A DNA stretch of 64,000 bases, taken from assembly GCA_964599625.1 (NCBI GenBank), contig CAZRGC010000002.1, forward strand, positions 71,883-135,882, in the 5' to 3' direction. The notes beneath the pieces were generated by a model. It ran no database searches. It was given only the letters and a program-made list of their open reading frames with translations, and was not told the DNA's origin. How positions within the stretch are numbered: position 1 is the first letter of the stretch; each line of letters starts with the position of its first letter. Below, piece after piece: positions 1 to 64,000 of this stretch. Made by a program: the position numbers and the translations under genes. This stretch comes from an uncultured Gammaproteobacteria bacterium (GTDB taxonomy: Bacteria > Patescibacteriota > Microgenomatia > UBA8517).

Positions 1-8
1 GGTCACTT

Positions 9-1091
9 TTGGCACAAAGGGTGTCTCAAAAGATAGGAGACATATTTATTTTGATAAAAGGCGAAAACGAATTTGTCACAAAAAAAATAGCAGAATGCTC
101 AACGGGACTAAGTTTTGAATCGGGGAGGCAGTGCTGGGAGAGAGCAATTGGTGACGTTGATAAGATTTTTGGAACAAACACAGCTTTTGATTTCCTACAA
201 AAAGCATCTTCTTTGGACCCCCAGATTCAGGGCACCTGTCATTATTATTCTGAATACATTGGGTTTTTGGCTTACGAAAGATTTTTCAGGGGCCAAAAAC
301 CTGAAATATATAAATCTGCCGATATCTGCGGATATGGTTTTTATCATGCTTTTTTGCAGGAACTTGTTAGTCATACCAAAGACATAAGCCAGGCATATGA
401 GTATTGCGAAGGTCTGGATTATGGGGGAAGTGGTAGTTTTGGAAAAGAGAATTGCATACAAGGTATGGGTATAGGACTAGTTTTTATGAATGCAGGAGTT
501 TATTACGGAATGGATGACATTATTGTAAATCTATCCGCAAGCGAATGTGGAAAATTTTTCTCAAAAGATTCGGAGATTGCAGACATTTGCATTAATGGTG
601 TTTTTTCCGGTTTGGCACATTTGTATTTTGGGGATCACGGTATTTACCTGGACCTTAAAAAGGAAGACCCTTTTTGGGTTTGCAGAAATTTTGACATAAG
701 CTTGCAGCGGGAGTGTTACCCTGCACTGTCAGAAGTTGTTTATTATTCCGGTGGTGAAGATATAAATAAAACTGTAAACCATATTTCTGCTATCAAAGAT
801 GATATTGCAAGGCGCTTAACTGCAGAAAAGTTAGGCATAGCTATTTATAGTTCCGGGTACTTTAAAGGCAGACAACACTCACCTTTATTTGTATGTAAAT
901 TTCCTGATACAGAAGTTTCTGAATCTTGTTTCGATGGCTATATAAAGCGTTATATAGCAGTGGAGGTAAGAGCTTTAGAGGGTAAACTTAAAGAGGAAGT
1001 TTGTGAGATTCCCGACTTGCCTGATTATCGAAAAAAAACTTGCAATAAGTATTTAAAAATTTTTATAAACAACAATGAAAACGGATATTAA
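9..1091 (+). CDS. Secreted Cys/His-rich repeat protein, family A. Probably 5'-truncated by the window edge, since no signal/TM is present and the frame is open upstream.
   Basis: Carries the motifs CHYYSEYIGF, CGYGFYHAF, CINGVFSGL...GDHG and DPFWVCRNF. These are shared with the C-terminal domains of the ORFs at 1075, 3812, 6542, 9739, 10806 and 16098. Confidence 0.6.
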   Translation: MAQRVSQKIGDIFILIKGENEFVTKKIAECSTGLSFESGRQCWERAIGDVDKIFGTNTAFDFLQKASSLDPQIQGTCHYYSEYIGFLAYERFFRGQKPEIYKSADICGYGFYHAFLQELVSHTKDISQAYEYCEGLDYGGSGSFGKENCIQGMGIGLVFMNAGVYYGMDDIIVNLSASECGKFFSKDSEIADICINGVFSGLAHLYFGDHGIYLDLKKEDPFWVCRNFDISLQRECYPALSEVVYYSGGEDINKTVNHISAIKDDIARRLTAEKLGIAIYSSGYFKGRQHSPLFVCKFPDTEVSESCFDGYIKRYIAVEVRALEGKLKEEVCEIPDLPDYRKKTCNKYLKIFINNNENGY

Positions 1092-2583
1092 AATAATTTT
1101 ATTTAGATTAGTTTTTGTGGCTTATCTTGTCTTTTGCGTATTTCTTGCCGTTAAACTTTTACCAAAAGTATCAAAAGTTGCTTCCGGCGAAGTCGTCGTT
1201 ACTTTTGATCTTAACAAGGGTTTTTCGCCGTCTGAGGTTGTTATCTCCAGAGGTACCACTGTTCGTTTTAGAAACATGAGTGGGGTCAACTTCTGGCCAG
1301 CCAGTGATTTTTATCCTCAAAATTCAAATTATCCGGACTTTGATCCTAAAAGGATAATTGAATCCGGTGGTGAGTGGAGTTTCCGTTTTGATAATACGGG
1401 GAGTTGGGGTTATCACGACCATATTAAGCCTATATTCAAAGGTGTTGTTGTTGTGACCGATGAAAAAAAGTTTCATATACAAAACAAGAGTACTTGTGGC
1501 GACTTATCAAAGTTGTCCTATGTTCAAAGGCAGCTTTGTTGGTATAACCAAATTAAAGAAGCCGTAAAAACAGGTGGTGTTGAAAAAGCGCTTGTGCTTT
1601 TTGAGTCGCTGTATAACAGTGAACCTTTGTTTTCTCAAGGCTGCCACGATGCAATGCATTTAATAGGAGATGAGGCGTATAGGGAGTACCGCAAGGGTGT
1701 TAAGTTTGACTTTAGTGAGGAAACCTCATTTTGTGGATACGGATTTTATCATGGGTTTATTGAAGCCATGCTTTATACAACAGCTGACTACAAAGAAGTC
1801 ACTGATTTTTGTGAGGAAGCGAATACTAATATCAAAAATATAGAATCGCCAAACGCAATTTATTCCTGTTATCACGGTATTGGACACTCAACATTCGATG
1901 CTCATGATCCGTCGTTGTGGGGGGATGAAAACAAAATGGTTGGCCCTGCGATAACAACTTGTGAACGAGTTACAAAAAACTATTCACAAGAAAAGACAAA
2001 ACAGTGTGTTACGGGAGTTTTCAACGCGTTGGGGATTGCATACGCAAACAACCTGTATAAGTTTAAACTAAAGGAATCAGATCCTGTTTGGTATTGTAGA
2101 AATCTGAACGATACTTATAAAAAGGCTTGCTTTATAGAAGTCTCTATGGCTTGGATAAATTCTCAAATGGGCGACTACGATTTCAAATTCAATGATGGAG
2201 CAAAGTTCATCCAGAATTTGAACGACGCGGTGGGTGAAGAAGCTGCCATTTTTGCATTGTCTTCGGAGTTTTCGAGACTTCATTTAAATGACTTTTCCGA
2301 CAAATCCCTTCTTGATAACTGCAGGAGTGTTCGGAAGGACTTATTTGATCAGTGCCTGGTGGGGGTACAGCTGGCACTTTTGAATTGGGGAAAACCTGGC
2401 GAAGAGTACGTGAGGGCACTTTCCTTTTGTGATAACGGAGTGTTTTCGGTTAATGAGAAACGAAGTTGCTATGGATATATTTTTAAGCACCTTCCCAATA
2501 TGTATTCCAAAGAAAAAAGAATTAGTATATGCGAAGGCCTGCTTGACCAGGTCATCAAATCACAATGCATAAACTCACAATAA
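1075..2583 (+). CDS. Cupredoxin-like N-terminal domain fused to a family-A Cys/His-rich repeat domain; N-terminal TM/signal anchor.
   Basis: Hydrophobic N-terminus (LVFVAYLVFCVFLAV). The beta-rich domain at aa ~35-125 has WPASD...YHDH...GVVVV. Downstream motifs: CHDAMHLIGD, CGYGFYHGF, CYHGIGHS, CVTGVFNALG, DPVWYCRNL. It overlaps the previous ORF by 17 nt. Confidence 0.65.
   Translation: MKTDIKIILFRLVFVAYLVFCVFLAVKLLPKVSKVASGEVVVTFDLNKGFSPSEVVISRGTTVRFRNMSGVNFWPASDFYPQNSNYPDFDPKRIIESGGEWSFRFDNTGSWGYHDHIKPIFKGVVVVTDEKKFHIQNKSTCGDLSKLSYVQRQLCWYNQIKEAVKTGGVEKALVLFESLYNSEPLFSQGCHDAMHLIGDEAYREYRKGVKFDFSEETSFCGYGFYHGFIEAMLYTTADYKEVTDFCEEANTNIKNIESPNAIYSCYHGIGHSTFDAHDPSLWGDENKMVGPAITTCERVTKNYSQEKTKQCVTGVFNALGIAYANNLYKFKLKESDPVWYCRNLNDTYKKACFIEVSMAWINSQMGDYDFKFNDGAKFIQNLNDAVGEEAAIFALSSEFSRLHLNDFSDKSLLDNCRSVRKDLFDQCLVGVQLALLNWGKPGEEYVRALSFCDNGVFSVNEKRSCYGYIFKHLPNMYSKEKRISICEGLLDQVIKSQCINSQ
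1177..1450 (+). other. Cupredoxin-like (plastocyanin/EfeO-N-like) domain lacking the canonical Cys ligand.
   Basis: The pattern TVRFRN...FWPASD...FD...GEWSFRFDNTGSWGYHDHIKPIFKGVVVV parallels plastocyanin's GxYxFxCxPHxxxGMxGxIxV. It has His-Asp-His where the Cys-x-x-His normally sits. Confidence 0.4.
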
Positions 2584-3818
2584 TTTTTTCAAAAACTAAT
2601 CTTTTGTGGCTGATCACAACTCTTTTAGTTGTTTTTTTTGTTTTCCTAAAAGTGGGTCCGATTGTTAACTTTGGGAATGGAATGCTTGAAATGTTTGCAG
2701 GAAAGGTAATAAAAAAATGCGCAAACGAGACATACCGTCCAGCATGTTATGACAATGAGATTCCCAAATTTGTTGACAGAAATATTCTTTCAATGGAACA
2801 GGCTTTTGCTATGAATTCAATAATCCAAAAATCCGACAAAGAATATTTGTATTGTCACATATTGGGACACAACTTGGCCGATTCAGAAACAAGAAAAAAC
2901 CCGGATAAGTGGCTTGAGGTTATTACGCGGTGTCCCACACTGGCATGCAACAACGGATGTGAACATGGAGCAATAATGAGGAGGTTCAAGGGCTCCGAAG
3001 TCCTTTCGGCTTCTCAAATAGAAGAAATTATTCCGGAGCTGAAACGGGCTTGTGAACCAAGAGGGAAGTGGGACCCTACCGAGCTGGAAAGATCAATGTG
3101 CTATCACTCCATTGGACACTTGGGCCTGTATATTACAGGAGCTGATATTGAAAAATCTTTGGAAATATGTAGTAAAGTGGGCATTAAAGAAGATGGAAGA
3201 AGCTATTATCAAACGTGTGTTTCGGGAGTTTTTATGCTTATATTTCAAAGTCTGGACAAAGACGATGAAGCTTTGGTTGTGAATGTCAAACCCCCGAAAG
3301 AAAAAGTGAACGAATTTTGTTCAAAATATAGCGGAGTGGAAAACACAGCCTGCAGGACGGAATCCTGGCCGTATTTTTTTGATGAATTTACTGAGCCTGG
3401 TGGGCTAACCAAATTTTGCAGTTTCACTCAGGATAGTTATTACAGAAACTGGTGTTTTGATACAGGGTTGCGGGGTAACCTCACTTTGAGATTGTTGCAA
3501 AAGGATGGCATTTCCGGAGTTGCAAAATACTGTTTGGGTCTGCCCGGTGATATAAAAGCAAGATGTTTTGCATCAGTTGCCAACAGCTGGGTCCAAGATG
3601 AACCCAACTACATAGCCGATTCGATTGCTTTGTGTGTTGAAGCTGACAAGTATGGCTACGCAGACGAGTGCTATAAGGGTCTTTTGTATTTTTCCAAGTT
3701 TAGTTTTAATTATGGTTCTGATCTGTGGAGGTCGTATTGTACAAACTTTCCCGAAAACCACAAACAAAAAAACTATAGACAAATGTGTTTGAAAGGAGAA
3801 ACTCCTGAGGGATGGTAA
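2565..3818 (+). CDS. Secreted Cys-rich repeat protein, family B.
   Basis: N-terminal TM (LLWLITTLLVVFFVFL). Repeated C-x(9-12)-C modules: YLYCHILGHN, CNNGCEHGAIMRRFKG, CYHSIGHLGLYI, YYQTCVSGVFM, FCSKYSGVENTAC, FCSFTQDSYYRNWC. Close paralog of the ORF at 5305. Confidence 0.6.
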   Translation: MHKLTIIFSKTNLLWLITTLLVVFFVFLKVGPIVNFGNGMLEMFAGKVIKKCANETYRPACYDNEIPKFVDRNILSMEQAFAMNSIIQKSDKEYLYCHILGHNLADSETRKNPDKWLEVITRCPTLACNNGCEHGAIMRRFKGSEVLSASQIEEIIPELKRACEPRGKWDPTELERSMCYHSIGHLGLYITGADIEKSLEICSKVGIKEDGRSYYQTCVSGVFMLIFQSLDKDDEALVVNVKPPKEKVNEFCSKYSGVENTACRTESWPYFFDEFTEPGGLTKFCSFTQDSYYRNWCFDTGLRGNLTLRLLQKDGISGVAKYCLGLPGDIKARCFASVANSWVQDEPNYIADSIALCVEADKYGYADECYKGLLYFSKFSFNYGSDLWRSYCTNFPENHKQKNYRQMCLKGETPEGW

Positions 3819-5290
3819 AAAAAATCTTTTTTCGTTTCATTTTGATGATCTTTTTGTTTGCAGCGACCTGCCTGGTTGTTAGAGAGTCCGTATTTAAAAA
3901 TACAATTTTTTATACTGATAAAGGTTTTGCCCCGGCCGGAATACGAGTAGTAAGAGGCGATACCGTTACATTTATCAATCTGACAAACAGACAATTTTGG
4001 CCCGCGAGCGACCCTCATCCTCAGCATTCAATAGAACCAACATTTGACGCTCAAAACGGAATTGGTCTTTTGGGGAAATATAAAATATTTTTTAAAAACG
4101 ACGGAACGTATAGATACCACGATCATCTAAACCCTAAATTTAGGGGTGTAATAAAAGTTATTGATAAAGCTGTGGGTGCCGATGTATCACGCTGTACAGA
4201 GTTTACAGACAAGTACGAAAAGAAGCTTTGTTTCCTGGAATATTTAGAAGACATGCAGCTGGCAAAAGGTGATGTGAAAGCTTTATCAATGCTGGAGACA
4301 ATCGTATCGCAAAATTCTGATCTAAAGAGCGAGTGTCACTCAATGGCGCATAACATTGGTGAAATAGGTTATTGGTCATATTCGACGAATGCAAAAGTTA
4401 TAAATTCACAAAAAGTATCGGTCTGCGGGTTTGGCTATGTCCACGGTTTTATGCAGGAGTTTGCTCATCATTCTCCAGATTTCTACTCTAAAAGCAAATC
4501 CTTTTGTGACTATTTTTCAAAAGAAGTTAAATATGATTCAGACGATTGGCAAATTACTCCGGAAGATACCTGCTACAACGGAATAGGGCATGGAATTGTC
4601 TACCTCAACTTTGAGGATTATCGAAACGATCTTGTATCATTGGCCAGGACGTCTGGTGCAAAGTGTTCCGAAATAAATTCTGCACCCGCACCGCTTGATC
4701 ATTGTTTGCAGGGTGTTTTTAGCGGAATTTCGGGTTTGTATTTGGGAACTCACGGATTTTTCTTGCCACTTCCGGACACTGAGCCTCTTTCTTTGTGTAC
4801 CAAGTTTGACAAAGAGTATAAGTTAAGGTGTCTTGCCAACATGATTCCGGTGGTTGGGGTTATATATAATCACAACCTAGAGAACCTTCTGATGACTATC
4901 AAAAATATGTCAAAAGAGGATTTGGAACATTCTTACAGACTGGCGGGAGATATTGCAGCAAATTGGTACAGTGGAGGGGAAATTGATTCGGATAGTGTTG
5001 CAAAAGCATGCAGAAAACTAAGTAATCCCTTCAGCAAATATTGTATCAGTGGTTTTGTTGCCGCTCTTCCTAATATTTACGGGTACGAGGCAGATCCTGA
5101 ATTTGCCATGAATATTTGTAAAAAGGCATTAGTGGCGGCGGCCGGCTGCCAGACTGAATTTTTGCTTGAGTATGAAAAAATAAATCCAGACAAAATGGAG
5201 AGTGTATTGAGAGTATTGGAAGCAAAAGACTTCCATTTATTGTGTAGAAACCCCATAATCGGTAAATACTGTACATATTCAAATAATTGA
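3812..5290 (+). CDS. Cupredoxin-like N-terminal domain fused to a family-A Cys/His-rich repeat domain.
   Basis: TM (FRFILMIFLFAATCLVV). Cupredoxin-like motif FWPASDPHPQHS...YRYHDHLNPKFRGVIKV at roughly nt 3900-4170. Then CHSMAHNIGE, CGFGYVHGF, CYNGIGHG, CLQGVFSGISGLYLGTHG. The ATG overlaps the upstream stop. Confidence 0.65.
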   Translation: MVKKIFFRFILMIFLFAATCLVVRESVFKNTIFYTDKGFAPAGIRVVRGDTVTFINLTNRQFWPASDPHPQHSIEPTFDAQNGIGLLGKYKIFFKNDGTYRYHDHLNPKFRGVIKVIDKAVGADVSRCTEFTDKYEKKLCFLEYLEDMQLAKGDVKALSMLETIVSQNSDLKSECHSMAHNIGEIGYWSYSTNAKVINSQKVSVCGFGYVHGFMQEFAHHSPDFYSKSKSFCDYFSKEVKYDSDDWQITPEDTCYNGIGHGIVYLNFEDYRNDLVSLARTSGAKCSEINSAPAPLDHCLQGVFSGISGLYLGTHGFFLPLPDTEPLSLCTKFDKEYKLRCLANMIPVVGVIYNHNLENLLMTIKNMSKEDLEHSYRLAGDIAANWYSGGEIDSDSVAKACRKLSNPFSKYCISGFVAALPNIYGYEADPEFAMNICKKALVAAAGCQTEFLLEYEKINPDKMESVLRVLEAKDFHLLCRNPIIGKYCTYSNN

Positions 5291-5304
5291 ATTTATATGA
5301 CTAT

Positions 5305-6528
5305 ATGAAAAATAAACCAGTGACTCTTTTTGCAATTTTGTTGACTATTTCCGGTTTATTTATTTTTTTTATACCTGTTTTTAATAATTTATCCAGCGAA
5401 TATAAAACAAGTTATTTTTCGAAAAAAATTATAGAGAAGTGCTCGAACGACAATTTTAGAAGGGTCTGCTATGACAGAGAGATTCCCAAACTTCTTAAAA
5501 AAGGCTTTGTAACAATGGAGGAAGCTTTTTTGATAACTAACGATATTCAAAAAAAGGACACCTCGTATTTGTATTGTCATACTTTGGGACATGAGTTGGC
5601 GGACATCGAAACTGCAAAAAATACAGATAAATGGCTGGACGTTATGGCGCGTTGTCCGAATTCTGCCTGCAATGGCGGGTGCGAACATGGGGCTGTTGTG
5701 CGAAAGTTCAAGGGCAGCGAGACACTGACAGATGCACAAATAGAGGCGATAATTCCAGAGATATCAACCGCCTGTGAACCCAGGGGTAGTTGGAGGCCTT
5801 CAGGGCTTGAGATATCACTTTGCTACCATTCGATGGGGCATTTGGGCATGTATATTACGAATGCTGATATTGAAAGGTCTTTAGACTTTTGCAAAGATGT
5901 TTCTAAAAAACCTGACGGACGTGATTATTACCAGACTTGTGTGCAGGGTGTGTTTATGATTATTTTCCAAGCAAGGGACAGTGACGATTTGGCCTTGGTT
6001 TCCAGAATTGCACCTAAAAAAGTTGAAATAGAATCTTTTTGTTCAAAATATAGCGGCATCGACATGGTGGCTTGCAGAATAGAGTCCTGGCCGCTTTTCT
6101 CCGAAGAACTCAGATCGGCAGAAGGTTTAACAAAGTTTTGCAGTTTTACAAATGATTCAAATTTTAGGAAATGGTGTTTTGATGACTCAGGAATGAGGGG
6201 TGGTCTTTCAATTGAAATATTACAGTCGAAAGGAATTTCTGGTGTTGCGGATTATTGTGTTTCGTTCCCTTCTGATATAAGAGAAAGGTGTTTTAGTTCG
6301 GTTGCCACTGCTTGGATACAGGATGAACCATCCTTTTTAAGTAAATCTATAGAGTTATGCCAAGAGGGCAGTAAGTACGGTTACTCAAACAAATGCTTTG
6401 ACGCACTTGCTTCTTATTCAGTTTTCAGATTGAATAAAGGTTCGGAAGAATGGTCCGATTATTGCACGGCGCTCCCGAGTTTTTATAAGGAAAAATGCCT
6501 TAAAGGTGAAGTGTCGGATTCTTGGTAA
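5305..6528 (+). CDS. Secreted Cys-rich repeat protein, family B.
   Basis: ATG at 5305. The ORF track opens at a TTG at 5287 that overlaps the upstream stop. TM (VTLFAILLTISGLFIFFIPVF). Motifs colinear with 2565..3818: CYDREIPK, YLYCHTLGHELAD, CNGGCEHGAVVRKFKG, CYHSMGHLGMYI, YYQTCVQGVFM. Confidence 0.6.
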   Translation: MKNKPVTLFAILLTISGLFIFFIPVFNNLSSEYKTSYFSKKIIEKCSNDNFRRVCYDREIPKLLKKGFVTMEEAFLITNDIQKKDTSYLYCHTLGHELADIETAKNTDKWLDVMARCPNSACNGGCEHGAVVRKFKGSETLTDAQIEAIIPEISTACEPRGSWRPSGLEISLCYHSMGHLGMYITNADIERSLDFCKDVSKKPDGRDYYQTCVQGVFMIIFQARDSDDLALVSRIAPKKVEIESFCSKYSGIDMVACRIESWPLFSEELRSAEGLTKFCSFTNDSNFRKWCFDDSGMRGGLSIEILQSKGISGVADYCVSFPSDIRERCFSSVATAWIQDEPSFLSKSIELCQEGSKYGYSNKCFDALASYSVFRLNKGSEEWSDYCTALPSFYKEKCLKGEVSDSW

Positions 6529-6541
6529 CAACTACAACAAC

Positions 6542-7711
6542 ATGGTTAAAGCAGAAAATATTAGATTTGCCTTATTGATATTAATTCAGACATTTGCCAT
6601 GGTGCTAATTTCAATGGTTGTTCTGATTCTAACCTACGATAAGTTCAAAAGCGGGTCCAAATGCAGGACACTTTCGGATAACAAAGCAAAAATTGAATGT
6701 TGGAAACAAATTATCGATACCAATTTAGCCAAAGGCGATTTGGATGGAAGTATGAATCAAGTGGCCGAGTTTTATCAAATTGACGCTGTCTTTGCAGCCA
6801 ACTGCCACGATTTTACACACACGGTTGGGAAGAAAGCATACGAGCTGTTTTCCAAGGGGGTCAAATTCAAAGTGGGCGATAAAACCGCGTATTGTGCATA
6901 CGGCTTTTACCATGGTTTTATGGAAAGTTTGGTTTCTCAAAACGGAGATATAGAGACGGCACGCGACTTTTGTAAATTTGTGGATTCGGAGGTGGCAAAA
7001 ACCTCCCCTGGGGCCAAATTGGCATGCTATCACGGTATTGGCCATGGTTGGACAAATGTTCACGACGAGTCGCTTTGGGGAGATGAGCAGAAACTTATTC
7101 AGCCGGCTCTCACACTCTGTGAAAAAGTGACAAAGGACCCGGAAGAATTAAAGATCTGTGCAACAGGCGTTTTTGATTCAATTTCAATCGGGTATTACAA
7201 CTACCTTTACGAGTTGAAAATAAACAAAAAAGACCCATATTGGATCTGCAAGATCCAAAAAGAAAATTATAAAACACCATGCTACATGGATATTTCTCCG
7301 GCTGTTTTATGGCTTGGTGAATATCGCCTAGATAAAGCACTGAAATTTCTGCCCACCGTCGAAGAAAAGTTTAGAGATATTGTTGCTGTAACCCTTTCGG
7401 AAGATGCAGTCAGATTTATTTTGAAGGACGGATTGAAAATCGAAACCCAAATTGATATTTGTAGGGAATACAAAAATCCAGTATTAGATCTTTGCATTCA
7501 GGGCATAGCCTCTGGCTATTTGCAATTTGGACCGCCCCAGGAAGAGGAAAGGCTTGCTCTTAACTTTTGCTCGAATTCGTATTTAAACGACGAAGAGAAA
7601 AAAGTATGCTTTAAGCGTTTGGCGCAAAGCACCAAACAACTACTCTCGAATGATAGATATAAAGAGTCGTGTTCTAAAATTCCAGAAAATTATCGCGGAT
7701 ATTGTAACTAG
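6542..7711 (+). CDS. Secreted Cys/His-rich repeat protein, family A, without a cupredoxin domain.
   Basis: ATG at 6542 just after the upstream stop gives the signal anchor MVKAENIRFALLILIQTFAMVLISMVV. Motifs CHDFTHTVGK, CAYGFYHGF, CYHGIGHGWTNVHDESLWGDE, CATGVFDSI, DPYWICKIQ. Confidence 0.6.
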   Translation: MVKAENIRFALLILIQTFAMVLISMVVLILTYDKFKSGSKCRTLSDNKAKIECWKQIIDTNLAKGDLDGSMNQVAEFYQIDAVFAANCHDFTHTVGKKAYELFSKGVKFKVGDKTAYCAYGFYHGFMESLVSQNGDIETARDFCKFVDSEVAKTSPGAKLACYHGIGHGWTNVHDESLWGDEQKLIQPALTLCEKVTKDPEELKICATGVFDSISIGYYNYLYELKINKKDPYWICKIQKENYKTPCYMDISPAVLWLGEYRLDKALKFLPTVEEKFRDIVAVTLSEDAVRFILKDGLKIETQIDICREYKNPVLDLCIQGIASGYLQFGPPQEEERLALNFCSNSYLNDEEKKVCFKRLAQSTKQLLSNDRYKESCSKIPENYRGYCN

Positions 7712-8744
7712 CAAGAACTTTGCCGAAAAGTCCTTGGTAGTTATTGGTTTTGTGCTTCTTATTCTTTTATTGAAGTTTACTTCACCTTGGGTGAAAGATG
7801 ACTGTAGGAAAAATAATTATTTGTATGGCTATAAATTTTATTTGTCGTACGATATCGGGGAATCGCCAATATTCAGGGAAATAAATGATAATGACAAATG
7901 TTACTATGAGTTTTTCCGGGGAATATTTGAGGCTTCAAATATTCCCTTTGCAAATTACAAAAAGCTGGAAGGCGTTTGTGATTACATTAACTCAAAATAC
8001 CCGGTTAAAAGTTGGAATCAATGCTATTTTAAACTTGGAATAGCTTCAACTTATACTAAGCGTGACAAGATAAACGACGCTAAATCACTGCAGAAGTTTA
8101 CCGATAAGAGAATAAAATTTTGCGAAGGTGCGGGTGTTTACAAAGGCGATTGTATCGTTGGTGTTTACACCGGAATAAATATTGCTTTTGAAAATAGAGA
8201 CAACGACTCAGTTTTTCAGATTAAAGATGGTGACCCATTCTGGCTTTGCAAAGTTGGAAAAGGGTTGGAATATAAGCTTCAATGTTACCGTAATCTGGTT
8301 TCTGTTCTTTATAAGTTTTATCCTGATGATTTTCCAAAAGCTCTGGAAGTCTTGAAAAATGACTTAAGTGATAGTTTCGAGCGCTTTGAGCTTTTTCTTA
8401 CTTATTTTTCTAGCTTGGCATATCGGGAAGAATATAGTTATCAAAAAGTTTCAGAACTTTGTAACAGTTTTAAAGATGCGTTTACGAGACATTCGTGCAT
8501 TCAGGGTTATGCAACCGGTATTGACGAGGTGGCGGCTAATGGCACAGAGGGCAAGGAAGTTATTAAATTTTGTATGAATCCAATTTTTAGCACATTTGAG
8601 AGGGGTGAGTGTATAAGACGCGGCTTTTTTGAGCTCCCAACAACTTGGGATTTGAATGAGAAAAAATCTGAATGTCTTAGGTTGTCGCCGATTAATTATC
8701 GTAAATACTGCAACGTGAGTATGGATATGCCTGTGCCATTATGA
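7650..8744 (+). CDS. Secreted Cys-rich repeat protein, family C (His-poor variant); start uncertain.
   Basis: TM (VVIGFVLLILLL). Modules CYYEFFRGIF, CYFKLGIAST, CIVGVYTGINIAF, DPFWLCKVGK, CYRNLVSVLY, CIQGYATGI. The called ATG overlaps the previous gene by 62 nt. A TTG at 7733 is an alternative start. Confidence 0.5.
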   Translation: MIDIKSRVLKFQKIIADIVTSKNFAEKSLVVIGFVLLILLLKFTSPWVKDDCRKNNYLYGYKFYLSYDIGESPIFREINDNDKCYYEFFRGIFEASNIPFANYKKLEGVCDYINSKYPVKSWNQCYFKLGIASTYTKRDKINDAKSLQKFTDKRIKFCEGAGVYKGDCIVGVYTGINIAFENRDNDSVFQIKDGDPFWLCKVGKGLEYKLQCYRNLVSVLYKFYPDDFPKALEVLKNDLSDSFERFELFLTYFSSLAYREEYSYQKVSELCNSFKDAFTRHSCIQGYATGIDEVAANGTEGKEVIKFCMNPIFSTFERGECIRRGFFELPTTWDLNEKKSECLRLSPINYRKYCNVSMDMPVPL

Positions 8745-9721
8745 TTAGAAAGATAGTACTTATTGCTATACTGTTTCTGGTTTTTGTTGCAAATTTTGAT
8801 CCAACAACTTCTGATGACGGGAGGTTTTGCAAAGAGATCAATTACTTATCGGGAATAAGGTTTGGATTGTTGAACCACTTAAATATTTATTTTGGAGAAC
8901 CTGATGTTATTGCAGCTGATTCTTGCAACCTGGTTTTTTATTCTGGTCTTGCGAAATCTTTTGAACTAACCGGCAGTTACGAAAGCCTGAATTCGTCATG
9001 TCTTTTGATAAACAAGTCGTTTGCACCAAGACTCTGGGATCAGTGTTATTTTAAAGTTGGCGATGGGCTTGCGTACTCAAAAATTGCAGACAACCCAGGG
9101 AATGAAATCGTAATCAGAGAAGTTGACAGAGAATTGGAGTTTTGTAATGGAACAGCAAATCGTCTGAGTTGTATAGCCGGGGTCTTTACAGGGCTAAACA
9201 AAGCTTACACAAGCGACTTAAAAGCCGACAACAAGCACGAACCTTTTGGGGTATGTAACGCCATAAAACAGAACGAACACAAGCTTCAATGTATGAGAAA
9301 CATGGCCTCCTATCTTTATAATTTTGCAGGCGGCGATTTGGATTTGGCCATAAAGGTAATCGCGGATAATTCAGACAGCGACCTCGAAAAATACGAGGCT
9401 ACCCACACTTTGTTTTCTAGTTTGGCATTCATCAACGAGATAAAAGAAACTGATATCCCGAGAGTGTGTGTGGCATACAAAGACAGTGAAGTTAGATTTG
9501 CGTGTATATCCGGGTATGCAAACGGAATAACCGAGACTGCGGAAAGCGGAACGGAGACACCAAGAGTTATAACTTTTTGTATAAACCCGACTTTTAAGAA
9601 ACAAGAACAAGCTGAATGTCTTAGGAGGGCTTTTTCGGAAATACCCGTAGTCGATAAAAAGATGAACTGTCGGGAAAACGCCCCCGAAGAATTTGAACAT
9701 ATTTGCGGGAAAGTTGACTAG
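8741..9721 (+). CDS. Secreted Cys-rich repeat protein, family C.
   Basis: ATGA start/stop overlap with the upstream gene. Signal peptide MIRKIVLIAILFLVFVANF. Modules colinear with 7650..8744: CNLVFYSGLAKSF, CYFKVGDGLAYS, CIAGVFTGLNKAY, CMRNMASYLY, CISGYANGI. Confidence 0.55.
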   Translation: MIRKIVLIAILFLVFVANFDPTTSDDGRFCKEINYLSGIRFGLLNHLNIYFGEPDVIAADSCNLVFYSGLAKSFELTGSYESLNSSCLLINKSFAPRLWDQCYFKVGDGLAYSKIADNPGNEIVIREVDRELEFCNGTANRLSCIAGVFTGLNKAYTSDLKADNKHEPFGVCNAIKQNEHKLQCMRNMASYLYNFAGGDLDLAIKVIADNSDSDLEKYEATHTLFSSLAFINEIKETDIPRVCVAYKDSEVRFACISGYANGITETAESGTETPRVITFCINPTFKKQEQAECLRRAFSEIPVVDKKMNCRENAPEEFEHICGKVD

Positions 9722-9738
9722 GAAGTAAGAAAGTAAAT

Positions 9739-10809
9739 ATGAAGACAAAAACCAACAGTTTGACACTTTTGACCATTTTGATAGCGGCGGTCTTTATTGC
9801 ACGTATTGGAGTCAAATCCGAAAACCGGATTGTAAAAAAATGCGAAAACGTTCAAAACACCAGGGATTGTAGATTAAAAGAGGTGGTAAAAGTAATGAAC
9901 GAGCGAGGTGTGAGATTTGCATTTATTGCTGTCGAAAATCTTAAAGACGCAGATTCCGAGTTTGGTCCCACGTGTCATGCGTTTGTTCACGAGATAGGTT
10001 TGGAAGCATATAAAAATGTTTTAAAAGGAAGTAAATTTTTGGCCGTACCAATTTCACCTTGCAACTATGCTTTTTTCCATGGGTTGATGATGGAGCTTGT
10101 AATGCACCAAAGGACAACCAAGGAACTAGACTTCAGGTTTGCAAATCAGGTTTGCCAAGATGTTGTGAGAATGTCTGGATATGATCAATCAATAAAATAT
10201 CAGTGTTACCATGGGATAGGGCATGGTCTTGCACCTTATCACCTGTTGATGACCAACAAACCAATAGCCGAGATTATTGACAATAGTCTGCGAGACTGCG
10301 AGGAATATTTTGATGCCAAAGATTTTTGCAAGACGGGTGTTTATGGAGGAATGAGCTTGTTTATAACCGGTGACCACAATCTGTTTTTGGAGGGTTTTGG
10401 CATTTCTGACGCGTTTAAATTATGCAAAAACCAACCTTTAGATTTGCGGCCTGTGTGTTATGAAATGATTGCACCTGCACTTGTTTTTTCTACAGGCGGC
10501 GATGTTAAAAAGGCAGTGGCGGTGATGAAAGACTCAATAAAAAACGACGAGGAAAGATTGGTTATCTCCAGACAGCTCGGCCAGGCGGTTTTATCTTACA
10601 ACTTTGAGGCCGGCATAGTTGAAATGAAAGAAGTCTGTGATCAGATTTTAGGAGATAGCCACTTAAGCTGTGTGGAAGGTTTTATAAACGGTTATTTCGA
10701 CTCTCGTTCTAAAAACAGCATCAAACAAACTGCTGAAAGTTTCTGCCAAAGTCCAAGCTTTACAAACGAGGAATCAGATTTGTGCAGAAACCTTGCAGTC
10801 AAAATATGA
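9739..10809 (+). CDS. Secreted Cys/His-rich repeat protein, family A.
   Basis: Signal anchor MKTKTNSLTLLTILIAAVFIA. Motifs CHAFVHEIGLEAY, CNYAFFHGL, CYHGIGHGLAPYH, CKTGVYGGMSLFITGDHN. Confidence 0.6.
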   Translation: MKTKTNSLTLLTILIAAVFIARIGVKSENRIVKKCENVQNTRDCRLKEVVKVMNERGVRFAFIAVENLKDADSEFGPTCHAFVHEIGLEAYKNVLKGSKFLAVPISPCNYAFFHGLMMELVMHQRTTKELDFRFANQVCQDVVRMSGYDQSIKYQCYHGIGHGLAPYHLLMTNKPIAEIIDNSLRDCEEYFDAKDFCKTGVYGGMSLFITGDHNLFLEGFGISDAFKLCKNQPLDLRPVCYEMIAPALVFSTGGDVKKAVAVMKDSIKNDEERLVISRQLGQAVLSYNFEAGIVEMKEVCDQILGDSHLSCVEGFINGYFDSRSKNSIKQTAESFCQSPSFTNEESDLCRNLAVKI

Positions 10810-11951
10810 ATTCAAAATACAAATATATAATTATTGCCGTTATTGCCACTTTTGTTTTAATAATTTTATATATGCGAAATCAGATGTTTTTGTCCGACGG
10901 CTCAGAATGCTTTGATGTTCCCAGTTCTGAAAAATCTGACTGTATTCGACCTGATATAGATAGACTTTTGAACAATGGTAGAGTTGATGCGGCCTTAACC
11001 TTTCTAAGGCAATACCAGGTAAATGACAAAAATTATTATGGAACAGATTGTCACGGCATAGCCCACTATATAGGGGATAAGGCGTATCTGGTTTACAAGA
11101 AAGGCGGAAAAATCAACGTTGGAAGTGATTCAGGCGTTTGTGTATATGGGTTTTACCATGCTTTTACAAGCTCGTTTATTGCAAACGGTGAATACGAAAC
11201 AGTGAGAAGTTTTTGTTCAGGTATAAGTAAAGACAAGTTTCAGGAAATTTCAGGGTGTTATCATGGCATGGGCCACGGCGCCATCTACGATTTTTATGAA
11301 AAATTCGGGATTAGGGATCCATTAACTTTAATCAATAAAGGCGTCGCTCTTTGTGAGAAGTTGGAATTGCCCGAAGAGGGAGCTTTGGAATGTGTTACGG
11401 GTGTTTATGATGGGATTGGAGACGAGGTTTTGGACCCGTCATATACAGGACTCACACCTGAAATCATTTATTCTTACTGTGTAGACCAGCCGAAAGTATA
11501 CAAAGGTAAATGTTACGAAAATATTTCTCACCTGGTCTTTAGAAAAACTCAGTCCGGGTTTGAAAATTTACTGAACTTCGCACTGAAAAATGTAGAACAT
11601 GATTATGTGGCAGATGCTGTCAAAGGCTTGGCAACAATATATGTTGTCGATCTTAAAGGTGAGGATATTCGGACAGGAATCAGACTTTGTTTACCTCTAA
11701 AGGATGATGCAAAAACAGGGTGTATTAAAAATATGGTTTACAAAGTTATGGCTGATGTGGAAGACGGTACTCAGTTTGAAAAAGGTAAAGATTTTTGCAG
11801 TTTGGACGTTTTTGGAGAAATTGACAGAAGCTTTTGTGTCCGGGTTACGCTCGATGCTTTGACTGGTTTTTATAGTCAAAATCAGATTGAAGAGAAGTGC
11901 GAAGCTGACTCCAGTTTTTTTGGTGCGGCTTGTAAATCTAAATTTTTATGA
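10806..11951 (+). CDS. Secreted Cys/His-rich repeat protein, family A.
   Basis: The ATG at 10806 forms an ATGA overlap with the upstream TGA. The ORF track opens 24 nt earlier. TM (YIIIAVIATFVLIIL). Motifs CHGIAHYIGDKAY, CVYGFYHAF, CYHGMGHGAIYDF, CVTGVYDGIGDE. Confidence 0.6.
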   Translation: MNSKYKYIIIAVIATFVLIILYMRNQMFLSDGSECFDVPSSEKSDCIRPDIDRLLNNGRVDAALTFLRQYQVNDKNYYGTDCHGIAHYIGDKAYLVYKKGGKINVGSDSGVCVYGFYHAFTSSFIANGEYETVRSFCSGISKDKFQEISGCYHGMGHGAIYDFYEKFGIRDPLTLINKGVALCEKLELPEEGALECVTGVYDGIGDEVLDPSYTGLTPEIIYSYCVDQPKVYKGKCYENISHLVFRKTQSGFENLLNFALKNVEHDYVADAVKGLATIYVVDLKGEDIRTGIRLCLPLKDDAKTGCIKNMVYKVMADVEDGTQFEKGKDFCSLDVFGEIDRSFCVRVTLDALTGFYSQNQIEEKCEADSSFFGAACKSKFL

Positions 11952-12946
11952 GACCGAGAATATTGATATTGGCAATAGGCTTAATGTTAACTTCATTCAT
12001 CGTGATCTATGCAGGTATAAATTATCCGTTCACCGTGCGGATTACAAATGATGTGTTGATAAACCAAAATGAGTTAAAAAAAATAATTAAGACAAAAGGT
12101 ATTGATGAGGCTTATGTTTTTTTTAAGAAAAACTTTTCAAAGTACGACGCAACCTCCAAACATTATGTGGGGCATTTCTTGGGACAAGAATCTTACAGAA
12201 TAATGGGTGACAAAGGCCTGTCTATGTGCGATTTTGGGTTAGATTACGGATGCATTCACGGTTTTGTCATTGCCGGCATTGGCGAAAAGGGTAACGGTTT
12301 TATAGAAACTTCCATGAAGCGTTGTGAGGATTTTGATCCAAATGATGTCAGGAGGGGGAGTTGTGTACATGGGGTAAGCCATACACTCTTGTACTTAAAG
12401 GGGTATTCCTATAACGACTTGGTTTGGTCCCTAAAGCAATGCGATCAAATGTTATCAAGTGACAAGTTTGTGGGACCTGTCGGGTGCTACGAGGCCGTGT
12501 TTATGGAATACAACCTTAGGAATTTGGATGGTGAGTCGACGGGCAAATGGTTTGAAACAAGACCTCTTGACGATGCAAGACCGCTTTACCCTTGCGACGT
12601 AATCGATAACAGATATAAAAACTCTTGCTATTCGGAACTTGGTTCAATGTGGTCCAACAACATTGGCATGGACTTTTCGAAAATGTTTTCTTTTTGTGGG
12701 GGAATTATCAACCGTTTACATTTGAATTCTTGTTACTGGGGGGTTGGAAGGTCGATGGCTGATGACTACCAATTTGATTACAAACGAGTTGAAACAAAAT
12801 GTAGCGAGATAAAAGATGGTGGAAAGCAGTCTTGTATCGAAGGAGCTTCGGTTGTTTTATCCAATAACGGTGTAAAAGAGGCCGTGTCAATTTGCAGTGC
12901 TTTGGATGCAGACAGTGCTCTAAGGTGTAAAAAAATATTTGAATAA
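11948..12946 (+). CDS. Divergent member of Cys/His-rich family A.
   Basis: ATGA overlap at 11948. TM (ILILAIGLMLTSFIVIYAG). Degenerate motifs KHYVGHFLGQESY, CDFGLDYGCIHGF, CVHGVSHTLLYL, CYEAVFMEY, CYWGVGRSM. Confidence 0.5.
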   Translation: MRPRILILAIGLMLTSFIVIYAGINYPFTVRITNDVLINQNELKKIIKTKGIDEAYVFFKKNFSKYDATSKHYVGHFLGQESYRIMGDKGLSMCDFGLDYGCIHGFVIAGIGEKGNGFIETSMKRCEDFDPNDVRRGSCVHGVSHTLLYLKGYSYNDLVWSLKQCDQMLSSDKFVGPVGCYEAVFMEYNLRNLDGESTGKWFETRPLDDARPLYPCDVIDNRYKNSCYSELGSMWSNNIGMDFSKMFSFCGGIINRLHLNSCYWGVGRSMADDYQFDYKRVETKCSEIKDGGKQSCIEGASVVLSNNGVKEAVSICSALDADSALRCKKIFE

Positions 12947-12962
12947 CTGATATTATGAAATA

Positions 12963-13586
12963 GTGCTGCCAATGAACGACCAAGCGACAGAAAATAATCA
13001 GATCACTCAGGAAAACCTCACCAGCCCACAAACGCCATTGCAGGCTTCCACGCCTTCTGGCCAGTCCCAAATACCTGTTTCTGTCGTTCCAACTGAAGTA
13101 TCCGAAGAAGGTGACGCGCCATTTTACACACAGTGGGCCTTTTGGGTTCTCGTGGTTTTGATCGTTGTTTTGTTCGGTGTTATTGCATTTTTTTTAGTTC
13201 CGGCAAAAAATTCTTTTCTTGAGGCAGAAATGCAAGTTTCTGCAGAATCTGTGAAGTTGCATGTAAAAAACCTTACAGCACCCAGGAACGGTTTTTTGGT
13301 GCTACAAAAAGACGAAAACGGTGTTCCTGGTGCAATTTTTGAAATAAGTCCATTTTTGGTTCCAGACCACTATAAAGATTTTTTTATACCCTTCACACCT
13401 GACGAATACAACGACGATGTCTATTATCAAGACCTAGGGCTAAACGGAACCTTCTACGTTACTTACTACCTGGATAACGATAGCACTGGAACCTATAAAA
13501 AAGAAATTGATACGACAATCGGCAAGGACCAAGCAGGCAAACCCTTGCAAATAAAGATTGTCAGTGGCAAAATGGTTCAAGAGTAA
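12963..13586 (+). CDS. Single-pass membrane protein. Low-complexity cytoplasmic N-terminus, TM, extracellular domain of about 130 aa; function unknown.
   Basis: Q/T/S/P-rich N-terminal 60 aa. TM (WAFWVLVVLIVVLFGVIAFFLV). No recognisable catalytic motifs. Confidence 0.4.
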   Translation: MLPMNDQATENNQITQENLTSPQTPLQASTPSGQSQIPVSVVPTEVSEEGDAPFYTQWAFWVLVVLIVVLFGVIAFFLVPAKNSFLEAEMQVSAESVKLHVKNLTAPRNGFLVLQKDENGVPGAIFEISPFLVPDHYKDFFIPFTPDEYNDDVYYQDLGLNGTFYVTYYLDNDSTGTYKKEIDTTIGKDQAGKPLQIKIVSGKMVQE

Positions 13587-13587
13587 T

Positions 13588-14106
13588 ATGAATAAATTTA
13601 CATTGATTTTGTATTCTGTTCTGATATCGCTTTTAATTGCTCCTACTGTTTTGGCTCACGGGACAGCTCAAAGTTTCCCTAAAGATGTCGACAAATATAC
13701 GATTGAATTTGAATATGACGCATCTGGGGTTTTTGATGACACAACGATGGCTTTTGTTTTTAGGCTTTTGGACCAAAAGTCAAAAGAGCCGGTTAAGTTT
13801 GACTCTGTGTTGGCAAGGTTTGAAGACAGCAAAGACAAGTCGGCTGTAATAGTTTCCAGGCTATACCCGGATGAGCTACTGGACGGAATTGCCAGAATAT
13901 CTGCACTTTTGAATCGTGGAGACTATAAAGTATATTTAATCTTTTACAAAGAGGGAAACAAAATTGTTGAAACAGATTACGACCTGAACGTTCAAAAAGG
14001 TACAACAAGGAAAGACTTTCCGACGGTTCCAGTTGTTGTTGGGTTTTTGGGTTCTGCGTTGGGTTTTGTTTTTGGCAAGATGAAGAAGTCTTCAAATGAG
14101 AGATAA
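13588..14106 (+). CDS. Secreted protein with signal peptide and C-terminal TM anchor; function unknown.
   Basis: ATG at 13588 lies 2 nt after the upstream TAA. The ORF track opens at 13558. Signal peptide MNKFTLILYSVLISLLIAPTVLA|HG. C-terminal TM (VPVVVGFLGSALGFVFG) followed by basic residues. Confidence 0.4.
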   Translation: MNKFTLILYSVLISLLIAPTVLAHGTAQSFPKDVDKYTIEFEYDASGVFDDTTMAFVFRLLDQKSKEPVKFDSVLARFEDSKDKSAVIVSRLYPDELLDGIARISALLNRGDYKVYLIFYKEGNKIVETDYDLNVQKGTTRKDFPTVPVVVGFLGSALGFVFGKMKKSSNER

Positions 14107-15670
14107 AAAGTTACTGCTTCTTTTGTTTTTAATCCTATTTTTGGGACTGATTTTACGAACTTACAAACTTAATACAAATTTTATTTTTGGTGTTGACCAG
14201 GCGGAGGATATGTTTAAGTTCAAAGAAATCGTAACCGATATAGCTAGAGGTAACTTTTCCAACCTTCCGCTAATTGGTGAACCCGGGACAGATTTGACCG
14301 ATAACAAAAACGTACACGGCGACTACGTTGTGTATTCCGGGGCGCTTTTTTTGTATCTGGTGACACCGTTTGCTTTGATATCACGGTTTGATCCATCGAT
14401 TTTGGTGTATTTTTTTTCTTCTGCCAACCTTTTGGGAGTAATTTTGATTTATTTAGTTACCAAGAAGTTGTCGGGTAGTGTGCAGGCGGTTTTTGCTTCA
14501 CTTTTATATTCGGTAAATTTCTACATGTCTACCTATTCCCGAGCAATCTGGACTCCAAGTCTTGTTCCGGTTTTTTTGTTGACAGCTTTGTATTTATGGT
14601 CGGTTGTAAAAGAAGGTAGGGAGTCTTTGGTCCCTGCATACCTTTTTTTTGCCTCTGCTATTTCACAACTACATGACTCGGGGTACTATTACATGTTCTT
14701 TTTCATTATCCTGGCATTGGCAAGTCGTATTAGATTGTTTGCCAAAGATAAAGTTGTCTACAATTCGATGGCTTTTCTTGCGCCTCTTACACCAACACTT
14801 ATTTATGAAGTCAGTACCGGTTTCAGGTTCTTTAAACATATTATAGGTACGCTCTTGACTAATTCTACTAGTATAAATAGTGACCTGATTGTTGGGATTT
14901 TTGGTAAGTTTTGGGAATTTTTTGTGTCCATCAATTTTCCTTTATATTTCCACAATTTCTTTAGTCAAAAATATTCAATTTTATATATCCCGCTTTTAAC
15001 TGTCATAACTTTGGTAACAACACTTGGACTATTTTTGCCGATTATAAAAAGGGACAAAAAACTTGGTGTACTTTTTTTTGTTTTTATCATGACTTTTTTG
15101 GTTGTGCCTTACGCCTCAAAGGTTTTTTATAACGATTCATACTTTGGTTTATTCCCGCTTTTTGGAACCACATTTTCGACACTGGGTGCTATGCCTATTG
15201 TTATTATTTCTGTTGGTGTATTTTTGGGAAATCTGTACCTTAGGGGCGGTGTGGTAAAGTTTCTGTCGTTGGCTGTTGTTTCCTTTTTAGTTCTTAATCA
15301 AATTCCTTTGATCAAGTCCACTATTTGGGAAAACGGAGAACGAAAATATGACTATGGCAACAAACTGGACATAATAAAAACTCTTGGTGACAATGTTCAT
15401 TCTGGCTACTCGTTGGAATATCTGGATCCAGATAGCTACGGTGAAGGTTATGAGTTTTTCTACATTATAGAGACAGCAAACGTTAGACTACCTTACTCAT
15501 ATAACGGCGCTACGGAAAAAACCACACTTTTTCATAGATACGAGTTTGGCAAAAATAAGCCTTCAGACCATTTTGCGATTGCAGGGCGCAGGGTCTGGGA
15601 CAAATTTTCCGTAGAAGAGTGGCATCAACTTGGCGAATCCGGAGAATTTAGAATATTTAGGCAGAAATAG
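14096..15670 (+). CDS. Polytopic membrane protein. Putative GT-C-fold glycosyltransferase of the ArnT/PMT type (polyprenol-phosphate-sugar dependent).
   Basis: More than 10 predicted TM helices. An early extracytoplasmic loop GVDQAEDMFKFKEI resembles the ArnT DETRYAEISREM aspartate-glutamate motif. C-terminal soluble domain of about 120 aa. The assignment rests on pattern resemblance only. Confidence 0.4.
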   Translation: MRDKKLLLLLFLILFLGLILRTYKLNTNFIFGVDQAEDMFKFKEIVTDIARGNFSNLPLIGEPGTDLTDNKNVHGDYVVYSGALFLYLVTPFALISRFDPSILVYFFSSANLLGVILIYLVTKKLSGSVQAVFASLLYSVNFYMSTYSRAIWTPSLVPVFLLTALYLWSVVKEGRESLVPAYLFFASAISQLHDSGYYYMFFFIILALASRIRLFAKDKVVYNSMAFLAPLTPTLIYEVSTGFRFFKHIIGTLLTNSTSINSDLIVGIFGKFWEFFVSINFPLYFHNFFSQKYSILYIPLLTVITLVTTLGLFLPIIKRDKKLGVLFFVFIMTFLVVPYASKVFYNDSYFGLFPLFGTTFSTLGAMPIVIISVGVFLGNLYLRGGVVKFLSLAVVSFLVLNQIPLIKSTIWENGERKYDYGNKLDIIKTLGDNVHSGYSLEYLDPDSYGEGYEFFYIIETANVRLPYSYNGATEKTTLFHRYEFGKNKPSDHFAIAGRRVWDKFSVEEWHQLGESGEFRIFRQK

Positions 15671-15714
15671 CTTGACTTTGCATTTTTAAGGGTGTTAGAT
15701 ATGACTATCGGAAT

Positions 15715-16101
15715 ATGAGTAAAAAAACATCTGTTTTGATTGGAGTCTTGATTTTAGCAGTTGTTGCCTTTGTCGGTTACAAATATCTTTCACCTGATTC
15801 AAAGTCAAAAGCAGTCCCTTTGAATGATGGAGATATTGTAAAAATGGGTGAAGATGTATATGAACCGCAGGATTTTATTATTAAGAAGGGTGCAAAAATA
15901 AAATTTCAAAACACCTCGGGTACTTTGAGATGGCCGGCTAGCGATCTTCACCCTTCACACTTAATTTATCCCGAGTTTGATTCCAAAGAACCTGTTCAAA
16001 AAGACGGTGCTTGGGAGTTTGTTTTCGACAAAACAGGTGAGTGGACCTACCACGATCACCTGGCTCCATATATAACAGGAAAAGTTGTAGTAACGGAATG
16101 A
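15715..16101 (+). CDS. Stand-alone membrane-anchored cupredoxin-like protein (128 aa).
   Basis: TM (VLIGVLILAVVAFVGY), then IKKGAKIKFQNTSGTLRWPASDLHPSHLIYPEFD...GEWTYHDHLAPYITGKVVVTE. This is the same domain as the N-termini of the ORFs at 1075 and 3812. Its TGA overlaps the ATG of the next gene (ATGA). Confidence 0.6.
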   Translation: MSKKTSVLIGVLILAVVAFVGYKYLSPDSKSKAVPLNDGDIVKMGEDVYEPQDFIIKKGAKIKFQNTSGTLRWPASDLHPSHLIYPEFDSKEPVQKDGAWEFVFDKTGEWTYHDHLAPYITGKVVVTE

Positions 16102-17279
16102 AGTCTGATATTAGCTCGACCCTCAAATTTTTAGTTTTGGGAGGTCTTTTCGTATATATAATTTTTTTTCCCGTAAGTGATATTGTCGGGGGTATCCGCA
16201 GTACCTCTTCATTTTTGCGCTGTCATACACTTGAAAACTCTTCAGACAAAGTTATTTGCCAGAGAAAGGCGATAAGAACTGCGGTACAATCCGGTTCGGT
16301 AAATACTGCAATTAGCCTTTATAAAAGTGCTATAAGGGTTGGTGCTATCGATTGCCACTTTCTTGGCCACGAAGTGGGTAGAGATTTTTATGAAGTATTC
16401 AAAGAGCGGGGATTTGCAAGGGTAGGTGAGCCTATGTCTGAGTGCGGGTACGGTTTTTGGCATGGGTTTATGACGGGTGTGGCTCAGGACTTTTTAACAA
16501 CAGGAGAAGCAAAAGTTGATCTAAACAAAGTGTGCCCAATGATGTTGGGAAATAAAAAACAAATTTACGACATATGCTATCACGGTTTTGGGATAGGCTT
16601 TGTTGGCGACCCACCATTTCCTGAGAATGTGGGTAACATTCAAAGTACTGTTGACCGGGCAACAGGCCAATGTGACAAAATCACAAACGTTCCGATATAC
16701 AATGAACAGTGTTATTCGGGGGTTTTTCATCAAATGTTAAGTTATATGCAAAACTCTGAGTACGACTACAAATTTCCTTCCGGTGACGATGTGTATTTGT
16801 TTTGTAACAAATTTGGCACTTCCAAAGTGCGGCCTTGTATTGAGCAGCTTGGTCCTGTGCTCACAATTGTTGTTACGGACGATGTTGCGAAAATTACCGA
16901 TCTTGTGAACAAAAAATTTGGCTGGTTAGACAAAATAACCAGATCAAGACTTCTTCAGACAGTAGTAGGTGGAGCTGTCCATGCAAACACCGACGACAAG
17001 GATGCTTCAAGTATGATTTTTTGCTTTAGTTTGAAAGACAGCGACGTTACCGATTGTATAACTGGCGTGTTTTCGGGTGTAAAGACGAAGTCGGCAGAAG
17101 GTGACGTAAAAGCTTTGGAAAGGCTGGTGTCTTTTTGTTTGCAGGAAAAACTATCCTCGGAAAATCAAAAAGTGTGTATAGACTTTCTGAAAGCTTCCGT
17201 TAAAGACCCGGTACTCAACAAGGAGGTTAGATCTGAATGTGCACAAAAAAAAGATAAGGAAATATGCAAACTTATTTAA
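16098..17279 (+). CDS. Secreted Cys/His-rich repeat protein, family A.
   Basis: The ATG at 16098 forms an ATGA with the cupredoxin gene's stop. The ORF track opens at 16041 in the same frame. Signal anchor MKSDISSTLKFLVLGGLFVYIIFF. Motifs CHFLGHEVGRDFY, CGYGFWHGF, CYHGFGIGFVGD, CYSGVFHQML. Confidence 0.6.
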   Translation: MKSDISSTLKFLVLGGLFVYIIFFPVSDIVGGIRSTSSFLRCHTLENSSDKVICQRKAIRTAVQSGSVNTAISLYKSAIRVGAIDCHFLGHEVGRDFYEVFKERGFARVGEPMSECGYGFWHGFMTGVAQDFLTTGEAKVDLNKVCPMMLGNKKQIYDICYHGFGIGFVGDPPFPENVGNIQSTVDRATGQCDKITNVPIYNEQCYSGVFHQMLSYMQNSEYDYKFPSGDDVYLFCNKFGTSKVRPCIEQLGPVLTIVVTDDVAKITDLVNKKFGWLDKITRSRLLQTVVGGAVHANTDDKDASSMIFCFSLKDSDVTDCITGVFSGVKTKSAEGDVKALERLVSFCLQEKLSSENQKVCIDFLKASVKDPVLNKEVRSECAQKKDKEICKLI

Positions 17280-18438
17280 TCAAGGAAATAAGCAATGAGC
17301 AGATTTTAGATAGTTCTTTGTCTCCAAGTCCTTCGTAGACCGGGAGTGCAATGCTGTCTTTGATAACTTTTGCCACGTTTGATCTTCTTTTACCTTTGAT
17401 AAGATTGTCTGCAATTTCGTCTGCTAGTGCAATGTCGATTCCTTTTAGTGCCAACGACCGCCTTAGTTGGAAGATGTCTGCTTTTGTGTGTGCAAGGATC
17501 ATGTAATAAGAAGGTAAGTTGCCCTTTTGTATTCTTTGAAAGGTCAAATGCTTTTTGAGTTTACTAAAGTAATATTCACGTATCTTTCTGCGCTTTTCGA
17601 GTCTCTTTTGGAATGTTGGTATGTTCATTCTTGCTATTCTGGCATAGATAGGGGGAAGCTTGCTGTATATTTTTTCCTCCTCACCGGCCCTATACGATTT
17701 TACAAACATTTGCTGCCACTTTTTGAATCCAAAAACATACATCATGACATACCATATTGGAGTTTGAATTAGGAAATAGCCGAACAATGACTTGGCCAGC
17801 TCAAGTGGGGTTGAAGGGCTTTTTCCACCTACACCGCCAATGCTGTTTTTGACTCTCTTTATGATTTTTTTATTTTTACCGAATACGACACCGCCCCTGA
17901 TTCCTTGCAAGGGTTTTGATAAGTCAAAACTGGAAAAAGCAACATCGCCAAACGTGCCCAAAAGTTTTTTGTTTAAAGTTGAACCTAGTGATTGCGCACA
18001 ATCTTCAATGAGCAACAACCCCTTTGTTTTAGATAGTTTTTGCAGTTTTTGTATGTCACAGGCTACTCCAAAAAGGTGTGTCGCCAGTATCGCACCCGTG
18101 TTTTTATTTATAGACTTTTTGACACTTTCTACATCCATCTCGAATGTGTCGTAATTAATGTCGACCGGGTGTGGAATGTAACCCGCAGATTTGATTATGT
18201 GTGCAAGGGTTCCAAAAGTGTAACCTGGCATTATTACTTCTTTATTTTTCGGCATGCCTGAGTTCTCGAGTATTAATTTGAGACCAACCCTGCCTTGCCC
18301 CATAACTACCGGGTTCGGGATTTTGAGAAACGTTTTTAGGTCTCGCTCTAACTTTTCAGTTTCATCGTGCCTTATGGTGAGGTCGATTATTTTGTCCAAC
18401 GTTTTCGAGTGAAAATAAGGTTTTCGCCGCGGAATCAT
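17272..18438 (-). CDS. DegT/DnrJ/EryC1/StrS-family PLP-dependent sugar aminotransferase.
   Basis: VIMPGYTFGTLAHI; ATHLFGVACDIQKLQKLSKTKGLLLIEDCAQSLGS; FSSFDLSKPL with the PLP lysine. Colinear with the DegT family fold. Confidence 0.8.
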   Translation of the reverse strand: MIPRRKPYFHSKTLDKIIDLTIRHDETEKLERDLKTFLKIPNPVVMGQGRVGLKLILENSGMPKNKEVIMPGYTFGTLAHIIKSAGYIPHPVDINYDTFEMDVESVKKSINKNTGAILATHLFGVACDIQKLQKLSKTKGLLLIEDCAQSLGSTLNKKLLGTFGDVAFSSFDLSKPLQGIRGGVVFGKNKKIIKRVKNSIGGVGGKSPSTPLELAKSLFGYFLIQTPIWYVMMYVFGFKKWQQMFVKSYRAGEEEKIYSKLPPIYARIARMNIPTFQKRLEKRRKIREYYFSKLKKHLTFQRIQKGNLPSYYMILAHTKADIFQLRRSLALKGIDIALADEIADNLIKGKRRSNVAKVIKDSIALPVYEGLGDKELSKICSLLISLIK

Positions 18439-19190
18439 AGTAAATTCATTTTTTGAAGTCTAATCCTAGCACAACTTGCTACATACTCAAGCGAGTCCTT
18501 TAGGAAATATTTTATATATTTAGAATTCAGTCCAATTTTGGACTGCCCCTTGGTTCTTGGAGTGAATTTTGTCTTTATCTCGCAAATTTTGTTTGTATGC
18601 AAAGTGGTTTGGTAAATAAAGTAGTTAAAAAAACTAAAACCCTTGGGGAAATCATTAAAATCAAGTTTGCCAAGAATTGTATTATTTATGGCTTTGTATG
18701 CACTGTTGTGATCTTCTACTTCTGTAACTCCGGCAACGATTTCAGCAAATACGTTATTCGCAATAAAATGTATTGTTTGCCTGCCAAGCGACCATTTTGA
18801 ATGACCCGAAATTATTCTGCTGCAGGCAACTACATCCCATCCTGAATCAAGCTTTTTTAGTATCCTTGGAATCTCGCGCGGACTGTACGAAAAGTCTGCT
18901 TCGTTTGAAATTGTAAAGTCCGATTTAATTTTGAGTGAATGTTTGAGACCTCTTATCATTGCGGCTCCAAGTCCCTTTTTTCGTCCCGGGAGGAGGATTA
19001 TGTTTTTATTGTTTTTGGCAATTTGTCTCACAATTTTACCTGTCCCATCAGGGGAATTGTCGTCTACAACAAGAATTTTATATTCATATTTTTTTAATTT
19101 TTTAAAAATCGAATCAACAACTTTAATCATTGGAGCTATATTTTCCGCTTCGTTGTAAGTGGGGATTATATATGAAACTTTCTTCTTCAT
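18435..19190 (-). CDS. Family-2 glycosyltransferase (dolichol/polyprenol-phosphate mannose/glucose synthase-like).
   Basis: SYIIPTYNEAENI...KILVVDDNSPDGT is the GT-A DXD-type signature; size of about 250 aa. Confidence 0.8.
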   Translation of the reverse strand: MKKKVSYIIPTYNEAENIAPMIKVVDSIFKKLKKYEYKILVVDDNSPDGTGKIVRQIAKNNKNIILLPGRKKGLGAAMIRGLKHSLKIKSDFTISNEADFSYSPREIPRILKKLDSGWDVVACSRIISGHSKWSLGRQTIHFIANNVFAEIVAGVTEVEDHNSAYKAINNTILGKLDFNDFPKGFSFFNYFIYQTTLHTNKICEIKTKFTPRTKGQSKIGLNSKYIKYFLKDSLEYVASCARIRLQKMNLL

Positions 19191-19570
19191 TTTGGTTGAT
19201 AGGGGCCTTGTTTTATTTCCATTATTTCCGTATTTTTGTAGAAAGTTACTGAATGTGTTACCTCCATTATCAGCACACTATCGTCTCTTTTAAGTGTCTT
19301 TTCCTCAATGATACCGCCCCTTTTGTCGTAAAAAGTTATTTTAAGCTTTCCTCTTTTAATAATCAAAATTTCGTAAACAGGAGTTTTACTTTTTGACCAG
19401 ACTCTCTCGTGTCTGTGAGGAAGATTGGACTTCTTGACGCCTGATTTGTGAAACCCGATCTGTAGAAATGATGAATTTGGCGTAGGAAAGTATGGAGTGT
19501 TTTTGGGAAATCCTCTGAAAATTATTGCCACCTTTTTTGAACCGGCAAAGATATATTCTTCTTTGTACAT
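19187..19570 (-). CDS. Small cupin-fold protein, possibly a WxcM/FdtA-like sugar isomerase; uncertain.
   Basis: 127 aa with a His-containing motif NLPHRHER and a beta-rich profile. It sits between a methyltransferase and a GT2 in a sugar-modification cassette. Confidence 0.3.
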   Translation of the reverse strand: MYKEEYIFAGSKKVAIIFRGFPKNTPYFPTPNSSFLQIGFHKSGVKKSNLPHRHERVWSKSKTPVYEILIIKRGKLKITFYDKRGGIIEEKTLKRDDSVLIMEVTHSVTFYKNTEIMEIKQGPYQPK

Positions 19571-20298
19571 TATTTTTTTTGAGCCAAAATAATAACTGAG
19601 CTGCCAATCGGTATGTCTACATAACCAAAAATTATGGATTCAAGTTTTATTAAAACCTTAGCAATATAGTTAAGAACAGCGTTAACTTCTGACACGTCAG
19701 ATGTATGCGGCTTGAGTATTTTATCCAGTATTAGCCTTTTAAATGCAATTGCCGGGAGAGTACTCATAAATATATAGCTGGATCTAACTATTTCAAAATT
19801 CTGAGATTTAACGATTTTTTCCATTTGGGTAAGGGTATACCGGGTTTTTCCTTGTGTGTGGGTGTCGTGTCTGCCGGCTAGGATGGGAAGGGCTGAGTCT
19901 GTTATAAGAACTAGGCCATTTTTTTTGAGAACCCTGGATACCTCTTTTATGACACGTTTTTCGTCTTTTACGTTTTTGTGATAGAGAACATCAAATAATG
20001 TAACCAAGTCAAACTTATCTTCTTTTTGAGGTATTTTGGCAATATCGCTTATGAGTATTTTTACACCTCTTTTTTTAGCAAAAATTGCAGAATATCGTGA
20101 TTTTTCTATACCAACGACGTCACCATATTTTTCAAGATATTTAGTCATGCCCCCAGTACCCGATCCCAGATCGAGTATTTTTATATTACTTTTGAGCCTA
20201 TTTTTCAGAATTGCCTCAACAAACATTCTTTTCCCCAAAAACCAGAAGTGTTTATCTTCGATGTCAAACATTATTTTGTACTCTCTGGAGTTCATCAA
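19570..20298 (-). CDS. Class I SAM-dependent methyltransferase.
   Basis: Motif I ILDLGSGTGGMT. Acidic residue in VVGIEKS. DVLYH in the post-I region. Confidence 0.8.
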   Translation of the reverse strand: MMNSREYKIMFDIEDKHFWFLGKRMFVEAILKNRLKSNIKILDLGSGTGGMTKYLEKYGDVVGIEKSRYSAIFAKKRGVKILISDIAKIPQKEDKFDLVTLFDVLYHKNVKDEKRVIKEVSRVLKKNGLVLITDSALPILAGRHDTHTQGKTRYTLTQMEKIVKSQNFEIVRSSYIFMSTLPAIAFKRLILDKILKPHTSDVSEVNAVLNYIAKVLIKLESIIFGYVDIPIGSSVIILAQKK

Positions 20299-20322
20299 CT
20301 GGATTATATATCACCCCGAAAC

Positions 20323-20844
20323 TTAGTAATAGCAAACTCCACCACAGCAATTCCCAGGGTTATAGGCATTGATATCCTGACAGTCGGCTGTCGAAGCAGA
20401 CTTCATGACACCAAGTCTTCGGAGCCCCGGGCTTGAAGCTTCAAAGAAAGTAAAGTCTGCCGCCCAGCCGTCGGCATCGAAGTCTGCAACAAAGATTGGT
20501 GCTCCTGTTTTGATCAGTCCGCCGCTTTGGATTGCGACAGATCCGCCGCTCATGGTAAGCGACCCAACCAGAAGCGAGCCTGTTGAATTTATTGTAACGG
20601 AACCGTTACTTAAAAGGGAAAGGGAGGCTGTGTTAGATGTCGAAACTTCGTTTCCGTTTGCATTGTCAACCCCTTCTTTAGTGGATATTGTGCAGGTAGT
20701 TGACCAACTGACATCTTTGTTGTTGACAGTCATTGCTGCGTTGAAGTTGCAAGCCGCGAACGAATATTGAGGAAAAGTAATACAAACAGTTTCTAACAGA
20801 ATGAAGAGAAATATAGACCTTAATGTTTTTTTAATAATATTCAT
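20323..20844 (-). CDS. Small secreted S/T/G/N-rich protein with C-terminal NPGNCCGGVCYY motif.
   Basis: Signal peptide MNIIKKTLRSIFLFILLETVCITFPQYSFA. Low-complexity beta-like sequence reminiscent of the giant protein's composition. Lies 69 nt downstream of the giant gene on the same strand. Confidence 0.5.
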   Translation of the reverse strand: MNIIKKTLRSIFLFILLETVCITFPQYSFAACNFNAAMTVNNKDVSWSTTCTISTKEGVDNANGNEVSTSNTASLSLLSNGSVTINSTGSLLVGSLTMSGGSVAIQSGGLIKTGAPIFVADFDADGWAADFTFFEASSPGLRRLGVMKSASTADCQDINAYNPGNCCGGVCYY

Positions 20845-20913
20845 TATATCGAATATTGGAATATATTAAATTTAGACCTGTTGAAAAGTGAAGTCAATAG
20901 TTTGTATTAGTGA

Positions 20914-23900
20914 CTATTCTGTTTGAACTATCCACCAGTTGAAGTTGGTGTCTTCGGGAATTGGTGAGGTGAAACCGACCTTGAAATATCCGTTGCCTTT
21001 CTCTTTTATATAAAGCACGTTGTTTTGGGTATTGGATGTTGGCGTTATATAAACGAATGTGTAGTCGTTGACCTTGGGATTTCTTATTGTGATATCTGCC
21101 GAATTTGCCGGAAGCACACCTTTTCCAACAGTGGAGTTTGTGTGTATCTCGCCGTTTACAACTGCTGAATTTGTTGCATCTTGTGCACCTGCAACTATTA
21201 TTTGGGAAACATTCACGCTTGCGAAAGTTGCGCTTCCCGAAGCGTCAATTGAGGATACTTGATTACCCGATATGTCTTTGACGGCCAAAGTTGAAGTGGA
21301 AACTGTTCCGGCTACATCCAAGTTTCCTGCTATGGCAACGTTGCCGCTGGTATCTATTGTTACCAACCCTGCCATTATTTCAACGGGGGCGAGCGCCAGG
21401 TCCTGAATCTTCAAAGGCTCTGAAAGTGTGTTAATTCCGGTGGACGCAATTACCAAATCGTTACCGATTGTTGCCGTTTGTGTGACGGATAGTGAATTGA
21501 GAGCTGCCTGATTTGTGACATACAGGTCTGCTGTTGCCAATTGTCCAAAAGAGCCGGAGGCTGTGGATGTTGATGTGTTCCAGTTTTGAGATTCTGACAA
21601 CAAAGCCTGGTCTTCTTGTACTTGAGTAAGTATATCTCGGATTTGATCGAGGTTTTCTGAATGGATGTTTCTGGCATATAGCTCTCCCGAGAAGGTGGCA
21701 TCGCCCGTGCTTGAAATTGAAGCAACCTCTTCGTTTTGGGCATTTGTTATTGCCAGCCTACCGCTTTCTGTGGCTGATCCTATTTGGACTGTTATGTCTG
21801 TTTCTTCAGCAAGAGGGGCTATAAGTTTTGTTTTAAAGTCGGGTGCGATAAGACCCATCGAGATCAACATGTCTTGGGCTGAAATCTGTGTTGCGTTTAT
21901 TGTTTGTGTTGCTATTTCCTCTGCTTGAAGTGCGCCGGTTTTAATATTCGCTGCGACAAAGTTGCCGATTGACTCAATTCCGTCGATTACCTGTCCGGAT
22001 GCGTTTTTGAGTGAGTATGTGGCAATGCCCATTCCGTCGGATACTTTTTCGATAACAAAGTCACCCAGACGGGCGGCTTGTATGTTTTCTGCAAAGTTTG
22101 TAACTATATCAGCATTATTTATGATGAATCCTGCCACACCCTCGGTTCTGGTATTGAGCCAATTTGCCGCATCAAATCTGGGACCTGTCAGTCTATAAGA
22201 GATTTGTGCAGGCATGGCTGAGTAAATGTTTACTCTTTTATTTGACTGGTCAACTTCATACCAAGTTTTGGTTGGGAAGTTGGGTGTTAAAAGTGCTGTC
22301 AGTTTTCCAATGTTTTCGTTCATATTGGTTGTCTTGCCGAAAAGCCACAAGTCGCTTCCTTCCGGTTGGGCATTGAAGTCAATTACTGTTCGATAGCCAA
22401 CACCTGGTAGATATTCCGTAGTCTGGGTTGAGCCCGATACTTCTTCTTTTACACCAATCATGCTCGCAAGATATGTTGCATATTTTTTACCATTAATTGT
22501 GTAAGGAGGGTCGACGGTTCCAACGTCAATTTTTCCTGTTCCGCCGCCGACTGTTAAGTCTGTTCCCGAATTGTCTCCCAAGAACACATCTCCATTGGTG
22601 GCTACTCTGAATCTTAGAACGCCACCAGCTGATGCAACTATCAGGTCTCCACCCTTGCCGTTATTGACCGCCAGTGCCGGCTCACCAACGTTTGATTGAT
22701 TGTCTATTACCCAACTTCCTGCAGATAGGGTGTTTTCCAAGGCTGAAGTTGTGGCACAGGCTGCTCCAGATTGACCGGTACAGAGAACTATTGTTGCTGT
22801 TCCGTTGGTGTTGTAGATATTTTTACCGTCAAGATAAAGACCTGTGTCAACTTCCAGGTTGCCGTTTATCAAAACATCACCGGCGGTGGATAAGGCATGG
22901 TCGCTTGTTGTATCCGCTGTTGAAAATCTTGAGAATGTTCTGGTTGTGAGGCCTGTGACTGTTCCCACCAAAAGGTTCTTGGAGACCCCCAAAACACCGG
23001 CTGTTCCTGCATCGTAAAGTTGTGCAAGAGTGTTTGTTCCGTCAGTGAGCGATAGTGTTCCACCGTCACCAATTGTAATTATTGGTGAAGTATCGACAAG
23101 TGCTATGTCGGTATCCCATCCTGATCCAATTGAGAGTGCTGTTTCTGTTCCCGCACCTGCTCCTGAAAGATTTGCAATGTTGATACCGTATTCAGTGATA
23201 CCAGACCCGGCCGAGGCAGGGCTAACTTTGAGTCCGGAGTATGCACAAGTGCCACCTGTACAACCTGTGAGAGTTGGCGCAGAAACGTTGAACATGTTAA
23301 ATTCTTTTGTGCCTGTCGCTCCTGTTGTATTCAAAGTACCTGTGATATTTAGGCCATTAACAATTGAGTTTCCGGATGTGTTTGAAGATGTGTTACTTAA
23401 TGCAAGATTTACCAAAGACCCAGTGTTAGCGGCTGTTTGTGTATAAACTGCAGAGTTAATATCTATGACGTTGCCTGTTGTTAGGGCATTGCTAGCAACT
23501 ATATTAAATAAGTCTCCGGTTGTGAGATTTGCAGAATCCGTATATGTCATAGCATTGGCTGATGTTGATGGTCCAAAGTAGTTGTAGGTAAAGTTGCCGT
23601 TTGAATCAACCGACATTGCCGGGGTTTGGATAACCTCGCCTGTTGTTGTATTGGTAATGTTGTTGTAGTTGTTGTAGACCTGGAAGACATTATTAACAGT
23701 CACAGCGTTTTTGGTTTGGTTGGGGCTTGTGAGAGTTGCCAAGGTTGAATAAAGCGAAGTATTGGTTGTTTCCATCCAGGCTTGGTTATTGCCACTGCCG
23801 TCGATTCCTGCAATAGAAAGCGTTGCCTTTGTGTCACAGGAAGATGATCCGGAGTTATAAGCGATGCAGGGGAATCCTGCTACTGACAGCGATATTACGT

Positions 23901-26900
23901 CATTAGCTGAGTATTGAGTGCTATTGTCGGAATCTTTGGTTGTATTGGCTGTATTGTCGTAAAGATCCACTGCTGAGTCGCTGTCAATTCCAACAACGGT
24001 GACGCCACCTGTGTTGCCGGAAGCATCATTTATACCTGCATAAATAAATTGGGAGCCGGAGTCAATGCCAACCGACATGACTCTATTGGAAGTTGAAGTT
24101 CCACCCGATGCGTTACCCATAAGTCTTTGGTAGTTGTCGGCCGTTACGTTTGCAATGGCAGAAGCATTGTGGCTGCTTAATGCTCTTTGGCCAACCTGGT
24201 ACATTTTCTTTATCTGTGAGACTGTCATAGCTTCAGCTGTTATGGTCAACTCATCCAAATCTCCGTTCCAGAAGTTAGCCCCTGTGGCACAAGCTGCACC
24301 CGTTGAACAATCTGCGCCAACCCCCAAAATAACTCCTGTTCCTGTGAGTGTTCCCGTTGCCGTTAGAGATACATCAGACGCTGCAAGTTCGCCGTCTATA
24401 TACAAGTAGATTGCATTTGTGGAATCTTTTACAGCAACCAGGTGGTGCCATGAATTATCCAGAAATGTTCGTGATGTTGTAGCTTGGTCGTCTGTTGGAT
24501 CGGCGTTGGTCCAGGTTGCATCGTCATCGATACCAAAGGTTATTGTGCCGGCAGAATTCATCCAGATCTTCCATCCCAAAACCGCAGCAGGGGTGGTGTT
24601 ATAAGTATGGTCAATTATCACGTCATCGTTGGGTGCTGCCGGGGGAGCAGACACCGAATGTTTGAACCAAGTTGAGACAGAGAACGAACCCGTGCCAAAG
24701 TCGTAGTCAGAATCTGTATCACAGGTGTTGTCGTTGTTGGCATCAGAACAGAAGAAGTCATCTGTGTTGTCGAGTGTTACTCCGGTTCCACGGACGCCGC
24801 TTGCGTATGTAAAACCTGTTCCGTTAGCGTTGTCAGCATCAAGCACATTGCCTTTTACCGAAACATCGGTTGCGTTTGCGTTGTCAGCTATTGTTCCACT
24901 TCCGTTGAATGTCCATGAGCCTCTGATGTCTCCAATCATTTGCTCGGAAATGTAACTGCTATTGTAATACTTTGCACTTCCGTTACTTTCATCACCCTTT
25001 TTGTCATCAATAACTGTAAGTCCTCCATTGTGGCCAACGAAGATGGTGTCACTTTTTCCGTCTATCTTTGAAGTTCCTGTGGTTACCGCAAGATCTGATG
25101 GCGATACATTTATTGTTTGTGCGGAGGCAAAAAGATATGGCCCTGCAACAGCACCTGCGCCTGCAATCTTCACACCCGTTTCATCCCAAACATTGTCAGG
25201 GGTTCCATTCAATTCGCTTGCTGAGTCTGTTACAACACTGTTCCATCTTTCCAATTGTTGTGAGGTTTCGTTGAGGGCATACATATCACCTGTTTGTGAA
25301 ATTAAGGCAGTGTTGTAATCATCATTTGTGGCGTCTGAATAGCTGTACACAACATTGTCGGTTTCGTTAATGACTGATACTCCTGTGTCAGTTGCAACAG
25401 CAACATAAGTTTTACCTCGATATGTTCTAGCGTGAACATCATTAGCTGCAGAGTCTGCAATCGGGGATGAAGGACCAGATGTCCAGGTCACAGTCGTGTT
25501 TCTGTTCGCAATGTTCTTGTCGCTGTAGAAGTCGTTGGTTGAGTTGAACTTTTGTGCTCGATCTACTTTGAAGTCAATTACAAACAGTGCACCCGATGAA
25601 CTGTTGGCTGTGTAATAAATTTTTCCGTTCAAACCAAAGGTGGATGATCCAGTTGACGATGTCGTTGCGCCAATCATTTGCTCGGTTACACCGCTACCTT
25701 TATCAAACTCCATCCATAAACTGTTATCTTTTGCATCATAAATATATAGTGCGGTAGTAGTAGATACCAATATAGCCTTTTCCGGGAATTCGCGCCTGGA
25801 GCCTCTCGTTGCACCAGATGCTTCGTTGTACCAAGAACTTCCCTTGGCGCGCTCATCGTTTCTCCATAGACCTCCATCCGGGTCTTGGGTTGTGTCGTAT
25901 ACGAAAGTATCAGTAAGGTTTGCTATTTGTGTCTGATCTTTTTGACCGGCAATGTTTGTATCTTGGTCGTTCCATGCAAATGCTGTTCTATTGTCATCTG
26001 ATCTCATTGCCAAGAAGTTTCCGCTGGTAAGCCCAAGTCCATATATCGTTGTAATATCACTTGTGTCACTACCGCTTGTGACTATTAAATTTGTTGTTCC
26101 AGTTTCACCACCAATAGCAACATTGTTTGTGCCAGTACCACCTGTTGATATGTTTACCGAATTGTTTCCTGTTCCAGTTGCTACGTTGACAGTGTTGTCC
26201 CCGTTTCCTGAACCTATGTTGATTGCGGAGTAGTTTCCTGATCCGTTTCCGATATTTAGTGCTGTTGTGGCTGCGCCTCCAAGTGATAGGGAAGTTGCAT
26301 TTGTGTTGAATATGGTTGCAGGACCTGATCCTGTGGTTGTAATGTCACTTCCGTTAACAGCCAAGTCTCCATTAGCGGTAACATTTCCGGATGCGTCAAC
26401 AATAAACATTGTTGCCAAAGAATTTGTGGCGTATATAAAGTTGCCTGTGAACGAACCACCGCCTGTGTTATCGAAATCAAATGATAGTCCGTTGCCAGTA
26501 AAGTTTGCAGGGCCGGCCTGTCCAAGTTTGATGATATTTCCGGAGGTTATTGCCGAAGCTGTTGCTTCAAAAATATTTCCTGTTGTAACAACTGTTGAGT
26601 TGATCTTGGCAATGTCCCCAATTGCGTTTTCGATTCCAAACACTTGGAAAGCAGATCCTGTTGCGTTTCCACCAACCGTCAAATCATAGGTGGAATTGGC
26701 AGGGGAGAGAACTTTGTTTGCAAGCTGCCACCAACCTTGTGTTCCGGATGTTGCAGTTGTGGTAATTGCCCCAGAACACGTGAGGTTTCCGTTTGCGCCG
26801 TCCATTGTACAACCCGTATCGCCACTGCCACCTTCAAACACTATAGAAGCCGTTCCGCTTCCTGTTGGGCCTATATTTAGTGTTGTTGCGGCTCCAGCAA

Positions 26901-29900
26901 AGTTAAGTGTTGTGGTTGTTGCGTTAAGCAGAGAGAAGCTGGTCTCGTCTGTGGTTATGGAGGCACCATTCACAGCTAAGGCATTGTTTACAGTTGTTGT
27001 TCCGCTACCCGCACCAATTCCTAAAGTTGATGCATTAGTGAATAGGTTTGCAGTAGTTTGAGTTGTTGTCAGATCACCCCCGTTGACTGCAACATCACCT
27101 GTACAAGTTAAGTTTCCAGTGGAGTTGGCAATTGTACAGCCAGTGGAAGCGCTTCCGCCTGCAATTTCCACATCTCCTGCAGAAATATTGTTCAATTGAA
27201 GTGCTGAAGAGTTACCTGAATCAAGTCTTAAGATGCTGCCTGATTGGCTATTGGATATTGAATGAATACCTGTTCCTGTAAAAGAAATTCCCGCTGCGGC
27301 TCCGGTGAATGTTTGTCCTGTTGTGCCCGCCAAAGAAACGTTACCCGTGGAATCAACTGTGTAGTAGGTTGTGCCAGAGTTATCAAATCTAAGGAAGTTG
27401 CCGGAGAAGTTCCCGCCTCCAGCATTATCAAGATCTGCAAAGATTGCATTTCCCGAGAAAGCGTGTCCGTCACCACCACTACCGAGTTTGACAAGGTTAC
27501 CTGTTGTTATAGCAGAGGCTGTGGCCTCGAAAACGTTTCCAGTTGTAATGACTGATGAGTTAAGCTTTGCAATTCCACCGTTTGTGTTTTCGATGCCGTA
27601 TGCCAAGAACTTTGCAGACGAGGTTGAGTTACCACCCACAACAACATCGTATGTTTGATTGGATGGGTAAAGTGTCTGATTTAAAAGTGCCCAGTGGCTT
27701 GCACCCGCAGGACAGTTGGCACCACTACTGTCACAGACTGCAAATCCGTTTTGTGTGAAGGCGTTGGCATACACATTATCCCAAGGAAGAGACCCACTTC
27801 CCAAATCATTTGTTCCTGTTGTTGTTATCGGAATCAAGTCGACATCCTGTGCCACTCGGCCTGTGAATGTGATTGTGTCTGTAATTGCATCACCAAGTGT
27901 AGTGTTTCCGTTAACTGACAAGTCTCCTAAATCTGTAACGTTTTGGTTGTTGCCTGTGATGGCACCTGTTAATGTAAGCGCTCCCAATCTAAGTGTTCCG
28001 GAAGATGCCGTAATGTCGTGATTGCCGGCACCAGTAGCAAAAGTAAAATCAGAGTCTGCACCTGTTAGTGTAATTCCTGTCGTGCCTGTTGAAGATATGT
28101 TGCCATTAGCATCAATCTGGAAAGCGTCACCTGTTCCACTTGTTAAAGTTCCTGATATATCCAAATTTCCTGTAACGTTTGTGTTGTCTTGAAGTTCGAT
28201 AGTTGAACCTGAAACCAATATAACTTGATCAGAAGATGTCAATGTTAAGTCATTTCCTGCTCCGTTTGCCGTAACGTTAACAACCGATCCCTGCAGGGTT
28301 GTTGTTTGTCCTGTTGCGCCAATCACCAAAGCTCCGCCTGGTGTAATATTGAGTGCCCCGGATGATGTTATATCACCGCCGTTTATTGCTGCATCTCCTA
28401 ATGTAGAAATGTTACCTGCCGAATTAACAGTAAACTGTGTTGCGCCTGCATTATCAAATCTCAAGAAGTTTCCTGTAAAGGAACTTCCACCTGTGTTGTC
28501 AAAGTCCATAAATATTCCGTTACCTGTGAAATTTCCATTGTCACCACCTGTGCCAAGCTTTACCAAATTTCCTGTTGTTATTGCACTGGCTGTTGCTTCA
28601 AACACGTTTCCACTTGTGATTACTGTTGAATTGAGTTTGGCAATATCTCCTGAAGCTGTCTCTACACCAAACACCTGGAAAGCAGAACCGGTTGCAGTTC
28701 CTCCGATTGTTAAGTCGTAGGTTGAGTTGGCGGGGGAGATTATTTTGTTATTGAGCTGCCAATAAAGGCTTCCTGCTGGACAGTTGTTGCCGCTTGCGTC
28801 ACAGACCCCAAAACCGTTTTGGGTGAATGCTACTCCGTAAACGTTGTCCCATGGAAGTGACGCGCTTCCCAAATCATTTGTTCCTGTTGTTGTTATCGGA
28901 ATCAAGTCGACATCCTGTGCCACTCGGCCTGTGAATGTGATTGTGTCTGTAATTGCATCACCAAGTGTAGTGTTTCCGTTAACTGACAAGTCTCCTAAAC
29001 CTGTAACGTTTTGGTTGTTGCCTGTGATGGCACCTAAAAGAGTAAATGCTCCAAGTCTGAGTGTCCCAGCTGTTGCTGTTATATCGTGATTGCTTGCGCC
29101 GGTTGCAAAAGTTATATCAGAATCTGCTCCTGTAAGGGTGAGCCCTGTTGTGCCTGTTGAACTCAAATTCCCATTTGCGTCAACTTGGAATGCGTTACCA
29201 GTCCCGCTTGTTAAAGTTCCTGATACATCCAAATCTCCTGTTATGTTTGTGTTGTCGACTATTTCTACACTTGTTCCCGCGTTAAGGATTATTTGATCTG
29301 CTGACGTTAAAGAAATGTCATTTCCGGCGCCATTTGATGTAAGGCTTGCGGTTGACCCTTGCAGTGTAATTGGTTGGGTGGTTACTCCGGCAACCAGTGC
29401 TCCTGTGGGAGTGATATTCAAAGCACCCGATGATGTTATATCACCGCCGTTTACTGCAACATCACTTGCCACAATGTTTCCGCTTGAATCAAAGTGGAAT
29501 GTTGTTCCTCCGCCAACGGAATAACCTGCAGAATTCTGCAAATACCCCGACACCCCAGTTAATGAATTTGAATTGGGGAGTGTGAATGTTCCTGTTGCTG
29601 TTAAGTTGGCTCCATTTGCAGTGAGTGCTACACTTCCTCTTGAGTTAATTACAACATTTCCTGTTTCTGATCCGCCAAGTGTCAGGTCCGACATGTTTGT
29701 TGTTGCTAGATTGCCGTTGCCTGTCAGGTATGTTGCAACGTCCGCAACTGAACCAGAAACAGAAGCTGTTGGAACTCCTGAGGCCACATTTATAAATGCG
29801 AATTTAGCGGATGAGGTTGCATTGGAACCAACCAAAAGATCGACGGTGTTATTTACATTGTAAAGCGCCCCTAGTGCCTGTGCCCAATATCCTGCACCTG

Positions 29901-32900
29901 CTGGACAGTTATTGCCGCTTGCGTCACAGACCGCGTTTCCGTTTTGGAACAGATTTACTCCATAGATGTTATCCCAAGGAAGTGAGCCAGACCCCAAATC
30001 ATTTGTTCCTGTTGTTGTTATCGGAATCAAGTCGACATCCTGTGCCACTCGGCCTGTGAATGTGATTGTGTCTGTAATTGCATTACCCAGAGTTGAATCT
30101 CCATTGAGAGTGGTGTTGCCGGTTACGGATAGTCCGTTATTAACCGTTGTTGTTCCGCTACCTGCACCAATACCAAGTGTTGATGCATTAGTAAATATGT
30201 TTGCAGTAGTTTGAGATGTTGTTAGGTCACCACCGTTAACGGCAACGTCGCCTGCTGCGGTAACATTCCCTGAAGAATCAACAGTAAACACGGTACTTCC
30301 TGAGTTATCAAACCTCAAAAAGTTACCTGTGAAGTTGCCACCACCCGCATTGTCAAAATCCATAAAGATTCCATTACCAGAAAATGCATGCCCATCTCCA
30401 CCAGTCCCAAGTTTAACCAAGTTGCCTGTTGTTATCGCACTTGCTGTTGCTTCAAACACATTTCCTGTTGTTATTGCACTTGAGTTTAGTTTTGCTATAT
30501 CTCCACCAGCATTCTCAATTCCAAACACCTGGAATGCAGCACCCGTGGCATTTGAACCAACCGTTAGGTCGTAAGTTGAATTAGCAGGGGAGAGAACTTT
30601 GTTTGCAAGCTGCCACCAGCCTTGGGTTCCACTTGTTGCAGTTGAGGTGATATTCCCCGAACAGGTAAAGTTGCCTGTTGTTCCGTCAAGCGTACAACCT
30701 GTATCTCCACTTCCACCGGAGATTGCTACTAATCCACTGGAACCTGTTGGCCCGATATTTAGTGTTGTTGCGGCTCCTGCAAAGTTGATTGTTGTTGCAT
30801 TGGTATTCAAAAGGTTGGCAGTTCCTGCTGTTGTTGTTATATTTCCACCGTTTGCAGCTATATCATTGGCAACTATATTACCGCTGCCGTCAAAACGGTA
30901 GGTCGTACCTCCGCCAACCGAATAACCTGCCGAATTCTGTATATATCCTGAAACACCTGTCAGAGTATTTGAATTGGGGAGTGTGAATGTTCCTGTTGCT
31001 GTTAAATTAGCTCCGTTTGCAGTGAGTGCCGCTGAACCTCTGGAATTTATAACGACATTGCCAGTTGTTGATCCACCCAAAGTCAGATCCGACATGTTTG
31101 TTGTTGCCAAGTTTCCGTTGCCCGTCAGATATGTGGCTACATTTGCCACTGAACCTGCGATTGTTGCAGTAGGAACTCCAGATGCAACATTTGTGAATGC
31201 AAACTTTGCGGATGTTGTTGCATTTCCCCCTATAAGAAGATCTGTCGAGTTGTTGGTTGGGAAGAGTGCTCCCAGGCTTTGATTCCAGTAACCGGCTCCT
31301 GCAGGACAGTTGGCGCCGCTTGCGTCACAGACCGCATTTCCGTTTTGTACAAAAGCATCGGCATACACGTTGTCCCAAGGAAGCGAACCGCTTCCCAAGT
31401 CATTTGTTCCTGTTGTTGTTATAGGGATTAAATCGCTGTCTTGTGCAACACGACCTGTGAATGTGATTGTGTCTGTGATTGCGTTGCCGAAGACTGAATC
31501 TCCGTTAAGGTTTGTGCTGCCTGTAACACTTAATGCGTTGTTAACTGTTGTTGTTCCGCTACCTGCACCCAAACCAAGTGTTGTTGCATTCAAAAATACG
31601 TTAGCTGTTGTTTGATTAGTTGTAAGGTCGCCCCCGTTTACAGCTACATCACCGGCCGATGTTAGATTGCCGTTTGAATCAACTGTAAACACAGTACTTC
31701 CTGAGTTATCAAATCTCAAAAAGTTACCTGTGAAGTTGCCTCCGCCTGCATTATCGAGGTCTGCAAAGATAGCGTTACCTGAAAAAGAGTGTCCGTCTCC
31801 GCCTGTACCAAGTTTAACTAAGTTACCGGTCGTAATGGCGGAAGCTGTTGCTTCAAATACGTTTCCTGTTGTTATTACTGTTGAGTTAAGTTTGGCAATA
31901 TCACCACCTGTATTCTCGATTCCAAATACTTGGAATGCTGAGCCGGTTGCACTTCCTCCGACTGTTAGGTCGTAAGTTGAGTTAGCAGGGGAGAGAACTT
32001 TGTTTGCAAGCTGCCACCAACCCTGTGTTCCGGATGTTGCAGTTGAGGTGATGTTGCCGGAACAGGTGAAATTTCCTGTTGTTCCGTCAAGCGTACAACC
32101 TGTATCTCCACTTCCACCGGAGATTACAACCGTTCCACTGGAACCTGTTGGCCCGATATTTAGCGTTGTTGCGGCTCCTGCAAAGTTGATTGTTGTTGCA
32201 GTTGAATTTACAAGGTTAAAAGATGTTTGGTTTGTGGTGAGGGTTCCTCCGTTTACCGAGAGCGTATTGTTAACCGTTGTTGTTCCGCTGCCTGCACCAA
32301 TTCCCAAAGTTGTAGCATTTGTGAATAGGTTTGCAGTAGTTTGAGTGGTTGTCAGATCACCACCATTAACTGCAACATCTCCTGAACAGGTTAGATTTCC
32401 TGTAGCGTTTGCAATTGTACAACCTGTTGTGCCGCTTCCTCCCGCTATCTCAACATCTCCGGTTGATGAGTTGTTTAACTGTAAGTTGGCGGCGTTTCCG
32501 GAGTCGATTGTGAATACGCTCGCAGAGTTTGAATTTGTTATGGAATGAGTTCCAGATCCACTGAATGTTATGTCTGCACCTGTTCCGCTTTCTGTTATAC
32601 CTGTTGTTCCTTGAACGGTAAGATTTCCGGCAACAACAGTGGAAGCGTTATTGATTGTTGTTGTTCCGCTTGTGTTTCCGATTGATATTGTTGTTGCTGC
32701 AGCCCCAATATTCAAAGCTGTTGCGTTTGTGTTGAAAACGTTTGCGGTTGATGATGTTGTTGTCAAATTTCCGCTATTGGCCGCCACATCTCCTGCCGCC
32801 GTCATGTTACCGGAGGCATCAACTGTAAATCTTGTGCTTCCTGCGTTATCAAATCTTAAAAAGTTACCGGTAAACGAACTGCCTCCTGCGTTGTCAAAAT

Positions 32901-35900
32901 CCAAAAATATTCCGTTTCCTGTGAAATTGCCGCTATCTCCACCTGTCCCAAGTTTGATTATATTTCCGGATGTTATGGCACTGGCTGTGGCCTCAAATAC
33001 GTTTCCTGTTGTTATTACTGTTGAGTTAAGTTTGGCAATGTCACCATCTGTGTTTTCGATTCCAAACACTTGGAAAGCCGACCCTGTTGCTGTTCCACCA
33101 ATTGCCAAGTCATAAGAGGAGATAGAAGGCGAGATTATCTTGTTGTTTAGCTGCCAATAAGTTGCGTTTACAGGACAGTTGGCACCACTGCTATCACAGA
33201 CATTAAAACCATTTTGTACAAAAGCGTCTGCGTACACATTGTCCCAGGGCAAGGAAGAACTGCCCAAATCATTAGTTCCTGTTGTAGTTATCGGAATTAA
33301 GTCGTTGTCTTGTGCCACTCGTCCCGTGAATGTAATTGTGTCTGTGATTGCGTTTCCAAGAGTTGTATCGCCATTTACAACCAATGCATTATTAACTGTT
33401 GTTGTTCCTGATGCCGCACCCAAGTTAACTACTGTTGCAGCACCTCCAACGTTCAAAGTTGTTGCATTTGAGTTAAAAAGTGTTGCAGTTCCTGTCGAGC
33501 TTGTTGTTAAGTCGGCACCGTTTACCGCTACATCACCTGCAAAAGTTCCTGCATTGGCATTGATGTTTCCGCTTCCGTCGAAATAATAAGTTGTTGCCCC
33601 GCCTACAGAGAAGCCTGCCGACGACTGCAGATAGTTTGCAACACCTGTGAGTGTTATTGAGTTGGGGAGGTTAACGACACCTGTTGTTGTTATGTCACCA
33701 TTTGCTCCAACTGTAAATCTTGTGTTTCCTGCGTTGTCAAATTTAACAAAGTTTCCTGTAAAACTTCCTCCGCCTGTGTTGTCGAAATCTGCGTATATTC
33801 CGTTACCAGTAAAATTCTGATCTCCGCCTTCACCAAGTTTGACCAAGTTCCCCGAAGTTATTGCGGAAGATGTCGCACTCAACACGTTGCCTGTTGTGAT
33901 ACCTGTTGAATTAAGCGTTGCCAAATTGCCGCCAGAAGTTTCCAAAGCGTAGGCTTGGAATTTGGCTGAAGTTGTTGCGGTTCCACCGACTGCCAAATCA
34001 TGTGTAATATTGGCAGGGGAGAGAACTTTGTTGTTAAGTTGCCAATAATTCACGGATGAACTTGCCGGACAGCCCGATCCAGTTATGTCACAGACTGCGT
34101 TACCGTTTTGATACAGGTTTGTTCCGTATATATTTGCCCATTGAAGAGCGCCACTTCCCAAATCATAAGTGTTGTTGGTTATGGGTAAGACGTTTGTGTT
34201 TACTCTTCCCACAAAAGAAATTCCGTCTGTAATGGCATCGCCCAAAGTTGTGTCACCTTTGACCAAGAGAGAATTGTTGAGGGTTGTCGTTCCGGAAATT
34301 GCCCCGATGTTGATTGCAGTTGCAGCACCTGCAAAGTTAACAGTTGTTGAGTTGGTGTTTATTAACGAAAAACTTGTTTCGTCTGTAGTTATCGACGAGC
34401 CATTTACTGCCAATGCATTATTAACTGTTGTTGTTCCGCTGCCTGCACCAATTCCCAAAGTTGATGCATTTGTGAATAAGTTTCCCGTAGTTTGAGTTGT
34501 TGTCAGGTCACCGCCGTTGACCGCAACATCTCCCGCTGCGGTAACATTCCCAGAAGCGTCAACTAAAAAGTTTGTTGCTCCTGCATTATCAAATCTCAAA
34601 AAGTTTCCTGTAAAACTTCCTCCGCCAGTATTGTCAAAATCTGCATAAATTCCATTTCCTGTAAAGTTTTGATTTCCACCCTCGCCGAGTTTGATTATAT
34701 TTCCTGATGTTATGGCACTGGCTGTTGCTTCAAAAACATTTCCTGATGTGATTACACCAGAAGTGATTTTAGCCAGGTTGCCTGTGGTCTTTTCTACTCC
34801 AAACACCTGGAAGGCCGAACCTGTTGCACTTCCTCCAACTGTCAAATCATAAGTGGAATTGGCAGGGGAGAGAACTTTGTTGTTAAGCTGCCACCATCCT
34901 TGAGTTCCGCTTGTAGCCAGTGAGGTGATGCTCCCGGAACAAGTGAAATTTCCGCTGGATCCGTCTAGCGTACAACCTGTGTCTCCGCTTCCACCCGAGA
35001 GTGTTATTACACCAGCGCCTCCGTTTGGACCAATGTTAAGTGTATTGGCAGCGCCTGCAAAATTAATCGTTGTTGCATTTGTGTTAAAAAGTGTGGCACT
35101 CGAAGCACTTGTTGTAAGGTCGCCTCCGTTAACTGCAACATCTCCGCCAAATGTTCCGGCGTTTGCGTTAAGATCTCCGCTTGCAGAAAAGTTGTATGTA
35201 TCACTTCCTCCAACAGATACACCCTGAGATAATCTTAGGAAGTTGCTAACGCCTGTGATTGTGTTTGTGTTGGGGAAGGTAAATGTCCCAACAGTTGTAA
35301 GGTTGGCTCCATTTGCTGTTAGGGCGGCCACACCCCTGGAATTTATGTTGATATTACCTGTTGTTGATCCACCCAAAGTCAGGTCCGACATGTTTGTTGT
35401 TGCAAGATTGCCATTGCCAGTCAGATATGTGGCAACATTAGCGACAGATCCAGCAATGCTTGCGGTGGGAGTTCCTCCGTTAACTCCTGTAAACGCAAAC
35501 TTTGCGGAGCTTGTGGCATTTGAACCTATGAGAACATCTACTGAATTATTTTTGGGGAAGAGGGCTCCGTTTGTTTGTGTCCAGAATATTGAAGCTGCAG
35601 CCGCTGCAGAAGGGTCAACCCAAGACAAAGCCCCGGCACCGTCAGTTTGCAAAATATAACCTGAACTTTGCGAACCAGGCCAGGTGTAGGGGATTCCGCC
35701 AAAAGTTGTAGTACCACTTACAACCAGATTGTTATTTATTGTTGTACTTCCGGTTCCAGCTCCAAGGCTTAGTGACGTTGCGCCACCGCCAATGTTTAAA
35801 GCTGTCACCCCTGAGTTCAGTAAGTTAAATGTTCCCGATGTTGAAGTTATGTCGCCGCCGTTTACCGCCAAATCGCCTGCTGTTGTTGTATTGCCGTTTG

Positions 35901-38097
35901 CAACATTAACACTGAAGTTTGCACCGCCAACTGTGAGGTTTGCACCCGTAACGTCGACACCGCTTGTTGCGTCTACATTCCCGGCGATTGTTACTTGGCC
36001 TGTTGAATTAAGGCTTATTTCACCTGTTCCGCTTGTTGAAAGTGTTAACCCGGCAGTTGCTATGTCAGTGTTTGCGTCCAATGTCAGATTGTCTTTAAGC
36101 TGCGCAAAATCAAACGAATCGTTTGCAACTGAAACGTTTCCGGAAGAAACTGTAAAAAAGTTGGGGTCAAACGAGGCCACACCCACAGTGGATGTTGTAG
36201 CATTTGACCCTGTTACTGTAAGGGTGCTTCCTGATTGGGAAGTTGTGATTCCGTTTGATCCCGCAATTGTTTGGGTTCCGCCCAAGGCCACAGCTGACGA
36301 GCCGCTGTCACCCGCAAAAGTTATAGAGTTATTGGCGAGTTCGCTATTGGCAACACATCCAGTACAAGTTATTTCGGATGCTGTTATCGTTCCTGTTCCA
36401 GAGAAGGTGAGTGAGGATCCTGTTCCCACAACCATAGCTGCAGCTGTATTGGTTCCACTTGTCAGGTCTGCAAAAGAACCGGAAAAAGAACTGGTGCCTG
36501 TTGCTACCAATACCCAAGTTGCGCCGTCCCAGTAATAAATTTTGTCATCTCCGGAGTTGTAAACAATCGAACCTTCGCCAATTGCCGAAGGATTTGTTGT
36601 GAATCTGCCGAGTTGCAACTGCCCGTTAAAGATTGCGTTTCCTGTGTTTACTTTAAGCGCGGCCGCGTCGTTCCAGCCGTCATATCTATTGAGCACAAGT
36701 GTTGAGTAGCTTGAGTTTGCAGTGGTTGGTTTTCCTCTTTCATCAAGTGTCAAAGTCATTAAGTCGTTGAGCGCTCCGCCGGTAGCTGGCTTTTTGACTA
36801 TCGAGGCATATTCTCCGGCTCCTTGGTTTATTGTGAAGTTGCCAGAGTTTTGGGAGTATCCTGTTATGTTTTCCAGAGCACCGGCGCCTGTTAGTCTTTG
36901 TACGCCGCCTGTTGATATGTCGTTTTTAACTAGTAAATCGTCGCCAACTGTCAGGTCCCCGGCGGTAAAAGTGTTTCCAACCGCGTCTATCGTGAACTTG
37001 GATGTCATTTTGGGGGAGCCTGACTGAAGGTTCATCAAGTAATAACCAGTTGAGTTGTTTGGAACCATTCCGTAATAGAGTGATCCACTCGTTAGGTTGG
37101 GACCTTGTACATTCAAAAGGTCGCCTTTGTTGGCTTCAAACAAAAAGTGAACATATCCTTTGCCGTCAGGATTTACTTCAATGTTTCCGTCGCTTCCGTC
37201 TGCTGTTTTAATTGTCACCGCCTGACCTTCCATTAAGAAGTTGCCAGTCTTGGCTTTGATTGCGGGGGATTCACCTGCAAGCATTAATGCGCCATCGCTA
37301 TTGATTATGGGAACTGTCAGTGGACCGGCACCAACTGAAGGTTCAGCCGCCAAATAACCATTGAGGTTTGTAGAGGTATTGGCAGTGTTAACAGGAATTC
37401 TCATAACTCCAGATGAAGAACCAATTGATGGTTCCAAAAACAGTTTGTCGTTTTTGAAAAAAAGATCTGTTGGAACTTGATCCAAAGATATCAAAGCAGA
37501 ACCATTTGCATCAGTTTTTATCTGTTGAGCTGGGGATGAATAAAGTTCTGCACCTCCTGCAGATTGATTGTAAAGTTTGAAGGAGAGTGTTTCTGTGCCA
37601 ACTCTTGGGCTCCCGTTTGAATCTGTTAATGTCAGCTTTGCAAAAAGATTCCAGTAAGAATTAACCGCAGTATTTGCGGAAATGGCAATTGGCGAGCTTG
37701 ATGGGGATGGGGCAGCTGGGTTTACTGTAACAGTCTGCACTCTTGTATTCGGAACAGACTCGGCAGCGGGTGTAATTGTGAAGGGGATTGCGAATTGCAA
37801 CTTCCAAGTAAGAAGAAACAAAACAACAATTAAAGCACCGGTAAGAGTAAGTGTCATGAATACTCTTGGGTTTTTTTTCTTTGCGGGGGTAACGATTGTG
37901 TAGGGATTTGAATTCTCCACAACCGGCTTTGGTTGACTCAATGGATTGGAATCAATGTGACCTTGATTTTGAGCCCAGTCAAAAAATCTGTTAAGTGAAA
38001 TCTGTTTTCTCTTGAGTGTTGCAGCAGAAGAATTTTTCCCAATCTGTTCTTGATAGGCTTTTACTAATTCGGGTGATACGTTGGGTAGTTTTGCCAT
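20914..38097 (-). CDS. Giant (5727 aa) membrane-anchored surface protein. It has an N-terminal integrase-SAM-like half-domain, one TM helix, a T/G/N/S-rich repeat region, a LamG-like domain and a conserved C-terminal domain.
   Basis: Single uninterrupted ORF. The N-terminus ATLKRKQISLNRFFDWAQNQGHIDSNPL is SAM-like. TM is VFMTLTLTGALIVVLFLLTW. At least 6 copies of the module ITFTGRVAQDxDLIPITTTGTNDLGSGSLPWDNVY...CDASGANCPAG. One LamG/ConA-like domain (WFKH...WHHLVAVKD...IYLYIDG). The C-terminal ~350 aa are shared with the 46804..58254 protein and end in FNWWIVQTE. Confidence 0.85.
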   Translation of the reverse strand: MAKLPNVSPELVKAYQEQIGKNSSAATLKRKQISLNRFFDWAQNQGHIDSNPLSQPKPVVENSNPYTIVTPAKKKNPRVFMTLTLTGALIVVLFLLTWKLQFAIPFTITPAAESVPNTRVQTVTVNPAAPSPSSSPIAISANTAVNSYWNLFAKLTLTDSNGSPRVGTETLSFKLYNQSAGGAELYSSPAQQIKTDANGSALISLDQVPTDLFFKNDKLFLEPSIGSSSGVMRIPVNTANTSTNLNGYLAAEPSVGAGPLTVPIINSDGALMLAGESPAIKAKTGNFLMEGQAVTIKTADGSDGNIEVNPDGKGYVHFLFEANKGDLLNVQGPNLTSGSLYYGMVPNNSTGYYLMNLQSGSPKMTSKFTIDAVGNTFTAGDLTVGDDLLVKNDISTGGVQRLTGAGALENITGYSQNSGNFTINQGAGEYASIVKKPATGGALNDLMTLTLDERGKPTTANSSYSTLVLNRYDGWNDAAALKVNTGNAIFNGQLQLGRFTTNPSAIGEGSIVYNSGDDKIYYWDGATWVLVATGTSSFSGSFADLTSGTNTAAAMVVGTGSSLTFSGTGTITASEITCTGCVANSELANNSITFAGDSGSSAVALGGTQTIAGSNGITTSQSGSTLTVTGSNATTSTVGVASFDPNFFTVSSGNVSVANDSFDFAQLKDNLTLDANTDIATAGLTLSTSGTGEISLNSTGQVTIAGNVDATSGVDVTGANLTVGGANFSVNVANGNTTTAGDLAVNGGDITSTSGTFNLLNSGVTALNIGGGATSLSLGAGTGSTTINNNLVVSGTTTFGGIPYTWPGSQSSGYILQTDGAGALSWVDPSAAAAASIFWTQTNGALFPKNNSVDVLIGSNATSSAKFAFTGVNGGTPTASIAGSVANVATYLTGNGNLATTNMSDLTLGGSTTGNININSRGVAALTANGANLTTVGTFTFPNTNTITGVSNFLRLSQGVSVGGSDTYNFSASGDLNANAGTFGGDVAVNGGDLTTSASSATLFNTNATTINFAGAANTLNIGPNGGAGVITLSGGSGDTGCTLDGSSGNFTCSGSITSLATSGTQGWWQLNNKVLSPANSTYDLTVGGSATGSAFQVFGVEKTTGNLAKITSGVITSGNVFEATASAITSGNIIKLGEGGNQNFTGNGIYADFDNTGGGSFTGNFLRFDNAGATNFLVDASGNVTAAGDVAVNGGDLTTTQTTGNLFTNASTLGIGAGSGTTTVNNALAVNGSSITTDETSFSLINTNSTTVNFAGAATAINIGAISGTTTLNNSLLVKGDTTLGDAITDGISFVGRVNTNVLPITNNTYDLGSGALQWANIYGTNLYQNGNAVCDITGSGCPASSSVNYWQLNNKVLSPANITHDLAVGGTATTSAKFQAYALETSGGNLATLNSTGITTGNVLSATSSAITSGNLVKLGEGGDQNFTGNGIYADFDNTGGGSFTGNFVKFDNAGNTRFTVGANGDITTTGVVNLPNSITLTGVANYLQSSAGFSVGGATTYYFDGSGNINANAGTFAGDVAVNGADLTTSSTGTATLFNSNATTLNVGGAATVVNLGAASGTTTVNNALVVNGDTTLGNAITDTITFTGRVAQDNDLIPITTTGTNDLGSSSLPWDNVYADAFVQNGFNVCDSSGANCPVNATYWQLNNKIISPSISSYDLAIGGTATGSAFQVFGIENTDGDIAKLNSTVITTGNVFEATASAITSGNIIKLGTGGDSGNFTGNGIFLDFDNAGGSSFTGNFLRFDNAGSTRFTVDASGNMTAAGDVAANSGNLTTTSSTANVFNTNATALNIGAAATTISIGNTSGTTTINNASTVVAGNLTVQGTTGITESGTGADITFSGSGTHSITNSNSASVFTIDSGNAANLQLNNSSTGDVEIAGGSGTTGCTIANATGNLTCSGDVAVNGGDLTTTQTTANLFTNATTLGIGAGSGTTTVNNTLSVNGGTLTTNQTSFNLVNSTATTINFAGAATTLNIGPTGSSGTVVISGGSGDTGCTLDGTTGNFTCSGNITSTATSGTQGWWQLANKVLSPANSTYDLTVGGSATGSAFQVFGIENTGGDIAKLNSTVITTGNVFEATASAITTGNLVKLGTGGDGHSFSGNAIFADLDNAGGGNFTGNFLRFDNSGSTVFTVDSNGNLTSAGDVAVNGGDLTTNQTTANVFLNATTLGLGAGSGTTTVNNALSVTGSTNLNGDSVFGNAITDTITFTGRVAQDSDLIPITTTGTNDLGSGSLPWDNVYADAFVQNGNAVCDASGANCPAGAGYWNQSLGALFPTNNSTDLLIGGNATTSAKFAFTNVASGVPTATIAGSVANVATYLTGNGNLATTNMSDLTLGGSTTGNVVINSRGSAALTANGANLTATGTFTLPNSNTLTGVSGYIQNSAGYSVGGGTTYRFDGSGNIVANDIAANGGNITTTAGTANLLNTNATTINFAGAATTLNIGPTGSSGLVAISGGSGDTGCTLDGTTGNFTCSGNITSTATSGTQGWWQLANKVLSPANSTYDLTVGSNATGAAFQVFGIENAGGDIAKLNSSAITTGNVFEATASAITTGNLVKLGTGGDGHAFSGNGIFMDFDNAGGGNFTGNFLRFDNSGSTVFTVDSSGNVTAAGDVAVNGGDLTTSQTTANIFTNASTLGIGAGSGTTTVNNGLSVTGNTTLNGDSTLGNAITDTITFTGRVAQDVDLIPITTTGTNDLGSGSLPWDNIYGVNLFQNGNAVCDASGNNCPAGAGYWAQALGALYNVNNTVDLLVGSNATSSAKFAFINVASGVPTASVSGSVADVATYLTGNGNLATTNMSDLTLGGSETGNVVINSRGSVALTANGANLTATGTFTLPNSNSLTGVSGYLQNSAGYSVGGGTTFHFDSSGNIVASDVAVNGGDITSSGALNITPTGALVAGVTTQPITLQGSTASLTSNGAGNDISLTSADQIILNAGTSVEIVDNTNITGDLDVSGTLTSGTGNAFQVDANGNLSSTGTTGLTLTGADSDITFATGASNHDITATAGTLRLGAFTLLGAITGNNQNVTGLGDLSVNGNTTLGDAITDTITFTGRVAQDVDLIPITTTGTNDLGSASLPWDNVYGVAFTQNGFGVCDASGNNCPAGSLYWQLNNKIISPANSTYDLTIGGTATGSAFQVFGVETASGDIAKLNSTVITSGNVFEATASAITTGNLVKLGTGGDNGNFTGNGIFMDFDNTGGSSFTGNFLRFDNAGATQFTVNSAGNISTLGDAAINGGDITSSGALNITPGGALVIGATGQTTTLQGSVVNVTANGAGNDLTLTSSDQVILVSGSTIELQDNTNVTGNLDISGTLTSGTGDAFQIDANGNISSTGTTGITLTGADSDFTFATGAGNHDITASSGTLRLGALTLTGAITGNNQNVTDLGDLSVNGNTTLGDAITDTITFTGRVAQDVDLIPITTTGTNDLGSGSLPWDNVYANAFTQNGFAVCDSSGANCPAGASHWALLNQTLYPSNQTYDVVVGGNSTSSAKFLAYGIENTNGGIAKLNSSVITTGNVFEATASAITTGNLVKLGSGGDGHAFSGNAIFADLDNAGGGNFSGNFLRFDNSGTTYYTVDSTGNVSLAGTTGQTFTGAAAGISFTGTGIHSISNSQSGSILRLDSGNSSALQLNNISAGDVEIAGGSASTGCTIANSTGNLTCTGDVAVNGGDLTTTQTTANLFTNASTLGIGAGSGTTTVNNALAVNGASITTDETSFSLLNATTTTLNFAGAATTLNIGPTGSGTASIVFEGGSGDTGCTMDGANGNLTCSGAITTTATSGTQGWWQLANKVLSPANSTYDLTVGGNATGSAFQVFGIENAIGDIAKINSTVVTTGNIFEATASAITSGNIIKLGQAGPANFTGNGLSFDFDNTGGGSFTGNFIYATNSLATMFIVDASGNVTANGDLAVNGSDITTTGSGPATIFNTNATSLSLGGAATTALNIGNGSGNYSAINIGSGNGDNTVNVATGTGNNSVNISTGGTGTNNVAIGGETGTTNLIVTSGSDTSDITTIYGLGLTSGNFLAMRSDDNRTAFAWNDQDTNIAGQKDQTQIANLTDTFVYDTTQDPDGGLWRNDERAKGSSWYNEASGATRGSRREFPEKAILVSTTTALYIYDAKDNSLWMEFDKGSGVTEQMIGATTSSTGSSTFGLNGKIYYTANSSSGALFVIDFKVDRAQKFNSTNDFYSDKNIANRNTTVTWTSGPSSPIADSAANDVHARTYRGKTYVAVATDTGVSVINETDNVVYSYSDATNDDYNTALISQTGDMYALNETSQQLERWNSVVTDSASELNGTPDNVWDETGVKIAGAGAVAGPYLFASAQTINVSPSDLAVTTGTSKIDGKSDTIFVGHNGGLTVIDDKKGDESNGSAKYYNSSYISEQMIGDIRGSWTFNGSGTIADNANATDVSVKGNVLDADNANGTGFTYASGVRGTGVTLDNTDDFFCSDANNDNTCDTDSDYDFGTGSFSVSTWFKHSVSAPPAAPNDDVIIDHTYNTTPAAVLGWKIWMNSAGTITFGIDDDATWTNADPTDDQATTSRTFLDNSWHHLVAVKDSTNAIYLYIDGELAASDVSLTATGTLTGTGVILGVGADCSTGAACATGANFWNGDLDELTITAEAMTVSQIKKMYQVGQRALSSHNASAIANVTADNYQRLMGNASGGTSTSNRVMSVGIDSGSQFIYAGINDASGNTGGVTVVGIDSDSAVDLYDNTANTTKDSDNSTQYSANDVISLSVAGFPCIAYNSGSSSCDTKATLSIAGIDGSGNNQAWMETTNTSLYSTLATLTSPNQTKNAVTVNNVFQVYNNYNNITNTTTGEVIQTPAMSVDSNGNFTYNYFGPSTSANAMTYTDSANLTTGDLFNIVASNALTTGNVIDINSAVYTQTAANTGSLVNLALSNTSSNTSGNSIVNGLNITGTLNTTGATGTKEFNMFNVSAPTLTGCTGGTCAYSGLKVSPASAGSGITEYGINIANLSGAGAGTETALSIGSGWDTDIALVDTSPIITIGDGGTLSLTDGTNTLAQLYDAGTAGVLGVSKNLLVGTVTGLTTRTFSRFSTADTTSDHALSTAGDVLINGNLEVDTGLYLDGKNIYNTNGTATIVLCTGQSGAACATTSALENTLSAGSWVIDNQSNVGEPALAVNNGKGGDLIVASAGGVLRFRVATNGDVFLGDNSGTDLTVGGGTGKIDVGTVDPPYTINGKKYATYLASMIGVKEEVSGSTQTTEYLPGVGYRTVIDFNAQPEGSDLWLFGKTTNMNENIGKLTALLTPNFPTKTWYEVDQSNKRVNIYSAMPAQISYRLTGPRFDAANWLNTRTEGVAGFIINNADIVTNFAENIQAARLGDFVIEKVSDGMGIATYSLKNASGQVIDGIESIGNFVAANIKTGALQAEEIATQTINATQISAQDMLISMGLIAPDFKTKLIAPLAEETDITVQIGSATESGRLAITNAQNEEVASISSTGDATFSGELYARNIHSENLDQIRDILTQVQEDQALLSESQNWNTSTSTASGSFGQLATADLYVTNQAALNSLSVTQTATIGNDLVIASTGINTLSEPLKIQDLALAPVEIMAGLVTIDTSGNVAIAGNLDVAGTVSTSTLAVKDISGNQVSSIDASGSATFASVNVSQIIVAGAQDATNSAVVNGEIHTNSTVGKGVLPANSADITIRNPKVNDYTFVYITPTSNTQNNVLYIKEKGNGYFKVGFTSPIPEDTNFNWWIVQTE
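24190..24850 (-). other. LamG/Concanavalin-A-like lectin domain within the giant protein.
   Basis: FGTGSFSVSTWFKHSV...GWKIWMNSAGTITFGIDDD...NSWHHLVAVKDSTNAIYLYIDGELAA...GDLDELTITAEAMTVSQIKKMYQ. Same architecture as the repeats in 58256..63193. Confidence 0.6.
26300..35700. repeat. Intragenic tandem repeats (period about 1.1-1.3 kb) inside the giant gene, with near-identical stretches of about 90 nt.
   Basis: The string ccaaatcatttgttcctgttgttgttatcggaatcaagtcgacatcctgtgccactcggcctgtgaatgtgattgtgtctgtaattgcat recurs almost exactly at about 27.80, 28.87 and 29.99 kb. Diverged copies lie at about 31.39 and 33.26 kb. Confidence 0.8.
37950..38097 (-). other. Cytoplasmic integrase-N-terminal SAM-like (core-binding) half-domain at the N-terminus of the giant protein.
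   Basis: VSPELVKAYQEQIGKNSSAATLKRKQISLNRFFDWAQNQGHIDSNPL matches the C-terminal half of XerD/phage-integrase N-terminal domains (sinrrlsalrsFf.wl...g....nP). Confidence 0.5.
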
Positions 38098-38103
38098 ATA
38101 TTT

Positions 38104-38628
38104 TTAGTTTCTGATTTCGAAATTTCCTTTGTTCTCATCCATCCAGGCAAGAAATTGTTTGACATCCGAAAGATAGTTTTTGAGTGTGCTTGAACTTACT
38201 TTTTCAGCCTCCAAAAAGGCTTTAAAATCATCAACTATATCAAAAGACATCTTTGGGCTTGGAGTTGATTTTTGTATGGGGGAAATATTTTCTACGCCTT
38301 GTGTAAAATCGTAGTTGGCAATTTGGGTGGCAACCATAAATCTAGCAAAATGACGAAGTGTTGAAAGTCTTCTATTGATTGATCCAACAGGCTGATTATT
38401 TTCTGACATGTAGCTTTTATATTCCTGGGCAATGTTTTGGTTAAGGAAGGGAACGGCTTCTGTTAGGGACTCAACATAAGATCCCAAAGACCTGATTTTA
38501 AGAATTAACCAGCCGGTGAAATGTGACAAATCGCTTCTGTAGTTTTTGTGAGATTTTGGAGAAACGCCCAAAGTGTCAAGGTATTTTGAAAACTCTTTTT
38601 TGACGATGTCGTTATCAAATTTGGGCAT
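38104..38628 (-). CDS. Small cytoplasmic protein built from tandem phage-integrase N-terminal SAM-like domains. No recombinase catalytic domain.
   Basis: SPKSHKNYRSDLSHFTGWL plus SINRRLSTLRHFARFMV form one full domain. SSSTLKNYLSDVKQFLAWM is the first half of a second. The stop TAA is followed after 6 nt, in the same frame, by the ATG of the giant ORF. Confidence 0.6.
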   Translation of the reverse strand: MPKFDNDIVKKEFSKYLDTLGVSPKSHKNYRSDLSHFTGWLILKIRSLGSYVESLTEAVPFLNQNIAQEYKSYMSENNQPVGSINRRLSTLRHFARFMVATQIANYDFTQGVENISPIQKSTPSPKMSFDIVDDFKAFLEAEKVSSSTLKNYLSDVKQFLAWMDENKGNFEIRN

Positions 38629-39022
38629 TTTGTAATTATGGCTAAATTAGACGAATTATACTGATTAGACTATTATTAAAAAGCTACGGGAGGCTGTCAA
38701 GAGGCTGTTTGCTATTCAAAAAAGCTATCACGTTACCTTTATTTTCACAGTGTATGTAGTATAATTACCGCATGGTTTTTACGCATAAATTTCGATACAT
38801 GATATATTTTGAAATACCCGTATAACATGCGAATAAGGCTATTTTTTTGATTTTTCGTAGGCACAAAGTCAATTTTGCGGAAAACCGCGGTTAATTTGAG
38901 AAAAGAAAAAAGTTTGCGGAAAAGGAGGCTGTTAACCTCCAAATCCGAAAGTTTTGTTGCCTTGCCACTATAAACACTACAGGTCGATGTTTTGTATTTG
39001 GTTACGCTTGATAAATAATGTA

Positions 39023-39051
39023 ATTAGCAATCGCCAATTGCGACTGCTAAT
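39023..39051. promoter_or_regulatory. 29-nt near-perfect palindrome in the divergent intergenic region.
   Basis: ATTAGCAATCGC-caatt-GCGACTGCTAAT (12-nt arms, 1 mismatch). Lies about 125 nt upstream of leuS and about 400 nt upstream of the minus-strand giant operon. Confidence 0.3.
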
Positions 39052-39140
39052 AAAAAATGATAGCAATTCGTTCCGAAAACTGGGGAATTATTTTAAAAAT
39101 GAAGCTGTTTTTTGTTAGGCTCAAAAAAAACTTTTAAATG

Positions 39141-39168
39141 TTGATTTTTTTGCGTCAAATACTACAAT
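39141..39168 (+). promoter_or_regulatory. Candidate sigma70-type promoter of leuS.
   Basis: TTGATT (39141-39146), 16-nt spacer, TACAAT (39163-39168). The ATG at 39176 implies a leaderless or near-leaderless transcript. Confidence 0.35.
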
Positions 39169-39175
39169 TTCTACT

Positions 39176-41770
39176 ATGGCTAATAAATATAAGCATACAG
39201 AAGTAGAGGGAAAATGGCAACAGAAATGGGAACAGTCAAAGTTATACGAGCCAAATATTAACGCAAAAGACGTTTTCTACAATTTATGGATGTTTCCGTA
39301 CCCCAGTGCCGAAGGGTTGCACGCAGGGCACGCATTTGCCTCTACAGGAAGTGACATATACGGAAGATATATGAGGATGTCTGGGGCCGCTGTTCTGCAG
39401 CCAATAGGCTACGACTCATTTGGCATTCACTCAGAAAATTACGCCATAAAGATTGGCGAAACACCTCAAACAATGCTTGAAAGGACAACCAAGCATTATG
39501 AACAACAGCTCAAAAGCCTTGGTCACGGATACGACTGGACAAGAACAGTGACCACTTCTGATCCAGATTATTATAAATGGACACAGTGGTTATTTAGTGA
39601 AATGTTTAAGGCAGGTCTTGCATACAAAAAGAAGGCCTCAGTCAACTTTTGCCCCTCGTGCAAGACAGTCCTGGCCGACGAGCAGGTTATGAGCCCCAAA
39701 GAAGCCGGAAAGGACCCTAAAGATAAAGATGGCAATCCTGTTGAAGCGACACCTGACACAAGAGTCTGCGAAAGATGTGGCACTGTTGTTGAGAAAAAAG
39801 ACTTGGACCAGTGGTTTGCAAGGATAACAGACTACGCAGACAGACTTTTGAATGGTTTGGAAACAATTGATTGGAGTGAAAGAGTCGTTATTGCACAACG
39901 CGAGTGGATAGGAAAAAAGGCAGGTGTAACAGTTAGACACAAAGTGATTAATTCCGATATAGTTCTTGAAGCCTTTAGCGCTTACCCAGCATGGCTATAT
40001 GCAGATACTTTTCTTGTAATTGCACCAACTCATCCAAAAGTGGTCGAACTGGTTAAAGGTTCCGAGTATGAGGCCGACGTCATGGCTTTTGTAAAAGAAA
40101 GTCAGATGCCTCTTTCTAACGAAGAAAAAGCAAAAAAAGAAAAGAATGGAATATTTACAGGAAGATACGCTCATGATCCTTTGACAGGGAGGGAATTTCC
40201 AATATGGCTGGCAAACTTTGCTTTGATGGATTTTGGCACAGGTATTATTCGATGCTCGTCACATGATCCTCGTGACTATGAATTTGCAAAAAAATATGAC
40301 ATTGCCATCGAAGAGATAGTAGACAGAGTCGATCCCGATATACCTGTAAATGCACATACAAATACCGGCAAGCTTAAAAACTCAGGCCCATTCACAGGGA
40401 GATTGATAGATACAGGTCTAATTTCTGATGTAACTAACTTCATTTCTCAGAAAAGCTTTGGTGAAACACGCACTACATACCATCTTCGTGATTGGCTGGT
40501 CAGCCGTCAGAGATATTGGGGTGCACCCATACCTATGATCTATTGTGATGCCTGTAAAGAAAAAGGTGTAAGTTGGCTTACCAAAAATAAGCCTTCGCAA
40601 CACACCGATAGCTCTGATTGGGATCATTTTGGTTGGTGGCCAGAAGAGTCTTTGCCTGTAACACTACCGGAAATGAAAGATTACCAGCCGGAAGGAACGG
40701 GGAGTGGTCCGTTGAGTCATCATCCGGAGTTTTACAAAACAAAATGTCCTCACTGCGGAAACGATGCTGTCAGGGAAACCGATGTTATGGACACTTTTGT
40801 GGATTCATCCTGGTATTTCCTGCGTTATCCTTCGACTCGCGCAGAGTCAGCAAATAAATATGCTTTTGATAAGAAGATAACGGAGTCCTGGCTTCCTGTT
40901 AGCCTTTATTTTGGAGGTGCAGAGCATTCCGTACTGCACCTTATGTATGCAAGGTTTGTGACCATGGTGATGCATGACAGGGGTCATATTAACTTTGATG
41001 AACCTTTCCCAAGGTTTTTTGCACACGGTCTAATGATCAAGGATGGTGCCAAAATGAGCAAGAGCAGGGGCAATGTGGTTAATCCCGACGAATACGTCGC
41101 CAAGTTTGGAGCTGACACACTTAGGCTTTATGTCATGTTTATGGGGCCTATGGATGGGTCTCCGGACTTTAGAGACACGGGGATCGAAGGCATGGCCAGA
41201 TTTGTGGGACGGCTTTGGAAGCTTTTTACCGATCATAAAGATTTTGCTGTATCTGAAAGCGATGGTAGAGAGATAACAAGCAAGCTCCATAAGACCATTG
41301 GCCAAGTAACAGAAGATGTGTCTAATTTTAAGTATAATACAGCCATAGCTAGCCTCATGGAACTTGTGAATGTTTTGTATTCAAAAATCCCTCAGGGATC
41401 AGAAAAAACATCCGAAGGAACATTCGAACCTTGGCAGAATGCCCTGACAAATCTTTGTTTACTTCTGGCACCTTTTGCACCACACTTGGCCGAAGAGGTT
41501 TGGGTGGAAATTTTGGGAAGAGAATTTAGTGTCCATACTTCACCTTGGCCTGTTTACAACAAGGATCTGGTAAAAACTGACACTGCGACAGTTGTTATTC
41601 AGGTAAACGGAAAGGTGCGTGCCTCGCTGCAGGTAACCCCTGAGGTTGCAATGAACGAAACCAAAGTATTTGATTTGGCACAAAAGGACCAAAACGCTTC
41701 AAAGTGGATTACAGGTGAAGTCAAAAAGCAAATATTCATCCCGGGCAAACTTCTCAATTTGGTCGTATAA
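39176..41770 (+). CDS. leuS: Leucyl-tRNA synthetase.
   Basis: HIGH-type motif PYPSAEGLHAGHAF. KMSKS motif KMSKSRGN. Length 864 aa, with a bacterial-type editing domain. Confidence 0.95.
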   Translation: MANKYKHTEVEGKWQQKWEQSKLYEPNINAKDVFYNLWMFPYPSAEGLHAGHAFASTGSDIYGRYMRMSGAAVLQPIGYDSFGIHSENYAIKIGETPQTMLERTTKHYEQQLKSLGHGYDWTRTVTTSDPDYYKWTQWLFSEMFKAGLAYKKKASVNFCPSCKTVLADEQVMSPKEAGKDPKDKDGNPVEATPDTRVCERCGTVVEKKDLDQWFARITDYADRLLNGLETIDWSERVVIAQREWIGKKAGVTVRHKVINSDIVLEAFSAYPAWLYADTFLVIAPTHPKVVELVKGSEYEADVMAFVKESQMPLSNEEKAKKEKNGIFTGRYAHDPLTGREFPIWLANFALMDFGTGIIRCSSHDPRDYEFAKKYDIAIEEIVDRVDPDIPVNAHTNTGKLKNSGPFTGRLIDTGLISDVTNFISQKSFGETRTTYHLRDWLVSRQRYWGAPIPMIYCDACKEKGVSWLTKNKPSQHTDSSDWDHFGWWPEESLPVTLPEMKDYQPEGTGSGPLSHHPEFYKTKCPHCGNDAVRETDVMDTFVDSSWYFLRYPSTRAESANKYAFDKKITESWLPVSLYFGGAEHSVLHLMYARFVTMVMHDRGHINFDEPFPRFFAHGLMIKDGAKMSKSRGNVVNPDEYVAKFGADTLRLYVMFMGPMDGSPDFRDTGIEGMARFVGRLWKLFTDHKDFAVSESDGREITSKLHKTIGQVTEDVSNFKYNTAIASLMELVNVLYSKIPQGSEKTSEGTFEPWQNALTNLCLLLAPFAPHLAEEVWVEILGREFSVHTSPWPVYNKDLVKTDTATVVIQVNGKVRASLQVTPEVAMNETKVFDLAQKDQNASKWITGEVKKQIFIPGKLLNLVV

Positions 41771-41815
41771 CAAACTCTTGTTGCAACCCTTAGTAAAAGG
41801 GAATTAAATTAATTT

Positions 41816-42445
41816 ATGGAAGGTTCTCGTTTTGATGAACTTCTTTATAAATACAGAACACCTTTGACGGTATTTGCAGTTGGGGCTATTGTAATCGGTC
41901 TGGGAATAATTTTTTTGAAAAGCGGCATAGTAGGCCCCGAGACAAAAATAGAAGTTCTGAACGGTACTACATTACCGCAGGCGGGTAGTGTGATTACTGC
42001 GGAGATTGCTGGGCAAGTTGTTAACCCCGGCGTTTATAAGTTAACATCCGATAGTAGAATAGATGACCTATTGATTGCGTCAGGTGGGCTTTCTGTTGAT
42101 GCCGATAGGGAATGGACTGCAAAAAATCTCAACAGGGCAGCCAAATTATCCGACGGACAAAAAGTATATATTCCCCAAATCAACGAGCAGTCAAATGTCT
42201 TGAGTGCTAAAGTTAATGGTGGGGATCAAACTGCATCATCGGTAAATTTATCCGATAGTAACAGTTTGATCAATATCAATGGAGCAAGCCTTGCAGAATT
42301 AGATAAGTTACCGGGAATTGGCCCTGCATACGGCCAAAACATAATTGATCACAGACCTTACTCAAACATAGAAGAGCTGCTTTCCAAAGGTGTTCTAAAG
42401 AAAAATGTTTACGAAAAGATTAAAAACCTCATCTCCGTTTATTAA
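41816..42445 (+). CDS. comEA: ComEA-family DNA-binding competence protein. TM, SLBB-like region and tandem helix-hairpin-helix.
   Basis: N-terminal TM (LTVFAVGAIVIGLGIIFL). C-terminal ININGASLAELDKLPGIGPAYGQNIIDHR HhH motif. Confidence 0.8.
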   Translation: MEGSRFDELLYKYRTPLTVFAVGAIVIGLGIIFLKSGIVGPETKIEVLNGTTLPQAGSVITAEIAGQVVNPGVYKLTSDSRIDDLLIASGGLSVDADREWTAKNLNRAAKLSDGQKVYIPQINEQSNVLSAKVNGGDQTASSVNLSDSNSLININGASLAELDKLPGIGPAYGQNIIDHRPYSNIEELLSKGVLKKNVYEKIKNLISVY

Positions 42446-43541
42446 GATAAATTATTTTACAATCAACAAAAATAAAGCCTGGGAATTTATCATTTTTGCA
42501 GTTCTTTTTATTGCAGTTTTATTTAGGATTGTTTTTTACCGGAGTCCTATTCCCGAAGGCACTCAAGTTAGGGTTACAACAACGGTTTTATCAGATCCTA
42601 TAAAATATGATAATTCTCAGTATTTTAAAATTGTTGGGACAAAAATTTACTTACCGTTATTCCCGGAAATAAACTATGGTGACAGGATAATTATGGAGGG
42701 CGAGGTAAAAGCAGGGATATTGAAAAACGCAAAACTTATTAGTATTTTTCCTCAGGGACAAAGTTTATTTATAGTTCGCAAAAAAATAATCGAAGTTTAC
42801 CAAAAATCACTTCCGGAACCATACGCCGGACTAACGGCCGGAGTCGTTCTGGGAGACAAGGGTGCACTAACTTCTGATTTTTGGGAACAAGTAAGAACTG
42901 CGGGCGTTGCTCATGTGGTTGTGGCTTCCGGGACAAATATCACTTTTGTTGTTTCCTTTTTATTGGCTTTCACTGCACTGTTCAATAAACGCAAAGTAAT
43001 GATGCCTTTTGTTATATTTGGAATACTTTTGTATATATCAATCTCAGGTTTTCAGCCGCCAATTATTCGTGCGGGTTTGATGTCTCTTACGCTATTATCA
43101 GGCCAAATATTGGGAAGGGCCACAAACCCGTGGAGAGTACTAATTATTACAGCCTGTGCAATGTTGTTGTTTAGTCCCGAGTGGGCGGGTGACATTGGGT
43201 TTATTCTTTCATTTGCCTCGACTGCGTCGTTGATGATATTTGAAAGGAAAGTTGCAAAATTTTTTGTGAGACTACCTTCGGGGTTTAGAGAAGGTTTGAC
43301 AACCAGTATCGCAGCCCAAATCGGTGTTGCCCCGATACTCTTTGTTACATTTGGAGAGTTTTATATATTGTCTCCACTGGTCAATGCGTTGGTTTTGTGG
43401 ACTGTACCTTTTATAATGGTCTTTGGTTCGTTGGCTGGAGTAATCGGGCTTGTATCTTTGCCATTGGGGAAGTTTATACTTGTTTTGGGTTACCCCTTCG
43501 TGTTTTGGTTTGTTAAGATAACCCAACTGTTTGCAGGATGA
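42405..43541 (+). CDS. comEC: ComEC/Rec2 N-terminal part: DUF4131 plus the competence membrane channel domain.
   Basis: GLTAGVVLGDKGALTSDFWEQVRTAGVAHVVVASGTNITFV is the competence-domain signature. Multiple TM helices. The start overlaps the end of comEA, so the start is uncertain. Confidence 0.75.
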   Translation: MFTKRLKTSSPFIKINYFTINKNKAWEFIIFAVLFIAVLFRIVFYRSPIPEGTQVRVTTTVLSDPIKYDNSQYFKIVGTKIYLPLFPEINYGDRIIMEGEVKAGILKNAKLISIFPQGQSLFIVRKKIIEVYQKSLPEPYAGLTAGVVLGDKGALTSDFWEQVRTAGVAHVVVASGTNITFVVSFLLAFTALFNKRKVMMPFVIFGILLYISISGFQPPIIRAGLMSLTLLSGQILGRATNPWRVLIITACAMLLFSPEWAGDIGFILSFASTASLMIFERKVAKFFVRLPSGFREGLTTSIAAQIGVAPILFVTFGEFYILSPLVNALVLWTVPFIMVFGSLAGVIGLVSLPLGKFILVLGYPFVFWFVKITQLFAG

Positions 43542-44416
43542 AAAGGTTTAAATATTTCTTTATACTTCTCACCTTTATTTTGATATTGGTTGCCATATTT
43601 GCTTTTTCAATTCCCGGCGCCAAACTTCGGGTGATTGCCTGTGATGTAGGGCAAGGTGATGCCATACTTGTAACATACAAAAATATCCAAATACTCACCG
43701 ACGGTGGCCCTGGAAATTCTGTTATCTCTTGTCTGGGGAGATACATACCGTTTTGGGATAGAACAATAGAGCTAGTTGTATCAACACATCCAGACGCCGA
43801 TCACTCAACGGGACTAGTGGAAGTCTTAAAAAGATACACCGTGGCTAATATATTAATAAATCCTATCGATTCTGGCACTCAAACAATTAAAGCGCTAGAA
43901 AAACAGGTGGGGAGTAAAGGTATCACCCAAATAAAACCCCAAGATGGTCAAAGTATTGTGTTAGGTTTGATACGTTTAGACATAGTTAACCCATCCATGG
44001 GCCAAGTACTTGGTTTGGATACATTTGCAGAGGAAAGTGACTTGGGATATTTTAAACCAGTAGACCCAACCAACGATTACTCCATTTCATACGTACTTAG
44101 ATTTGGAAATTTCAGCGGTTTGTTTACTGGGGATATAGGAAACGATGTTTCTGACAGAATTGCTGAATACCCGGGAATTGACAATGTCGACTATATCAAA
44201 ATACCTCATCATGGTTCTAAGAATGGAACCACCGAAAATCTCCTCAAAAGTTTTATGCCTAAAGTTGCGGTAATAAGTGTTGGTAAAAATAGCTACGGAC
44301 ATCCAAATAGGCAGATCCTGGATTTACTTAACAAATACGGAGTAACTACATATAGAACAGATTCATTGGGGGATGTGATATTGGAAACTGATGGAAAGAA
44401 GTGGGGTATAAAGTGA
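43538..44416 (+). CDS. comEC: ComEC C-terminal metallo-beta-lactamase-fold domain encoded as a separate ORF.
   Basis: VIACDVGQGDAILV...VVSTHPDADHSTG (HxHxDH)...IPHHGSKNG. The ATGA overlap (43538-43541) with the preceding ORF suggests translational coupling. Confidence 0.8.
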   Translation: MKRFKYFFILLTFILILVAIFAFSIPGAKLRVIACDVGQGDAILVTYKNIQILTDGGPGNSVISCLGRYIPFWDRTIELVVSTHPDADHSTGLVEVLKRYTVANILINPIDSGTQTIKALEKQVGSKGITQIKPQDGQSIVLGLIRLDIVNPSMGQVLGLDTFAEESDLGYFKPVDPTNDYSISYVLRFGNFSGLFTGDIGNDVSDRIAEYPGIDNVDYIKIPHHGSKNGTTENLLKSFMPKVAVISVGKNSYGHPNRQILDLLNKYGVTTYRTDSLGDVILETDGKKWGIK

Positions 44417-44418
44417 TA

Positions 44419-44455
44419 TGCCGGACAGCGTATTTCAAAAAGTTGACTGTCCGGC
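44419..44455. terminator. Candidate bidirectional terminator-like hairpin between convergent ORFs.
   Basis: Perfect 9-bp inverted repeat GCCGGACAG...CTGTCCGGC (44419-44427 and 44447-44455) with a 19-nt loop. There is no strong U-tract, hence the low confidence. Confidence 0.3.
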
Positions 44456-44521
44456 AAAGGATTAGGGCATTACTTGTTGGTAGTAGATGTACACTCCGAT
44501 TGCAAACCCCATCCTCTTTTT

Positions 44522-44620
44522 TCATTTGCCAAAGTATGTGAACCCAAAGTTCAAAAATATAACAATGAACACAAGCGTCCCCATGACAAGGGCTAAAAGT
44601 GGTAACAAATTGCGTTTCTT
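44522..44620 (-). CDS. Possible 32-aa hydrophobic peptide MKKRNLLPLLALVMGTLVFIVIFLNFGFTYFGK.
   Basis: ATG-to-TGA ORF with a single TM-like helix. A TATAAT-like element lies about 50 nt upstream and the hairpin lies downstream. No other support. Confidence 0.2.
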   Translation of the reverse strand, partial: KKRNLLPLLALVMGTLVFIVIFLNFGFTYFGK

Positions 44621-44822
44621 CATTTTGCTCCAAAAAGTGCGAGTGCTAAAAAGTATAATTTGGTAATATAACTAACCTATAGTTATTATATCACGCATAG
44701 TCAAATAAATCAAGGCAGATATGGTAATGCCGAAATTGAGTCTGTTTTGTGCCTGCGAAATGAGGCAAAATCTAAGAATCTGAGCGCTTTTGTGCCTGAC
44801 ATTACTTCCTCCAACTCAGGCG

Positions 44823-44851
44823 TGAATTGTGGGTTTGGATAGTGGTACAAT
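44823..44851 (+). promoter_or_regulatory. Candidate promoter of argS with an extended -10.
   Basis: TGgTACAAT at 44843-44851 (TGn-extended -10). Weak -35 TGAATT 17 nt upstream. The ATG lies 33 nt downstream. Confidence 0.3.
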
Positions 44852-44884
44852 GAGCCTATACTCAAGAAAGTCGAGTTATGAAAT

Positions 44885-46546
44885 ATGCTAAAAGATTTAT
44901 CTGACAAAGTTTCGCAGGTTTTGGGAATGGAGGCTGTTTTAGCTCGCACAGACGATCTGTCGTTTGGTGACTTTTCGACCAATATCGCTATGGTTAACGC
45001 CAAAAAAGAAGGCGTTAATCCCAGAGAGCTTGCGGCAAAGTATAAAGAAAAGCTTGAAAAGGACCAGGAGCTCAGCATTTATTTCGAGAAAATAGAAGTT
45101 GCCGGGCCTGGATTTATAAATTTTTATTTGAACAGAGACTTTGTGGCCAAAGAGGTTTTTGACGGATTAAAACAATCACTCGCTTACGGCAATTCAGACT
45201 CGTTAAAAGGAAAGAAAATTGTTTATGAATATGCCCATCCAAATACACACAAAGCTTTCCATATCGGCCATCTGAGAAATATAACCACCGGTGAAGCACT
45301 GTCGCGCTTAACCCAAAGCCAGGGCGCTGAAGTTGCCCGTGTAAATTACCAGGGCGATGTAGGTTTGCATATTGCAAAGGCTTTGTGGGGCATTTTGGAC
45401 ACTGGCTTTGCCGATCCCGGAGATATTCATGCGCGTGCCGAATATCTTGGGAAGACCTACGCACATGGGGCTACAAAGTATGAGGAAGATGAATCCGTAA
45501 AAAGTGAGATAGACAAAATAAACGTTAAGATTTACGACAAGTCCGACGAAGAAATAAACAAACTCTACAAAGAGACCAGACAGTGGAGTCTTGATTACTT
45601 TAGTTCTATTTACGATAGGGTTTACACTGGTTTTGATAGACTGTATTTTGAGAGTGAGTGTGCCGAAAGTGGTAAAGAGATAGCACTTAAAGCTCTAAAG
45701 GATGGAATCTTCAAGGAAAGCGAAGGTGCAGTAATATTTCCCGGGTCAGAATATGGACTGCATGACAGGGTGTTTGTAACAGGCAAAGGTGTCCCTACCT
45801 ATGAAGGTAAGGATTTGGGACTTGCCAAACTCCAGTTTGCGGAACAAAACCCGGACCTTCTTATACACACAGTTGGGCCGGAACAAAAAGAGTACTTCAA
45901 AGTTATATTCAAAGCTTTGGAAATGATAATGCCGGAAACCAAGGGTCGCGAGGTTCATGTACCCTACGGTTGGGTAAGGCTCAAAGAAGGAAAGATGAGC
46001 TCCAGAACTGGAAATGTTGTTTTGGGTGAATGGCTTTTGGATGAGGCTAAAAGTTCTATTAAGAAATCTTTTGATACAGATGATGATGCTGCAGAAATAA
46101 TTGCCGTTGCGGCCGTAAAGTACTCTTTCTTGAGAAATGGTTTAGCCCAAGATATAGCTTTTGATATAAAAGAATCAATTTCTTTGGAAGGCAACTCCGG
46201 ACCTTACCTTCAATACACCTACGCAAGGTGCAAAAGTGTTCTGAGGAAGGCTGATTATGAACCAGGAACAATTGACACAAAAGGCATAAACGAGGCTGAA
46301 ATGCCAATTGTAAAGTCTATTGCAGGTTTTTCTGACATCGTACAGTCTTCTGCGTTTAATTATTCGCCTAATACACTCTGTAATTATTTATTTGATCTTG
46401 CTCAGAAATATAACGGGTTTTATAACACTAATAAGATAATAGGTTCGGATAACGAGGCTGAAAGATTGTTTGTTACTTATGCAGTATCTCATGTGATCAA
46501 AAATGGACTCAAACTTTTGGGGATAAAGACTCTGGAGAGGATGTAG
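44885..46546 (+). CDS. argS: Arginyl-tRNA synthetase.
   Basis: HIGH motif AHPNTHKAFHIGHLRN. C-terminal DALR anticodon-binding region (YLFDLAQKYNGFY). 553 aa. Confidence 0.95.
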   Translation: MLKDLSDKVSQVLGMEAVLARTDDLSFGDFSTNIAMVNAKKEGVNPRELAAKYKEKLEKDQELSIYFEKIEVAGPGFINFYLNRDFVAKEVFDGLKQSLAYGNSDSLKGKKIVYEYAHPNTHKAFHIGHLRNITTGEALSRLTQSQGAEVARVNYQGDVGLHIAKALWGILDTGFADPGDIHARAEYLGKTYAHGATKYEEDESVKSEIDKINVKIYDKSDEEINKLYKETRQWSLDYFSSIYDRVYTGFDRLYFESECAESGKEIALKALKDGIFKESEGAVIFPGSEYGLHDRVFVTGKGVPTYEGKDLGLAKLQFAEQNPDLLIHTVGPEQKEYFKVIFKALEMIMPETKGREVHVPYGWVRLKEGKMSSRTGNVVLGEWLLDEAKSSIKKSFDTDDDAAEIIAVAAVKYSFLRNGLAQDIAFDIKESISLEGNSGPYLQYTYARCKSVLRKADYEPGTIDTKGINEAEMPIVKSIAGFSDIVQSSAFNYSPNTLCNYLFDLAQKYNGFYNTNKIIGSDNEAERLFVTYAVSHVIKNGLKLLGIKTLERM

Positions 46547-46803
46547 AGACTTCTTTTGATTTTTCTTCTGGAGCGCTATTCAACCACACAACTTGACCCT
46601 GGTGTGTTGTTTCTCTAACAACGTCTGCAGGAAAGGGCTCGACCTTCATTTCGTTTTGCCCAGAAATTTCGATTGACATAACAACAATCTACAACTTGAA
46701 ATTTTGCTTGTCAAACCATTGCCAAAAACACTAAAAGGGGCTTGCGTTTTTCACGAAATAATAAGTAAATAAGTATGTTGCAAAGTTGGACATTTGAATA
46801 TAA

Positions 46804-49800
46804 ATGTCCAAGTTTATAAAACACTGCCCAATGAGATATCTAAAGATTGCCCAAGCTGCTCAAAGATTAGGAGTATCCACAAAAACCTTAAGAAGGTGGG
46901 AGAAAAGCGGAATACTCACACCCAGAAGGACTCCGGGAGGCCAAAGAGTTTATCTTGCAAGCTCTATAGAAACCTTTGTAAGGCCGGAGAAACAAACAGG
47001 AAAAACAAAAACAAGATTTGTAGCCAAAACATACGAAGTCAAAAATAGCTTCAATTATAAAAGTTTTGCTTACGGCGGAATTGCGTCGGCATTTGCAGTT
47101 CTTTTGTTCTTTAGTCTTTTTAAAGTTGATTTGAGTTTGAGGCTGCCCCAGGAAAGTTCATCTAACGTATTGGGTGCCAACACACAAAGAAACCCGGTTA
47201 TAGCTTTTGTAGACGATTTGGTGAAGCCTGTATTCGGATTTTTTGCCAATAGCGCCAAAAGGATTGAGCTGGCCCTATTCAGTTTCAATGTTAATCAGGA
47301 TATAAGCCAAGGTCAAACGATTATTCAAACAGCAAGCCAGGTGGGCGGAGGGTCGGAGATAGCAGACAGATCGGTTACTGGTGTAAAGATCGCAATTCAA
47401 ACAGTACTTAACGAAAATATTGCCAGAGGCCAAATCAGCGTGGACAGGTTAGTTTCAAACCTCGTCTTTCCGTCAACATATCTTTTAGATCTCTCAGAAA
47501 TAAAACATACAACAACATCAAATACTGGCTTAATACTTCCAAATACATCAAGTTCATCTCCATCCAAGCCTACAAGCGGTGAAGGATATCTGGCATATGA
47601 CACTTCGGGAAACCAGCTTATCCTTTATAACGGTTCCAACTGGCAGACTATTAGCGGAGGAGGGGGCGGAGGAAGCGGAGATATAACAACTGTCACTGCC
47701 GGGGACGGACTAACCGGCGGGGGTGGCTCAGGAGACCTTACCTTAAACATTGTCGGGGGAAGTGGTTTTTTGGTTTCTGGGGATCAAATTGATTTGGATG
47801 TAACAACTACGGGAACAACATCAACGACATCTTCAAATTCTGGTTTGGAGGTTACAACAGCGGGATTGTCTCTTATGAGAGGTTGTTCCAATACACAAAT
47901 ATTGAAATGGAATGCGAGTACACAGGTGTGGTACTGTGCAGCAGACAATAGCGGAAGTGGCGGATCTTTAGATATAGAAGAGGGTGGAAGCACAGTCGTG
48001 ACCAGCCCAACAGCGATTAACTTTACGGCATCTGAATTTTCTGTCACAGAATCACCAAGTGGAGTCGGTTTGATAGCTATTGATTACGTTAATTCAAAAA
48101 TTAGCAGGTATGATGCCACAGAAGTTCTTACCAACAAAACAATCTCTGCAGGAAGTAACACAATAACAGGTCTTACAAACTCCAACCTTTCCGGAAGTGC
48201 GGGAATAACAAACGCCAACCTCGCAAATTCATCAGTTACCATTAACTCTTCGGGAATCCTCACAGGTGGCGGATCTGTTTCTTTGGGAGGCAATATTACG
48301 CTTGCAGCGACAGAGGCTGACACACTGGCTGCAGTAGTTTCCAGAGGAGCCACCACCACAACTTTAGTTAATTTGAATGGTGGAATAATCTCTCAAGGTG
48401 CTGTTGCAGGAAAAGCGCTTGTGAGAATTGACGAAACTGGGGATCAGAATCTATTGGTTGCAAGCGCTTCAGGAGTTACAAAATTCACATTAGACAGATC
48501 GGGTAATGTTGCAGCCTCCGGAACTGTTACTGGTTCCAACCTCAGCGGCACCAATACAGGTGACCAAACAATCACTTTAACGGGAGATGTAACAGGAAGC
48601 GGAACAGGAAGCTTTGCAACTACGATTGCCACAAACTCAGTTGCACTTACAACAGACACCACAGGTAATTATGTTGCAACAGGAGCCTCGGGGAATGGAG
48701 TTTCTTTGACAGGTGGTGGTTCTGAGGGGGCAACTCTTACCGCTAATCTTGGTGCTTTGACAGGTGATTGGGATCAAACAGGTGCTTTTGATATTGCTCT
48801 CAACAATTCTTCGTCTGAACTCAAGATTTTAGAATCAGGATCAACACCAACCTTGTTCGGCATCTTTGATGTTGGAGATCTGAGCTCATCTGACTCTACA
48901 TTCACTTTCTCTGGGAGTTCTGGTACTGTTTTGACAAGTGCTAACGTTGCATCTGCCCTGTCAGGGTGGGACCAAAATTCCAGTGACGATTTAACAACAG
49001 GCAACTATGGTGCAACCCTCGACTCTGTTTATGTAAATGTTGCCGAGTCGCCAACCTCTGCAGATATTGCAGGAAGTTTTTCGGGAGGACTTACTCTAAA
49101 TTCAAACACAGTTGACGATTCGGAGCTTGTTGATGCACTCACATACACAGGGGCGTTTTCAGTTGGAAATCTTACAATTTCTGACACGAATGTACCTCTT
49201 ACGGGGGCCTCGTTAACTTTCGATTTTAATAATGCCAGCGATAGAACCCTTACAATTGCAAATGCAGGAGCAGGAACTGCAAATTTGTCAGTTGACGGTA
49301 CAATCGCCGCTTCAAACTTCTCAGGTTCATCAAGTGGCACCAATACAGGCGATCAGACTATTACATTAACGGGAGATGTAACAGGAAGTGGAACGGGAAG
49401 CTTTGCAACAACAATTGCAGCCAACTCTGTTGCATTAACAACAGATACGACAGGTAATTATGTTCAAAGCATAACAAACGGAACAGGAATCACAGGAGGC
49501 GATGGTGGCGCAGAAGGATCAACCCTAACATTAGCAGTTGATCAAGCTGCAAATTTTACGTTAACAGGAAATAACACATTTACACCTTCCTCAACAAACG
49601 ATTTAACAATAAATCTGGATGCAGACTCAACGCTTTCAGAAGTTTTCTCAAGTAGCACAAATTCAACAAGTGCAGTGACTCAATCTATAACAAACTCTGC
49701 ATCAAGTGGAACAATTACAGTTAACGGAAACGATATAACTTTGGTAGGAACTGACAATGCAGGCGGTGCTAACACCATTAATGCTTTCAAATTTGAAAAC

Positions 49801-52800
49801 GTTACCGCACACACAAATAACACCTTTAACGGACTAAACTTTGGAACGGGTTATACAAACTTTTTGACCTCGGGAACAATTGCAATCGTTGCCGATGGGA
49901 CAATAACAGGTGCAACAATCTCAGGCGGAAGCAACACATTGTCTAATATTGGTAACTCAAGCCTTACTAACTCATCTATTACTATTAATTCTTCGGGGAT
50001 TTTGACAGGCGGTGGATCGGTTTCCTTGGGTGGAAACATTACACTAACGGCAACCGAGGCTGATACTTTGGCAAGTGTGACTGGGCGCGGTGCTACAACA
50101 TCAACTGCCCTAACACTATCTAATGCATCAAACAGTATCACTGTAGGCACTTTAACAGCAACAGGTGGAACGATTAACGGAACTGTAATTGGTGGATCAA
50201 CACCTGCCGCGGGAACATTTACAACTCTAACCGCGAATGGAGATGTGACACTTGGGGATGCAATAACAGACAACATTACTTTTACAGGGCGTGTGGCACA
50301 GGATAGTGACTTGGTACCAATTGGCACAACCGGGACAAATGATCTGGGAAGTGGATCTCTTCCTTGGGATAACATTTACGCAAATGCAATAACTCAAAAC
50401 GGAAACCTGGTTTGTGACGCAAGCGGCGCCAACTGTCCCGCAGGGGCAGGCTACTGGGGTCAGACTCTTGGCGCGCTTTATGCAAACAACAATACCACAG
50501 ACCTTTTGATCGGTGGTAATGCTACAACTTCTGCCAAGTTTGCATTTACAAATGTATTAACAGGAACTCCAACTGCTTCTATCTCGGGAACTACTGCAAA
50601 TGTCGCGACTTATTTAACTGGTGAGGGGAATTTGGCAACAACAAATATGCAACCTTTGACAATTGGTGGTTCAACTACCGGTTCTGTTCAGCTAAACCCC
50701 AAAGGTTCAACGGGGCTCTTTGTAAGTGGTAGTGGAAATGTAGGAATTGGCACAACATCAAACACTGGCGGGTATGTTCTTGATGTTATCGGACATGCAA
50801 GATCCTCCGGATACTTTTTTGGAGACAATGGGTCGTTTGTATCTTTCACGGCAGGTGGGGCCTATCTTGGTGATTCAAGCTACGCAGCAGGTGGTGGAAT
50901 TGGGTATGGTTCTAGTAGAACGCAAATTTGGTCTGGAAGCGGATTTCCGCTCACGTTTGGAACAGCCGGAACTGAACATATGAGACTTAGTGCTGCAGGT
51001 GGTTTGTCGCTTGGCGCATCTTATTTAACAACTGATGCTGGTGCAGGCAACGCAATTATAACCGGCTCACTTGGTATAGGCACTTCTGGTCCTGATGCAA
51101 AACTCGATTCACTTTCTACTGCCGGTGAGCAGCTAAGGCTTACTTATGCTGACGGGTCGACTTATTCAAGTTTTACAACCAACTCCAGCGGTGATTTAAC
51201 CATTGCACCTTCAGGTGGCGATACGAACATAACAGGCAACTTATCGTCAACAGGGATAGTCACAGGATCTAATTTAAGTGGCACAAACACAGGTGATCAG
51301 ACAATTACCTTAACAGGTGATGTGACTGGAAGCGGAACAGGAAGCTTTGCAACAACAATCTCAGCCAACTCTGTTGAGCTTTCCACCGATACAACCGGCA
51401 ATTACGTGGCAACAGGAGCTTCTGGAAACGGAGTTGCCCTTACCGGTGGAGGCTCTGAAGGTGCAACATTGACTGCTAATCTTGGTGCTTTGACAGGTGA
51501 TTGGGATCAAACGGGGGCATTTGATATTGTTCTTAATAATTCATCATCTGAACTCAAAATCTTAGAATCAGGATCAACGCCAACCTTGTTCGGTATCTTT
51601 GATGTCGGAGATTTAAGTTCATCTGATTCCACATTTACTTTTTCTGGTTCATCCGGAACTGTTTTAACTTCAGCGAACTATGCAGGGACACTTGACTCTG
51701 TTTACGTTAATGTCGCTGAGTCACCTGCGGCTGGGGATGTTGCAGGTAGTTTCTCAGGAGGACTTACTCTAAATTCAAACACCGTCGATGATTCAGAACT
51801 TGTGGATGCTTTGACTTATACAGGTGCTTTTTCGGTGGGTAACCTTACAATTTCAGACACGAGCGTGCCTCTGACTGGGTCTTCTTTCACCTTCGACTTC
51901 AATAACGCCAGCGACAGAACTTTGACAATTGCAAACGCAGGGGCAGGTACTGCAAATTTGTCAGTTGACGGAACAATTTCTGCTTCCAACTTTTCAGGAT
52001 CGTCCAGTGGAACAAACACAGGCGACCAAACAATTACTCTAACAGGTGATGTAACCGGAACAGGAACGGGATCGTTTGCAACAACAATTGCAGCCAACTC
52101 TGTTGCATTAACAACAGATACGACAGGTAATTATGTCCAGTCTATTACGAACGGAACAGGAATAACTGGCGGTGACGGCGGCGGCGAAGGTTCTACTTTA
52201 ACACTTGCAGTTGACCAGGCAGCCAACTTTACCTTAACAGGTAATAATGCATTTACCCCATCATCTACAAATGATCTTACGATCAATTTAGATGCAGACT
52301 CAACTCTTGCTGAGGTGTTCACGAGTGGAACTAATTCAACAAGCGCAAATACAGTATCTTTAACAAATTCAGCATCAAGCGGAACAGTTGGTATCAAAGG
52401 CCTCGACTTTACATTTGTGGGAACCGACAACGCAGGTGGAGCAAACACAATTACAGGTATAAATTTTGGTGACGCAACAGCACACACCAACAACACTTAC
52501 AATGGAATTACATTTGGAACAGGGTATAACAACTTCCTGACCTCTGGAACTATAAACATTGCCGCGAATGGAACTATAACAGGCGCAACAATATCAGGTG
52601 GAAGCAACACCCTTTCCGATATCGACAACTCAAGCCTTACTAACTCATCTATTACTATTAATTCTTCTGGGATTTTGACAGGCGGCGGATCGGTTTCCTT
52701 GGGTGGAAACATCACACTCACCGCAACCGAAGCAGATACTTTGGCAGCAGTTGTGTCACGCGGCGCCGCAACCACAACTCTCGTAAACTTGAACGGCGGA

Positions 52801-55800
52801 ATAATTTCCCAAGGAGCAGTTACAGGAAAAGCTTTGGTAAGGCTGGATGAGACTGGCGATCAAAATATATTTGTCGCCTCTGCTGCGGGCGCTTTCAGAT
52901 TTGCCGTTGCCAACGACGGAGCTTTGGAGCTAAGAAACTCTGAAACAATATCGAACTCATCAAATGGTGCCATTGCTTTTACAGGTGTTGGTGGATCCAA
53001 CAATGGTGCTTTGGAGATAGACCTTGAGACGAATTCGGTACCTACTTTGACATCTTCAACTGACACGTCAATCGGAATTGACGAAAACCTTCAGTTCATT
53101 GGCGCTCAGTCTATAACCACTTCAACAGGAGCTTTGACTTTGCAACCTGCTTCAGGGAGCAATTTAAATGTAACGCTTTCAGGAACGGGGGATTTTGCCG
53201 TAAATACAAATCAGCTTTATGTTGATACTAGCACGGGGTTAGTGGGAATCGGAACTTCGTCATTAATCTCCGGCGCAGAATTAACCGTAAAGGCTGCAAG
53301 CGGCAACTCTGATTTAGTATTGACTGAGAGCGGAGGTACTTATTCTTGGGACTTTTTCGTTGAAACTGGTGGCAGGGCGGGTTGGTATGACATTACCAAT
53401 AATAGAAATCCTTTTTACATGGAAGCTGGTGCGGCAAACAACTCCTTCTATATTGATTCAAGTGGTGCAGTTGGCATTGGCAAAGCTGATCCTGAACACA
53501 AACTCCAAGTAGAAAGTAGCACTGTTGGTAAGGCTTTGGTTGTAATAAATGATACAGATTCCGATCAGAATTTGTTTGTAGCATCTTCTGCGGGCAGTTT
53601 TAGGTTCTCAATTGCGAACGATGGGACTTTGTCACTTAGAAACTCCGAGACTGTTTCCAATTCAACAAACGGCTCAATTACACTTTCTGACTCGGGTGGG
53701 CAATCTGTAACATTTGACTTGGACGCAACTAACCCGACACTCACAAGTTCAACTGGAACATTTGAGGTTGGCTCAACACTCACAGCGGGAACTGTTGATA
53801 TCAATGGCGGTGCAATTGACGGTACTACAATTGGCGGATCATCTGCCGCTTCCGGAACATTTACAACTCTGACATCAACCGGCACTGTTGACCTCTCAAG
53901 TGATTCAGGCGCAGATACAATTACAATCGGTCAGAGTGGAACAACGGATGACACTGTAACAATCGCTGGTGATATATCTTTGACTGATGATCAATGGAGT
54001 GTGTCTGCGGCCGGTGTTGGTAGCTTTATAACCGGCTCTTCTATTGGTTCACTCACTTTTACCACAAACAATATTGCCGACTCGGGCGCGTTGACAATAA
54101 GATCTGCGACTTCAAACGCCTTAACACTTGACTCTGGAACAACAGGTACCGTCAATTTGGGAACCGGTAACAATGCAAAAACCATAGCAATCGGCACAGG
54201 AAATGCAGGTAATACAATAAATGTTGGCACAGACAACACTGTTTCGGACACGATTACGATTGGTAGTGCCTTGGATAACGTAGCAATTACCGGCGATGAT
54301 TGGTCCATAACGTCTGCCGGTGTTCTCACGGTAGCCAGTTGTACCGGCTGTGGTGGTGGGGGTGGAACATTGGACTCTGTTTACGAAACAGGCAATGCTT
54401 TAACAACATCTGACAATAGAGATGTAGCACTTGTATTTGCAGACACAACAACCGATTCCAACTTCAATATTGATCTTGAGGCGGATAACACTGTTACTAT
54501 TACAAGAAATGCCACAGCCTCCACAGAAACACCGTCTCAACTTGTACTTCTGGAAAATGCAGATGCTGACGTAACAGTTACTGCAGGGTTAAGCATTTTG
54601 GAATCGGGTGGAAACATTGGAACAGGGTTAAATATTGGTTCTGGTATGACAATCGGAATAAATGCCAACGCAAACACCATAGAGAATATTGGCAATTCAG
54701 GAACAGATTTTGATTCCTCAGGAGGTCTTACCCTGGCTTCTACACTCACACTAACCAACAACACCATTACTTGTACAGGATGTGTGGACGCAACCGACTT
54801 GGCTGCAAATTCGGTTGATGATTCCGAACTTGCGGACACACTGAGTTACACCGGTACTTTGACAATTGCTTCAAATGCGCTGGCCGTTAACTCTGATTCT
54901 ATTACTGCAGACGGCGCAACTCTTACCATAAATGCAGCAGGGAACGTGGATGTTCAAGACGCACTTAATGCAGATTCAATCACCTCTGATGCCGGTGTAT
55001 CAATTGCCGCAGGGCAAAGTTATACAGGCGCCGGTGCAGTTAGTGTAACTTCGGCAACGGGAGCAAACGCTTTAACTTTGGATTCTGGTTCTACTGGTAA
55101 TGTCAACCTTGGAACGGGTAATAATGCAAAAACCATAGCAATCGGCACAGGGAATGCAGGCAATACAATAAACTTGGGCACCAACGACACCGTCAGCGAC
55201 ACCATTGCAATCGGAAGTGCTTTGGACAACGTTTCGATTACAGGCGATCAGTGGTCTATTACAGATGCAGGTGTTCTTACTGTTGCAAGTTGTAGCGGTT
55301 GTGGAGGCGGAGGATCAACATTGCAAGCTGCATATGATGCTTCAAGCGGTAATACAATATTAACCACAACAGGCAGAAACATTGCATTCACTCTGGGTGA
55401 GGTTGCATCACCGACATCCTTCACGCTGACAAATCAAGATACTGCCGGAACAACTGCTTTTGGGCTAACAAATTCTATTGCATCGGGAACACTAACAAAC
55501 GGTATTTTAATAGATCAAACAGGTGCAGGAACACTTACGTCTGCCATTAAAATAGTGGAAACAGCAGGAACAATAACCGATGGTCTTGTTATCTCGGGAA
55601 CTTTATCCAACATTCTTAATAGTGACTCGATTGATATAACGGGTGCGGGTGCAATTACGGGAGCTACAGGAGTCGGAACAACAACTTTAACATCAACCGG
55701 GACAACTAATATCGGAAGCAATTCGGGAGCTGTAACAATCGATTCAACAGGCTCTTTAACTATTAACGATACTGTAGTTTCGTTAGCAAATCAGTCTACA

Positions 55801-58254
55801 GATTTTGAAATAATCGACAACGCAGCTTCGGCTTTTACAATTACCCAAGGTTCAAATGAATATTTTGGAATAACTACAAGTAACGGTGCTCCAGTTGTAA
55901 ATCTAAACACACCTGAAGCAACGGGTACTATCAACATTGGTTCAACGAACTTCGCAAGAACCATAAACTTGGGGACTGGCACAGGTGCAGACGCAATCAA
56001 TATCGGCACAGGAGCAACAACCGCAGACACTCTGACATTCGGAAACACAGGTGTTGCAACAACATTCACATTTAACTCTGGTGCAACAACACAAACACCA
56101 GTCACATTTAATCTGGATGCTTTGACACAGGGAACGGGAATTGACCTTTCTCTGGATGGACTTACAACTGGAACCGGTTTGAAAATTGACGACAATACGG
56201 GAGCAGGGCTCACATCAGGGACTTTGGTATATGTAAATTCAGTGTCGACAGCCTTGACTTCTCCCACAAACGGTGGATCTTTGGCCTATTTTAATTGGAA
56301 TCCTGCAAGCACAACAAGCGCAACAGGTGACTTGTTCAGGATCAATATTGGTTCGAATGGAAGTACTTCCGGTAATTTGTTCAATATTACAGACAACGGA
56401 TCAACACTTTTTTCGGTGTCAGAAAACTTAATTACATCTGCGCTTCCGCACAGTTTTTCGGCCGTTGGCGACGTGGCGATATCTTACGACTTGGTATTCA
56501 CCAATCAAACATCATCATTGATTGACAGCTATGGTCCGTTAACGATTAGGGCTGGTGAAAGTTTTGAAAACAACAATCTTACTCTTACAACATTTGGAAC
56601 AGGTGCGATAATTGCAGACACAAAGTTTTCGTTCGATACACAGTTAACTTTGGGTGACAACACAACACCTTCTGTTACATCCGGAAACTATTATATTGAG
56701 GCCAATTCTACAAACAGACTCGTTACAAACTTTACCAATGGTACTGCGGGTCAAGTTATATTTATTGAAGTAGGCACTGCAAATTTCGACCTTGACTGTA
56801 CAAGCTCAAGTATAAACTGTGGCACAACCGACATGACCGGGCTTGCAGCAGGCGACCAAATATTTTTGATTTACGACGGCTCAACTTGGAATTTATTGGG
56901 CTGGATGGATGCATCGGCCAACAACAACGACAACACAGACGGGGTTGATATAGCAGAGTTCTTCCCAAGTTTGCAGAATCTTACTGCTGGTGAAGTTGTA
57001 AAGATTGATATAAATAATCCAGAACACGTTGTCAGGTCTGCTTCAGCTTACGAAAATATGGTGGTGGGAATCGTATCTACTCAGCCAGGTATAACTTTGG
57101 GAAGTAATAATGGCAATGCTTATGCAATAGCACTTGCCGGACGTGTTCCTGTTCAAATATCAAACCTTTCAGAAAATATTTCCCCCGGTGACTATGTAAC
57201 AACATCAACTCTTTCCGGAAAAGCTATGAAAGCAACGGGTACAGGGAGGGTGATTGGACAGGCGCTTGAAAACTGGAGCCCGTCCTCTGGGAAGTCGGAG
57301 ATAGTTGTATTTATTAATAATAGTTGGTTTGAAAACATGCCGACGATTGACCAAGGTGGCAACTTAAGTGTGGACTTGAGTGCCGAAAACATAATTGCTA
57401 CGAACATCAAGACATCAAGAATTCAGCCGTCTGAGGGGAAAACTGATATCTCGATACAAATTGGCAGCAGTTCGACTCCTTCCGGAAGACTTAAAATTGA
57501 AAATGTTTTGGGTGATACAGTTTTTGAAGTCGACGATGGGGGAGACGCAACAATATCTGGAGATCTGCATACCGTTGGGGACTTGTATGCAACTAACGTT
57601 CACTCTCAGAATATTGAAGATATCGAGGCGTTATTGGCCCAAGTTCAATCGGATCAGGCACTTTTGTTGGCGTCAAATTCCGGAATATTCAGCGCAACGA
57701 CTTCAGCGAGCCTTAATGACCTGATGACATCTGATTTATATGTGACAAACCAGGCTGCGGTTTATTCACTCTCTGTCAGTTCCAGTTTGGCAGTGGGTGG
57801 TGATTTGGTAATTCAAAGTCTTGATTCTTCGGTAAACACTTTGGTGTCTCCGCTTAAGATTCAATCACTGGCACTGGCACCGGTAGAGATAATGGGAGGA
57901 CTTATTAAGATTGATACATTGGGTAATGCAGAAATTGAAGGAAACCTTGCTGTTAAGGGTGCCCTTAGCACCTCAGGCATAATAATCACCGGAGACACTG
58001 CAGGCAAAGCAAAAGTTCCCGAAGGTGAAATTGAAGTTGTACTTCAAAACCCGAATATAAAAGAGGGGACATTGGTATTTGTGACTCCAACATCACCAAC
58101 CAGTAACGGTCTATATATCAAAAGCCAGGAGGTGGGCAGTGTTACTGTGGGCTTTGTTCTTGCAGAGGACTTTGATGTAACGTTTAATTGGTGGATTGTG
58201 GGTACGAGTGGTCAGGCTGAGGCATCGGGTTCAGGCGTCCTGGTTAATCCTTAA
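46804..58254 (+). CDS. Giant (3816 aa) membrane-anchored surface protein. It has an N-terminal MerR-type HTH, one TM helix and a T/G/N/S-rich extracellular region. It is paralogous to the 20914..38097 product.
   Basis: The N-terminus LKIAQAAQRLGVSTKTLRRWEKSGILTPRRTPGGQRVY is a MerR/excisionase-like HTH. TM is YGGIASAFAVLLFFSLF. One copy of ITFTGRVAQDSDLVPIGTTGTNDLGSGSLPWDNIY...CDASGANCPAG. The C-terminal ~330 aa are colinear with the other giant and end in FNWWIV. Confidence 0.85.
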   Translation: MSKFIKHCPMRYLKIAQAAQRLGVSTKTLRRWEKSGILTPRRTPGGQRVYLASSIETFVRPEKQTGKTKTRFVAKTYEVKNSFNYKSFAYGGIASAFAVLLFFSLFKVDLSLRLPQESSSNVLGANTQRNPVIAFVDDLVKPVFGFFANSAKRIELALFSFNVNQDISQGQTIIQTASQVGGGSEIADRSVTGVKIAIQTVLNENIARGQISVDRLVSNLVFPSTYLLDLSEIKHTTTSNTGLILPNTSSSSPSKPTSGEGYLAYDTSGNQLILYNGSNWQTISGGGGGGSGDITTVTAGDGLTGGGGSGDLTLNIVGGSGFLVSGDQIDLDVTTTGTTSTTSSNSGLEVTTAGLSLMRGCSNTQILKWNASTQVWYCAADNSGSGGSLDIEEGGSTVVTSPTAINFTASEFSVTESPSGVGLIAIDYVNSKISRYDATEVLTNKTISAGSNTITGLTNSNLSGSAGITNANLANSSVTINSSGILTGGGSVSLGGNITLAATEADTLAAVVSRGATTTTLVNLNGGIISQGAVAGKALVRIDETGDQNLLVASASGVTKFTLDRSGNVAASGTVTGSNLSGTNTGDQTITLTGDVTGSGTGSFATTIATNSVALTTDTTGNYVATGASGNGVSLTGGGSEGATLTANLGALTGDWDQTGAFDIALNNSSSELKILESGSTPTLFGIFDVGDLSSSDSTFTFSGSSGTVLTSANVASALSGWDQNSSDDLTTGNYGATLDSVYVNVAESPTSADIAGSFSGGLTLNSNTVDDSELVDALTYTGAFSVGNLTISDTNVPLTGASLTFDFNNASDRTLTIANAGAGTANLSVDGTIAASNFSGSSSGTNTGDQTITLTGDVTGSGTGSFATTIAANSVALTTDTTGNYVQSITNGTGITGGDGGAEGSTLTLAVDQAANFTLTGNNTFTPSSTNDLTINLDADSTLSEVFSSSTNSTSAVTQSITNSASSGTITVNGNDITLVGTDNAGGANTINAFKFENVTAHTNNTFNGLNFGTGYTNFLTSGTIAIVADGTITGATISGGSNTLSNIGNSSLTNSSITINSSGILTGGGSVSLGGNITLTATEADTLASVTGRGATTSTALTLSNASNSITVGTLTATGGTINGTVIGGSTPAAGTFTTLTANGDVTLGDAITDNITFTGRVAQDSDLVPIGTTGTNDLGSGSLPWDNIYANAITQNGNLVCDASGANCPAGAGYWGQTLGALYANNNTTDLLIGGNATTSAKFAFTNVLTGTPTASISGTTANVATYLTGEGNLATTNMQPLTIGGSTTGSVQLNPKGSTGLFVSGSGNVGIGTTSNTGGYVLDVIGHARSSGYFFGDNGSFVSFTAGGAYLGDSSYAAGGGIGYGSSRTQIWSGSGFPLTFGTAGTEHMRLSAAGGLSLGASYLTTDAGAGNAIITGSLGIGTSGPDAKLDSLSTAGEQLRLTYADGSTYSSFTTNSSGDLTIAPSGGDTNITGNLSSTGIVTGSNLSGTNTGDQTITLTGDVTGSGTGSFATTISANSVELSTDTTGNYVATGASGNGVALTGGGSEGATLTANLGALTGDWDQTGAFDIVLNNSSSELKILESGSTPTLFGIFDVGDLSSSDSTFTFSGSSGTVLTSANYAGTLDSVYVNVAESPAAGDVAGSFSGGLTLNSNTVDDSELVDALTYTGAFSVGNLTISDTSVPLTGSSFTFDFNNASDRTLTIANAGAGTANLSVDGTISASNFSGSSSGTNTGDQTITLTGDVTGTGTGSFATTIAANSVALTTDTTGNYVQSITNGTGITGGDGGGEGSTLTLAVDQAANFTLTGNNAFTPSSTNDLTINLDADSTLAEVFTSGTNSTSANTVSLTNSASSGTVGIKGLDFTFVGTDNAGGANTITGINFGDATAHTNNTYNGITFGTGYNNFLTSGTINIAANGTITGATISGGSNTLSDIDNSSLTNSSITINSSGILTGGGSVSLGGNITLTATEADTLAAVVSRGAATTTLVNLNGGIISQGAVTGKALVRLDETGDQNIFVASAAGAFRFAVANDGALELRNSETISNSSNGAIAFTGVGGSNNGALEIDLETNSVPTLTSSTDTSIGIDENLQFIGAQSITTSTGALTLQPASGSNLNVTLSGTGDFAVNTNQLYVDTSTGLVGIGTSSLISGAELTVKAASGNSDLVLTESGGTYSWDFFVETGGRAGWYDITNNRNPFYMEAGAANNSFYIDSSGAVGIGKADPEHKLQVESSTVGKALVVINDTDSDQNLFVASSAGSFRFSIANDGTLSLRNSETVSNSTNGSITLSDSGGQSVTFDLDATNPTLTSSTGTFEVGSTLTAGTVDINGGAIDGTTIGGSSAASGTFTTLTSTGTVDLSSDSGADTITIGQSGTTDDTVTIAGDISLTDDQWSVSAAGVGSFITGSSIGSLTFTTNNIADSGALTIRSATSNALTLDSGTTGTVNLGTGNNAKTIAIGTGNAGNTINVGTDNTVSDTITIGSALDNVAITGDDWSITSAGVLTVASCTGCGGGGGTLDSVYETGNALTTSDNRDVALVFADTTTDSNFNIDLEADNTVTITRNATASTETPSQLVLLENADADVTVTAGLSILESGGNIGTGLNIGSGMTIGINANANTIENIGNSGTDFDSSGGLTLASTLTLTNNTITCTGCVDATDLAANSVDDSELADTLSYTGTLTIASNALAVNSDSITADGATLTINAAGNVDVQDALNADSITSDAGVSIAAGQSYTGAGAVSVTSATGANALTLDSGSTGNVNLGTGNNAKTIAIGTGNAGNTINLGTNDTVSDTIAIGSALDNVSITGDQWSITDAGVLTVASCSGCGGGGSTLQAAYDASSGNTILTTTGRNIAFTLGEVASPTSFTLTNQDTAGTTAFGLTNSIASGTLTNGILIDQTGAGTLTSAIKIVETAGTITDGLVISGTLSNILNSDSIDITGAGAITGATGVGTTTLTSTGTTNIGSNSGAVTIDSTGSLTINDTVVSLANQSTDFEIIDNAASAFTITQGSNEYFGITTSNGAPVVNLNTPEATGTINIGSTNFARTINLGTGTGADAINIGTGATTADTLTFGNTGVATTFTFNSGATTQTPVTFNLDALTQGTGIDLSLDGLTTGTGLKIDDNTGAGLTSGTLVYVNSVSTALTSPTNGGSLAYFNWNPASTTSATGDLFRINIGSNGSTSGNLFNITDNGSTLFSVSENLITSALPHSFSAVGDVAISYDLVFTNQTSSLIDSYGPLTIRAGESFENNNLTLTTFGTGAIIADTKFSFDTQLTLGDNTTPSVTSGNYYIEANSTNRLVTNFTNGTAGQVIFIEVGTANFDLDCTSSSINCGTTDMTGLAAGDQIFLIYDGSTWNLLGWMDASANNNDNTDGVDIAEFFPSLQNLTAGEVVKIDINNPEHVVRSASAYENMVVGIVSTQPGITLGSNNGNAYAIALAGRVPVQISNLSENISPGDYVTTSTLSGKAMKATGTGRVIGQALENWSPSSGKSEIVVFINNSWFENMPTIDQGGNLSVDLSAENIIATNIKTSRIQPSEGKTDISIQIGSSSTPSGRLKIENVLGDTVFEVDDGGDATISGDLHTVGDLYATNVHSQNIEDIEALLAQVQSDQALLLASNSGIFSATTSASLNDLMTSDLYVTNQAAVYSLSVSSSLAVGGDLVIQSLDSSVNTLVSPLKIQSLALAPVEIMGGLIKIDTLGNAEIEGNLAVKGALSTSGIIITGDTAGKAKVPEGEIEVVLQNPNIKEGTLVFVTPTSPTSNGLYIKSQEVGSVTVGFVLAEDFDVTFNWWIVGTSGQAEASGSGVLVNP
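46831..46960 (+). other. MerR-family helix-turn-helix DNA-binding domain at the cytoplasmic N-terminus of the giant protein.
   Basis: MRYLKIAQAAQRLGVSTKTLRRWEKSGILTPRRTPGGQRVYLASSI fits the MerR HTH pattern (..a...GVs..TLR.WE..GLl.P.R...g.R.Y). About 40 aa separate it from the TM helix. Confidence 0.6.
48540..50080 (+). repeat. Intragenic duplicated block, copy 1 (about 1.5 kb).
   Basis: Copy 1 encodes GTNTGDQTITLTGDVTGSGTGSFATTIA...INSSGILTGGGSVSLGGNITLTATEADTLA. It is colinear with 51280..52760 and has identical DNA patches of 50-60 nt. Confidence 0.7.
51280..52760 (+). repeat. Intragenic duplicated block, copy 2.
   Basis: Same module order as 48540..50080. About 85-95% nt identity with fully identical patches, e.g. 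acaacaattgcagccaactctgttgcattaacaacagatacgacaggtaattatgt. Confidence 0.7.
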
Positions 58255-58255
58255 T

Positions 58256-61200
58256 ATGAATAAATTTAAATCTGTTTTTGCGAACATCCAGTTTTTAAAG
58301 AATAAAAAGGCCCGAAGATTTTTGCTTGTAATTTTAACGATTACCTTGATGTTCTCAACAGTTGTTGCCACATTTTTCAGGCCGGGAAGGGTGTCTGCTG
58401 ATACTGCATTATTGTTCAACGAGGGCTACGGTACATCCGTTAATGACTCAAACGGAAATGTCAGTGCAGGAACCATAACTGGATCGGTATGGAGAACTGA
58501 CGATCTTTGTAGAAGAGATAAGTGTTTATATTTTGACGGTTCTGGTGACAAAGTCACATTTTCAGATAATGCCGATTTGGACTTTTCTGCTACAAACACC
58601 TTTACTATCTCTGGATGGTTCCGTCACCCTGTAATATCAACCAATCCTGATTATCTTGTGACCAAACATCAATCGGGAGTGGCAGGTGGATATAAGATTT
58701 ATATGGATAGCGATGGTGACATTTCTTTTGGAATTGATGACGATGGCACTTGGGGACCGGAGGACGTGATTGGTGATGACCAAGGAAAAAATTATGATGA
58801 TAACAGGTGGCACCACTTTGCAGCGGTTAAAAATGGAACAACAGGAATATATTTATATGTAGATGGAGTTTTGATTGATGAGGACACATCCCTAGCTGCG
58901 AATGGCTCGCTTGTAAACGCTGCAAGTTTTTATGTTGGAATCGATGCAGACGGGTCAAGTAACTCGTGGGATGGTTTTATTGATGAAGTAAAGGTCGTTC
59001 GTCAGGCAAGAAGTGCGGCCCAAGTCCTGACTGATTATTTGGGATCGGGTGTGCCGGCAACCGGCAATGGTCCGGTTGCGCACTGGAAGTTTGATGAAAA
59101 TACTGGAACTGCTACTTATGACTCAACATCTAACGGAAACAATAGTACCACATGGACCGGGAACACCACCTGGGCTGCGGGCAAGTACGGGTCTGCCCTT
59201 TCATTTGACGGTACGGACGATGTTGTTCGTTTTACCGAGACCACTTCTACTGATTTAGGAGGAAGTTCCTCGTATACGCTTGCGGCATGGTTCAAGACCA
59301 CTGCCAATTTTTCCAACAATGCGGTAATTCTTTCAAAATACAATGCTACCGGTACGTTGCCGTTTGGATTGTATCTTAATCCATCGGAACAGGGAGTGTT
59401 CCAGTTTGGTGATGCAGGGAGCAATATAGTTACAATTACGGGTGCAACCGCGTTAAATGACGGTGGTTGGCATCACATTGTTGGTGTGAGGGATGTAGGT
59501 GCTGATACTGCATATTTATATATCGATGGAAAACTTATTGGGTCCTCAAATGATATTACGACAAGTTCGATGGTAAACAACAACGATATATCGATCGGTA
59601 ATGCGGGAACTAGTTATTTGGCTTATGACTTTAACGGCCAGATTGATGATGTCAGAATATACGATTATGCCCGTTCCGCCACTCAGGTGTTGGAAGACAT
59701 CAATGCCAACCTTCCGCCTGGGGTTTCTGCTTCGTTTGGATCGGATCAGTCATATCTTTCAAATGGACTTGTGGGATATTGGAAAATGGACGAAAACACA
59801 GGAACGACAACCAGTGATTCTAGTGGAAACAACAATACAAGTTCAACATTTTCCGGTGATGTGTCATGGGTAACTGGAGTGTATGGTTCAGGACTTAGTT
59901 TTGATGGAACTGGTGATAGAGTTTCTGTAGCAGATGCTGCGCCGATTGATTTTGGTTCAAATGATTCGTATACAGTTTCTGCTTGGGTTTACAAGGACAA
60001 CGATGCTGACTCAGGTGAGATCATTAGCAAGCGTATTGGGGGTTCGGGTTATCCGATGAGGTTGATAGTTGGCAGTGATGAACGCATAACTTTCAACTTT
60101 CGTGGCTCAGATATCGGTACAAGTGTGCAAAGTCCATCAGGCATATCACTTAATTCATGGCATCACATTGTCGGTGTGCGCGATTTGGCAACAGATACTG
60201 CCTACCTTTACATTGACGGTGTTTTGGTTGCAAGCGCAAATGATACAACAACCGGAAGTTTGGCTAATAACGCCGCTTTAACTTTCGGGGACTGTGATAC
60301 TGGATCGGGGTGTTCGGGCAACCCTGTTGATATTCAAATTGATGAGGTTCGTCTTTATAACCGATCCCTGGGTCCGTTAGAAGTGTTACAACTTTCAAAA
60401 TGGGCAGCACCACCTGTTGGTTGGTGGAAATTGGATGAATCAAGTAATGCAACAGCTAACGACAGTTCTGGAAACAACAATAACCTAACAAATAACGGTA
60501 CAGTACTCCGTAGTCCGGGCAAGTTTGGGTCTGCGGGTGAATTTGACAATTCAGAGTCTGACAATTTGTCCATTACAGACGGATCGCAAGTCGGACTCGA
60601 CTTTACTTCCAGTTTCACAATAGGATTTTGGCTCAATCGTTTGTCCAACGGTGCTTGTGATGATGTCATGGGTAAAAGTGATGCGTACGCTTTTTACTTT
60701 GATTGTAGTGATACGACTATTGTGGCTTATTATTACAATGGGAGTACAACACCTTCAACAGAGAGTGCGACCGGTACAGTCAACGACGGCCAGTGGGTAC
60801 ATGTGGAATTTGTTCACAACGACACTCAAGACACAGATACTATGTATATAAATGGTGTCTTGTCTGCGCAAAATACCGGTAGAACTACCAATGCTATAAA
60901 TTCCTCGGAAGATTTCATGCTTGGCGGATCAGCGTTTTTCCCTTCCCAGCTGCATGGATTCATGGACGATGTGCGAGTCTATAACTATGCACGTACTCTC
61001 CCGCAAGTGGTTGAAGACATGAACGGCGGACATCCTGCGCCAGGGAGCCCGATAGGTTCTGCTCTGGCACACTATAAATTTGATGAAGGTGCTCATAATA
61101 CATGCAGTGGAGGTGTGAATGATGCTTGTAATTCCGGAAACGGTGGTTCTACACTTGACGGGGCGGTAAGCGGCATGGCGTTACCGGCAACATCAACTTC

Positions 61201-63193
61201 TGGTTGGAGCAATAATGGCGTGTTTGGTGGGGCAATGAATTTTGATGGCACAGACGATGCCGTGACACTTCCTGTAAATAGCAGCTTTAATTTATTAACA
61301 GGTGGCACTATATCAGCCTGGTTATATCCCAGATCCAGTGGCGAGGGTTCATTTGGAAGAATAATCGACAAATCAAATGATACAAATGGTACTGGCGGGT
61401 ACACAATCGAGATGGATGGCTCAAGTACAAGGATAATGGTAGAAATTAATGATGTTCAGTGTGAAACAACTGCCGGATCAATAACACAATCTGCTTGGAA
61501 TCACTTTGTATGGGCATTTAATGGTGTTAACTGGAATTTGTATGTAAATGGCAAGCTGAATACGACGTGTGCATACACAACTCTACCGTCCAATACCAGT
61601 TTAGGTGTAACAATTGGGAACCGCCAAGGGGCAACTGATAGAACTTTTAACGGTCTTATAGACGAAGTCAAAATATATACTTCGATACTTTCTGCCGACC
61701 AGGTAATGGTTGAGTATAACCGTGGAGAAGCAATTGTCTTGGGTGCATTGTCTACAGACTCATCTGGAAATCCAAGTAATTCCACAGAGAGGTCATATTG
61801 TCCTCCCGGAGATGCTACGGCAACTTGTTCACCAGTGGGAGAATGGAAACTTGACGAAAATACCGGAACGTCTGCTTATGATATCAGTACGGTAAGCAAC
61901 ACAGGAACACTTAACGGAACTTCGTTGTGGGAGCCTGGGAAAGTTGGACAGGCGGTAAAGTTTGACGGAAGCTCTGGTTATATTTCGGTTCCTTACAGTG
62001 CCAGCCAGGATCCTACAGCAAATCTAACAGTGAGTTTTTGGTTCAAGCCTACGGTAACAATTGACTCATCTATTGCATCAAACAAAGGATTGATCTCCAA
62101 AGCCAATACAAACACAGATGCAAATAATGACTGGGTGTTTTTTTGGAATTCTGCCGACGCGGGGAGGATGCGTTTTGGGACATATGGTGACAATATTCAA
62201 ACAACCAACGCCACTTGGACCGCGGGTACTTGGTACCACATAGAAGCTGTAGTAACCAGCACAAATACAGCCAATATTTACGTAAATGGCAAGCTTGATA
62301 CCTACAACGCGGATTCAAATATAAGCACGGATCCCATTAACGGAAATCAAAATACTGTGTTAAACATTGGATTGGCAAAAGTCGCCTCTGGGGACTTGTA
62401 TTGCAGTTGCACAATTGACCACTTCAGATTATATGACTATGCAAGAAGTTTCTCCCAAGTTGCCTGGGATTATGCGTTGGGAATGCCACATGCATGGTGG
62501 CGATTTGATGAGGGTTCCGGAAGTAGCGCCAACGACGCAACGGGTAATGGCAACACAGGCACAGTTACAATTGGTGGTGGCGGCAGTCAGACCACAACCA
62601 CTCAGGCCTGGTCGAATGGAAGTGTGGGTAAATACAACGGTAGTATAAATTTGGATGGAAATGACGACTATGTAACAATAACCGAATCTGACACTGACGG
62701 GGAAATGGATTTTAATTCAGGCGATCAAATAACTGTCACTGCATGGATAAATCCTTCAAGTCTTCCCGCAGCAGATGAATACGACACTATTGTTGGTAAG
62801 AACAATAGTGGAAACGGAGATGGATACTATGCACAATACCAAGGCAATGGTGCAATGGAGTTTTGCACAATCAATACAGGGGCGTTTGACTGTATATCTT
62901 CTACCACAACGCCAGTTGTTGCGGGTTCTTGGCAGTTTTTGGTATTCACTGTTACTTTGGGCACCGATACAAGTATGAAGATGTATTACAATGGACGCCT
63001 CCAGCCAAACGGGGGCAATGGCAACAATGTAGCACCGCCATTGTCCAACGATCCGATTGTGATTGGTGCCAATAATGGCGGTACGGAGGCTGTAACTGGC
63101 AAAATAGATGACGTCAGAATATACAGGTATACCCTAAGCCAACAACAAATCCAAACAGTTATGAATCAAGGAGCTGTTAGATTTAATCAGTAG
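58256..63193 (+). CDS. Secreted/membrane-anchored protein composed of at least 7 tandem LamG (Concanavalin-A-like lectin, Laminin_G_3-type) domains.
   Basis: ATG at 58256, 2 nt after the giant gene's stop. The ORF track's 58196 start overlaps the giant gene. Signal anchor RRFLLVILTITLMFSTVVATFF. Repeated units such as FDG..D.V.F......TISGWF......HH...V......LYVDG......D.V.VY..A.S..QV. Confidence 0.8.
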   Translation: MNKFKSVFANIQFLKNKKARRFLLVILTITLMFSTVVATFFRPGRVSADTALLFNEGYGTSVNDSNGNVSAGTITGSVWRTDDLCRRDKCLYFDGSGDKVTFSDNADLDFSATNTFTISGWFRHPVISTNPDYLVTKHQSGVAGGYKIYMDSDGDISFGIDDDGTWGPEDVIGDDQGKNYDDNRWHHFAAVKNGTTGIYLYVDGVLIDEDTSLAANGSLVNAASFYVGIDADGSSNSWDGFIDEVKVVRQARSAAQVLTDYLGSGVPATGNGPVAHWKFDENTGTATYDSTSNGNNSTTWTGNTTWAAGKYGSALSFDGTDDVVRFTETTSTDLGGSSSYTLAAWFKTTANFSNNAVILSKYNATGTLPFGLYLNPSEQGVFQFGDAGSNIVTITGATALNDGGWHHIVGVRDVGADTAYLYIDGKLIGSSNDITTSSMVNNNDISIGNAGTSYLAYDFNGQIDDVRIYDYARSATQVLEDINANLPPGVSASFGSDQSYLSNGLVGYWKMDENTGTTTSDSSGNNNTSSTFSGDVSWVTGVYGSGLSFDGTGDRVSVADAAPIDFGSNDSYTVSAWVYKDNDADSGEIISKRIGGSGYPMRLIVGSDERITFNFRGSDIGTSVQSPSGISLNSWHHIVGVRDLATDTAYLYIDGVLVASANDTTTGSLANNAALTFGDCDTGSGCSGNPVDIQIDEVRLYNRSLGPLEVLQLSKWAAPPVGWWKLDESSNATANDSSGNNNNLTNNGTVLRSPGKFGSAGEFDNSESDNLSITDGSQVGLDFTSSFTIGFWLNRLSNGACDDVMGKSDAYAFYFDCSDTTIVAYYYNGSTTPSTESATGTVNDGQWVHVEFVHNDTQDTDTMYINGVLSAQNTGRTTNAINSSEDFMLGGSAFFPSQLHGFMDDVRVYNYARTLPQVVEDMNGGHPAPGSPIGSALAHYKFDEGAHNTCSGGVNDACNSGNGGSTLDGAVSGMALPATSTSGWSNNGVFGGAMNFDGTDDAVTLPVNSSFNLLTGGTISAWLYPRSSGEGSFGRIIDKSNDTNGTGGYTIEMDGSSTRIMVEINDVQCETTAGSITQSAWNHFVWAFNGVNWNLYVNGKLNTTCAYTTLPSNTSLGVTIGNRQGATDRTFNGLIDEVKIYTSILSADQVMVEYNRGEAIVLGALSTDSSGNPSNSTERSYCPPGDATATCSPVGEWKLDENTGTSAYDISTVSNTGTLNGTSLWEPGKVGQAVKFDGSSGYISVPYSASQDPTANLTVSFWFKPTVTIDSSIASNKGLISKANTNTDANNDWVFFWNSADAGRMRFGTYGDNIQTTNATWTAGTWYHIEAVVTSTNTANIYVNGKLDTYNADSNISTDPINGNQNTVLNIGLAKVASGDLYCSCTIDHFRLYDYARSFSQVAWDYALGMPHAWWRFDEGSGSSANDATGNGNTGTVTIGGGGSQTTTTQAWSNGSVGKYNGSINLDGNDDYVTITESDTDGEMDFNSGDQITVTAWINPSSLPAADEYDTIVGKNNSGNGDGYYAQYQGNGAMEFCTINTGAFDCISSTTTPVVAGSWQFLVFTVTLGTDTSMKMYYNGRLQPNGGNGNNVAPPLSNDPIVIGANNGGTEAVTGKIDDVRIYRYTLSQQQIQTVMNQGAVRFNQ

Positions 63194-63194
63194 G

Positions 63195-63992
63195 CTATCT
63201 ACGGGGAGTGAATGATTTTATTGGAAGCTCACCAAGTTTTAGTTTAGAAGGAGACCATTGTAAAAAGTATCCCGAAGGAAAGTCGGGATACAAATCTTCT
63301 GTCGCGATAGATTTTCCTATTAACCAAATTCCTCCTGTGGACTTCTCACCTGTGTTAAAACCTTGGGCTGATAAATCATCTAAGTCTGTGTCTTCAACCA
63401 TACAAATGGTGGCAAAACTCCTTGGACCCTTGTAGGTGAGTGTTTTTTTGAGTAGTTCTGTGTTCTCAGGTCTACCTTTTCGGAAAAAGTTGCCTAAATC
63501 GTCTACAACAAGAATTCTAGGATTATCCTGTTTAAACGAAAACCTTTTTTGTTTTGTTTCTAGATCAGCCACAATTCTGCTGAGCACAACTTCTGCAATC
63601 TTTCCTTCGGGGGCATATGCAACTCCATTTTTTTCGATATGTCTTTTTATACCCCAGGTTTTGTCTAACTCATATTGGCTGTCGTGCCTGAGAACCATAT
63701 CCACTTTTAGATACCCTTCTGCGGTCCTTTCACCTTGGAATTGAAGAATTGACTTAACTAAATCTTCCTTTCCGGAGTCCGGCCCTCCCACAACAAAGAT
63801 TGTATTGTTAGTATTTTTGGTTATATCAACCTCCACAGGGTAATATCGATTTTCTGATGGAACAAATCCAAGTACCATTTTGGTAATCGGTCGATCCAGG
63901 TCGGGGTGGTTGTGGCTGGGAAGCCAATGGTCAATATCCGTGGAATCACGGGATACTTTTGCTATATTCAATACTTCCAGTTCTCTGGACAT
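63195..63992 (-). CDS. P-loop NTPase with variant Walker A; HerA/FtsK/DUF87-like pattern. Function unknown.
   Basis: Walker A-like IFVVGGPDSGKEDL (GKE instead of GKS/T). Walker B-like PRILVVDDLGNFF. Convergent with the LamG gene across a 1-nt gap. Confidence 0.4.
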   Translation of the reverse strand: MSRELEVLNIAKVSRDSTDIDHWLPSHNHPDLDRPITKMVLGFVPSENRYYPVEVDITKNTNNTIFVVGGPDSGKEDLVKSILQFQGERTAEGYLKVDMVLRHDSQYELDKTWGIKRHIEKNGVAYAPEGKIAEVVLSRIVADLETKQKRFSFKQDNPRILVVDDLGNFFRKGRPENTELLKKTLTYKGPRSFATICMVEDTDLDDLSAQGFNTGEKSTGGIWLIGKSIATEDLYPDFPSGYFLQWSPSKLKLGELPIKSFTPRR

Positions 63993-64000
63993 AATAGGGG

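What the first reader, a model, noticed from the sequence alone, without database searches (positions are those of the whole stretch)
1..17279. 17-kb co-directional array of 13 paralogous secreted Cys/His-rich repeat proteins
Thirteen adjacent + strand genes encode proteins with an N-terminal signal/TM and repeated two-cysteine modules (a-C-x(9-14)-C-x-x-G). Four of the gene junctions are ATGA overlaps (8741, 10806, 11948, 16098) and most others are a few nt apart or overlapping. Recurring His-containing motifs include CHxxxH, CGYGFYHGF, CYHGIGHG, C[VA]TGV[FY] and DP[FVY]W[YIV]C. Three sub-families alternate: A is His-rich, B is CNxGCEHG / CYHS[IM]GH, and C is His-poor. The number of conserved His/Cys in extracytoplasmic proteins suggests metal (Cu/Zn) coordination or a disulfide-stabilised helical repeat scaffold. 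I do not recognise it as a named family. This scale of local expansion points to an envelope or secreted function under diversifying pressure.
Basis: seen in the sequence. Interest (0 to 1): 0.7.

Follow-up and report, generated by a model that had tools for sequence, protein, structure and literature searches.

The report
Undescribed His/Cys helical-repeat surface protein array
A tiny uncultured bacterium (Patescibacteria) carries a tightly packed row of at least twelve related membrane-anchored surface proteins from a large family that no database names. Their conserved histidines and copper-type partner genes suggest an unknown metal-dependent (probably copper) cell-surface machine.

Summary
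The array is real, with corrections. Bases 1-17279 hold 16 co-directional genes. Twelve (not 13) are paralogs; four others (12963-16101) are unrelated and Cys-free. The window edge cuts the array: a near-identical contig shows at least 3 more paralogs upstream.

The family matches nothing in Pfam or NCBIfam, no solved-structure sequence and no specific PDB fold. It is large (6,367 clusters at 50% identity), and every clearly named record is Patescibacteria.

- **Architecture:** N-terminal membrane helix, then an all-alpha solenoid (pLDDT 93) of internally repeated modules.
- **Cysteines:** 16 conserved; 89% of ectodomains have an even count, pointing to disulfide staples rather than metal ligands.
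- **Histidines:** five are 93-97% conserved, a likely metal site.
- **Partners:** a cupredoxin whose blue-copper Cys is Asp (fused in about 27% of members), and a CopC-fold protein with an invariant His after its signal peptide.

Copper is therefore my best guess, but it is inferred, not shown.

"Diversifying pressure" is not supported. dN/dS is about 0.16, and 11 paralogs have same-order orthologs in another genome, so the duplications are old. Function is untested.

The parts
3..1091 (+). Paralog 1, 3' part only (360 of about 471 codons). The window edge removes the N-terminus. Its His pentad is degenerate (HEHQI).
   Evidence: ORF. One search shows a 471-aa full gene in L077. One search gives the pentad. 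One search gives E 9e-51.
1075..2583 (+). Paralog 2: membrane helix + cupredoxin-like domain (two of its four His lost: YNHDH) + solenoid with an intact pentad (HHHHH).
   Evidence: One search gives E 3e-106.
2565..3818 (+). Paralog 3, subfamily B (20 Cys, CNNGCEHG / CYHSIGH), pentad intact.
   Evidence: One search gives E 6e-11.
3812..5290 (+). Paralog 4: membrane helix + cupredoxin-like domain + solenoid, pentad HHHNH.
   Evidence: One search gives E 3e-51.
5287..6528 (+). Paralog 5, subfamily B (probable start ATG 5305), pentad intact.
   Evidence: One search shows a 407-aa ortholog.
6506..7711 (+). Paralog 6, subfamily A (probable start ATG 6542). This is the copy that was modelled. Conserved His at 101, 105, 136, 176 and 180, with 16 paired Cys.
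   Evidence: 98% hit is 389 aa. (pLDDT 93, all-alpha). (numbering).
7650..8744 (+). Paralog 7, subfamily C, pentad lost (RYRFI). A 62-nt overlap with paralog 6 is conserved in other genomes.
   Evidence: One search gives dN/dS 0.14.
8741..9721 (+). Paralog 8, subfamily C, pentad lost (KYSFD). ATGA overlap at 8741.
   Evidence: One search gives dN/dS 0.19.
9739..10809 (+). Paralog 9, subfamily A, pentad intact. It lacks the last Cys pair.
10782..11951 (+). Paralog 10, subfamily A (probable start ATG 10806, ATGA overlap), pentad intact.
11948..12946 (+). Paralog 11, the most divergent copy. The first Cys pair is absent, and the Cys before the first His is replaced by a local C-x7-C. The five His are present. 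ATGA overlap at 11948.
   Evidence: One search shows a 60% ortholog in L001. One search gives E 2e-9.
12963..13586 (+). Not a paralog. Low-complexity N-terminus, one membrane helix, then a beta-rich domain with a weak DUF7282 match. No Cys.
   Evidence: E 0.0016, below cut-off.. Homologs in 8 of 77 loci.
13558..14106 (+). Not a paralog (probable start ATG 13588). Signal peptide ending ...VLA, then an invariant His as the first mature residue, a CopC-like beta-sandwich, and a C-terminal membrane helix followed by KK.
14096..15670 (+). Not a paralog. A multi-pass membrane GT-C glycosyltransferase of the PMT_2/ArnT type.
   Evidence: 25.7 bits against a 26.1 cut-off. Searches show the syntenic copies hit PMT_2.
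15715..16101 (+). Stand-alone membrane-anchored cupredoxin-like protein. Motifs are WPASDLHPSH ... YHDH, with no Cys or Met ligand.
   Evidence: Cupredoxin_1, E 4.8e-5; the profile hits amicyanin at 1e-9, with the type-1 Cys aligned to Asp.
16041..17279 (+). Paralog 12, subfamily A (probable start ATG 16098, ATGA overlap), pentad HHHHI.
   Evidence: One search gives E 6e-46.

Best explanation
This is a vertically inherited, operon-like gene cluster of a Patescibacteria (CPR) bacterium. It encodes a set of membrane-anchored, outward-facing alpha-solenoid proteins from a large undescribed family.

**Proposed working of each protein**
- An N-terminal helix anchors the protein in the membrane.
- The ectodomain is built from internally repeated modules. 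The best self-alignment shift is about 70 residues, which implies roughly five modules.
- In each module a 10-17-residue loop between helices is closed by a disulfide. There are eight such staples, which would make a rigid scaffold.
- Five near-invariant His sit on three neighbouring helices: C-H-x3-H, G-F-x-H-G and C-Y-H-G-I-G-H-G.
- I infer that these His form a metal site, most likely copper.

**Proposed partners**
- A cupredoxin domain, either fused or encoded next door. Its blue-copper Cys/Met ligands are replaced by a His/Asp set.
- A co-encoded CopC-fold protein whose mature N-terminus is an invariant His, a chaperone-like architecture.

**Proposed assembly**
- The paralogs probably act together as one multi-subunit surface assembly.
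- Copies that have lost the pentad would serve as non-metal subunits.
- The neighbouring GT-C glycosyltransferase may glycosylate the assembly or the envelope around it.

**What is shown**
- The paralogy, the fold class and the internal repeats.
- The Cys and His conservation.
- The co-occurrence of the partner genes.
- The purifying selection and the conserved gene order.

**What is inferred**
- The outward-facing topology and the disulfides.
- Metal binding, and copper specifically.
- Hetero-assembly of the paralogs.
- Any catalytic or redox role.
For: **Family and fold**
- Twelve paralogs are found by an independent HMM.
- The AF2 model of 6506-7711 has pLDDT 93 and pTM 0.87, is all-alpha, and starts with a long helix at residues 11-54.
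- Internal repeats are supported by hhalign self-hits with E 4e-11 to 7e-9.

**Cysteines point to disulfides**
- There are 16 Cys columns at 78-100% conservation.
- Sequential pairs co-vary in presence, with phi 0.76-0.79.
- 89% of 318 ectodomains have an even Cys count, with a mode of 16.
- DsbA-like genes lie in 6 loci.

**Histidines point to a metal site**
- The five His are 93-97% conserved, and 289 of 318 members have all five.

**Cupredoxin partner**
- A cupredoxin is present in most of the 77 loci.
- It is fused to the family domain in 122 of 159 cupredoxin hits, which is about 27% of family members.
- Its profile hits amicyanin, plastocyanin and NirK at E 1e-9 to 8e-14. The upstream His is kept and the type-1 Cys aligns to Asp.
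- Four of its His are 94-99% conserved.

**182-aa partner**
- It has an invariant His directly after the signal peptide in 17 homologs.
- A mature N-terminal His is rare and is a known predictor of metalloproteins (PMC12537917).

**Paralogs acting together**
- Gene junctions overlap, several as ATGA.
- Gene order is conserved across genomes.
- In other organisms 2-7 copies are fused behind a single membrane helix.

**Functional genes**
- dN/dS is 0.16 overall.
Against: - No metal binding has been measured.
I could not check His-His geometry or Cys-Cys distances.
- Five His is an odd number for the classic copper centres.
- No acidic ligand is conserved across the whole family.
- Metal specificity is open. 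N-terminal-His proteins and P19-like folds also bind Ni, Co, Fe or Zn.
- No copper transporter or known copper enzyme was seen among the recurrent neighbours.
- Many Patescibacteria are anaerobic fermenters with little known need for copper.
- The cupredoxin and CopC-like genes are missing from some loci. Those loci are often short contigs.
- Selection of the loci used a pattern containing CYHGIGHG. This inflates pentad conservation for one member per locus.
- The 182-aa model was built from only five sequences (mean pLDDT 73).
Confidence: 0.4

Rival explanations
1. The proteins are a metal-free structural or adhesive surface scaffold. On this view they are disulfide-hardened helical-repeat ectodomains, comparable to Sel1-like or Helicobacter cysteine-rich proteins. 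They would bind host or partner-cell surface molecules. The conserved His would serve folding, pH sensing or ligand contacts rather than metal binding.
For: - The fold is a generic alpha-solenoid, and such folds usually bind ligands or proteins.
- The organism is of an episymbiotic lineage, and the same window holds giant lectin-domain surface proteins.
- Pentad-less copies are retained under purifying selection.
- Some relatives are fused to FG-GAP repeats.
Against: - 289 of 318 members keep all five His, which sit on three neighbouring helices with flanking Gly. This is unusual for a pure binding surface, which normally varies between paralogs.
- The family is persistently fused or adjacent to a cupredoxin that has a conserved His/Asp site, and to a protein with a mature N-terminal His.
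- No Sel1 or TPR profile hit was found.
Confidence: 0.25
2. The family is a metal-dependent enzyme or binding protein that uses a metal other than copper (Zn, Fe, Ni, Co) or a scavenged tetrapyrrole. Examples would be a surface hydrolase or a metallophore/heme receptor. The cupredoxin-like and CopC-like partners would then handle that other ligand.
For: - All-His sites and His/Gly-rich helices also occur in Zn, Ni and heme proteins.
- N-terminal-His secreted proteins bind several different metals (PMC12537917).
- The P19, Tp34 and HftA structural neighbours bind Fe as well as Cu.
- One relative is fused to an alpha/beta-hydrolase domain.
- The cupredoxin lacks the Cys that makes the classic blue copper site.
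Against: - Both partner folds (cupredoxin and CopC/CrdA) are overwhelmingly copper-associated in characterised proteins.
- There is no HExxH or other hydrolase signature.
- No carboxylate is conserved family-wide.
- There is no CxxCH motif, and Patescibacteria generally lack heme synthesis (established knowledge).
Confidence: 0.2
3. This is the first reader's reading: a recent local gene expansion evolving under diversifying selection, for example as variable surface antigens or receptors.
For: - There are many tandem copies with low pairwise identity.
- Synonymous divergence between two close strains is mosaic, dS 0.004-0.30, which suggests recombination inside the array.
Against: - Same-order orthologs for 11 copies exist in another genome, at 42-69% identity against 23-33% between paralogs.
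- dN/dS is 0.05-0.28 for every paralog.
- The core residues are invariant.
Confidence: 0.05

Closest known systems
Sel1-like repeat / Helicobacter cysteine-rich proteins (HcpA-E)
   Same: Both are secreted or envelope-located multi-paralog families of alpha/alpha repeats in which disulfides cross-link each repeat. The Hcp features are from my own knowledge of that family.
   Different: - No Sel1 or TPR profile hit in 12 window copies and 52 homologs.
- The self-alignment shift is about 70 residues, with C-x10-17-C loop staples, rather than a 36-residue repeat.
- This family has a conserved His pentad, a membrane anchor and a cupredoxin fusion.
Cupredoxins (amicyanin, plastocyanin, C-terminal domain of NirK)
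   Same: The N-terminal domains of 1075-2583 and 3812-5290, and the stand-alone 15715-16101 protein, share the fold and the upstream His ligand. Profile E-values are 1e-9 to 8e-14.
   Different: - The type-1 ligand set His-Cys-His-Met is not present.
- The Cys aligns to Asp, and the His and Met positions align to Ala and Leu.
- Instead, H-P-x-H and H-D-H are 86-99% conserved.
- The site resembles engineered Cys-to-Asp (type-2-like) sites, not an electron-carrier blue site.
CopC/PcoC/CrdA periplasmic copper proteins and YcnI of Bacillus subtilis
   Same: - It has a mature N-terminal His like the CopC Cu(II) site and like YcnI.
- It has a C-terminal membrane helix, as YcnI does (PMC8424229, PMC9182242).
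   Different: - No CopC or DUF1775 profile hit at E up to 10.
- A second conserved His is absent, so at most a mono-His brace is possible.
- No CopD or YcnJ partner was seen.
Type-3 copper proteins (tyrosinase, hemocyanin), especially mollusc hemocyanin strings of 7-8 functional units
   Same: This is an analogy only. Shared features are a His-only site carried on helices with H-x3-H motifs, an accompanying beta-sandwich domain, and strings of up to 7 paralogous units of about 400 residues in one chain in some relatives.
   Different: - Five conserved His, not six.
- The fold here is a solenoid, not a four-helix-bundle core.

Membership tests
Sel1-like repeat / Hcp family | Match to the Sel1 (PF08238) or TPR-clan repeat profiles. 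| tested here: not met
   No such hit at E up to 0.1 for the 12 window paralogs. None at E up to 1 for 52 homologs.
Sel1-like repeat / Hcp family | Repeat of about 36 residues (two helices), with one disulfide per repeat. | tested here: not met
   The best self-alignment shift is about 70 residues. Conserved Cys pairs are spaced C-x10-12-C, C-x17-C and C-x29-C.
Cupredoxin fold (for the N-terminal domains and 15715-16101) | Sequence or profile similarity to solved cupredoxins. | tested here: met
   The profile of 34 domains gives NirK C-terminal domain 7.6e-14, amicyanin 1.4e-9 and plastocyanin 3e-6. Pfam Cupredoxin_1 scores 23.8 bits, just under the 27-bit cut-off.
Type-1 (blue) copper proteins | Ligand set His ... 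Cys-x(n)-His-x(n)-Met. | tested here: not met
   Among 145 domains the maximum Cys frequency in any column is 3%, and no Met column is conserved. In the alignment to amicyanin, Cys92 aligns to Asp, His95 to Ala and Met98 to Leu.
CopC/PcoC/CrdA family (for 13588-14106) | CopC-type beta-sandwich fold. | tested here: met
   [not shown]
CopC/PcoC/CrdA family (for 13588-14106) | Cu(II) site made of the mature N-terminal His plus a second His and an Asp, and a match to the CopC profile. | tested here: inconclusive
   The N-terminal His is invariant in 17 homologs and an acidic residue at position 40 is conserved. No second His is conserved. No CopC Pfam hit at E up to 10.
YcnI (DUF1775) | Signal peptide, N-terminal His, beta domain, C-terminal membrane helix, and a match to DUF1775. 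| tested here: inconclusive
   [not shown]
GT-C glycosyltransferases, PMT_2/ArnT type (for 14096-15670) | Match to PF13231 and a multi-pass membrane architecture. | tested here: inconclusive
   25.7 bits against a 26.1-bit cut-off, E 1.5e-5. The syntenic ortholog in L003 has an unmarked PMT_2 hit. The sequence is hydrophobic throughout.
Type-3 copper proteins | Six His (3+3) on a four-helix bundle, and fold similarity to tyrosinase or hemocyanin. | tested here: not met
   [not shown]
Metal-binding by the solenoid family itself | The His pentad converges in space and binds a metal. The Cys pairs lie within disulfide distance. | not testable with these tools
   Model coordinates are not returned by the structure tool, and there is no biochemical assay. 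Only indirect evidence is available.

The most novel reading that the evidence does not exclude
The solenoid family is a new class of extracytoplasmic copper protein specific to Patescibacteria. It would carry a His-only (possibly binuclear) copper centre on a disulfide-stapled helical repeat. A Cys-less cupredoxin and a mono-His-brace chaperone would load or feed it. Many specialised units would be arrayed on the cell surface, or strung into polyproteins of up to seven units. They would perform oxidative chemistry or oxygen/ROS handling at the interface with the host cell.
Probability: 0.15. Interest if true: 0.9.

Novelty: new variant of a known kind. Interest (0 to 1): 0.66.

Why it matters
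Patescibacteria make up a large share of bacterial diversity. They live attached to other cells, and most of their surface proteins have no known function.

This family is one of the larger blind spots:
- It comprises thousands of sequence clusters.
- It nearly always occurs in tandem arrays of 2-14 or more copies.
- It has no database name, no solved relative, and no paper that I could find.

The five-His and sixteen-Cys signature, together with two copper-type partner proteins, gives a concrete hypothesis. That hypothesis can be tested cheaply by expressing one ectodomain and measuring its metal content.

If copper chemistry at the cell surface is confirmed, it would change the view of these organisms as metabolically minimal fermenters. 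It would also add a new metal-site scaffold.

There is a practical warning too. Single-domain 'plastocyanins' annotated in CPR genomes and proposed as electron carriers may include these Cys-less domains, which probably cannot form a blue copper site.

Tried and rejected
- **Family libraries:** Pfam and NCBIfam scans of all 16 products gave nothing for the solenoid domain. A Pfam scan of 52 homologs at E up to 1 gave no recurrent family.
- **Solved structures by sequence:** a profile search against PDB sequences gave only a chance TPR-like hit at E 0.79.
- **Solved structures by fold:**
  - The AlphaFold database library (afdb50) was not available.
- **Sel1/Hcp, TPR and type-3 copper membership:** all rejected (see the membership tests).
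- **Pseudogene or decay reading:** rejected. All ORFs are intact and dN/dS is low.
- **Recent expansion or diversifying selection:** rejected.
- **Cys as metal ligands (copper-storage-protein-like):** rejected as the main role, because of the even Cys counts and the pairwise gain and loss.
- **Promoter and terminator scan:** counts were no higher than in shuffled sequence, so it says nothing about operon boundaries.
- **Structure prediction for the 182-aa protein:** A database search found only 4 close homologs, so that model rests on a shallow alignment.
- **Literature:** six full-text searches found no description of the family.
- **Other recurrent neighbour families:** unnamed proteins of 168, 331, 213 and 533 aa, plus TPR proteins, gave no functional clue.
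Full report
**What is in the sequence**

Bases 1-17279 carry 16 ORFs, all on the + strand, packed with overlaps or gaps of at most 44 nt. Two of them use internal ATG starts, and the gene lengths in close relatives support those starts.

A multiple alignment of twelve of the products shows 11 invariant Cys. An HMM built only from homologs in other genomes finds exactly these twelve among the 153 window ORFs of 80 aa or more. E-values run from 2.5e-157 to 1.8e-9, and nothing else in the 64 kb matches. So there are 12 paralogs, not 13.

Four genes at 12963-16101 contain no Cys and belong to other families. They separate paralog 11 from paralog 12.

The first gene is cut by the window edge. In a near-identical contig (L077) it is 471 aa, and at least three more paralogs lie upstream.

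Every complete paralog starts with a hydrophobic helix.

**Origin and size of the family**

- No Pfam or NCBIfam model matches the domain, and no PDB sequence does.
- The word-indexed database search returned 261 hits. All are unnamed or 'hypothetical', and the few named ones come from Patescibacteria or Gottesmanbacteria.
- An exhaustive profile search found 6,367 clusters at 50% identity with E up to 1e-3, and 4,546 with E up to 1e-10.
- A scan of species-representative genomes returned 217 relatives.
  - Nearly all clearly named records are Patescibacteria lineages: Microgenomates, Daviesbacteria, Kaiserbacteria, Nomurabacteria, Paceibacterota, Yanofskybacteria and others.
  - One record is titled Verrucomicrobiia.
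  - Several automated MAG titles read 'Gammaproteobacteria'. These sit on contigs syntenic with the window, and I take them to be mislabelled.
- The rest of the window looks like ordinary CPR chromosome: LeuRS, ArgRS, ComEA/ComEC and giant surface proteins.

**Anatomy of the domain**

AlphaFold2 was run on a 52-sequence alignment for the 6506-7711 product. The model has pLDDT 93.3 and pTM 0.87. It shows a long N-terminal helix (residues 11-54) followed by about 20 helices.

Profile self-alignment of 318 members gives shifted alignments at E 4e-11, 1e-10, 3e-9 and 7e-9. The best one is shifted by about 70 residues. The domain is thus an internal repeat.

I aligned 421 non-redundant members from 77 loci, of which 318 are near full length. 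The only family-wide conserved residues are these:
- 16 Cys (78-100% conserved).
- Five His (93-97%): H101, H105, H136, H176 and H180 in 6506-7711 numbering.
- A few Gly next to the His.

The Cys fall in sequential pairs that bracket inter-helix loops: C-x10-12-C, C-x17-C and C-x29-C.

**What the cysteines do**

Three observations point to disulfides rather than metal ligation.
- 89% of the 318 ectodomains have an even Cys count (14, 16, 18, 20 or 22; mode 16).
- Where a pair is missing, both partners are usually missing. The last pair is present in 277 members, absent in 27 and half-present in 14, giving phi 0.79. In paralog 11 the lost Cys before the first His is compensated by a new local C-x7-C.
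- DsbA-type thioredoxin genes sit next to the arrays in six loci.

Together with the N-terminal helix, this supports an outward-facing, disulfide-stapled ectodomain. That conclusion is inference. I could not measure distances because model coordinates are not returned.

**What the histidines do**

All five His are present in 289 of 318 members. Selection of the loci used a pattern containing one His motif. That biases one member per locus but not its neighbours.

The His lie near the start of three nearby helices. Each of these helices begins just after the second Cys of a disulfide staple. H101/H105 and H176/H180 occupy nearly the same positions on equivalent helices of successive repeats, and H136 sits on the helix between them. 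They are flanked by Gly. No acidic residue is conserved family-wide.

This is the pattern of a His-only metal site, and copper proteins most often use such sites.

In the window the pentad status is as follows.

| Pentad status | Paralogs |
|---|---|
| Intact (7 copies) | 1075, 2565, 5287, 6506, 9739, 10782, 11948 |
| One substitution (2 copies) | 3812 (HHHNH), 16041 (HHHHI) |
| Degenerate (1 copy) | 9-1091 (HEHQI) |
| Lost (2 copies) | 7650 (RYRFI), 8741 (KYSFD) |

**Partners**

*Cupredoxin.* A cupredoxin-like domain occurs in most of the 77 loci. It is fused between the membrane helix and the solenoid in 122 of 159 cupredoxin hits, which is about 27% of family members. The window has two fusions and a stand-alone copy at 15715-16101.
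- Its profile matches a NirK C-terminal domain (7.6e-14), amicyanin (1.4e-9) and plastocyanin.
- The blue-copper ligands are gone. The upstream His is kept, the Cys aligns to Asp, and the His and Met positions align to Ala and Leu.
- Instead, W-P-A-S-D-x-H-P-x-H and Y-H-D-H are 86-99% conserved. No Cys or Met column is conserved.

*The 182-aa protein (13588-14106).* This is the most frequent unrelated neighbour, present in 22 of 77 loci.
- In 17 homologs the only invariant polar residue is a His directly after a canonical signal peptide (...A|HG...).
- The protein ends in a membrane helix followed by KK.
- Its modelled core has pLDDT 82-96, from a shallow five-sequence alignment.
- A mature N-terminal His is the hallmark of the CopC, YcnI and LPMO copper sites. 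It is rare in secreted proteins generally (PMC10952591, PMC8424229, PMC12537917).

*Other neighbours.* A GT-C glycosyltransferase occurs in about 14 loci, and a DUF7282-like membrane protein in 8 loci.

**Evolution**

Eleven consecutive window paralogs each have their best match at the same rank in a second genome (L001/L002), at 42-69% identity. Paralogs within the window share only 23-33%, apart from the two B copies (53%). The non-paralog genes follow in the same order. The duplications therefore predate the split of these genomes, and the order is maintained.

Against the close strain L077, dN/dS is 0.05-0.28 for the paralogs and 0.16 overall. This is purifying selection and includes the pentad-less copies.

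In other organisms, two to seven copies are fused in one chain behind a single membrane helix. P0121, for example, is 3,580 aa with seven units. Together with the translationally coupled junctions, this argues that the copies work together physically.

**Best explanation and rivals**

I conclude that this is a conserved cluster for a multi-subunit, membrane-anchored surface assembly. It is built from disulfide-stapled solenoids that carry a His-only metal site. Copper is the most likely metal, because two independent copper-type folds with remodelled His-based sites travel with it.

My confidence by layer:

| Claim | Confidence |
|---|---|
| Outward-facing disulfide-stapled scaffold | about 0.85 |
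| Metal site | about 0.6 |
| Copper specifically | about 0.4 |

Rivals:
- A metal-free adhesive scaffold (0.25).
- Another metal or cofactor (0.2).

None of the biochemistry has been tested.

**Novelty**

The family fails membership tests for Sel1/Hcp, TPR and type-3 copper proteins. Its partners are atypical members of the cupredoxin and CopC folds.

I found no description of the family in the literature. CPR papers do mention single-domain cupredoxins as plastocyanin-like electron carriers. The domains here lack the required Cys.

I rate the finding as a new variant of a known kind: a disulfide-stabilised helical-repeat surface protein combined with copper-handling folds. I put a minority chance (about 0.15) on it being a new class of copper protein.

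Noticed in passing
window 17272-20298 (- strand), together with 14096-15670 (+): Four sugar-modification genes converge on the end of the array: a DegT-type aminotransferase, a GT2 glycosyltransferase, a 127-aa protein with no Pfam hit, and a methyltransferase. Together with the GT-C gene inside the array, they resemble an ArnB/ArnC/ArnT-type pathway that builds a lipid-linked amino sugar and transfers it outside the membrane. This is my inference from the domain names.
   Followed up: partly
window 20914-38097 (-), 46804-58254 (+), 58196-63193 (+): There are three giant ORFs. The first is 5,727 aa and has one Laminin_G_3 domain. The second is 3,816 aa and oddly begins with a MerR-type HTH domain. 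The third is 1,665 aa and has seven Laminin_G_3 lectin domains. The 20-38 kb stretch has GC 0.45 against 0.38-0.40 in the array.
   Followed up: partly
window 5300-10800 and 11950-12950, compared with L077: Synonymous divergence from a near-identical strain is mosaic. dS is 0.12-0.30 in these stretches but 0.004-0.04 in the flanking genes of the same array. This suggests a recombination tract inside the cluster.
   Followed up: no
window 7650-7711: Paralogs 6 and 7 overlap by 62 nt in different frames. The same overlap is called in the orthologous genes of L001, L002 and L077. An alternative later start (TTG at codon 29) exists in the window.
   Followed up: no
window 38104-38628 (-): A 174-aa ORF has only the N-terminal SAM-like domains of a phage-type integrase and no catalytic domain. 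It sits directly upstream of the 5,727-aa gene.
   Followed up: no
proteins P0121-P0126, P0133, P0140, P0217 (relatives, not in the window): In other organisms the family domain occurs 2-7 times in one polypeptide behind a single membrane helix. It is occasionally fused to an alpha/beta-hydrolase domain (P0217) or to FG-GAP repeats (P0140).
   Followed up: partly
window 15715-16101, and the cupredoxin domains in 1075-2583 and 3812-5290: Published CPR genome analyses treat single-domain cupredoxins as plastocyanin-like electron donors to NirK (PMC5581439, PMC12931201). The domains here lack the Cys and Met ligands, so that role should not be assumed for them.
   Followed up: partly
window 41816-44416 (+): Competence genes ComEA (HHH_3/SLBB) and ComEC, followed by a metallo-beta-lactamase-fold protein, lie between the LeuRS and ArgRS genes.
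   Followed up: no

What the first reader, a model, noticed from the sequence alone, without database searches (positions are those of the whole stretch)
1177..1450. Non-canonical cupredoxin-like domain (HDH in place of the Cys-x-x-His copper loop) attached to the array
Three copies (aa about 35-125 of 1075..2583, aa about 30-120 of 3812..5290, and the stand-alone 15715..16101) share F.N.....WPASD.HP.H....FD....G.W.F.F...G.W.YHDH..P...G.V.V. The end of this pattern parallels the plastocyanin/azurin C-terminal strand GxYxYxCxxHxxxGMxGxIxV, but the Cys ligand is replaced by His-Asp-His and there is no Met. That predicts a His-only (type-2-like) metal site, or a non-metal cupredoxin fold as in EfeO-N. 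The linkage to the His/Cys-rich paralogs points to an extracytoplasmic metal-handling or redox role.
Basis: partly seen in the sequence, partly recalled or inferred. Interest (0 to 1): 0.6.

Follow-up and report, generated by a model that had tools for sequence, protein, structure and literature searches.

The report
Cysteine-less cupredoxin domain with histidine cluster
Three genes in this window carry a membrane-anchored domain that has the blue-copper (cupredoxin) fold but has lost all four blue-copper ligands and gained four near-invariant histidines; it belongs to a large, uncharacterised family of ultra-small bacteria and archaea that databases sometimes call "plastocyanin".

Summary
Three copies of a ~90-aa domain (nt 1183-1461, 3896-4165, 15826-16098) share WPASD...P...FD...G.W.YHDH..P...G. 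Copy 1 has YPQN where the others have HPxH.

The cupredoxin fold is shown:
- Family profile against PDB sequences: amicyanin E=3.7e-9, a NirK/MCO C-terminal cupredoxin 7e-10.
- hhalign against canonical type-1 repeats: 99.1%, E=7e-19.
- AF2 model pLDDT 91.8; Foldseek plastocyanin/amicyanin at E~1e-7, TM 0.75.

The alignments replace all four type-1 ligands: His to Arg/Phe, Cys to Asp, His to Ala, Met to Ile. It is therefore not an electron-carrying plastocyanin.

Across 256 family domains the conserved residues are H113 and H115, which flank the former Cys position (100%), H79 (97%) and H82 (94%) on a 7-residue insertion, and S76, D/N77 and D89.

The family is mostly Patescibacteria, plus DPANN-labelled archaeal MAGs. 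In 54 of 77 genome loci the domain is fused or adjacent to a Cys/His-rich all-alpha repeat protein (12 paralogs here). In 21 of 77 it lies next to an Ig-like protein with an invariant His after its predicted signal-peptide cleavage site.

A His-only metal site on the NirK-T2/MCO face is my best inference.

The parts
1075..2583 (+). 502-aa fusion protein: N-terminal TM helix, HDH cupredoxin-like domain (aa 37-129, nt 1183-1461), then a Cys/His-rich all-alpha repeat domain (aa ~136-498). Motifs: WPASD nt 1294-1308, YPQN (in place of HPxH) nt 1312-1323, YHDH nt 1411-1422.
3812..5290 (+). 492-aa fusion protein of the same architecture. HDH domain aa 29-118 (nt 3896-4165). Motifs: WPASD nt 3998-4012, HPQH nt 4016-4027, YHDH nt 4115-4126.
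15715..16101 (+). Stand-alone 128-aa protein: TM helix aa 3-25 plus HDH cupredoxin-like domain aa 38-128 (nt 15826-16098). Motifs: WPASD nt 15931-15945, HPSH nt 15949-15960, YHDH nt 16048-16059. AF2 pLDDT 91.8.
16098..17279 (+). Cys/His-rich helical paralog directly downstream of the stand-alone domain gene. Its in-frame ATG at 16098 overlaps the upstream TGA (ATGA), which suggests translational coupling; that this ATG is the start is inferred from L001 (the ORF listing begins at GTG 16041).
9..12946 (+). Head-to-tail array of 11 ORFs, all paralogs of the Cys/His-rich all-alpha domain (hmmsearch E 1e-134 to 1e-15), including the two fusion proteins. The Cys scaffold is largely conserved in all of them, most completely at the central positions. 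The His set H62/H66/H97/H138/H142 is complete in 7 of the 12 paralogs (these 11 plus 16098..17279) and lost in 7650..8744 and 8741..9721.
13558..14106 (+). 182-aa 'AHG' protein: signal peptide ending VLA|HG, Ig-like body, C-terminal TM. Relatives lie next to the HDH gene in 21 of 77 loci. The His right after the predicted cleavage site is invariant.
12963..13586 (+). 207-aa membrane-anchored protein (weak DUF7282 match), syntenic in related genomes.
14096..15670 (+). 524-aa polytopic PMT_2-like glycosyltransferase (25.7 bits against GA 26.1), syntenic immediately upstream of the stand-alone HDH gene in the closest related genome (L001/L002); a PMT_2 gene lies elsewhere in the cluster, on the opposite strand, in L003.

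Best explanation
Shown: it is a true cupredoxin-fold domain, most similar to amicyanin, plastocyanin and the C-terminal cupredoxin of NirK-type enzymes. Inferred from an N-terminal TM helix with a basic N-terminus: it is displayed outside the membrane. Shown by alignment: all four type-1 copper ligands have been replaced, so it cannot be a blue-copper electron carrier. Inferred: Asp114 and Ser76 fill the vacated type-1 pocket. The residues under strongest constraint are two His flanking the former Cys position (H113-D-H115), two His on an inserted turn (H79-P-x-H82) and D/N77. I expect these to lie together on the face that binds type-2 copper in NirK and the trinuclear cluster in multicopper oxidases (HCH/HSH plus HxH). 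I expect them to bind a metal ion, most likely Cu(II), less likely Zn or Fe. Shown: this module is physically coupled to a Cys-scaffolded (probably disulfide-stapled) alpha-solenoid carrying three i/i+4 pairs (H62/H66, H97/E101, H138/H142), and often to an Ig-like protein with an invariant His at its predicted mature N-terminus. Inferred: together they form a cell-surface metal-handling or redox unit of Patescibacteria and DPANN. The cupredoxin module would hold or pass the metal, or complete an inter-domain site with the partner.
For: Fold:
- The family profile hits amicyanin at E=3.7e-9, the 9cck C-terminal cupredoxin at 7.1e-10 and plastocyanin at 2e-5.
- hhalign against canonical T1 repeats gives 99.1%, E=7.3e-19.
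- AF2 pLDDT is 91.8. Foldseek finds 348 PDB hits at E<=1e-3, led by plastocyanins and amicyanins at TM 0.68-0.78.
- All 39 family members tested hit Pfam Cupredoxin_1 (best 3.8e-10) and 32 hit Copper-bind.

Ligand loss: the canonical His/Cys/His/Met columns align to R/F72, D114, A117 and I120.

Constraint across 256 family domains: H113 100%, H115 100%, H79 97%, H82 94%, S76 98%, D/N77 95%, D89 97%. H79 and H82 are lost only in the ortholog subclade of window copy 1, while H113 and H115 never vary.

Face: in the printed 9cck domain-1 alignment, D77/H79 fall on its HxH motif and H113-D-H115 on its HCH motif (weak, 7.3 bits).

Coupling:
- The domain is fused or adjacent to the helical domain in 54 of 77 loci, and 62 of 77 loci have one within 6 kb. 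28 of 106 representatives are fusions.
- The stop codon overlaps the downstream ORF's in-frame ATG as ATGA.
- The AHG protein is adjacent in 21 of 77 loci and fused in L066 and P0248.
- One relative (P0263) fuses a canonical Cys-His-Met cupredoxin to an HDH domain.
- DsbA-like genes occur in 5 loci.
Against: - No coordinates were available, so the clustering of the four His is inferred from cupredoxin, MCO and NirK topology, not measured.
- There is no experimental metal data.
- D77 is Asn in 39% of domains and D114 is Asn in 6%. This fits hydrogen-bonding roles as well as ligation.
- Window copy 1 and its orthologs lack H79 and/or H82, so any site there has at most two His plus carboxylates.
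- No copper ATPase, chaperone or other metal-trafficking gene recurs in the 77 neighbourhoods.
- MCO similarity is statistically insignificant (E 0.01-0.5).
- The three window copies score below the PF13473 gathering threshold.
Confidence: 0.5

Rival explanations
1. A metal-free cupredoxin-fold module, like the copper-less phytocyanin-type ENODL domains, ephrin ectodomains or some EfeO N-domains. It would act as a rigid stalk or docking domain between the membrane anchor and the helical repeat. The conserved His, Asp and Ser would form a hydrogen-bond network or a protein or glycan contact surface.
For: All type-1 ligands are gone. D77/N77 and D114/N114 interchange, as expected for hydrogen-bonding residues. 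The domain also occurs fused to fn3, Ig-like, PG_binding_1 and DUF5667 modules typical of surface proteins. No metal-trafficking genes recur nearby. A subclade tolerates loss of H79 and H82.
Against: Invariance of 100% for two His in an HxH arrangement, plus 94-97% for two further His, across a family that has otherwise diverged to ~30% identity is unusual for a purely structural role. The partners also carry invariant His sets.
Confidence: 0.3
2. A bona fide plastocyanin-type soluble electron carrier, for example the donor to NirK. JGI labels some homologues this way, and 'cupredoxin/plastocyanin' genes are treated this way in CPR metabolic reconstructions.
For: JGI calls several homologues 'plastocyanin'. 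32 of 39 members hit PF00127 weakly. Published CPR models invoke a single-domain cupredoxin as NirK donor (PMC5581439; PMC12931201). I could not establish whether those genes are this family.
Against: The Cys, both His and the Met of the type-1 site are all replaced. No Cys exists anywhere in the domain. Type-1 copper requires the Cys thiolate (established knowledge). The protein is TM-anchored and usually fused to a large non-redox-looking domain.
Confidence: 0.03
3. One half of an inter-domain catalytic copper centre. The HxH pair plus H79/H82 would be completed by His from a second HDH domain (an oligomer, as in NirK or two-domain MCO trimers) or from the His grid of the helical partner, giving an oxidoreductase active site.
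For: The H-D-H and D-x-H motifs map onto HCH and HxH of an MCO-type domain (weak). Tandem HDH-HDH proteins exist (P0161, P0171), as do HDH plus a second Cys-less cupredoxin with HLH/HVH (P0203, P0206). There is obligatory-looking coupling to a partner with H62/H66, H97/E101 and H138/H142. A fusion to a canonical T1 domain (P0263) would supply electrons as in NirK.
Against: There is no significant sequence similarity to MCO or NirK catalytic domains (NirK domain I E~0.006-0.01). The fusion with a T1 domain is a single case. There is no structural model of the complex. Degenerate paralogs without His are common.
Confidence: 0.12
4. A hydrolase-like active site (Ser76, His113/115, Asp89/114) grafted on a beta-sandwich.
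For: Ser76 (98%), Asp89 (97%), and His113 and His115 (100%) are all near-invariant.
Against: There is no nucleophile-elbow motif and no similarity to any hydrolase family in Pfam, NCBIfam or PDB searches. The geometry is untested.
Confidence: 0.04

Closest known systems
Amicyanin / plastocyanin (type-1 blue copper proteins, Pfam PF00127)
   Same: Same fold and clear homology (E=3.7e-9 and 2e-5; Foldseek TM 0.68-0.78). Same strand order. The ...YH[C/D]..P...G.V.V C-terminal strand is colinear with amicyanin YHCTPHPFMRGKVVV.
   Different: All four copper ligands are replaced (R/F, D, A, I). A 7-residue insertion carries H79/H82. The protein is TM-anchored and usually fused to a 370-aa helical domain. 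It cannot form a Cys-thiolate copper centre.
Pfam Cupredoxin_1 (PF13473; includes the EfeO N-terminal and FtrB-type cupredoxin-like domains)
   Same: Best Pfam match for all members (39 of 39 at E<=1, best 3.8e-10). Several relatives exceed the gathering threshold. Like EfeO-N, it is a cupredoxin that need not carry a type-1 site (my knowledge).
   Different: The window copies fall below threshold (13.6, 15.8 and 23.8 bits against 27). There is no M75/EfeO C-domain, EfeU/FTR1 or EfeB in the neighbourhoods. The family-specific WPASD/HPxH/HDH signature is not part of the PF13473 definition.
Domain 1 of multicopper oxidases (HWH / WYHSH motifs) and the type-2 site face of NirK (His100, His135 next to Cys136)
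   Same: A cupredoxin domain without its own type-1 site, in which the two residues flanking the 'Cys position' are His (HSH in laccase domain 1, from my knowledge; HDH here). In the 9cck alignment D77/H79 fall on HxH and H113-D-H115 on HCH.
   Different: Similarity to MCOs is not significant (E 0.01-0.5). Only three of the four cluster His positions are His. There is no partner cupredoxin domain in most proteins. No T1 centre is available to feed electrons.
Engineered azurin C112D ('type 2' / 'type zero' copper sites)
   Same: Cys replaced by Asp on a cupredoxin scaffold, which in azurin still binds Cu(II) in a non-blue site (my knowledge of the Gray/Richards work; not tested here).
   Different: In azurin C112D the two His ligands are retained. 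Here they are not, so a site at the canonical position would need H79 and H115 to substitute.
Copper-less cupredoxin-fold domains (plant ENODL phytocyanin-like proteins, ephrins)
   Same: Cupredoxin fold with ligands lost; extracellular, membrane-tethered (my knowledge).
   Different: Those families do not show a replacement set of invariant His. They have no prokaryotic distribution.

Membership tests
Cupredoxin superfamily (fold level) | Greek-key beta-sandwich of 7-8 strands, detectable by homology to solved cupredoxins | tested here: met
   Profile against PDB: amicyanin 3.7e-9, 9cck 7.1e-10. hhalign 99.1%. AF2 pLDDT 91.8 with 8 strands. Foldseek TM 0.75 to plastocyanin.
Type-1 blue copper proteins (plastocyanin/amicyanin/azurin, PF00127) | Ligand set His(N), Cys, His(C), Met/Gln in the loops after strand 4 and between strands 7 and 8 | tested here: not met
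   The canonical columns align to R/F72, D114, A117 and I120. No Cys is present in any of 39 aligned members.
Type-1 blue copper proteins (plastocyanin/amicyanin/azurin, PF00127) | Blue (~600 nm) Cu(II) centre and electron-transfer function | not testable with these tools
   Requires spectroscopy. The sequence predicts it is absent.
Pfam Cupredoxin_1 (PF13473) | Score at or above the gathering threshold of 27 bits | tested here: inconclusive
   Window copies score 13.6, 15.8 and 23.8 bits, below threshold. Relatives score 29.9-69.8 bits, above it. Most stand-alone homologues carry a precomputed PF13473 hit.
EfeO (EfeUOB iron uptake) N-terminal cupredoxin | Fusion to an M75 peptidase-like domain and/or an operon with EfeU (FTR1) and EfeB | tested here: not met
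   The C-terminal domain has no Pfam, NCBIfam or PDB match. Neighbours in the window and in L001-L003 carry no FTR1, M75 or DyP hits.
Multicopper oxidase / NirK | Two or more cupredoxin domains with a T1 site and four HxH motifs (or a His3 T2 site) at a domain interface | tested here: not met
   There is a single domain per protein in the window, no T1 site, and one HxH (H113-D-H115) plus HPxH. MCO hits are at E 0.01-0.5 only. NirK domain I scores E~0.006-0.01.
Proposed HDH family (this work) | WP[AS]S[DN]xHPxH ... FD ... [YF]H[DN]H signature on an amicyanin-like scaffold | tested here: met
   Copies 2 and 3 match fully. Copy 1 lacks the two insertion His (YPQN).
Proposed HDH family (this work) | The four conserved His converge on one metal-binding point | not testable with these tools
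   Structure prediction returns no coordinates. This is inferred only from topology.

The most novel reading that the evidence does not exclude
The HDH cupredoxin module, the Cys-scaffolded (probably disulfide-stapled) His-grid alpha-solenoid and the N-terminal-His Ig-like protein together form a previously unrecognised, Patescibacteria- and DPANN-wide extracytoplasmic copper enzyme or copper-acquisition machine. In it, a T1-less cupredoxin supplies half of an MCO/NirK-like inter-domain copper site and the solenoid supplies the other half. The 12-gene paralog array diversifies its substrate or host-contact surface.
Probability: 0.12. Interest if true: 0.85.

Novelty: new variant of a known kind. 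Interest (0 to 1): 0.5.

Why it matters
There are three reasons.

(1) Annotation. JGI labels some members of this family 'plastocyanin', and most carry a Cupredoxin_1 hit. Published CPR metabolic models use a 'cupredoxin/plastocyanin' gene as the electron donor to NirK (PMC5581439, PMC12931201). If those genes belong to this Cys-less family, that link in the proposed electron chain has no support. I could not check which genes those papers used.

(2) Biology of ultra-small symbionts. The family and its helical partner are abundant, multi-copy (12 paralogs in 17 kb here; 206 in 77 loci) and appear mostly in Patescibacteria, with some DPANN-labelled MAGs. That makes them candidates for a lineage-typical cell-surface function.

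(3) Metalloprotein evolution. This is a natural cupredoxin in which the type-1 site is erased, yet the His flanking the old Cys stay invariant. It is a possible natural analogue of the step between single-domain blue copper proteins and the inter-domain sites of NirK and multicopper oxidases.

Tried and rejected
- **C-terminal domain.** Foldseek against the PDB gave only generic HEAT/ARM-type solenoids (best E 1.8e-3, TM ~0.2). The sequence profile found no solved relative. There is no Pfam or NCBIfam family.
- **AHG protein.** It has no Pfam or PDB family, only weak filamin/PKD Ig-like noise. A YcnI/CopC-type assignment was considered but not supported by any search.
- **MCO and NirK membership.** Rejected, because the hits are insignificant.
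- **EfeO context.** Rejected, because no EfeU, EfeB or M75 was found.
- **Promoter and terminator scan of the 17-kb cluster.** No better than shuffled sequence (37 against 43 expected).
- **Literature.** Searches for cupredoxin with Patescibacteria, CPR, Parcubacteria or DPANN, for PF13473, and for Cys-to-Asp cupredoxins found no description of this family.
- **Neighbourhood clustering.** The 77 loci contain no recurrent copper ATPase or chaperone.
- **Source names.** Cluster look-ups gave only 'hypothetical protein'.
Full report
**1. Observation**

The window opens with a 17-kb co-directional cluster. ORFs 1075..2583 and 3812..5290 start with a hydrophobic helix followed by a ~90-aa segment. 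That segment recurs as the whole extramembrane part of the 128-aa ORF 15715..16101. The three segments are 37-39% identical, with invariant WPASD, P, FD, G, F, G, YHDH, P and G.

HMM envelopes are nt 1183-1461, 3896-4165 and 15826-16098. No copy has Cys or Met in the C-terminal loop.

**2. Fold**

- Pfam's Cupredoxin_1 is the only consistent hit. It is below threshold for the three window copies (13.6, 15.8 and 23.8 bits against 27).
- The stand-alone protein alone reaches amicyanin at E=0.011.
- A profile of 19 family domains reaches amicyanin at 3.7e-9, the C-terminal cupredoxin of the N. maritimus enzyme 9cck at 7.1e-10, and plastocyanin at 2e-5.
- A profile-profile comparison with 24 canonical His-Cys-His-Met repeats gives 99.1% probability, E=7.3e-19.
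- AlphaFold2 with 39 sequences gives pLDDT 91.8, an N-terminal helix (aa 3-25) and a beta-sandwich.
- Foldseek returns 348 PDB hits at E<=1e-3, led by plastocyanins and amicyanins at TM 0.68-0.78.

The fold is established.

**3. What happened to the copper site**

Three independent alignments put Asp114 (stand-alone numbering) in the Cys column. The hhalign alignment and the HMM alignment to 190 canonical repeats place:

| Canonical type-1 ligand | Residue in this family |
|---|---|
| N-terminal His | R/F72 |
| Cys | D114 |
| C-terminal His | A117 |
| Met | I120 |

They also show HPSHLIY as a 7-residue insertion. All four type-1 ligands are gone. The His preceding the Asp also exists in amicyanin (YHC).

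Conservation among 256 family domains extracted from database hits:

| Residue | Conservation |
|---|---|
| H113 | 100% |
| H115 | 100% |
| H79 | 97% |
| H82 | 94% |
| W73 / P74 / A75 / S76 | 98-99% |
| P80 | 99% |
| F88 / D89 | 97% |
| Position 77 | D 56%, N 39% |
| Position 114 | D 93%, N 6% |

H79 and H82 are lost (to Y and N) only in the ortholog subclade of window copy 1.

Side chains flanking the Cys position point away from the type-1 pocket. That is established for NirK (His135) and for multicopper oxidases (HCH, and HSH in domain 1), from my knowledge. I therefore infer two things:
- D114 and S76 fill the old pocket.
- H113 and H115, with D/N77, H79 and H82, form a new His-rich patch on the face used for type-2 or trinuclear copper.

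The printed alignment to 9cck domain 1 agrees: D77/H79 fall on HxH and H113-D-H115 on HCH. But it scores only 7.3 bits, and laccase and MCO hits are insignificant (E 0.01-0.5). I could not measure distances because no coordinates are exposed. The second refutation criterion (His not clustered) remains untested.

**4. Family and distribution**

- The stand-alone form has 38 close homologues.
- The ~500-aa fusion has 180 homologues, among them Sungbacteria, Kaiserbacteria and 'Patescibacteria group' entries. All are 'hypothetical', or 'plastocyanin' in JGI.
- An exhaustive profile search gave 16,023 hits at E<=1e-3 (canonical cupredoxins included) and 169 at E<=1e-30.
- Of the top 150 cluster representatives, 106 carry the signature: 63 stand-alone, 28 fused to the helical domain, and 15 other. 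The others are tandem HDH-HDH, fn3, Ig-like, PG_binding_1, DUF5667 or AHG fusions.
- 77 loci in species-representative genomes are mostly labelled as Patescibacteria lineages (Paceibacterota/Parcubacteria, Nomura-, Kaiser-, Davies-, Yanofsky-, Andersen-, Doudna-, Peri- and Saccharibacteria-labelled MAGs). A few are labelled Woesearchaeota, Methanosarcinales or simply archaeon, and many carry Gammaproteobacteria or generic labels.
- Some MAG labels, such as 'uncultured Gammaproteobacteria', look unreliable. One such contig is syntenic with this window.

**5. Partners**

*The helical domain.* The C-terminal 370 aa of the fusion proteins form a high-confidence all-alpha repeat (pLDDT 93.5, 18 helices). 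It has no solved relative and no Pfam or NCBIfam family.

It has about 20 invariant or near-invariant Cys, which I infer to be repeat-stapling disulfides. It also has three i/i+4 pairs on successive helices: H62/H66, H97/E101 and H138/H142.

All 12 ORFs 9..12946 and 16098..17279 are paralogs of it (E 1e-134 to 1e-15). The Cys scaffold is largely conserved in all of them. The His set is complete in 7, partial in 3 and absent in 2.

In the 77 external loci the HDH domain is fused or adjacent (<300 bp, same strand) to such a domain in 54, and 62 have one within 6 kb. In the window, the stand-alone gene's stop codon overlaps an in-frame ATG of the next paralog's ORF as ATGA; I take that ATG as its start by comparison with L001.

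*The AHG protein.* A second partner is the 182-aa ORF 13558..14106: signal peptide ending VLA|HG, an Ig-like body and a C-terminal TM. It occurs in 24 of 77 loci and is adjacent to the HDH gene in 21. The His after the predicted cleavage site is invariant. It is fused with both other modules in L066. It matches no known family. An N-terminal-His metal site is an inference by analogy with CopC, YcnI, PmoB and LPMO.

*Other synteny.* Synteny with a PMT_2-like glycosyltransferase, a 200-aa membrane protein, sugar-modifying enzymes and a giant surface protein is kept in two related genomes. DsbA-like genes recur in 5 loci.

**6. Interpretation**

Shown:
- cupredoxin fold;
- loss of the type-1 ligand set;
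- a new, strongly constrained His, Asp and Ser set;
- tight genetic coupling to two other His-bearing surface modules;
- a distribution dominated by Patescibacteria, with some DPANN-labelled MAGs.

Inferred:
- extracytoplasmic location (N-terminal anchor, Cys-rich partners, signal peptide on the AHG protein);
- a His-only metal site on the T2/TNC face;
- cooperation with the partners in metal handling or redox chemistry.

I put about 0.5 on 'binds a metal through the His cluster', about 0.3 on a metal-free structural or docking role, and about 0.03 on a plastocyanin-like carrier.

**7. Comparison and novelty**

It is a homologue of amicyanin and plastocyanin but fails the defining ligand test, so it is not a type-1 copper protein. 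It sits at the edge of Pfam Cupredoxin_1, and it lacks the EfeO context. It resembles MCO domain 1 and the NirK T2 face in logic only.

No paper describing the family was found. CPR papers that use 'cupredoxin/plastocyanin' as a NirK donor may be affected if their genes belong to this family; that was not checked.

I rate it a new variant of a known kind: an uncharacterised, lineage-typical subfamily with a remodelled site and a conserved three-module context.

Noticed in passing
window 13558..14106 (+): 182-aa protein with a signal peptide ending VLA|HG, an Ig-like body and a C-terminal TM. The His directly after the predicted cleavage site is invariant in 22 of 22 relatives. It lies next to the HDH gene in 21 of 77 loci and matches no known family. 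It is a candidate N-terminal-His metal binder.
   Followed up: partly
window 9..12946 and 16098..17279 (+): Twelve paralogs of a Cys-scaffolded all-alpha repeat protein with three i/i+4 pairs (H62/H66, H97/E101, H138/H142) on successive helices. It has no Pfam family and no solved relative. Two paralogs (7650..8744, 8741..9721) have lost the His set but keep the Cys.
   Followed up: partly
window 20914..38097 (-), 46804..58254 (+), 58196..63193 (+): Giant ORFs of 5727, 3816 and 1665 aa. The last has seven Laminin_G_3 domains. GC is ~0.45 inside the 5727-aa gene against ~0.38 in the paralog array. A comparable giant gene follows the cluster in the related genomes L001 and L003.
   Followed up: no
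window 42405..43541 and 43538..44416 (+): ComEC appears split into a 'Competence' membrane ORF and a separate metallo-beta-lactamase ORF overlapping by 4 nt. ComEA lies just upstream (41816..42445).
   Followed up: no
window 38104..38628 (-): 174-aa ORF with only the SAM-like N-terminal domain(s) of a phage-type integrase and no catalytic domain, sitting directly upstream of the 5727-aa gene.
   Followed up: no
window 12963..13586 and 14096..15670 (+): A 207-aa membrane-anchored protein (weak DUF7282 match) and a PMT_2-like polytopic glycosyltransferase sit between the paralog array and the stand-alone HDH gene. This order is conserved in L001/L002; in L003 the PMT_2 gene lies elsewhere in the cluster on the opposite strand.
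   Followed up: partly
P0263, P0203, P0206 (database relatives): Rare architectures. P0263 fuses a canonical Cys-His-Met Cupredoxin_1 domain to an HDH domain. P0203 and P0206 fuse an HDH domain to a second Cys-less cupredoxin with an HLH/HVH motif, a layout reminiscent of two-domain copper oxidases.
   Followed up: partly
L004/L001 (CAZRJH010000004.1) and other TPA_asm MAGs: Contigs syntenic with this Patescibacteria-like window are labelled 'uncultured Gammaproteobacteria' or 'Verrucomicrobiia' in their records. These are probably taxonomic mislabels of the MAGs.
   Followed up: no

What the first reader, a model, noticed from the sequence alone, without database searches (positions are those of the whole stretch)
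17272..20298. Sugar-modification cassette co-oriented directly downstream of the giant surface-protein gene
On the minus strand the order is: SAM-like protein, giant protein, small secreted protein, SAM-methyltransferase, cupin, GT2, DegT aminotransferase. Intergenic gaps are 0-70 nt and the last four genes overlap by 1-4 nt. An aminotransferase, a methyltransferase and a cupin are the typical toolkit for making a methylated amino-deoxy sugar. A GT2 would load such a sugar onto a polyprenol phosphate. The giant proteins are very rich in Thr/Ser and N-x-S/T triplets. A dedicated glycan for a giant adhesin or S-layer-like protein is a plausible reading.
Basis: inference. Interest (0 to 1): 0.55.

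Follow-up and report, generated by a model that had tools for sequence, protein, structure and literature searches.

The report
Amino-sugar lipid-carrier cassette beside giant gene
Four overlapping genes in an uncultured Patescibacteria-type bacterium most likely make a modified amino sugar and load it onto a membrane lipid carrier for attachment to something on the cell surface, but it is not shown that the neighbouring giant surface protein is the target.

Summary
On the minus strand a methyltransferase, a cupin, a GT2 glycosyltransferase and a DegT aminotransferase follow the 5727-aa gene and overlap by 1, 4 and 4 nt. The same order recurs in 9 Patescibacteria-type loci, with DegT identity of 46-70%.

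The GT2 resembles only polyprenol-phosphate glycosyltransferases (DPMS, ArnC, GtrB). Relatives of the cupin sit directly upstream of a DegT gene in 50 of 58 unrelated metagenome loci, so cupin plus DegT is a general sugar-amination pair.

This is a PMT_2-type GT-C membrane glycosyltransferase at 14096-15670 on the other strand. A gene of this type lies in the same co-oriented gene run as the cassette in three other loci and within 10 kb in 8 of 9.

The best reading is an Arn-like, multi-component extracytoplasmic glycosylation route. Its acceptor is unknown.

The link to the giant protein is weak. The giant gene lies upstream in 5 of 9 loci, and all five fall in one part of the DegT tree. The other four loci sit among polysaccharide-type genes.

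N-x-S/T richness is mostly compositional, and the window encodes no oligosaccharyltransferase. It also encodes no dehydratase, nucleotidyltransferase or flippase.

Verdict: interpretation partly supported; a new variant of a known kind; moderate interest.

The parts
19570..20298 (-). Class I SAM-dependent methyltransferase (242 aa from the TTG start; probably 241 aa from the ATG at 20295). It has a hydrophobic C-terminal segment at residues 221-240. Proposed role: N-modification of the amino sugar.
   Evidence: Pfam Methyltransf_11/31/25/23, E 1e-17 to 5e-13. Best solved relatives are phosphoethanolamine N-methyltransferases, about 47 bits. Orthologue present in all 9 loci. Hydropathy maximum 1.8 at residues 221-239.
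19187..19570 (-). WbuC-like cupin (127 aa) with conserved His52-x-His54...His106. Proposed role: keto-sugar isomerase or epimerase feeding the aminotransferase.
   Evidence: NCBIfam TIGR04366 37.1 bits, below the cut-off of 42. 48 of 50 relatives hit the same model. AlphaFold pLDDT 93.4. The weak Foldseek matches are almost all cupin-fold proteins, including the FdtD ketoisomerase domain and WbcA. A DegT gene follows relatives of this cupin in 50 of 58 metagenome loci. Absent from L084 and L092.
18435..19190 (-). GT2 glycosyltransferase of the polyprenol-phosphate sugar synthase type (251 aa, no transmembrane helix).
   Evidence: Pfam Glycos_transf_2, E 8e-23. Best NCBIfam matches are PgfS, ArnC and AglJ, with weaker matches to dolichyl-P hexose transferase and PpgS; all are far below the equivalog cut-offs. 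Best solved relatives are PfDPMS 5mlz (79 bits, residues 3-224), ArnC and GtrB. No hydrophobic segment reaches the threshold.
17272..18438 (-). DegT/DnrJ/EryC1-family PLP aminotransferase (388 aa). It belongs to a distinct subfamily with an aromatic/hydrophobic helical insertion of about 40 aa at residues 208-250.
   Evidence: Pfam E 5e-47. About 42 clusters match over most of the length, then scores drop sharply. Lys175 is invariant and the insertion is absent from canonical DegT. AlphaFold pLDDT 90.2. Foldseek TM about 0.8 to perosamine synthase, WbpE, ArnB and QdtB at 15-21% identity.
14096..15670 (+). Polytopic GT-C glycosyltransferase of the PMT_2 (GT39/GT83-like) family (524 aa). Candidate final transferase, convergent with the cassette and 1.6 kb from the DegT stop.
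   Evidence: Pfam PMT_2 25.7 bits, cut-off 26.1. All 6 family members match and orthologues score 32-37 bits. One relative is named GT39 family by NCBI. At least 8 hydrophobic segments. Invariant FGxDQxED follows TM1. Same position in L082, L084, L092 and L093.
20845..20913 (-). 69-nt AT-rich spacer between the giant gene and the small gene. It holds a sigma-70-like TTGACT-17-TAAATT at 20897-20869.
   Evidence: Consensus scan, 9 of 12 matches; sequence read directly. This is a pattern match only. The scan found no terminator-like hairpin on the minus strand between 20914 and 17272.
20323..20844 (-). Small secreted Ser/Thr/Asn/Gly-rich protein (173 aa). It is a short form of a 310-374-aa family that also lies just upstream of the cassette in L082, L093 and L089. 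Role unknown.
   Evidence: BLASTP 46-51% identity to the N-terminal halves of the L082, L093 and L089 homologues. N-terminal hydrophobic segment. No family match reaches a curated cut-off in Pfam or NCBIfam.
20914..38097 (-). Giant protein (5727 aa) with one hydrophobic segment at residues 77-109 and one Laminin_G_3 domain. It is a candidate acceptor only; the link is not shown.
   Evidence: ORF. Composition and N-x-S/T statistics. Pfam. Orthologues lie upstream of the cassette in L082, L084, L092 and L093, but not in L085, L086, L089 or L090.

Best explanation
The four overlapping genes form a conserved Patescibacteria module. It is the cytoplasmic half of an Arn-like, multi-component transmembrane glycosylation route.

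**Proposed mechanism**
1. An NDP-4-keto-6-deoxyhexose is made by a dehydratase encoded elsewhere in the genome (inferred).
2. The WbuC-like cupin isomerises or epimerises it (inferred from gene pairing and the His-x-His...His layout).
3. The DegT enzyme aminates it, using Lys175-bound PLP (family membership and the conserved lysine are shown; the substrate is inferred).
4. The class I SAM methyltransferase modifies the product, probably by N-methylation (inferred).
5. The GT2, which has no transmembrane helix, transfers the sugar to polyprenol phosphate (inferred from exclusive similarity to DPMS, ArnC and GtrB).
6. After flipping by an unidentified protein, a PMT_2-type GT-C transfers the sugar to an extracytoplasmic acceptor. 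The GT-C at 14096-15670 is the local candidate.

The acceptor is not determined. The giant protein is one candidate among several.
For: - **Conserved gene order.** Methyltransferase-(cupin)-GT2-DegT occurs in 9 loci with DegT identity of 46-70%. The GT2/DegT 4-nt overlap is kept in 7 of them.
- **GT2 type.** It matches only polyprenol-phosphate glycosyltransferases among named families and solved structures.
- **GT-C linkage.** A PMT_2 GT-C lies in the same co-oriented gene run as the cassette in three loci. In L085 it overlaps the methyltransferase by 4 nt, in L089 it overlaps DegT by 11 nt, and L086 has the same-strand order GT-C, 706-aa protein, methyltransferase, 572-aa protein, cupin, GT2, DegT. 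A PMT_2 GT-C lies within 10 kb in 8 of 9 loci.
- **GT-C motif.** The window GT-C family has an invariant acidic FGxDQxED motif after TM1. This is the position where GT-C enzymes carry a DxD-type motif (PMC8035078).
- **Cupin-DegT pairing is general.** A DegT gene follows relatives of the cupin in 50 of 58 metagenome loci, and in 15 of 15 with wide flanks. Nearby genes include methyltransferases (6 of 15), a formyltransferase and a GDP-mannose 4,6-dehydratase.
- **Precedents.** FdtA and QdtB are enzymes of the pathways that make 3-amino-3,6-dideoxyhexoses for S-layer glycans, and FdtA uses His49, His51 and His95 (PMC2943079). The Tyl1a/TylB/TylM1 route to a dimethylamino sugar is from my own knowledge.
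- **Membrane-side hints.** The GT2 has no transmembrane helix, as in systems where a soluble GT-A works with a membrane partner (PMC8035078). DegT and the methyltransferase each carry a hydrophobic segment.
Against: - No dehydratase, oxidoreductase or nucleotidyltransferase that could supply the keto-sugar is present in the window or in any of the 9 loci.
- No GtrA-, Wzx- or SMR-like flippase candidate is in the window.
- The cupin is not a member of the FdtA family. Its His triad is also the generic cupin metal site. It is absent from L084 and L092.
- The window GT-C is on the other strand, inside a separate conserved operon with Cys-rich and cupredoxin-like genes. Its orthologue on the L089 contig is more than 10 kb from the cassette, where a different PMT_2 gene is fused instead. 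Its pairing with the cassette is therefore not certain.
- All enzyme scores are far below equivalog cut-offs, so substrates are unknown.
Confidence: 0.6

Rival explanations
1. The cassette makes a dedicated glycan for the adjacent giant surface protein. It is co-transcribed with the giant gene, and a GT-C O-glycosylates the protein's Ser/Thr-rich surface.
For: - The giant gene lies directly upstream and co-oriented in 5 loci (window, L082, L084, L092, L093), with DegT identity down to 51%. This holds despite different inserted genes between them. In L084 the giant gene's stop overlaps the methyltransferase start by 4 nt.
- The scan found no terminator-like hairpin between the giant gene and the cassette.
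- The giant protein is 24% Ser+Thr.
- There is a precedent. [quoted passage not shown]
Against: - 4 of 9 loci (L085, L086, L089, L090) have the cassette without a giant gene within 10 kb.
- The five giant-linked loci fall in one part of the DegT tree. There the whole ~40-kb block, including the Cys-rich gene array on the other side, is syntenic. The adjacency can therefore be explained by shared descent.
- The 69-nt spacer holds a promoter-like site. L092 and L093 have an ArsR-type regulator gene between the giant gene and the cassette, and L092 also has a 350-nt gap.
- N-x-S/T excess is small, and there is no oligosaccharyltransferase.
Confidence: 0.2
2. The module decorates a non-protein envelope component: a teichoic-acid-like polymer, another secondary cell-wall glycopolymer, or a glycolipid. 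This would parallel GtlA/GtlB on lipoteichoic acid or ArnC/ArnT on lipid A. Its position next to the giant gene would be incidental.
For: - In three of the four loci without a giant gene, the cassette sits among polysaccharide-type genes (L089 has none nearby). These are an LtaS/EptA-like sulfatase-domain membrane protein and phosphodiesterases in L085, GT4 genes and a weak Wzy_C-like match in L086, and Wzy_C plus three GT4 genes in L090.
- PMT_2-type GT-C enzymes include GtlB, which acts on lipoteichoic acid (PMC8035078). ArnT, which acts on lipid A, is another PMT_2-type example from my own knowledge.
- Cupin-DegT pairs in other phyla lie in O-antigen-type clusters with Wzt ABC transporters.
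Against: - No polymer-synthesis genes are in the window itself.
- Nothing is known here about envelope polymers of this organism.
- The conserved placement behind the giant gene in 5 loci is left unexplained.
Confidence: 0.3
3. The system is a general protein O-glycosylation system with many extracytoplasmic targets. Possible targets are the Cys-rich membrane-anchored paralogues, the cupredoxin-like proteins, the small secreted protein family and the giant proteins. It would not be a dedicated system.
For: - The Cys-rich family co-occurs with the cassette in 7 of 9 loci, more often than the giant gene.
- The window GT-C is embedded in that family's operon in 5 loci.
- The small-protein family lies directly upstream of the cassette in 4 loci, including one (L089) without a giant gene.
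Against: - Co-occurrence again follows one clade.
- L086 and L090 have neither family.
- No acceptor motif is known.
Confidence: 0.15
4. The DegT variant acts at the membrane on a lipid-linked keto-sugar, after the GT2 step, rather than on a nucleotide sugar. The cupin would generate or rearrange that lipid-linked keto intermediate.
For: - The subfamily has a conserved aromatic/hydrophobic insertion of about 40 aa.
- The GT2/DegT overlap is the most conserved junction.
- No dehydratase is encoded locally.
- More distant subfamily members lie in B12-radical-SAM clusters, with GT-C genes in L091, and without a GT2 in any of them.
Against: - The cupin-DegT pair is widespread with canonical DegT enzymes in ordinary nucleotide-sugar clusters, including next to a GDP-mannose 4,6-dehydratase.
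- The insertion's hydropathy (1.38) is below a transmembrane threshold.
- I know of no precedent for transamination of a lipid-linked sugar.
Confidence: 0.05

Closest known systems
Arn pathway (ArnB aminotransferase, ArnC GT2, ArnT GT-C) for 4-amino-arabinose on lipid A
   Same: It has the same three enzyme classes in the same logic. A DegT-family aminotransferase makes an amino sugar. A DPMS-like GT2 loads it on polyprenol phosphate. A PMT_2-type GT-C transfers it outside the membrane. ArnC and ArnB are among the best NCBIfam, PDB and Foldseek matches.
   Different: - All scores are far below the equivalog cut-offs (ArnB 75.8 against 631; ArnC 68 against 529).
- There is no ArnA, ArnD or ArnE/F.
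- A methyltransferase and a cupin take the place of the formyltransferase and deformylase.
- The GT2 lacks ArnC's transmembrane helices.
- A lipid A acceptor is not expected in a Patescibacteria-type organism (my own knowledge, not tested here).
Multi-component (three-component) transmembrane glycosylation systems of Gram-positive bacteria (CsbB/GtcA/YfhO, GtlA/GtcA/GtlB, GacI-J/GacK/GacL; GtrB/PgtC2 and Pgf for proteins)
   Same: A GT-A enzyme makes a C55-P-sugar, and a GT-C with an acidic first-loop motif transfers it. Variants with a soluble GT-A and a separate membrane partner are known. Acceptors include lipoteichoic acid, wall polysaccharides and Ser/Thr-rich protein regions (PMC8035078; PMC12041528).
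   Different: The known systems use ready-made UDP-Glc, UDP-GlcNAc, UDP-Gal or UDP-GalNAc. None carries its own aminotransferase, methyltransferase and cupin. No GtrA- or Wzx-type flippase was found here.
3-amino-3,6-dideoxyhexose pathways (FdtA/QdtA/Tyl1a ketoisomerase, FdtB/QdtB/TylB aminotransferase, then an N-acetyl- or N,N-dimethyl-transferase such as TylM1 or DesVI)
   Same: A small cupin with a His-x-His...His cluster sits next to a DegT aminotransferase and an N-modifying enzyme. FdtA and QdtB are enzymes of the pathways that supply S-layer glycoprotein glycans (PMC2943079). The cupin model's best TM-scores include the FdtD ketoisomerase domain and WbcA.
   Different: - The cupin is WbuC-like, not FdtA family (no PF05523 hit).
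- No RmlA/RmlB-type genes are nearby.
- The product is handed to a polyprenol-phosphate GT2 rather than to a Leloir transferase that builds a repeat unit.
WbuC family cupin (TIGR04366)
   Same: It is the closest named family for the cupin. 48 of 50 relatives match the model.
   Different: The score is below the cut-off (37.1 against 42). In the papers found, WbuC appears only as a passenger gene next to mcr-9 or blaCTX-M, with no tested function.

Membership tests
Multi-component transmembrane glycosylation system | GT-A (GT2) enzyme that makes a polyprenol-phosphate sugar | tested here: met
   By homology only. Best named and solved matches are PfDPMS, ArnC, GtrB, PgfS and AglJ, with a weaker match to PpgS. 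No activity data.
Multi-component transmembrane glycosylation system | Membrane linkage of the GT-A (own transmembrane helices or a membrane partner) | tested here: inconclusive
   No hydrophobic segment in the 251-aa GT2. Possible partners are the methyltransferase C-terminal segment and the DegT insertion. This is inference.
Multi-component transmembrane glycosylation system | Flippase (GtrA-, Wzx- or SMR-type) | tested here: not met
   Only the GT-C and ComEC have 3 or more hydrophobic segments among window ORFs. No such Pfam hit. A flippase could be encoded elsewhere.
Multi-component transmembrane glycosylation system | Polytopic GT-C with an acidic DxD-type motif in the first outer loop | tested here: met
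   PMT_2 match for all 6 family members; orthologues score above the cut-off. Invariant FGxDQxED after TM1. In the same co-oriented gene run as the cassette in L085, L086 and L089.
Arn pathway | ArnB and ArnC equivalogs | tested here: not met
   NF008658 75.8 bits against a cut-off of 631; NF007986 68 bits against 529.
Arn pathway | ArnA (dehydrogenase/formyltransferase) and ArnD | tested here: not met
   No epimerase/dehydratase, formyltransferase or deacetylase domain in the window or in the 9 loci.
FdtA/QdtA-type amino-sugar pathway | Ketoisomerase of the FdtA family | tested here: not met
   No FdtA (PF05523) hit in any of 50 relatives at E <= 1. Only fold-level similarity and a His-x-His...His layout.
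FdtA/QdtA-type amino-sugar pathway | DegT aminotransferase with a catalytic lysine | tested here: met
   Pfam E 5e-47. Lys175 is invariant and aligns with the lysine of canonical DegT enzymes.
FdtA/QdtA-type amino-sugar pathway | NDP-hexose 4,6-dehydratase supplying the 4-keto sugar | tested here: not met
   None in the window or in the 9 loci. One cupin-anchored metagenome locus (L162) has a GDP-mannose 4,6-dehydratase directly upstream.
WbuC family cupin (TIGR04366) | Score at or above the curated cut-off | tested here: not met
   37.1 bits against a cut-off of 42. 48 of 50 relatives match at E <= 1e-3, best E 2.5e-10.
N-linked protein glycosylation (PglB/AglB type) | STT3-type oligosaccharyltransferase and acceptor sequons | tested here: not met
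   No STT3 hit among window proteins. Only 6 D/E-x-N-x-S/T sequons in 5727 aa. The 3816-aa ORF at 46804-58254 was not scanned.
Protein O-mannosylation type (GT39 PMT with Ppm1) | PMT family GT-C acting on protein Ser/Thr | tested here: inconclusive
   Only the PMT_2 model matches the window GT-C. PF02366 PMT appears weakly only for the fused GT-C of L089. The acceptor cannot be tested with these tools.

The most novel reading that the evidence does not exclude
A clade of Patescibacteria has an Arn-like route built around three unusual parts: a membrane-associated DegT variant with a 40-aa hydrophobic insertion, a DPMS-like GT2 without a transmembrane helix, and a WbuC-like cupin. The route would make a polyprenol-phosphate-linked N-methylated amino-deoxy sugar. 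A PMT_2 GT-C would attach that sugar to Ser/Thr of the 5727-aa surface protein. This would be a dedicated, possibly cationic, O-glycan on a giant adhesin of an episymbiotic bacterium. It would also give the first functional assignment for the WbuC-like cupins, as partners of sugar aminotransferases.
Probability: 0.15. Interest if true: 0.65.

Novelty: new variant of a known kind. Interest (0 to 1): 0.4.

Why it matters
- **Envelope chemistry.** Envelope and surface chemistry of Patescibacteria is almost unknown, and these organisms depend on cell-to-cell contact. A conserved module that puts a modified amino sugar on a lipid carrier for export identifies a concrete, testable piece of that chemistry.
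- **Candidate acceptors.** It gives a short list of acceptors to test: the giant protein, the Cys-rich family, or a wall polymer.
- **WbuC-like cupins.** These cupins are followed by a DegT gene in 50 of 58 unrelated loci. This gives a functional lead for a cupin family that is so far known mainly as an unexplained passenger next to resistance genes.
- **If the link is not real.** If the giant-protein link is wrong, the finding is an ordinary sugar-modification cassette in an unusual lineage.

Tried and rejected
**Searches that led nowhere**
- The genome-contig scan with the full DegT alignment was swamped by generic DegT genes. Only L002 and L003 belonged to the subfamily.
- The metagenome scan with the subfamily-specific C-terminal half found nothing.
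- The word-indexed homologue searches returned only 6 relatives for the GT-C and 2 for the cupin. The exhaustive representative search was needed for the cupin.
- PDB sequence searches gave nothing for the GT-C and only noise for the cupin.
- Literature searches found nothing on glycosylation of giant proteins in Patescibacteria or on Arn-like systems there.

**Readings considered and rejected**
- *N-linked glycosylation.* There is no oligosaccharyltransferase, few bacterial sequons, and the N-x-S/T excess is mostly compositional.
- *The 'SAM-like' ORF as an AdoMet enzyme.* It carries an integrase N-terminal DNA-binding domain.
- *The window GT-C as the universal partner of the cassette.* Other loci use non-orthologous PMT_2 genes, and two further polytopic families also occur (L086_706/L090_692/L085_573 and L086_572/L082_575).
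- *DegT phylogeny as a guide to substrate.* The subfamily has no characterised member, and structural matches do not separate C3 from C4 aminotransferases.

Full report
**1. Observation**

The minus strand carries, in order:
- a 174-aa ORF (38104-38628)
- a 5727-aa ORF (20914-38097)
- a 173-aa ORF (20323-20844)
- four tightly packed genes at 19570-20298, 19187-19570, 18435-19190 and 17272-18438

The gaps are 6, 69 and 24 nt. The last four genes overlap by 1, 4 and 4 nt.

Family assignments from Pfam and NCBIfam:
- The first of the four is a class I SAM methyltransferase.
- The third is a GT2 (E 8e-23).
- The fourth is a DegT/DnrJ/EryC1 aminotransferase (E 5e-47).
- The 127-aa protein has no Pfam hit. 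It scores 37.1 bits against the WbuC cupin model, below the cut-off of 42. An AlphaFold model built on 50 relatives is confident (pLDDT 93.4). Its weak Foldseek matches are almost all cupin-fold proteins.

Three corrections are needed:
- The 174-aa 'SAM-like' ORF carries phage-integrase N-terminal SAM-like DNA-binding domains. It is not an AdoMet fold.
- The methyltransferase probably starts at the ATG at 20295.
- The 173-aa protein is the N-terminal half of a 310-374-aa secreted family.

**2. The cassette is a conserved unit**

The DegT belongs to a sharply bounded subfamily. About 42 clusters align over most of their length, and then scores drop from 253 to 177 bits. The named relatives are Patescibacteria.

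I fetched the genomic context for twelve relatives and re-annotated the loci with the window's own proteins. Counting the window, nine loci carry the order methyltransferase-(cupin)-GT2-DegT: the window, L082, L084, L085, L086, L089, L090, L092 and L093. Their DegT identity to the window is 46-70%.
- The cupin is missing in L084 and L092.
- The GT2/DegT 4-nt overlap is kept in seven loci.
- More distant subfamily members (37-44% identity; L087, L088, L091, L003) lie instead in B12-radical-SAM clusters without a GT2.

**3.

A 524-aa polytopic membrane protein lies at 14096-15670 on the plus strand, 1.6 kb beyond the DegT stop.
- It scores 25.7 bits against Pfam PMT_2, with a cut-off of 26.1.
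- All six members of its family match PMT_2, and its orthologues in L092 and L093 score 32.3 and 37.5 bits.
- NCBI names one relative 'glycosyltransferase family 39'.
- The family has an invariant FGxDQxED motif just after the first transmembrane helix. GT-C enzymes carry their DxD-type motif at this position (PMC8035078).

Other loci place a PMT_2 gene in the same co-oriented gene run as the cassette:
- In L085 it overlaps the methyltransferase gene by 4 nt.
- In L089 it overlaps the DegT gene by 11 nt.
- L086 has the same-strand order GT-C, 706-aa protein, methyltransferase, 572-aa protein, cupin, GT2, DegT.

These GT-C proteins are not orthologous to the window's. Two further polytopic families also occur near the cassette. 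The conserved partner is therefore 'a GT-C-type membrane protein', not one particular gene.

**4. The GT2**

Every informative match is a polyprenol-phosphate glycosyltransferase:
- Solved structures: Pyrococcus DPMS (79 bits over residues 3-224), ArnC and GtrB.
- NCBIfam models: PgfS, ArnC, AglJ, dolichyl-P hexose transferase and PpgS.

All scores are far below the equivalog cut-offs, so the sugar is unknown. Unlike ArnC, GtrB and PfDPMS, this GT2 has no transmembrane helix. Systems with a soluble GT-A plus a membrane partner are known (PMC8035078).

**5. The cupin and the aminotransferase are a general pair**

An exhaustive search found 627 representative relatives of the cupin. Most are stand-alone proteins of 125-145 aa. 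His52 is invariant, and His54, Glu67 and His106 are nearly invariant. A C-terminal E-x-KQGP motif is also conserved.

A scan of metagenome contigs anchored on that motif returned 80 loci:
- In 50 of 58 loci with enough downstream sequence, a DegT homologue starts within 1.5 kb downstream on the same strand.
- This holds in 15 of 15 loci with wide flanks.
- Class I methyltransferases lie nearby in 6 of those 15.
- Other neighbours include a formyltransferase with a Gfo/Idh/MocA oxidoreductase (L122), a GDP-mannose 4,6-dehydratase directly upstream (L162), and Wzt-type O-antigen ABC transporters (L133, L134).

This is the layout of known amino-sugar pathways, where a small cupin ketoisomerase (FdtA, QdtA, Tyl1a) feeds a DegT aminotransferase (FdtB, QdtB, TylB) and an N-modifying enzyme follows. 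FdtA uses His49, His51 and His95 and works in the pathway that supplies an S-layer glycan (PMC2943079). The tylosin example is from my own knowledge.

There are limits. The cupin here is not an FdtA-family member, and its His triad is also the generic cupin metal site. A role as isomerase or epimerase is therefore inferred, not shown.

The methyltransferase's best solved relatives are phosphoethanolamine N-methyltransferases at about 47 bits. This is a weak hint of N-methylation.

**6. An unusual DegT**

Compared with canonical DegT enzymes, the subfamily has an aromatic/hydrophobic helical insertion of about 40 aa at residues 208-250 (LFGYFLIQTPIWYVMMYVFGFKKW...). The catalytic Lys175 is conserved.
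- The AlphaFold model is confident (pLDDT 90.2).
- It superposes on perosamine synthase, WbpE, ArnB and QdtB at TM about 0.8 and 15-21% identity.
- The position aminated cannot be read from this.
- The insertion's hydropathy (1.38) is below a transmembrane threshold.

Membrane proximity, or a complex with the GT2 that lacks a transmembrane helix, is a reasonable inference. It is untested.

**7. Is the giant protein the target?**

*Evidence for:*
- An orthologous giant gene lies directly upstream and co-oriented in the window, L082, L084, L092 and L093.
- This holds despite different inserted genes: the small-protein family, a 406-aa ORF, or an ArsR-type regulator.
- In L084 the giant gene's stop overlaps the methyltransferase start.

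*Evidence against:*
- L085, L086, L089 and L090 have the cassette without a giant gene within 10 kb.
- The five giant-linked loci fall in one part of a neighbour-joining DegT tree.
- In those five loci the whole block is syntenic, including the array of Cys-rich paralogues, the cupredoxin-like gene and the GT-C on the other side. Shared descent explains the adjacency as well as function does.
- Three of the four loci without a giant gene (L085, L086, L090) hold polysaccharide-type genes: GT4, Wzy_C and an LtaS/EptA-like protein.
- The window's 69-nt spacer holds a promoter-like TTGACT-17-TAAATT.

*N-x-S/T:* the giant protein has 164 triplets against 136 +/- 9 in shuffles (z about 3). The second giant protein shows none (z -0.5). 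There are only 6 D/E-x-N-x-S/T sequons, and no STT3-type enzyme is in the window. A PMT_2 enzyme would imply O-linkage or a non-protein acceptor.

**8. Mechanism and gaps**

The best-supported model is an Arn-like, multi-component transmembrane glycosylation route:
1. A keto-sugar nucleotide is made by an enzyme encoded elsewhere.
2. The cupin and DegT convert it to an amino sugar.
3. The methyltransferase modifies it.
4. The GT2 loads it on polyprenol phosphate.
5. An unknown flippase moves it across the membrane.
6. A GT-C transfers it to an acceptor.

What is shown: gene order, family membership, conservation and gene pairing. What is inferred: every chemical step and the acceptor.

Gaps:
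- No dehydratase, nucleotidyltransferase or flippase is found in the window or in the nine loci.
- The cupin is absent in two loci.
- The window GT-C is on the other strand, inside a different conserved operon.

**9. Comparison with known systems, and novelty**

The closest known systems are the Arn pathway and the Gram-positive multi-component glycosylation systems (PMC8035078). The latter include the protein-directed GtrB/PgtC2 and Pgf systems (PMC12041528).

The window system works like these. It is not a member of any defined family, because all equivalog tests fail. It adds its own amination and methylation unit and an unusual DegT.

I rate it a new variant of a known kind, with moderate interest. 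The toolkit and the lipid-carrier step are right, but the dedicated link to the giant protein is unproven and the N-x-S/T argument does not hold.

Noticed in passing
window 9-12946 (+) and 16041-17279 (+): There are twelve paralogues (326-502 aa), eleven in tandem and one downstream of the GT-C. They form a Cys-rich, N-terminally membrane-anchored family with motifs such as C..GYGFYHGF, CYHG(I/M)GHG and C..GVF.G, and have no Pfam hit. An HMM of the twelve finds the family next to the cassette in L082, L084, L085, L089, L092 and L093. Two members (1075-2583, 3812-5290) start with a segment that looks cupredoxin-like by eye; this was not tested.
   Followed up: partly
window 12963-14106 (+) and 15715-16101 (+): The GT-C is flanked by conserved small genes. 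One is a 182-aa protein with a signal peptide ending ..LAHG and a C-terminal anchor, an architecture that recalls YcnI/CopC copper proteins (from memory, untested). Another is a cupredoxin-like 128-aa protein (Pfam 23.8 bits, cut-off 27). This suggests a possible copper or redox theme around the GT-C. The block is conserved in L082, L084, L092 and L093.
   Followed up: no
window 38104-38628 (-) and the first ~55 codons of 20914-38097 (-): The 174-aa ORF has two phage-integrase N-terminal SAM-like domain matches but no catalytic domain. The giant protein itself starts with a similar-looking segment (..LKRKQISLNRFFDWAQNQGHIDSNP..) before its single hydrophobic segment at residues 77-109. A DNA-binding-type domain at the cytoplasmic end of a giant surface protein is odd.
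   Followed up: no
L087, L088, L091, L003: More distant members of the same DegT subfamily, which also carry the insertion (37-44% identity), lie in clusters of B12-binding radical-SAM enzymes. L087 and L091 each have a second DegT gene, and L091 also has a methyltransferase and GT-C genes. None has a GT2.
   Followed up: partly
L094-L173 (metagenome loci): WbuC-like cupins are followed by a DegT aminotransferase gene in 50 of 58 loci from many environments. This gives a functional lead for a family otherwise known as an unexplained passenger next to mcr-9 and blaCTX-M.
   Followed up: yes
window 20323-20844 (-); L082 7054-8010, L093 4906-5838, L089 6962-8086: The small secreted protein lacks the Cys-rich C-terminal half of its L082 and L093 homologues. 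The L089 homologue ends instead in a PT-HINT domain, as in polymorphic toxins.
   Followed up: partly
window 17272-17279: The DegT gene and the convergent Cys-rich gene (16041-17279) overlap by 8 nt at their 3' ends. No terminator-like hairpin lies between them.
   Followed up: no
window 46804-63193 (+): A second giant locus holds a 3816-aa ORF (27% Ser+Thr, not scanned against Pfam) followed by a 1665-aa protein with seven Laminin_G_3 domains. No sugar genes lie next to it.
   Followed up: no
L082 15515-17242; L086 7157-8875; L085 303-2024; L086 4313-6433; L090 6082-8160: Two further families of polytopic membrane proteins without a Pfam family recur near the cassette in other loci but are absent from the window. 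One has a weak DUF6044 match. They may be additional GT-C-like enzymes or transporters.
   Followed up: partly
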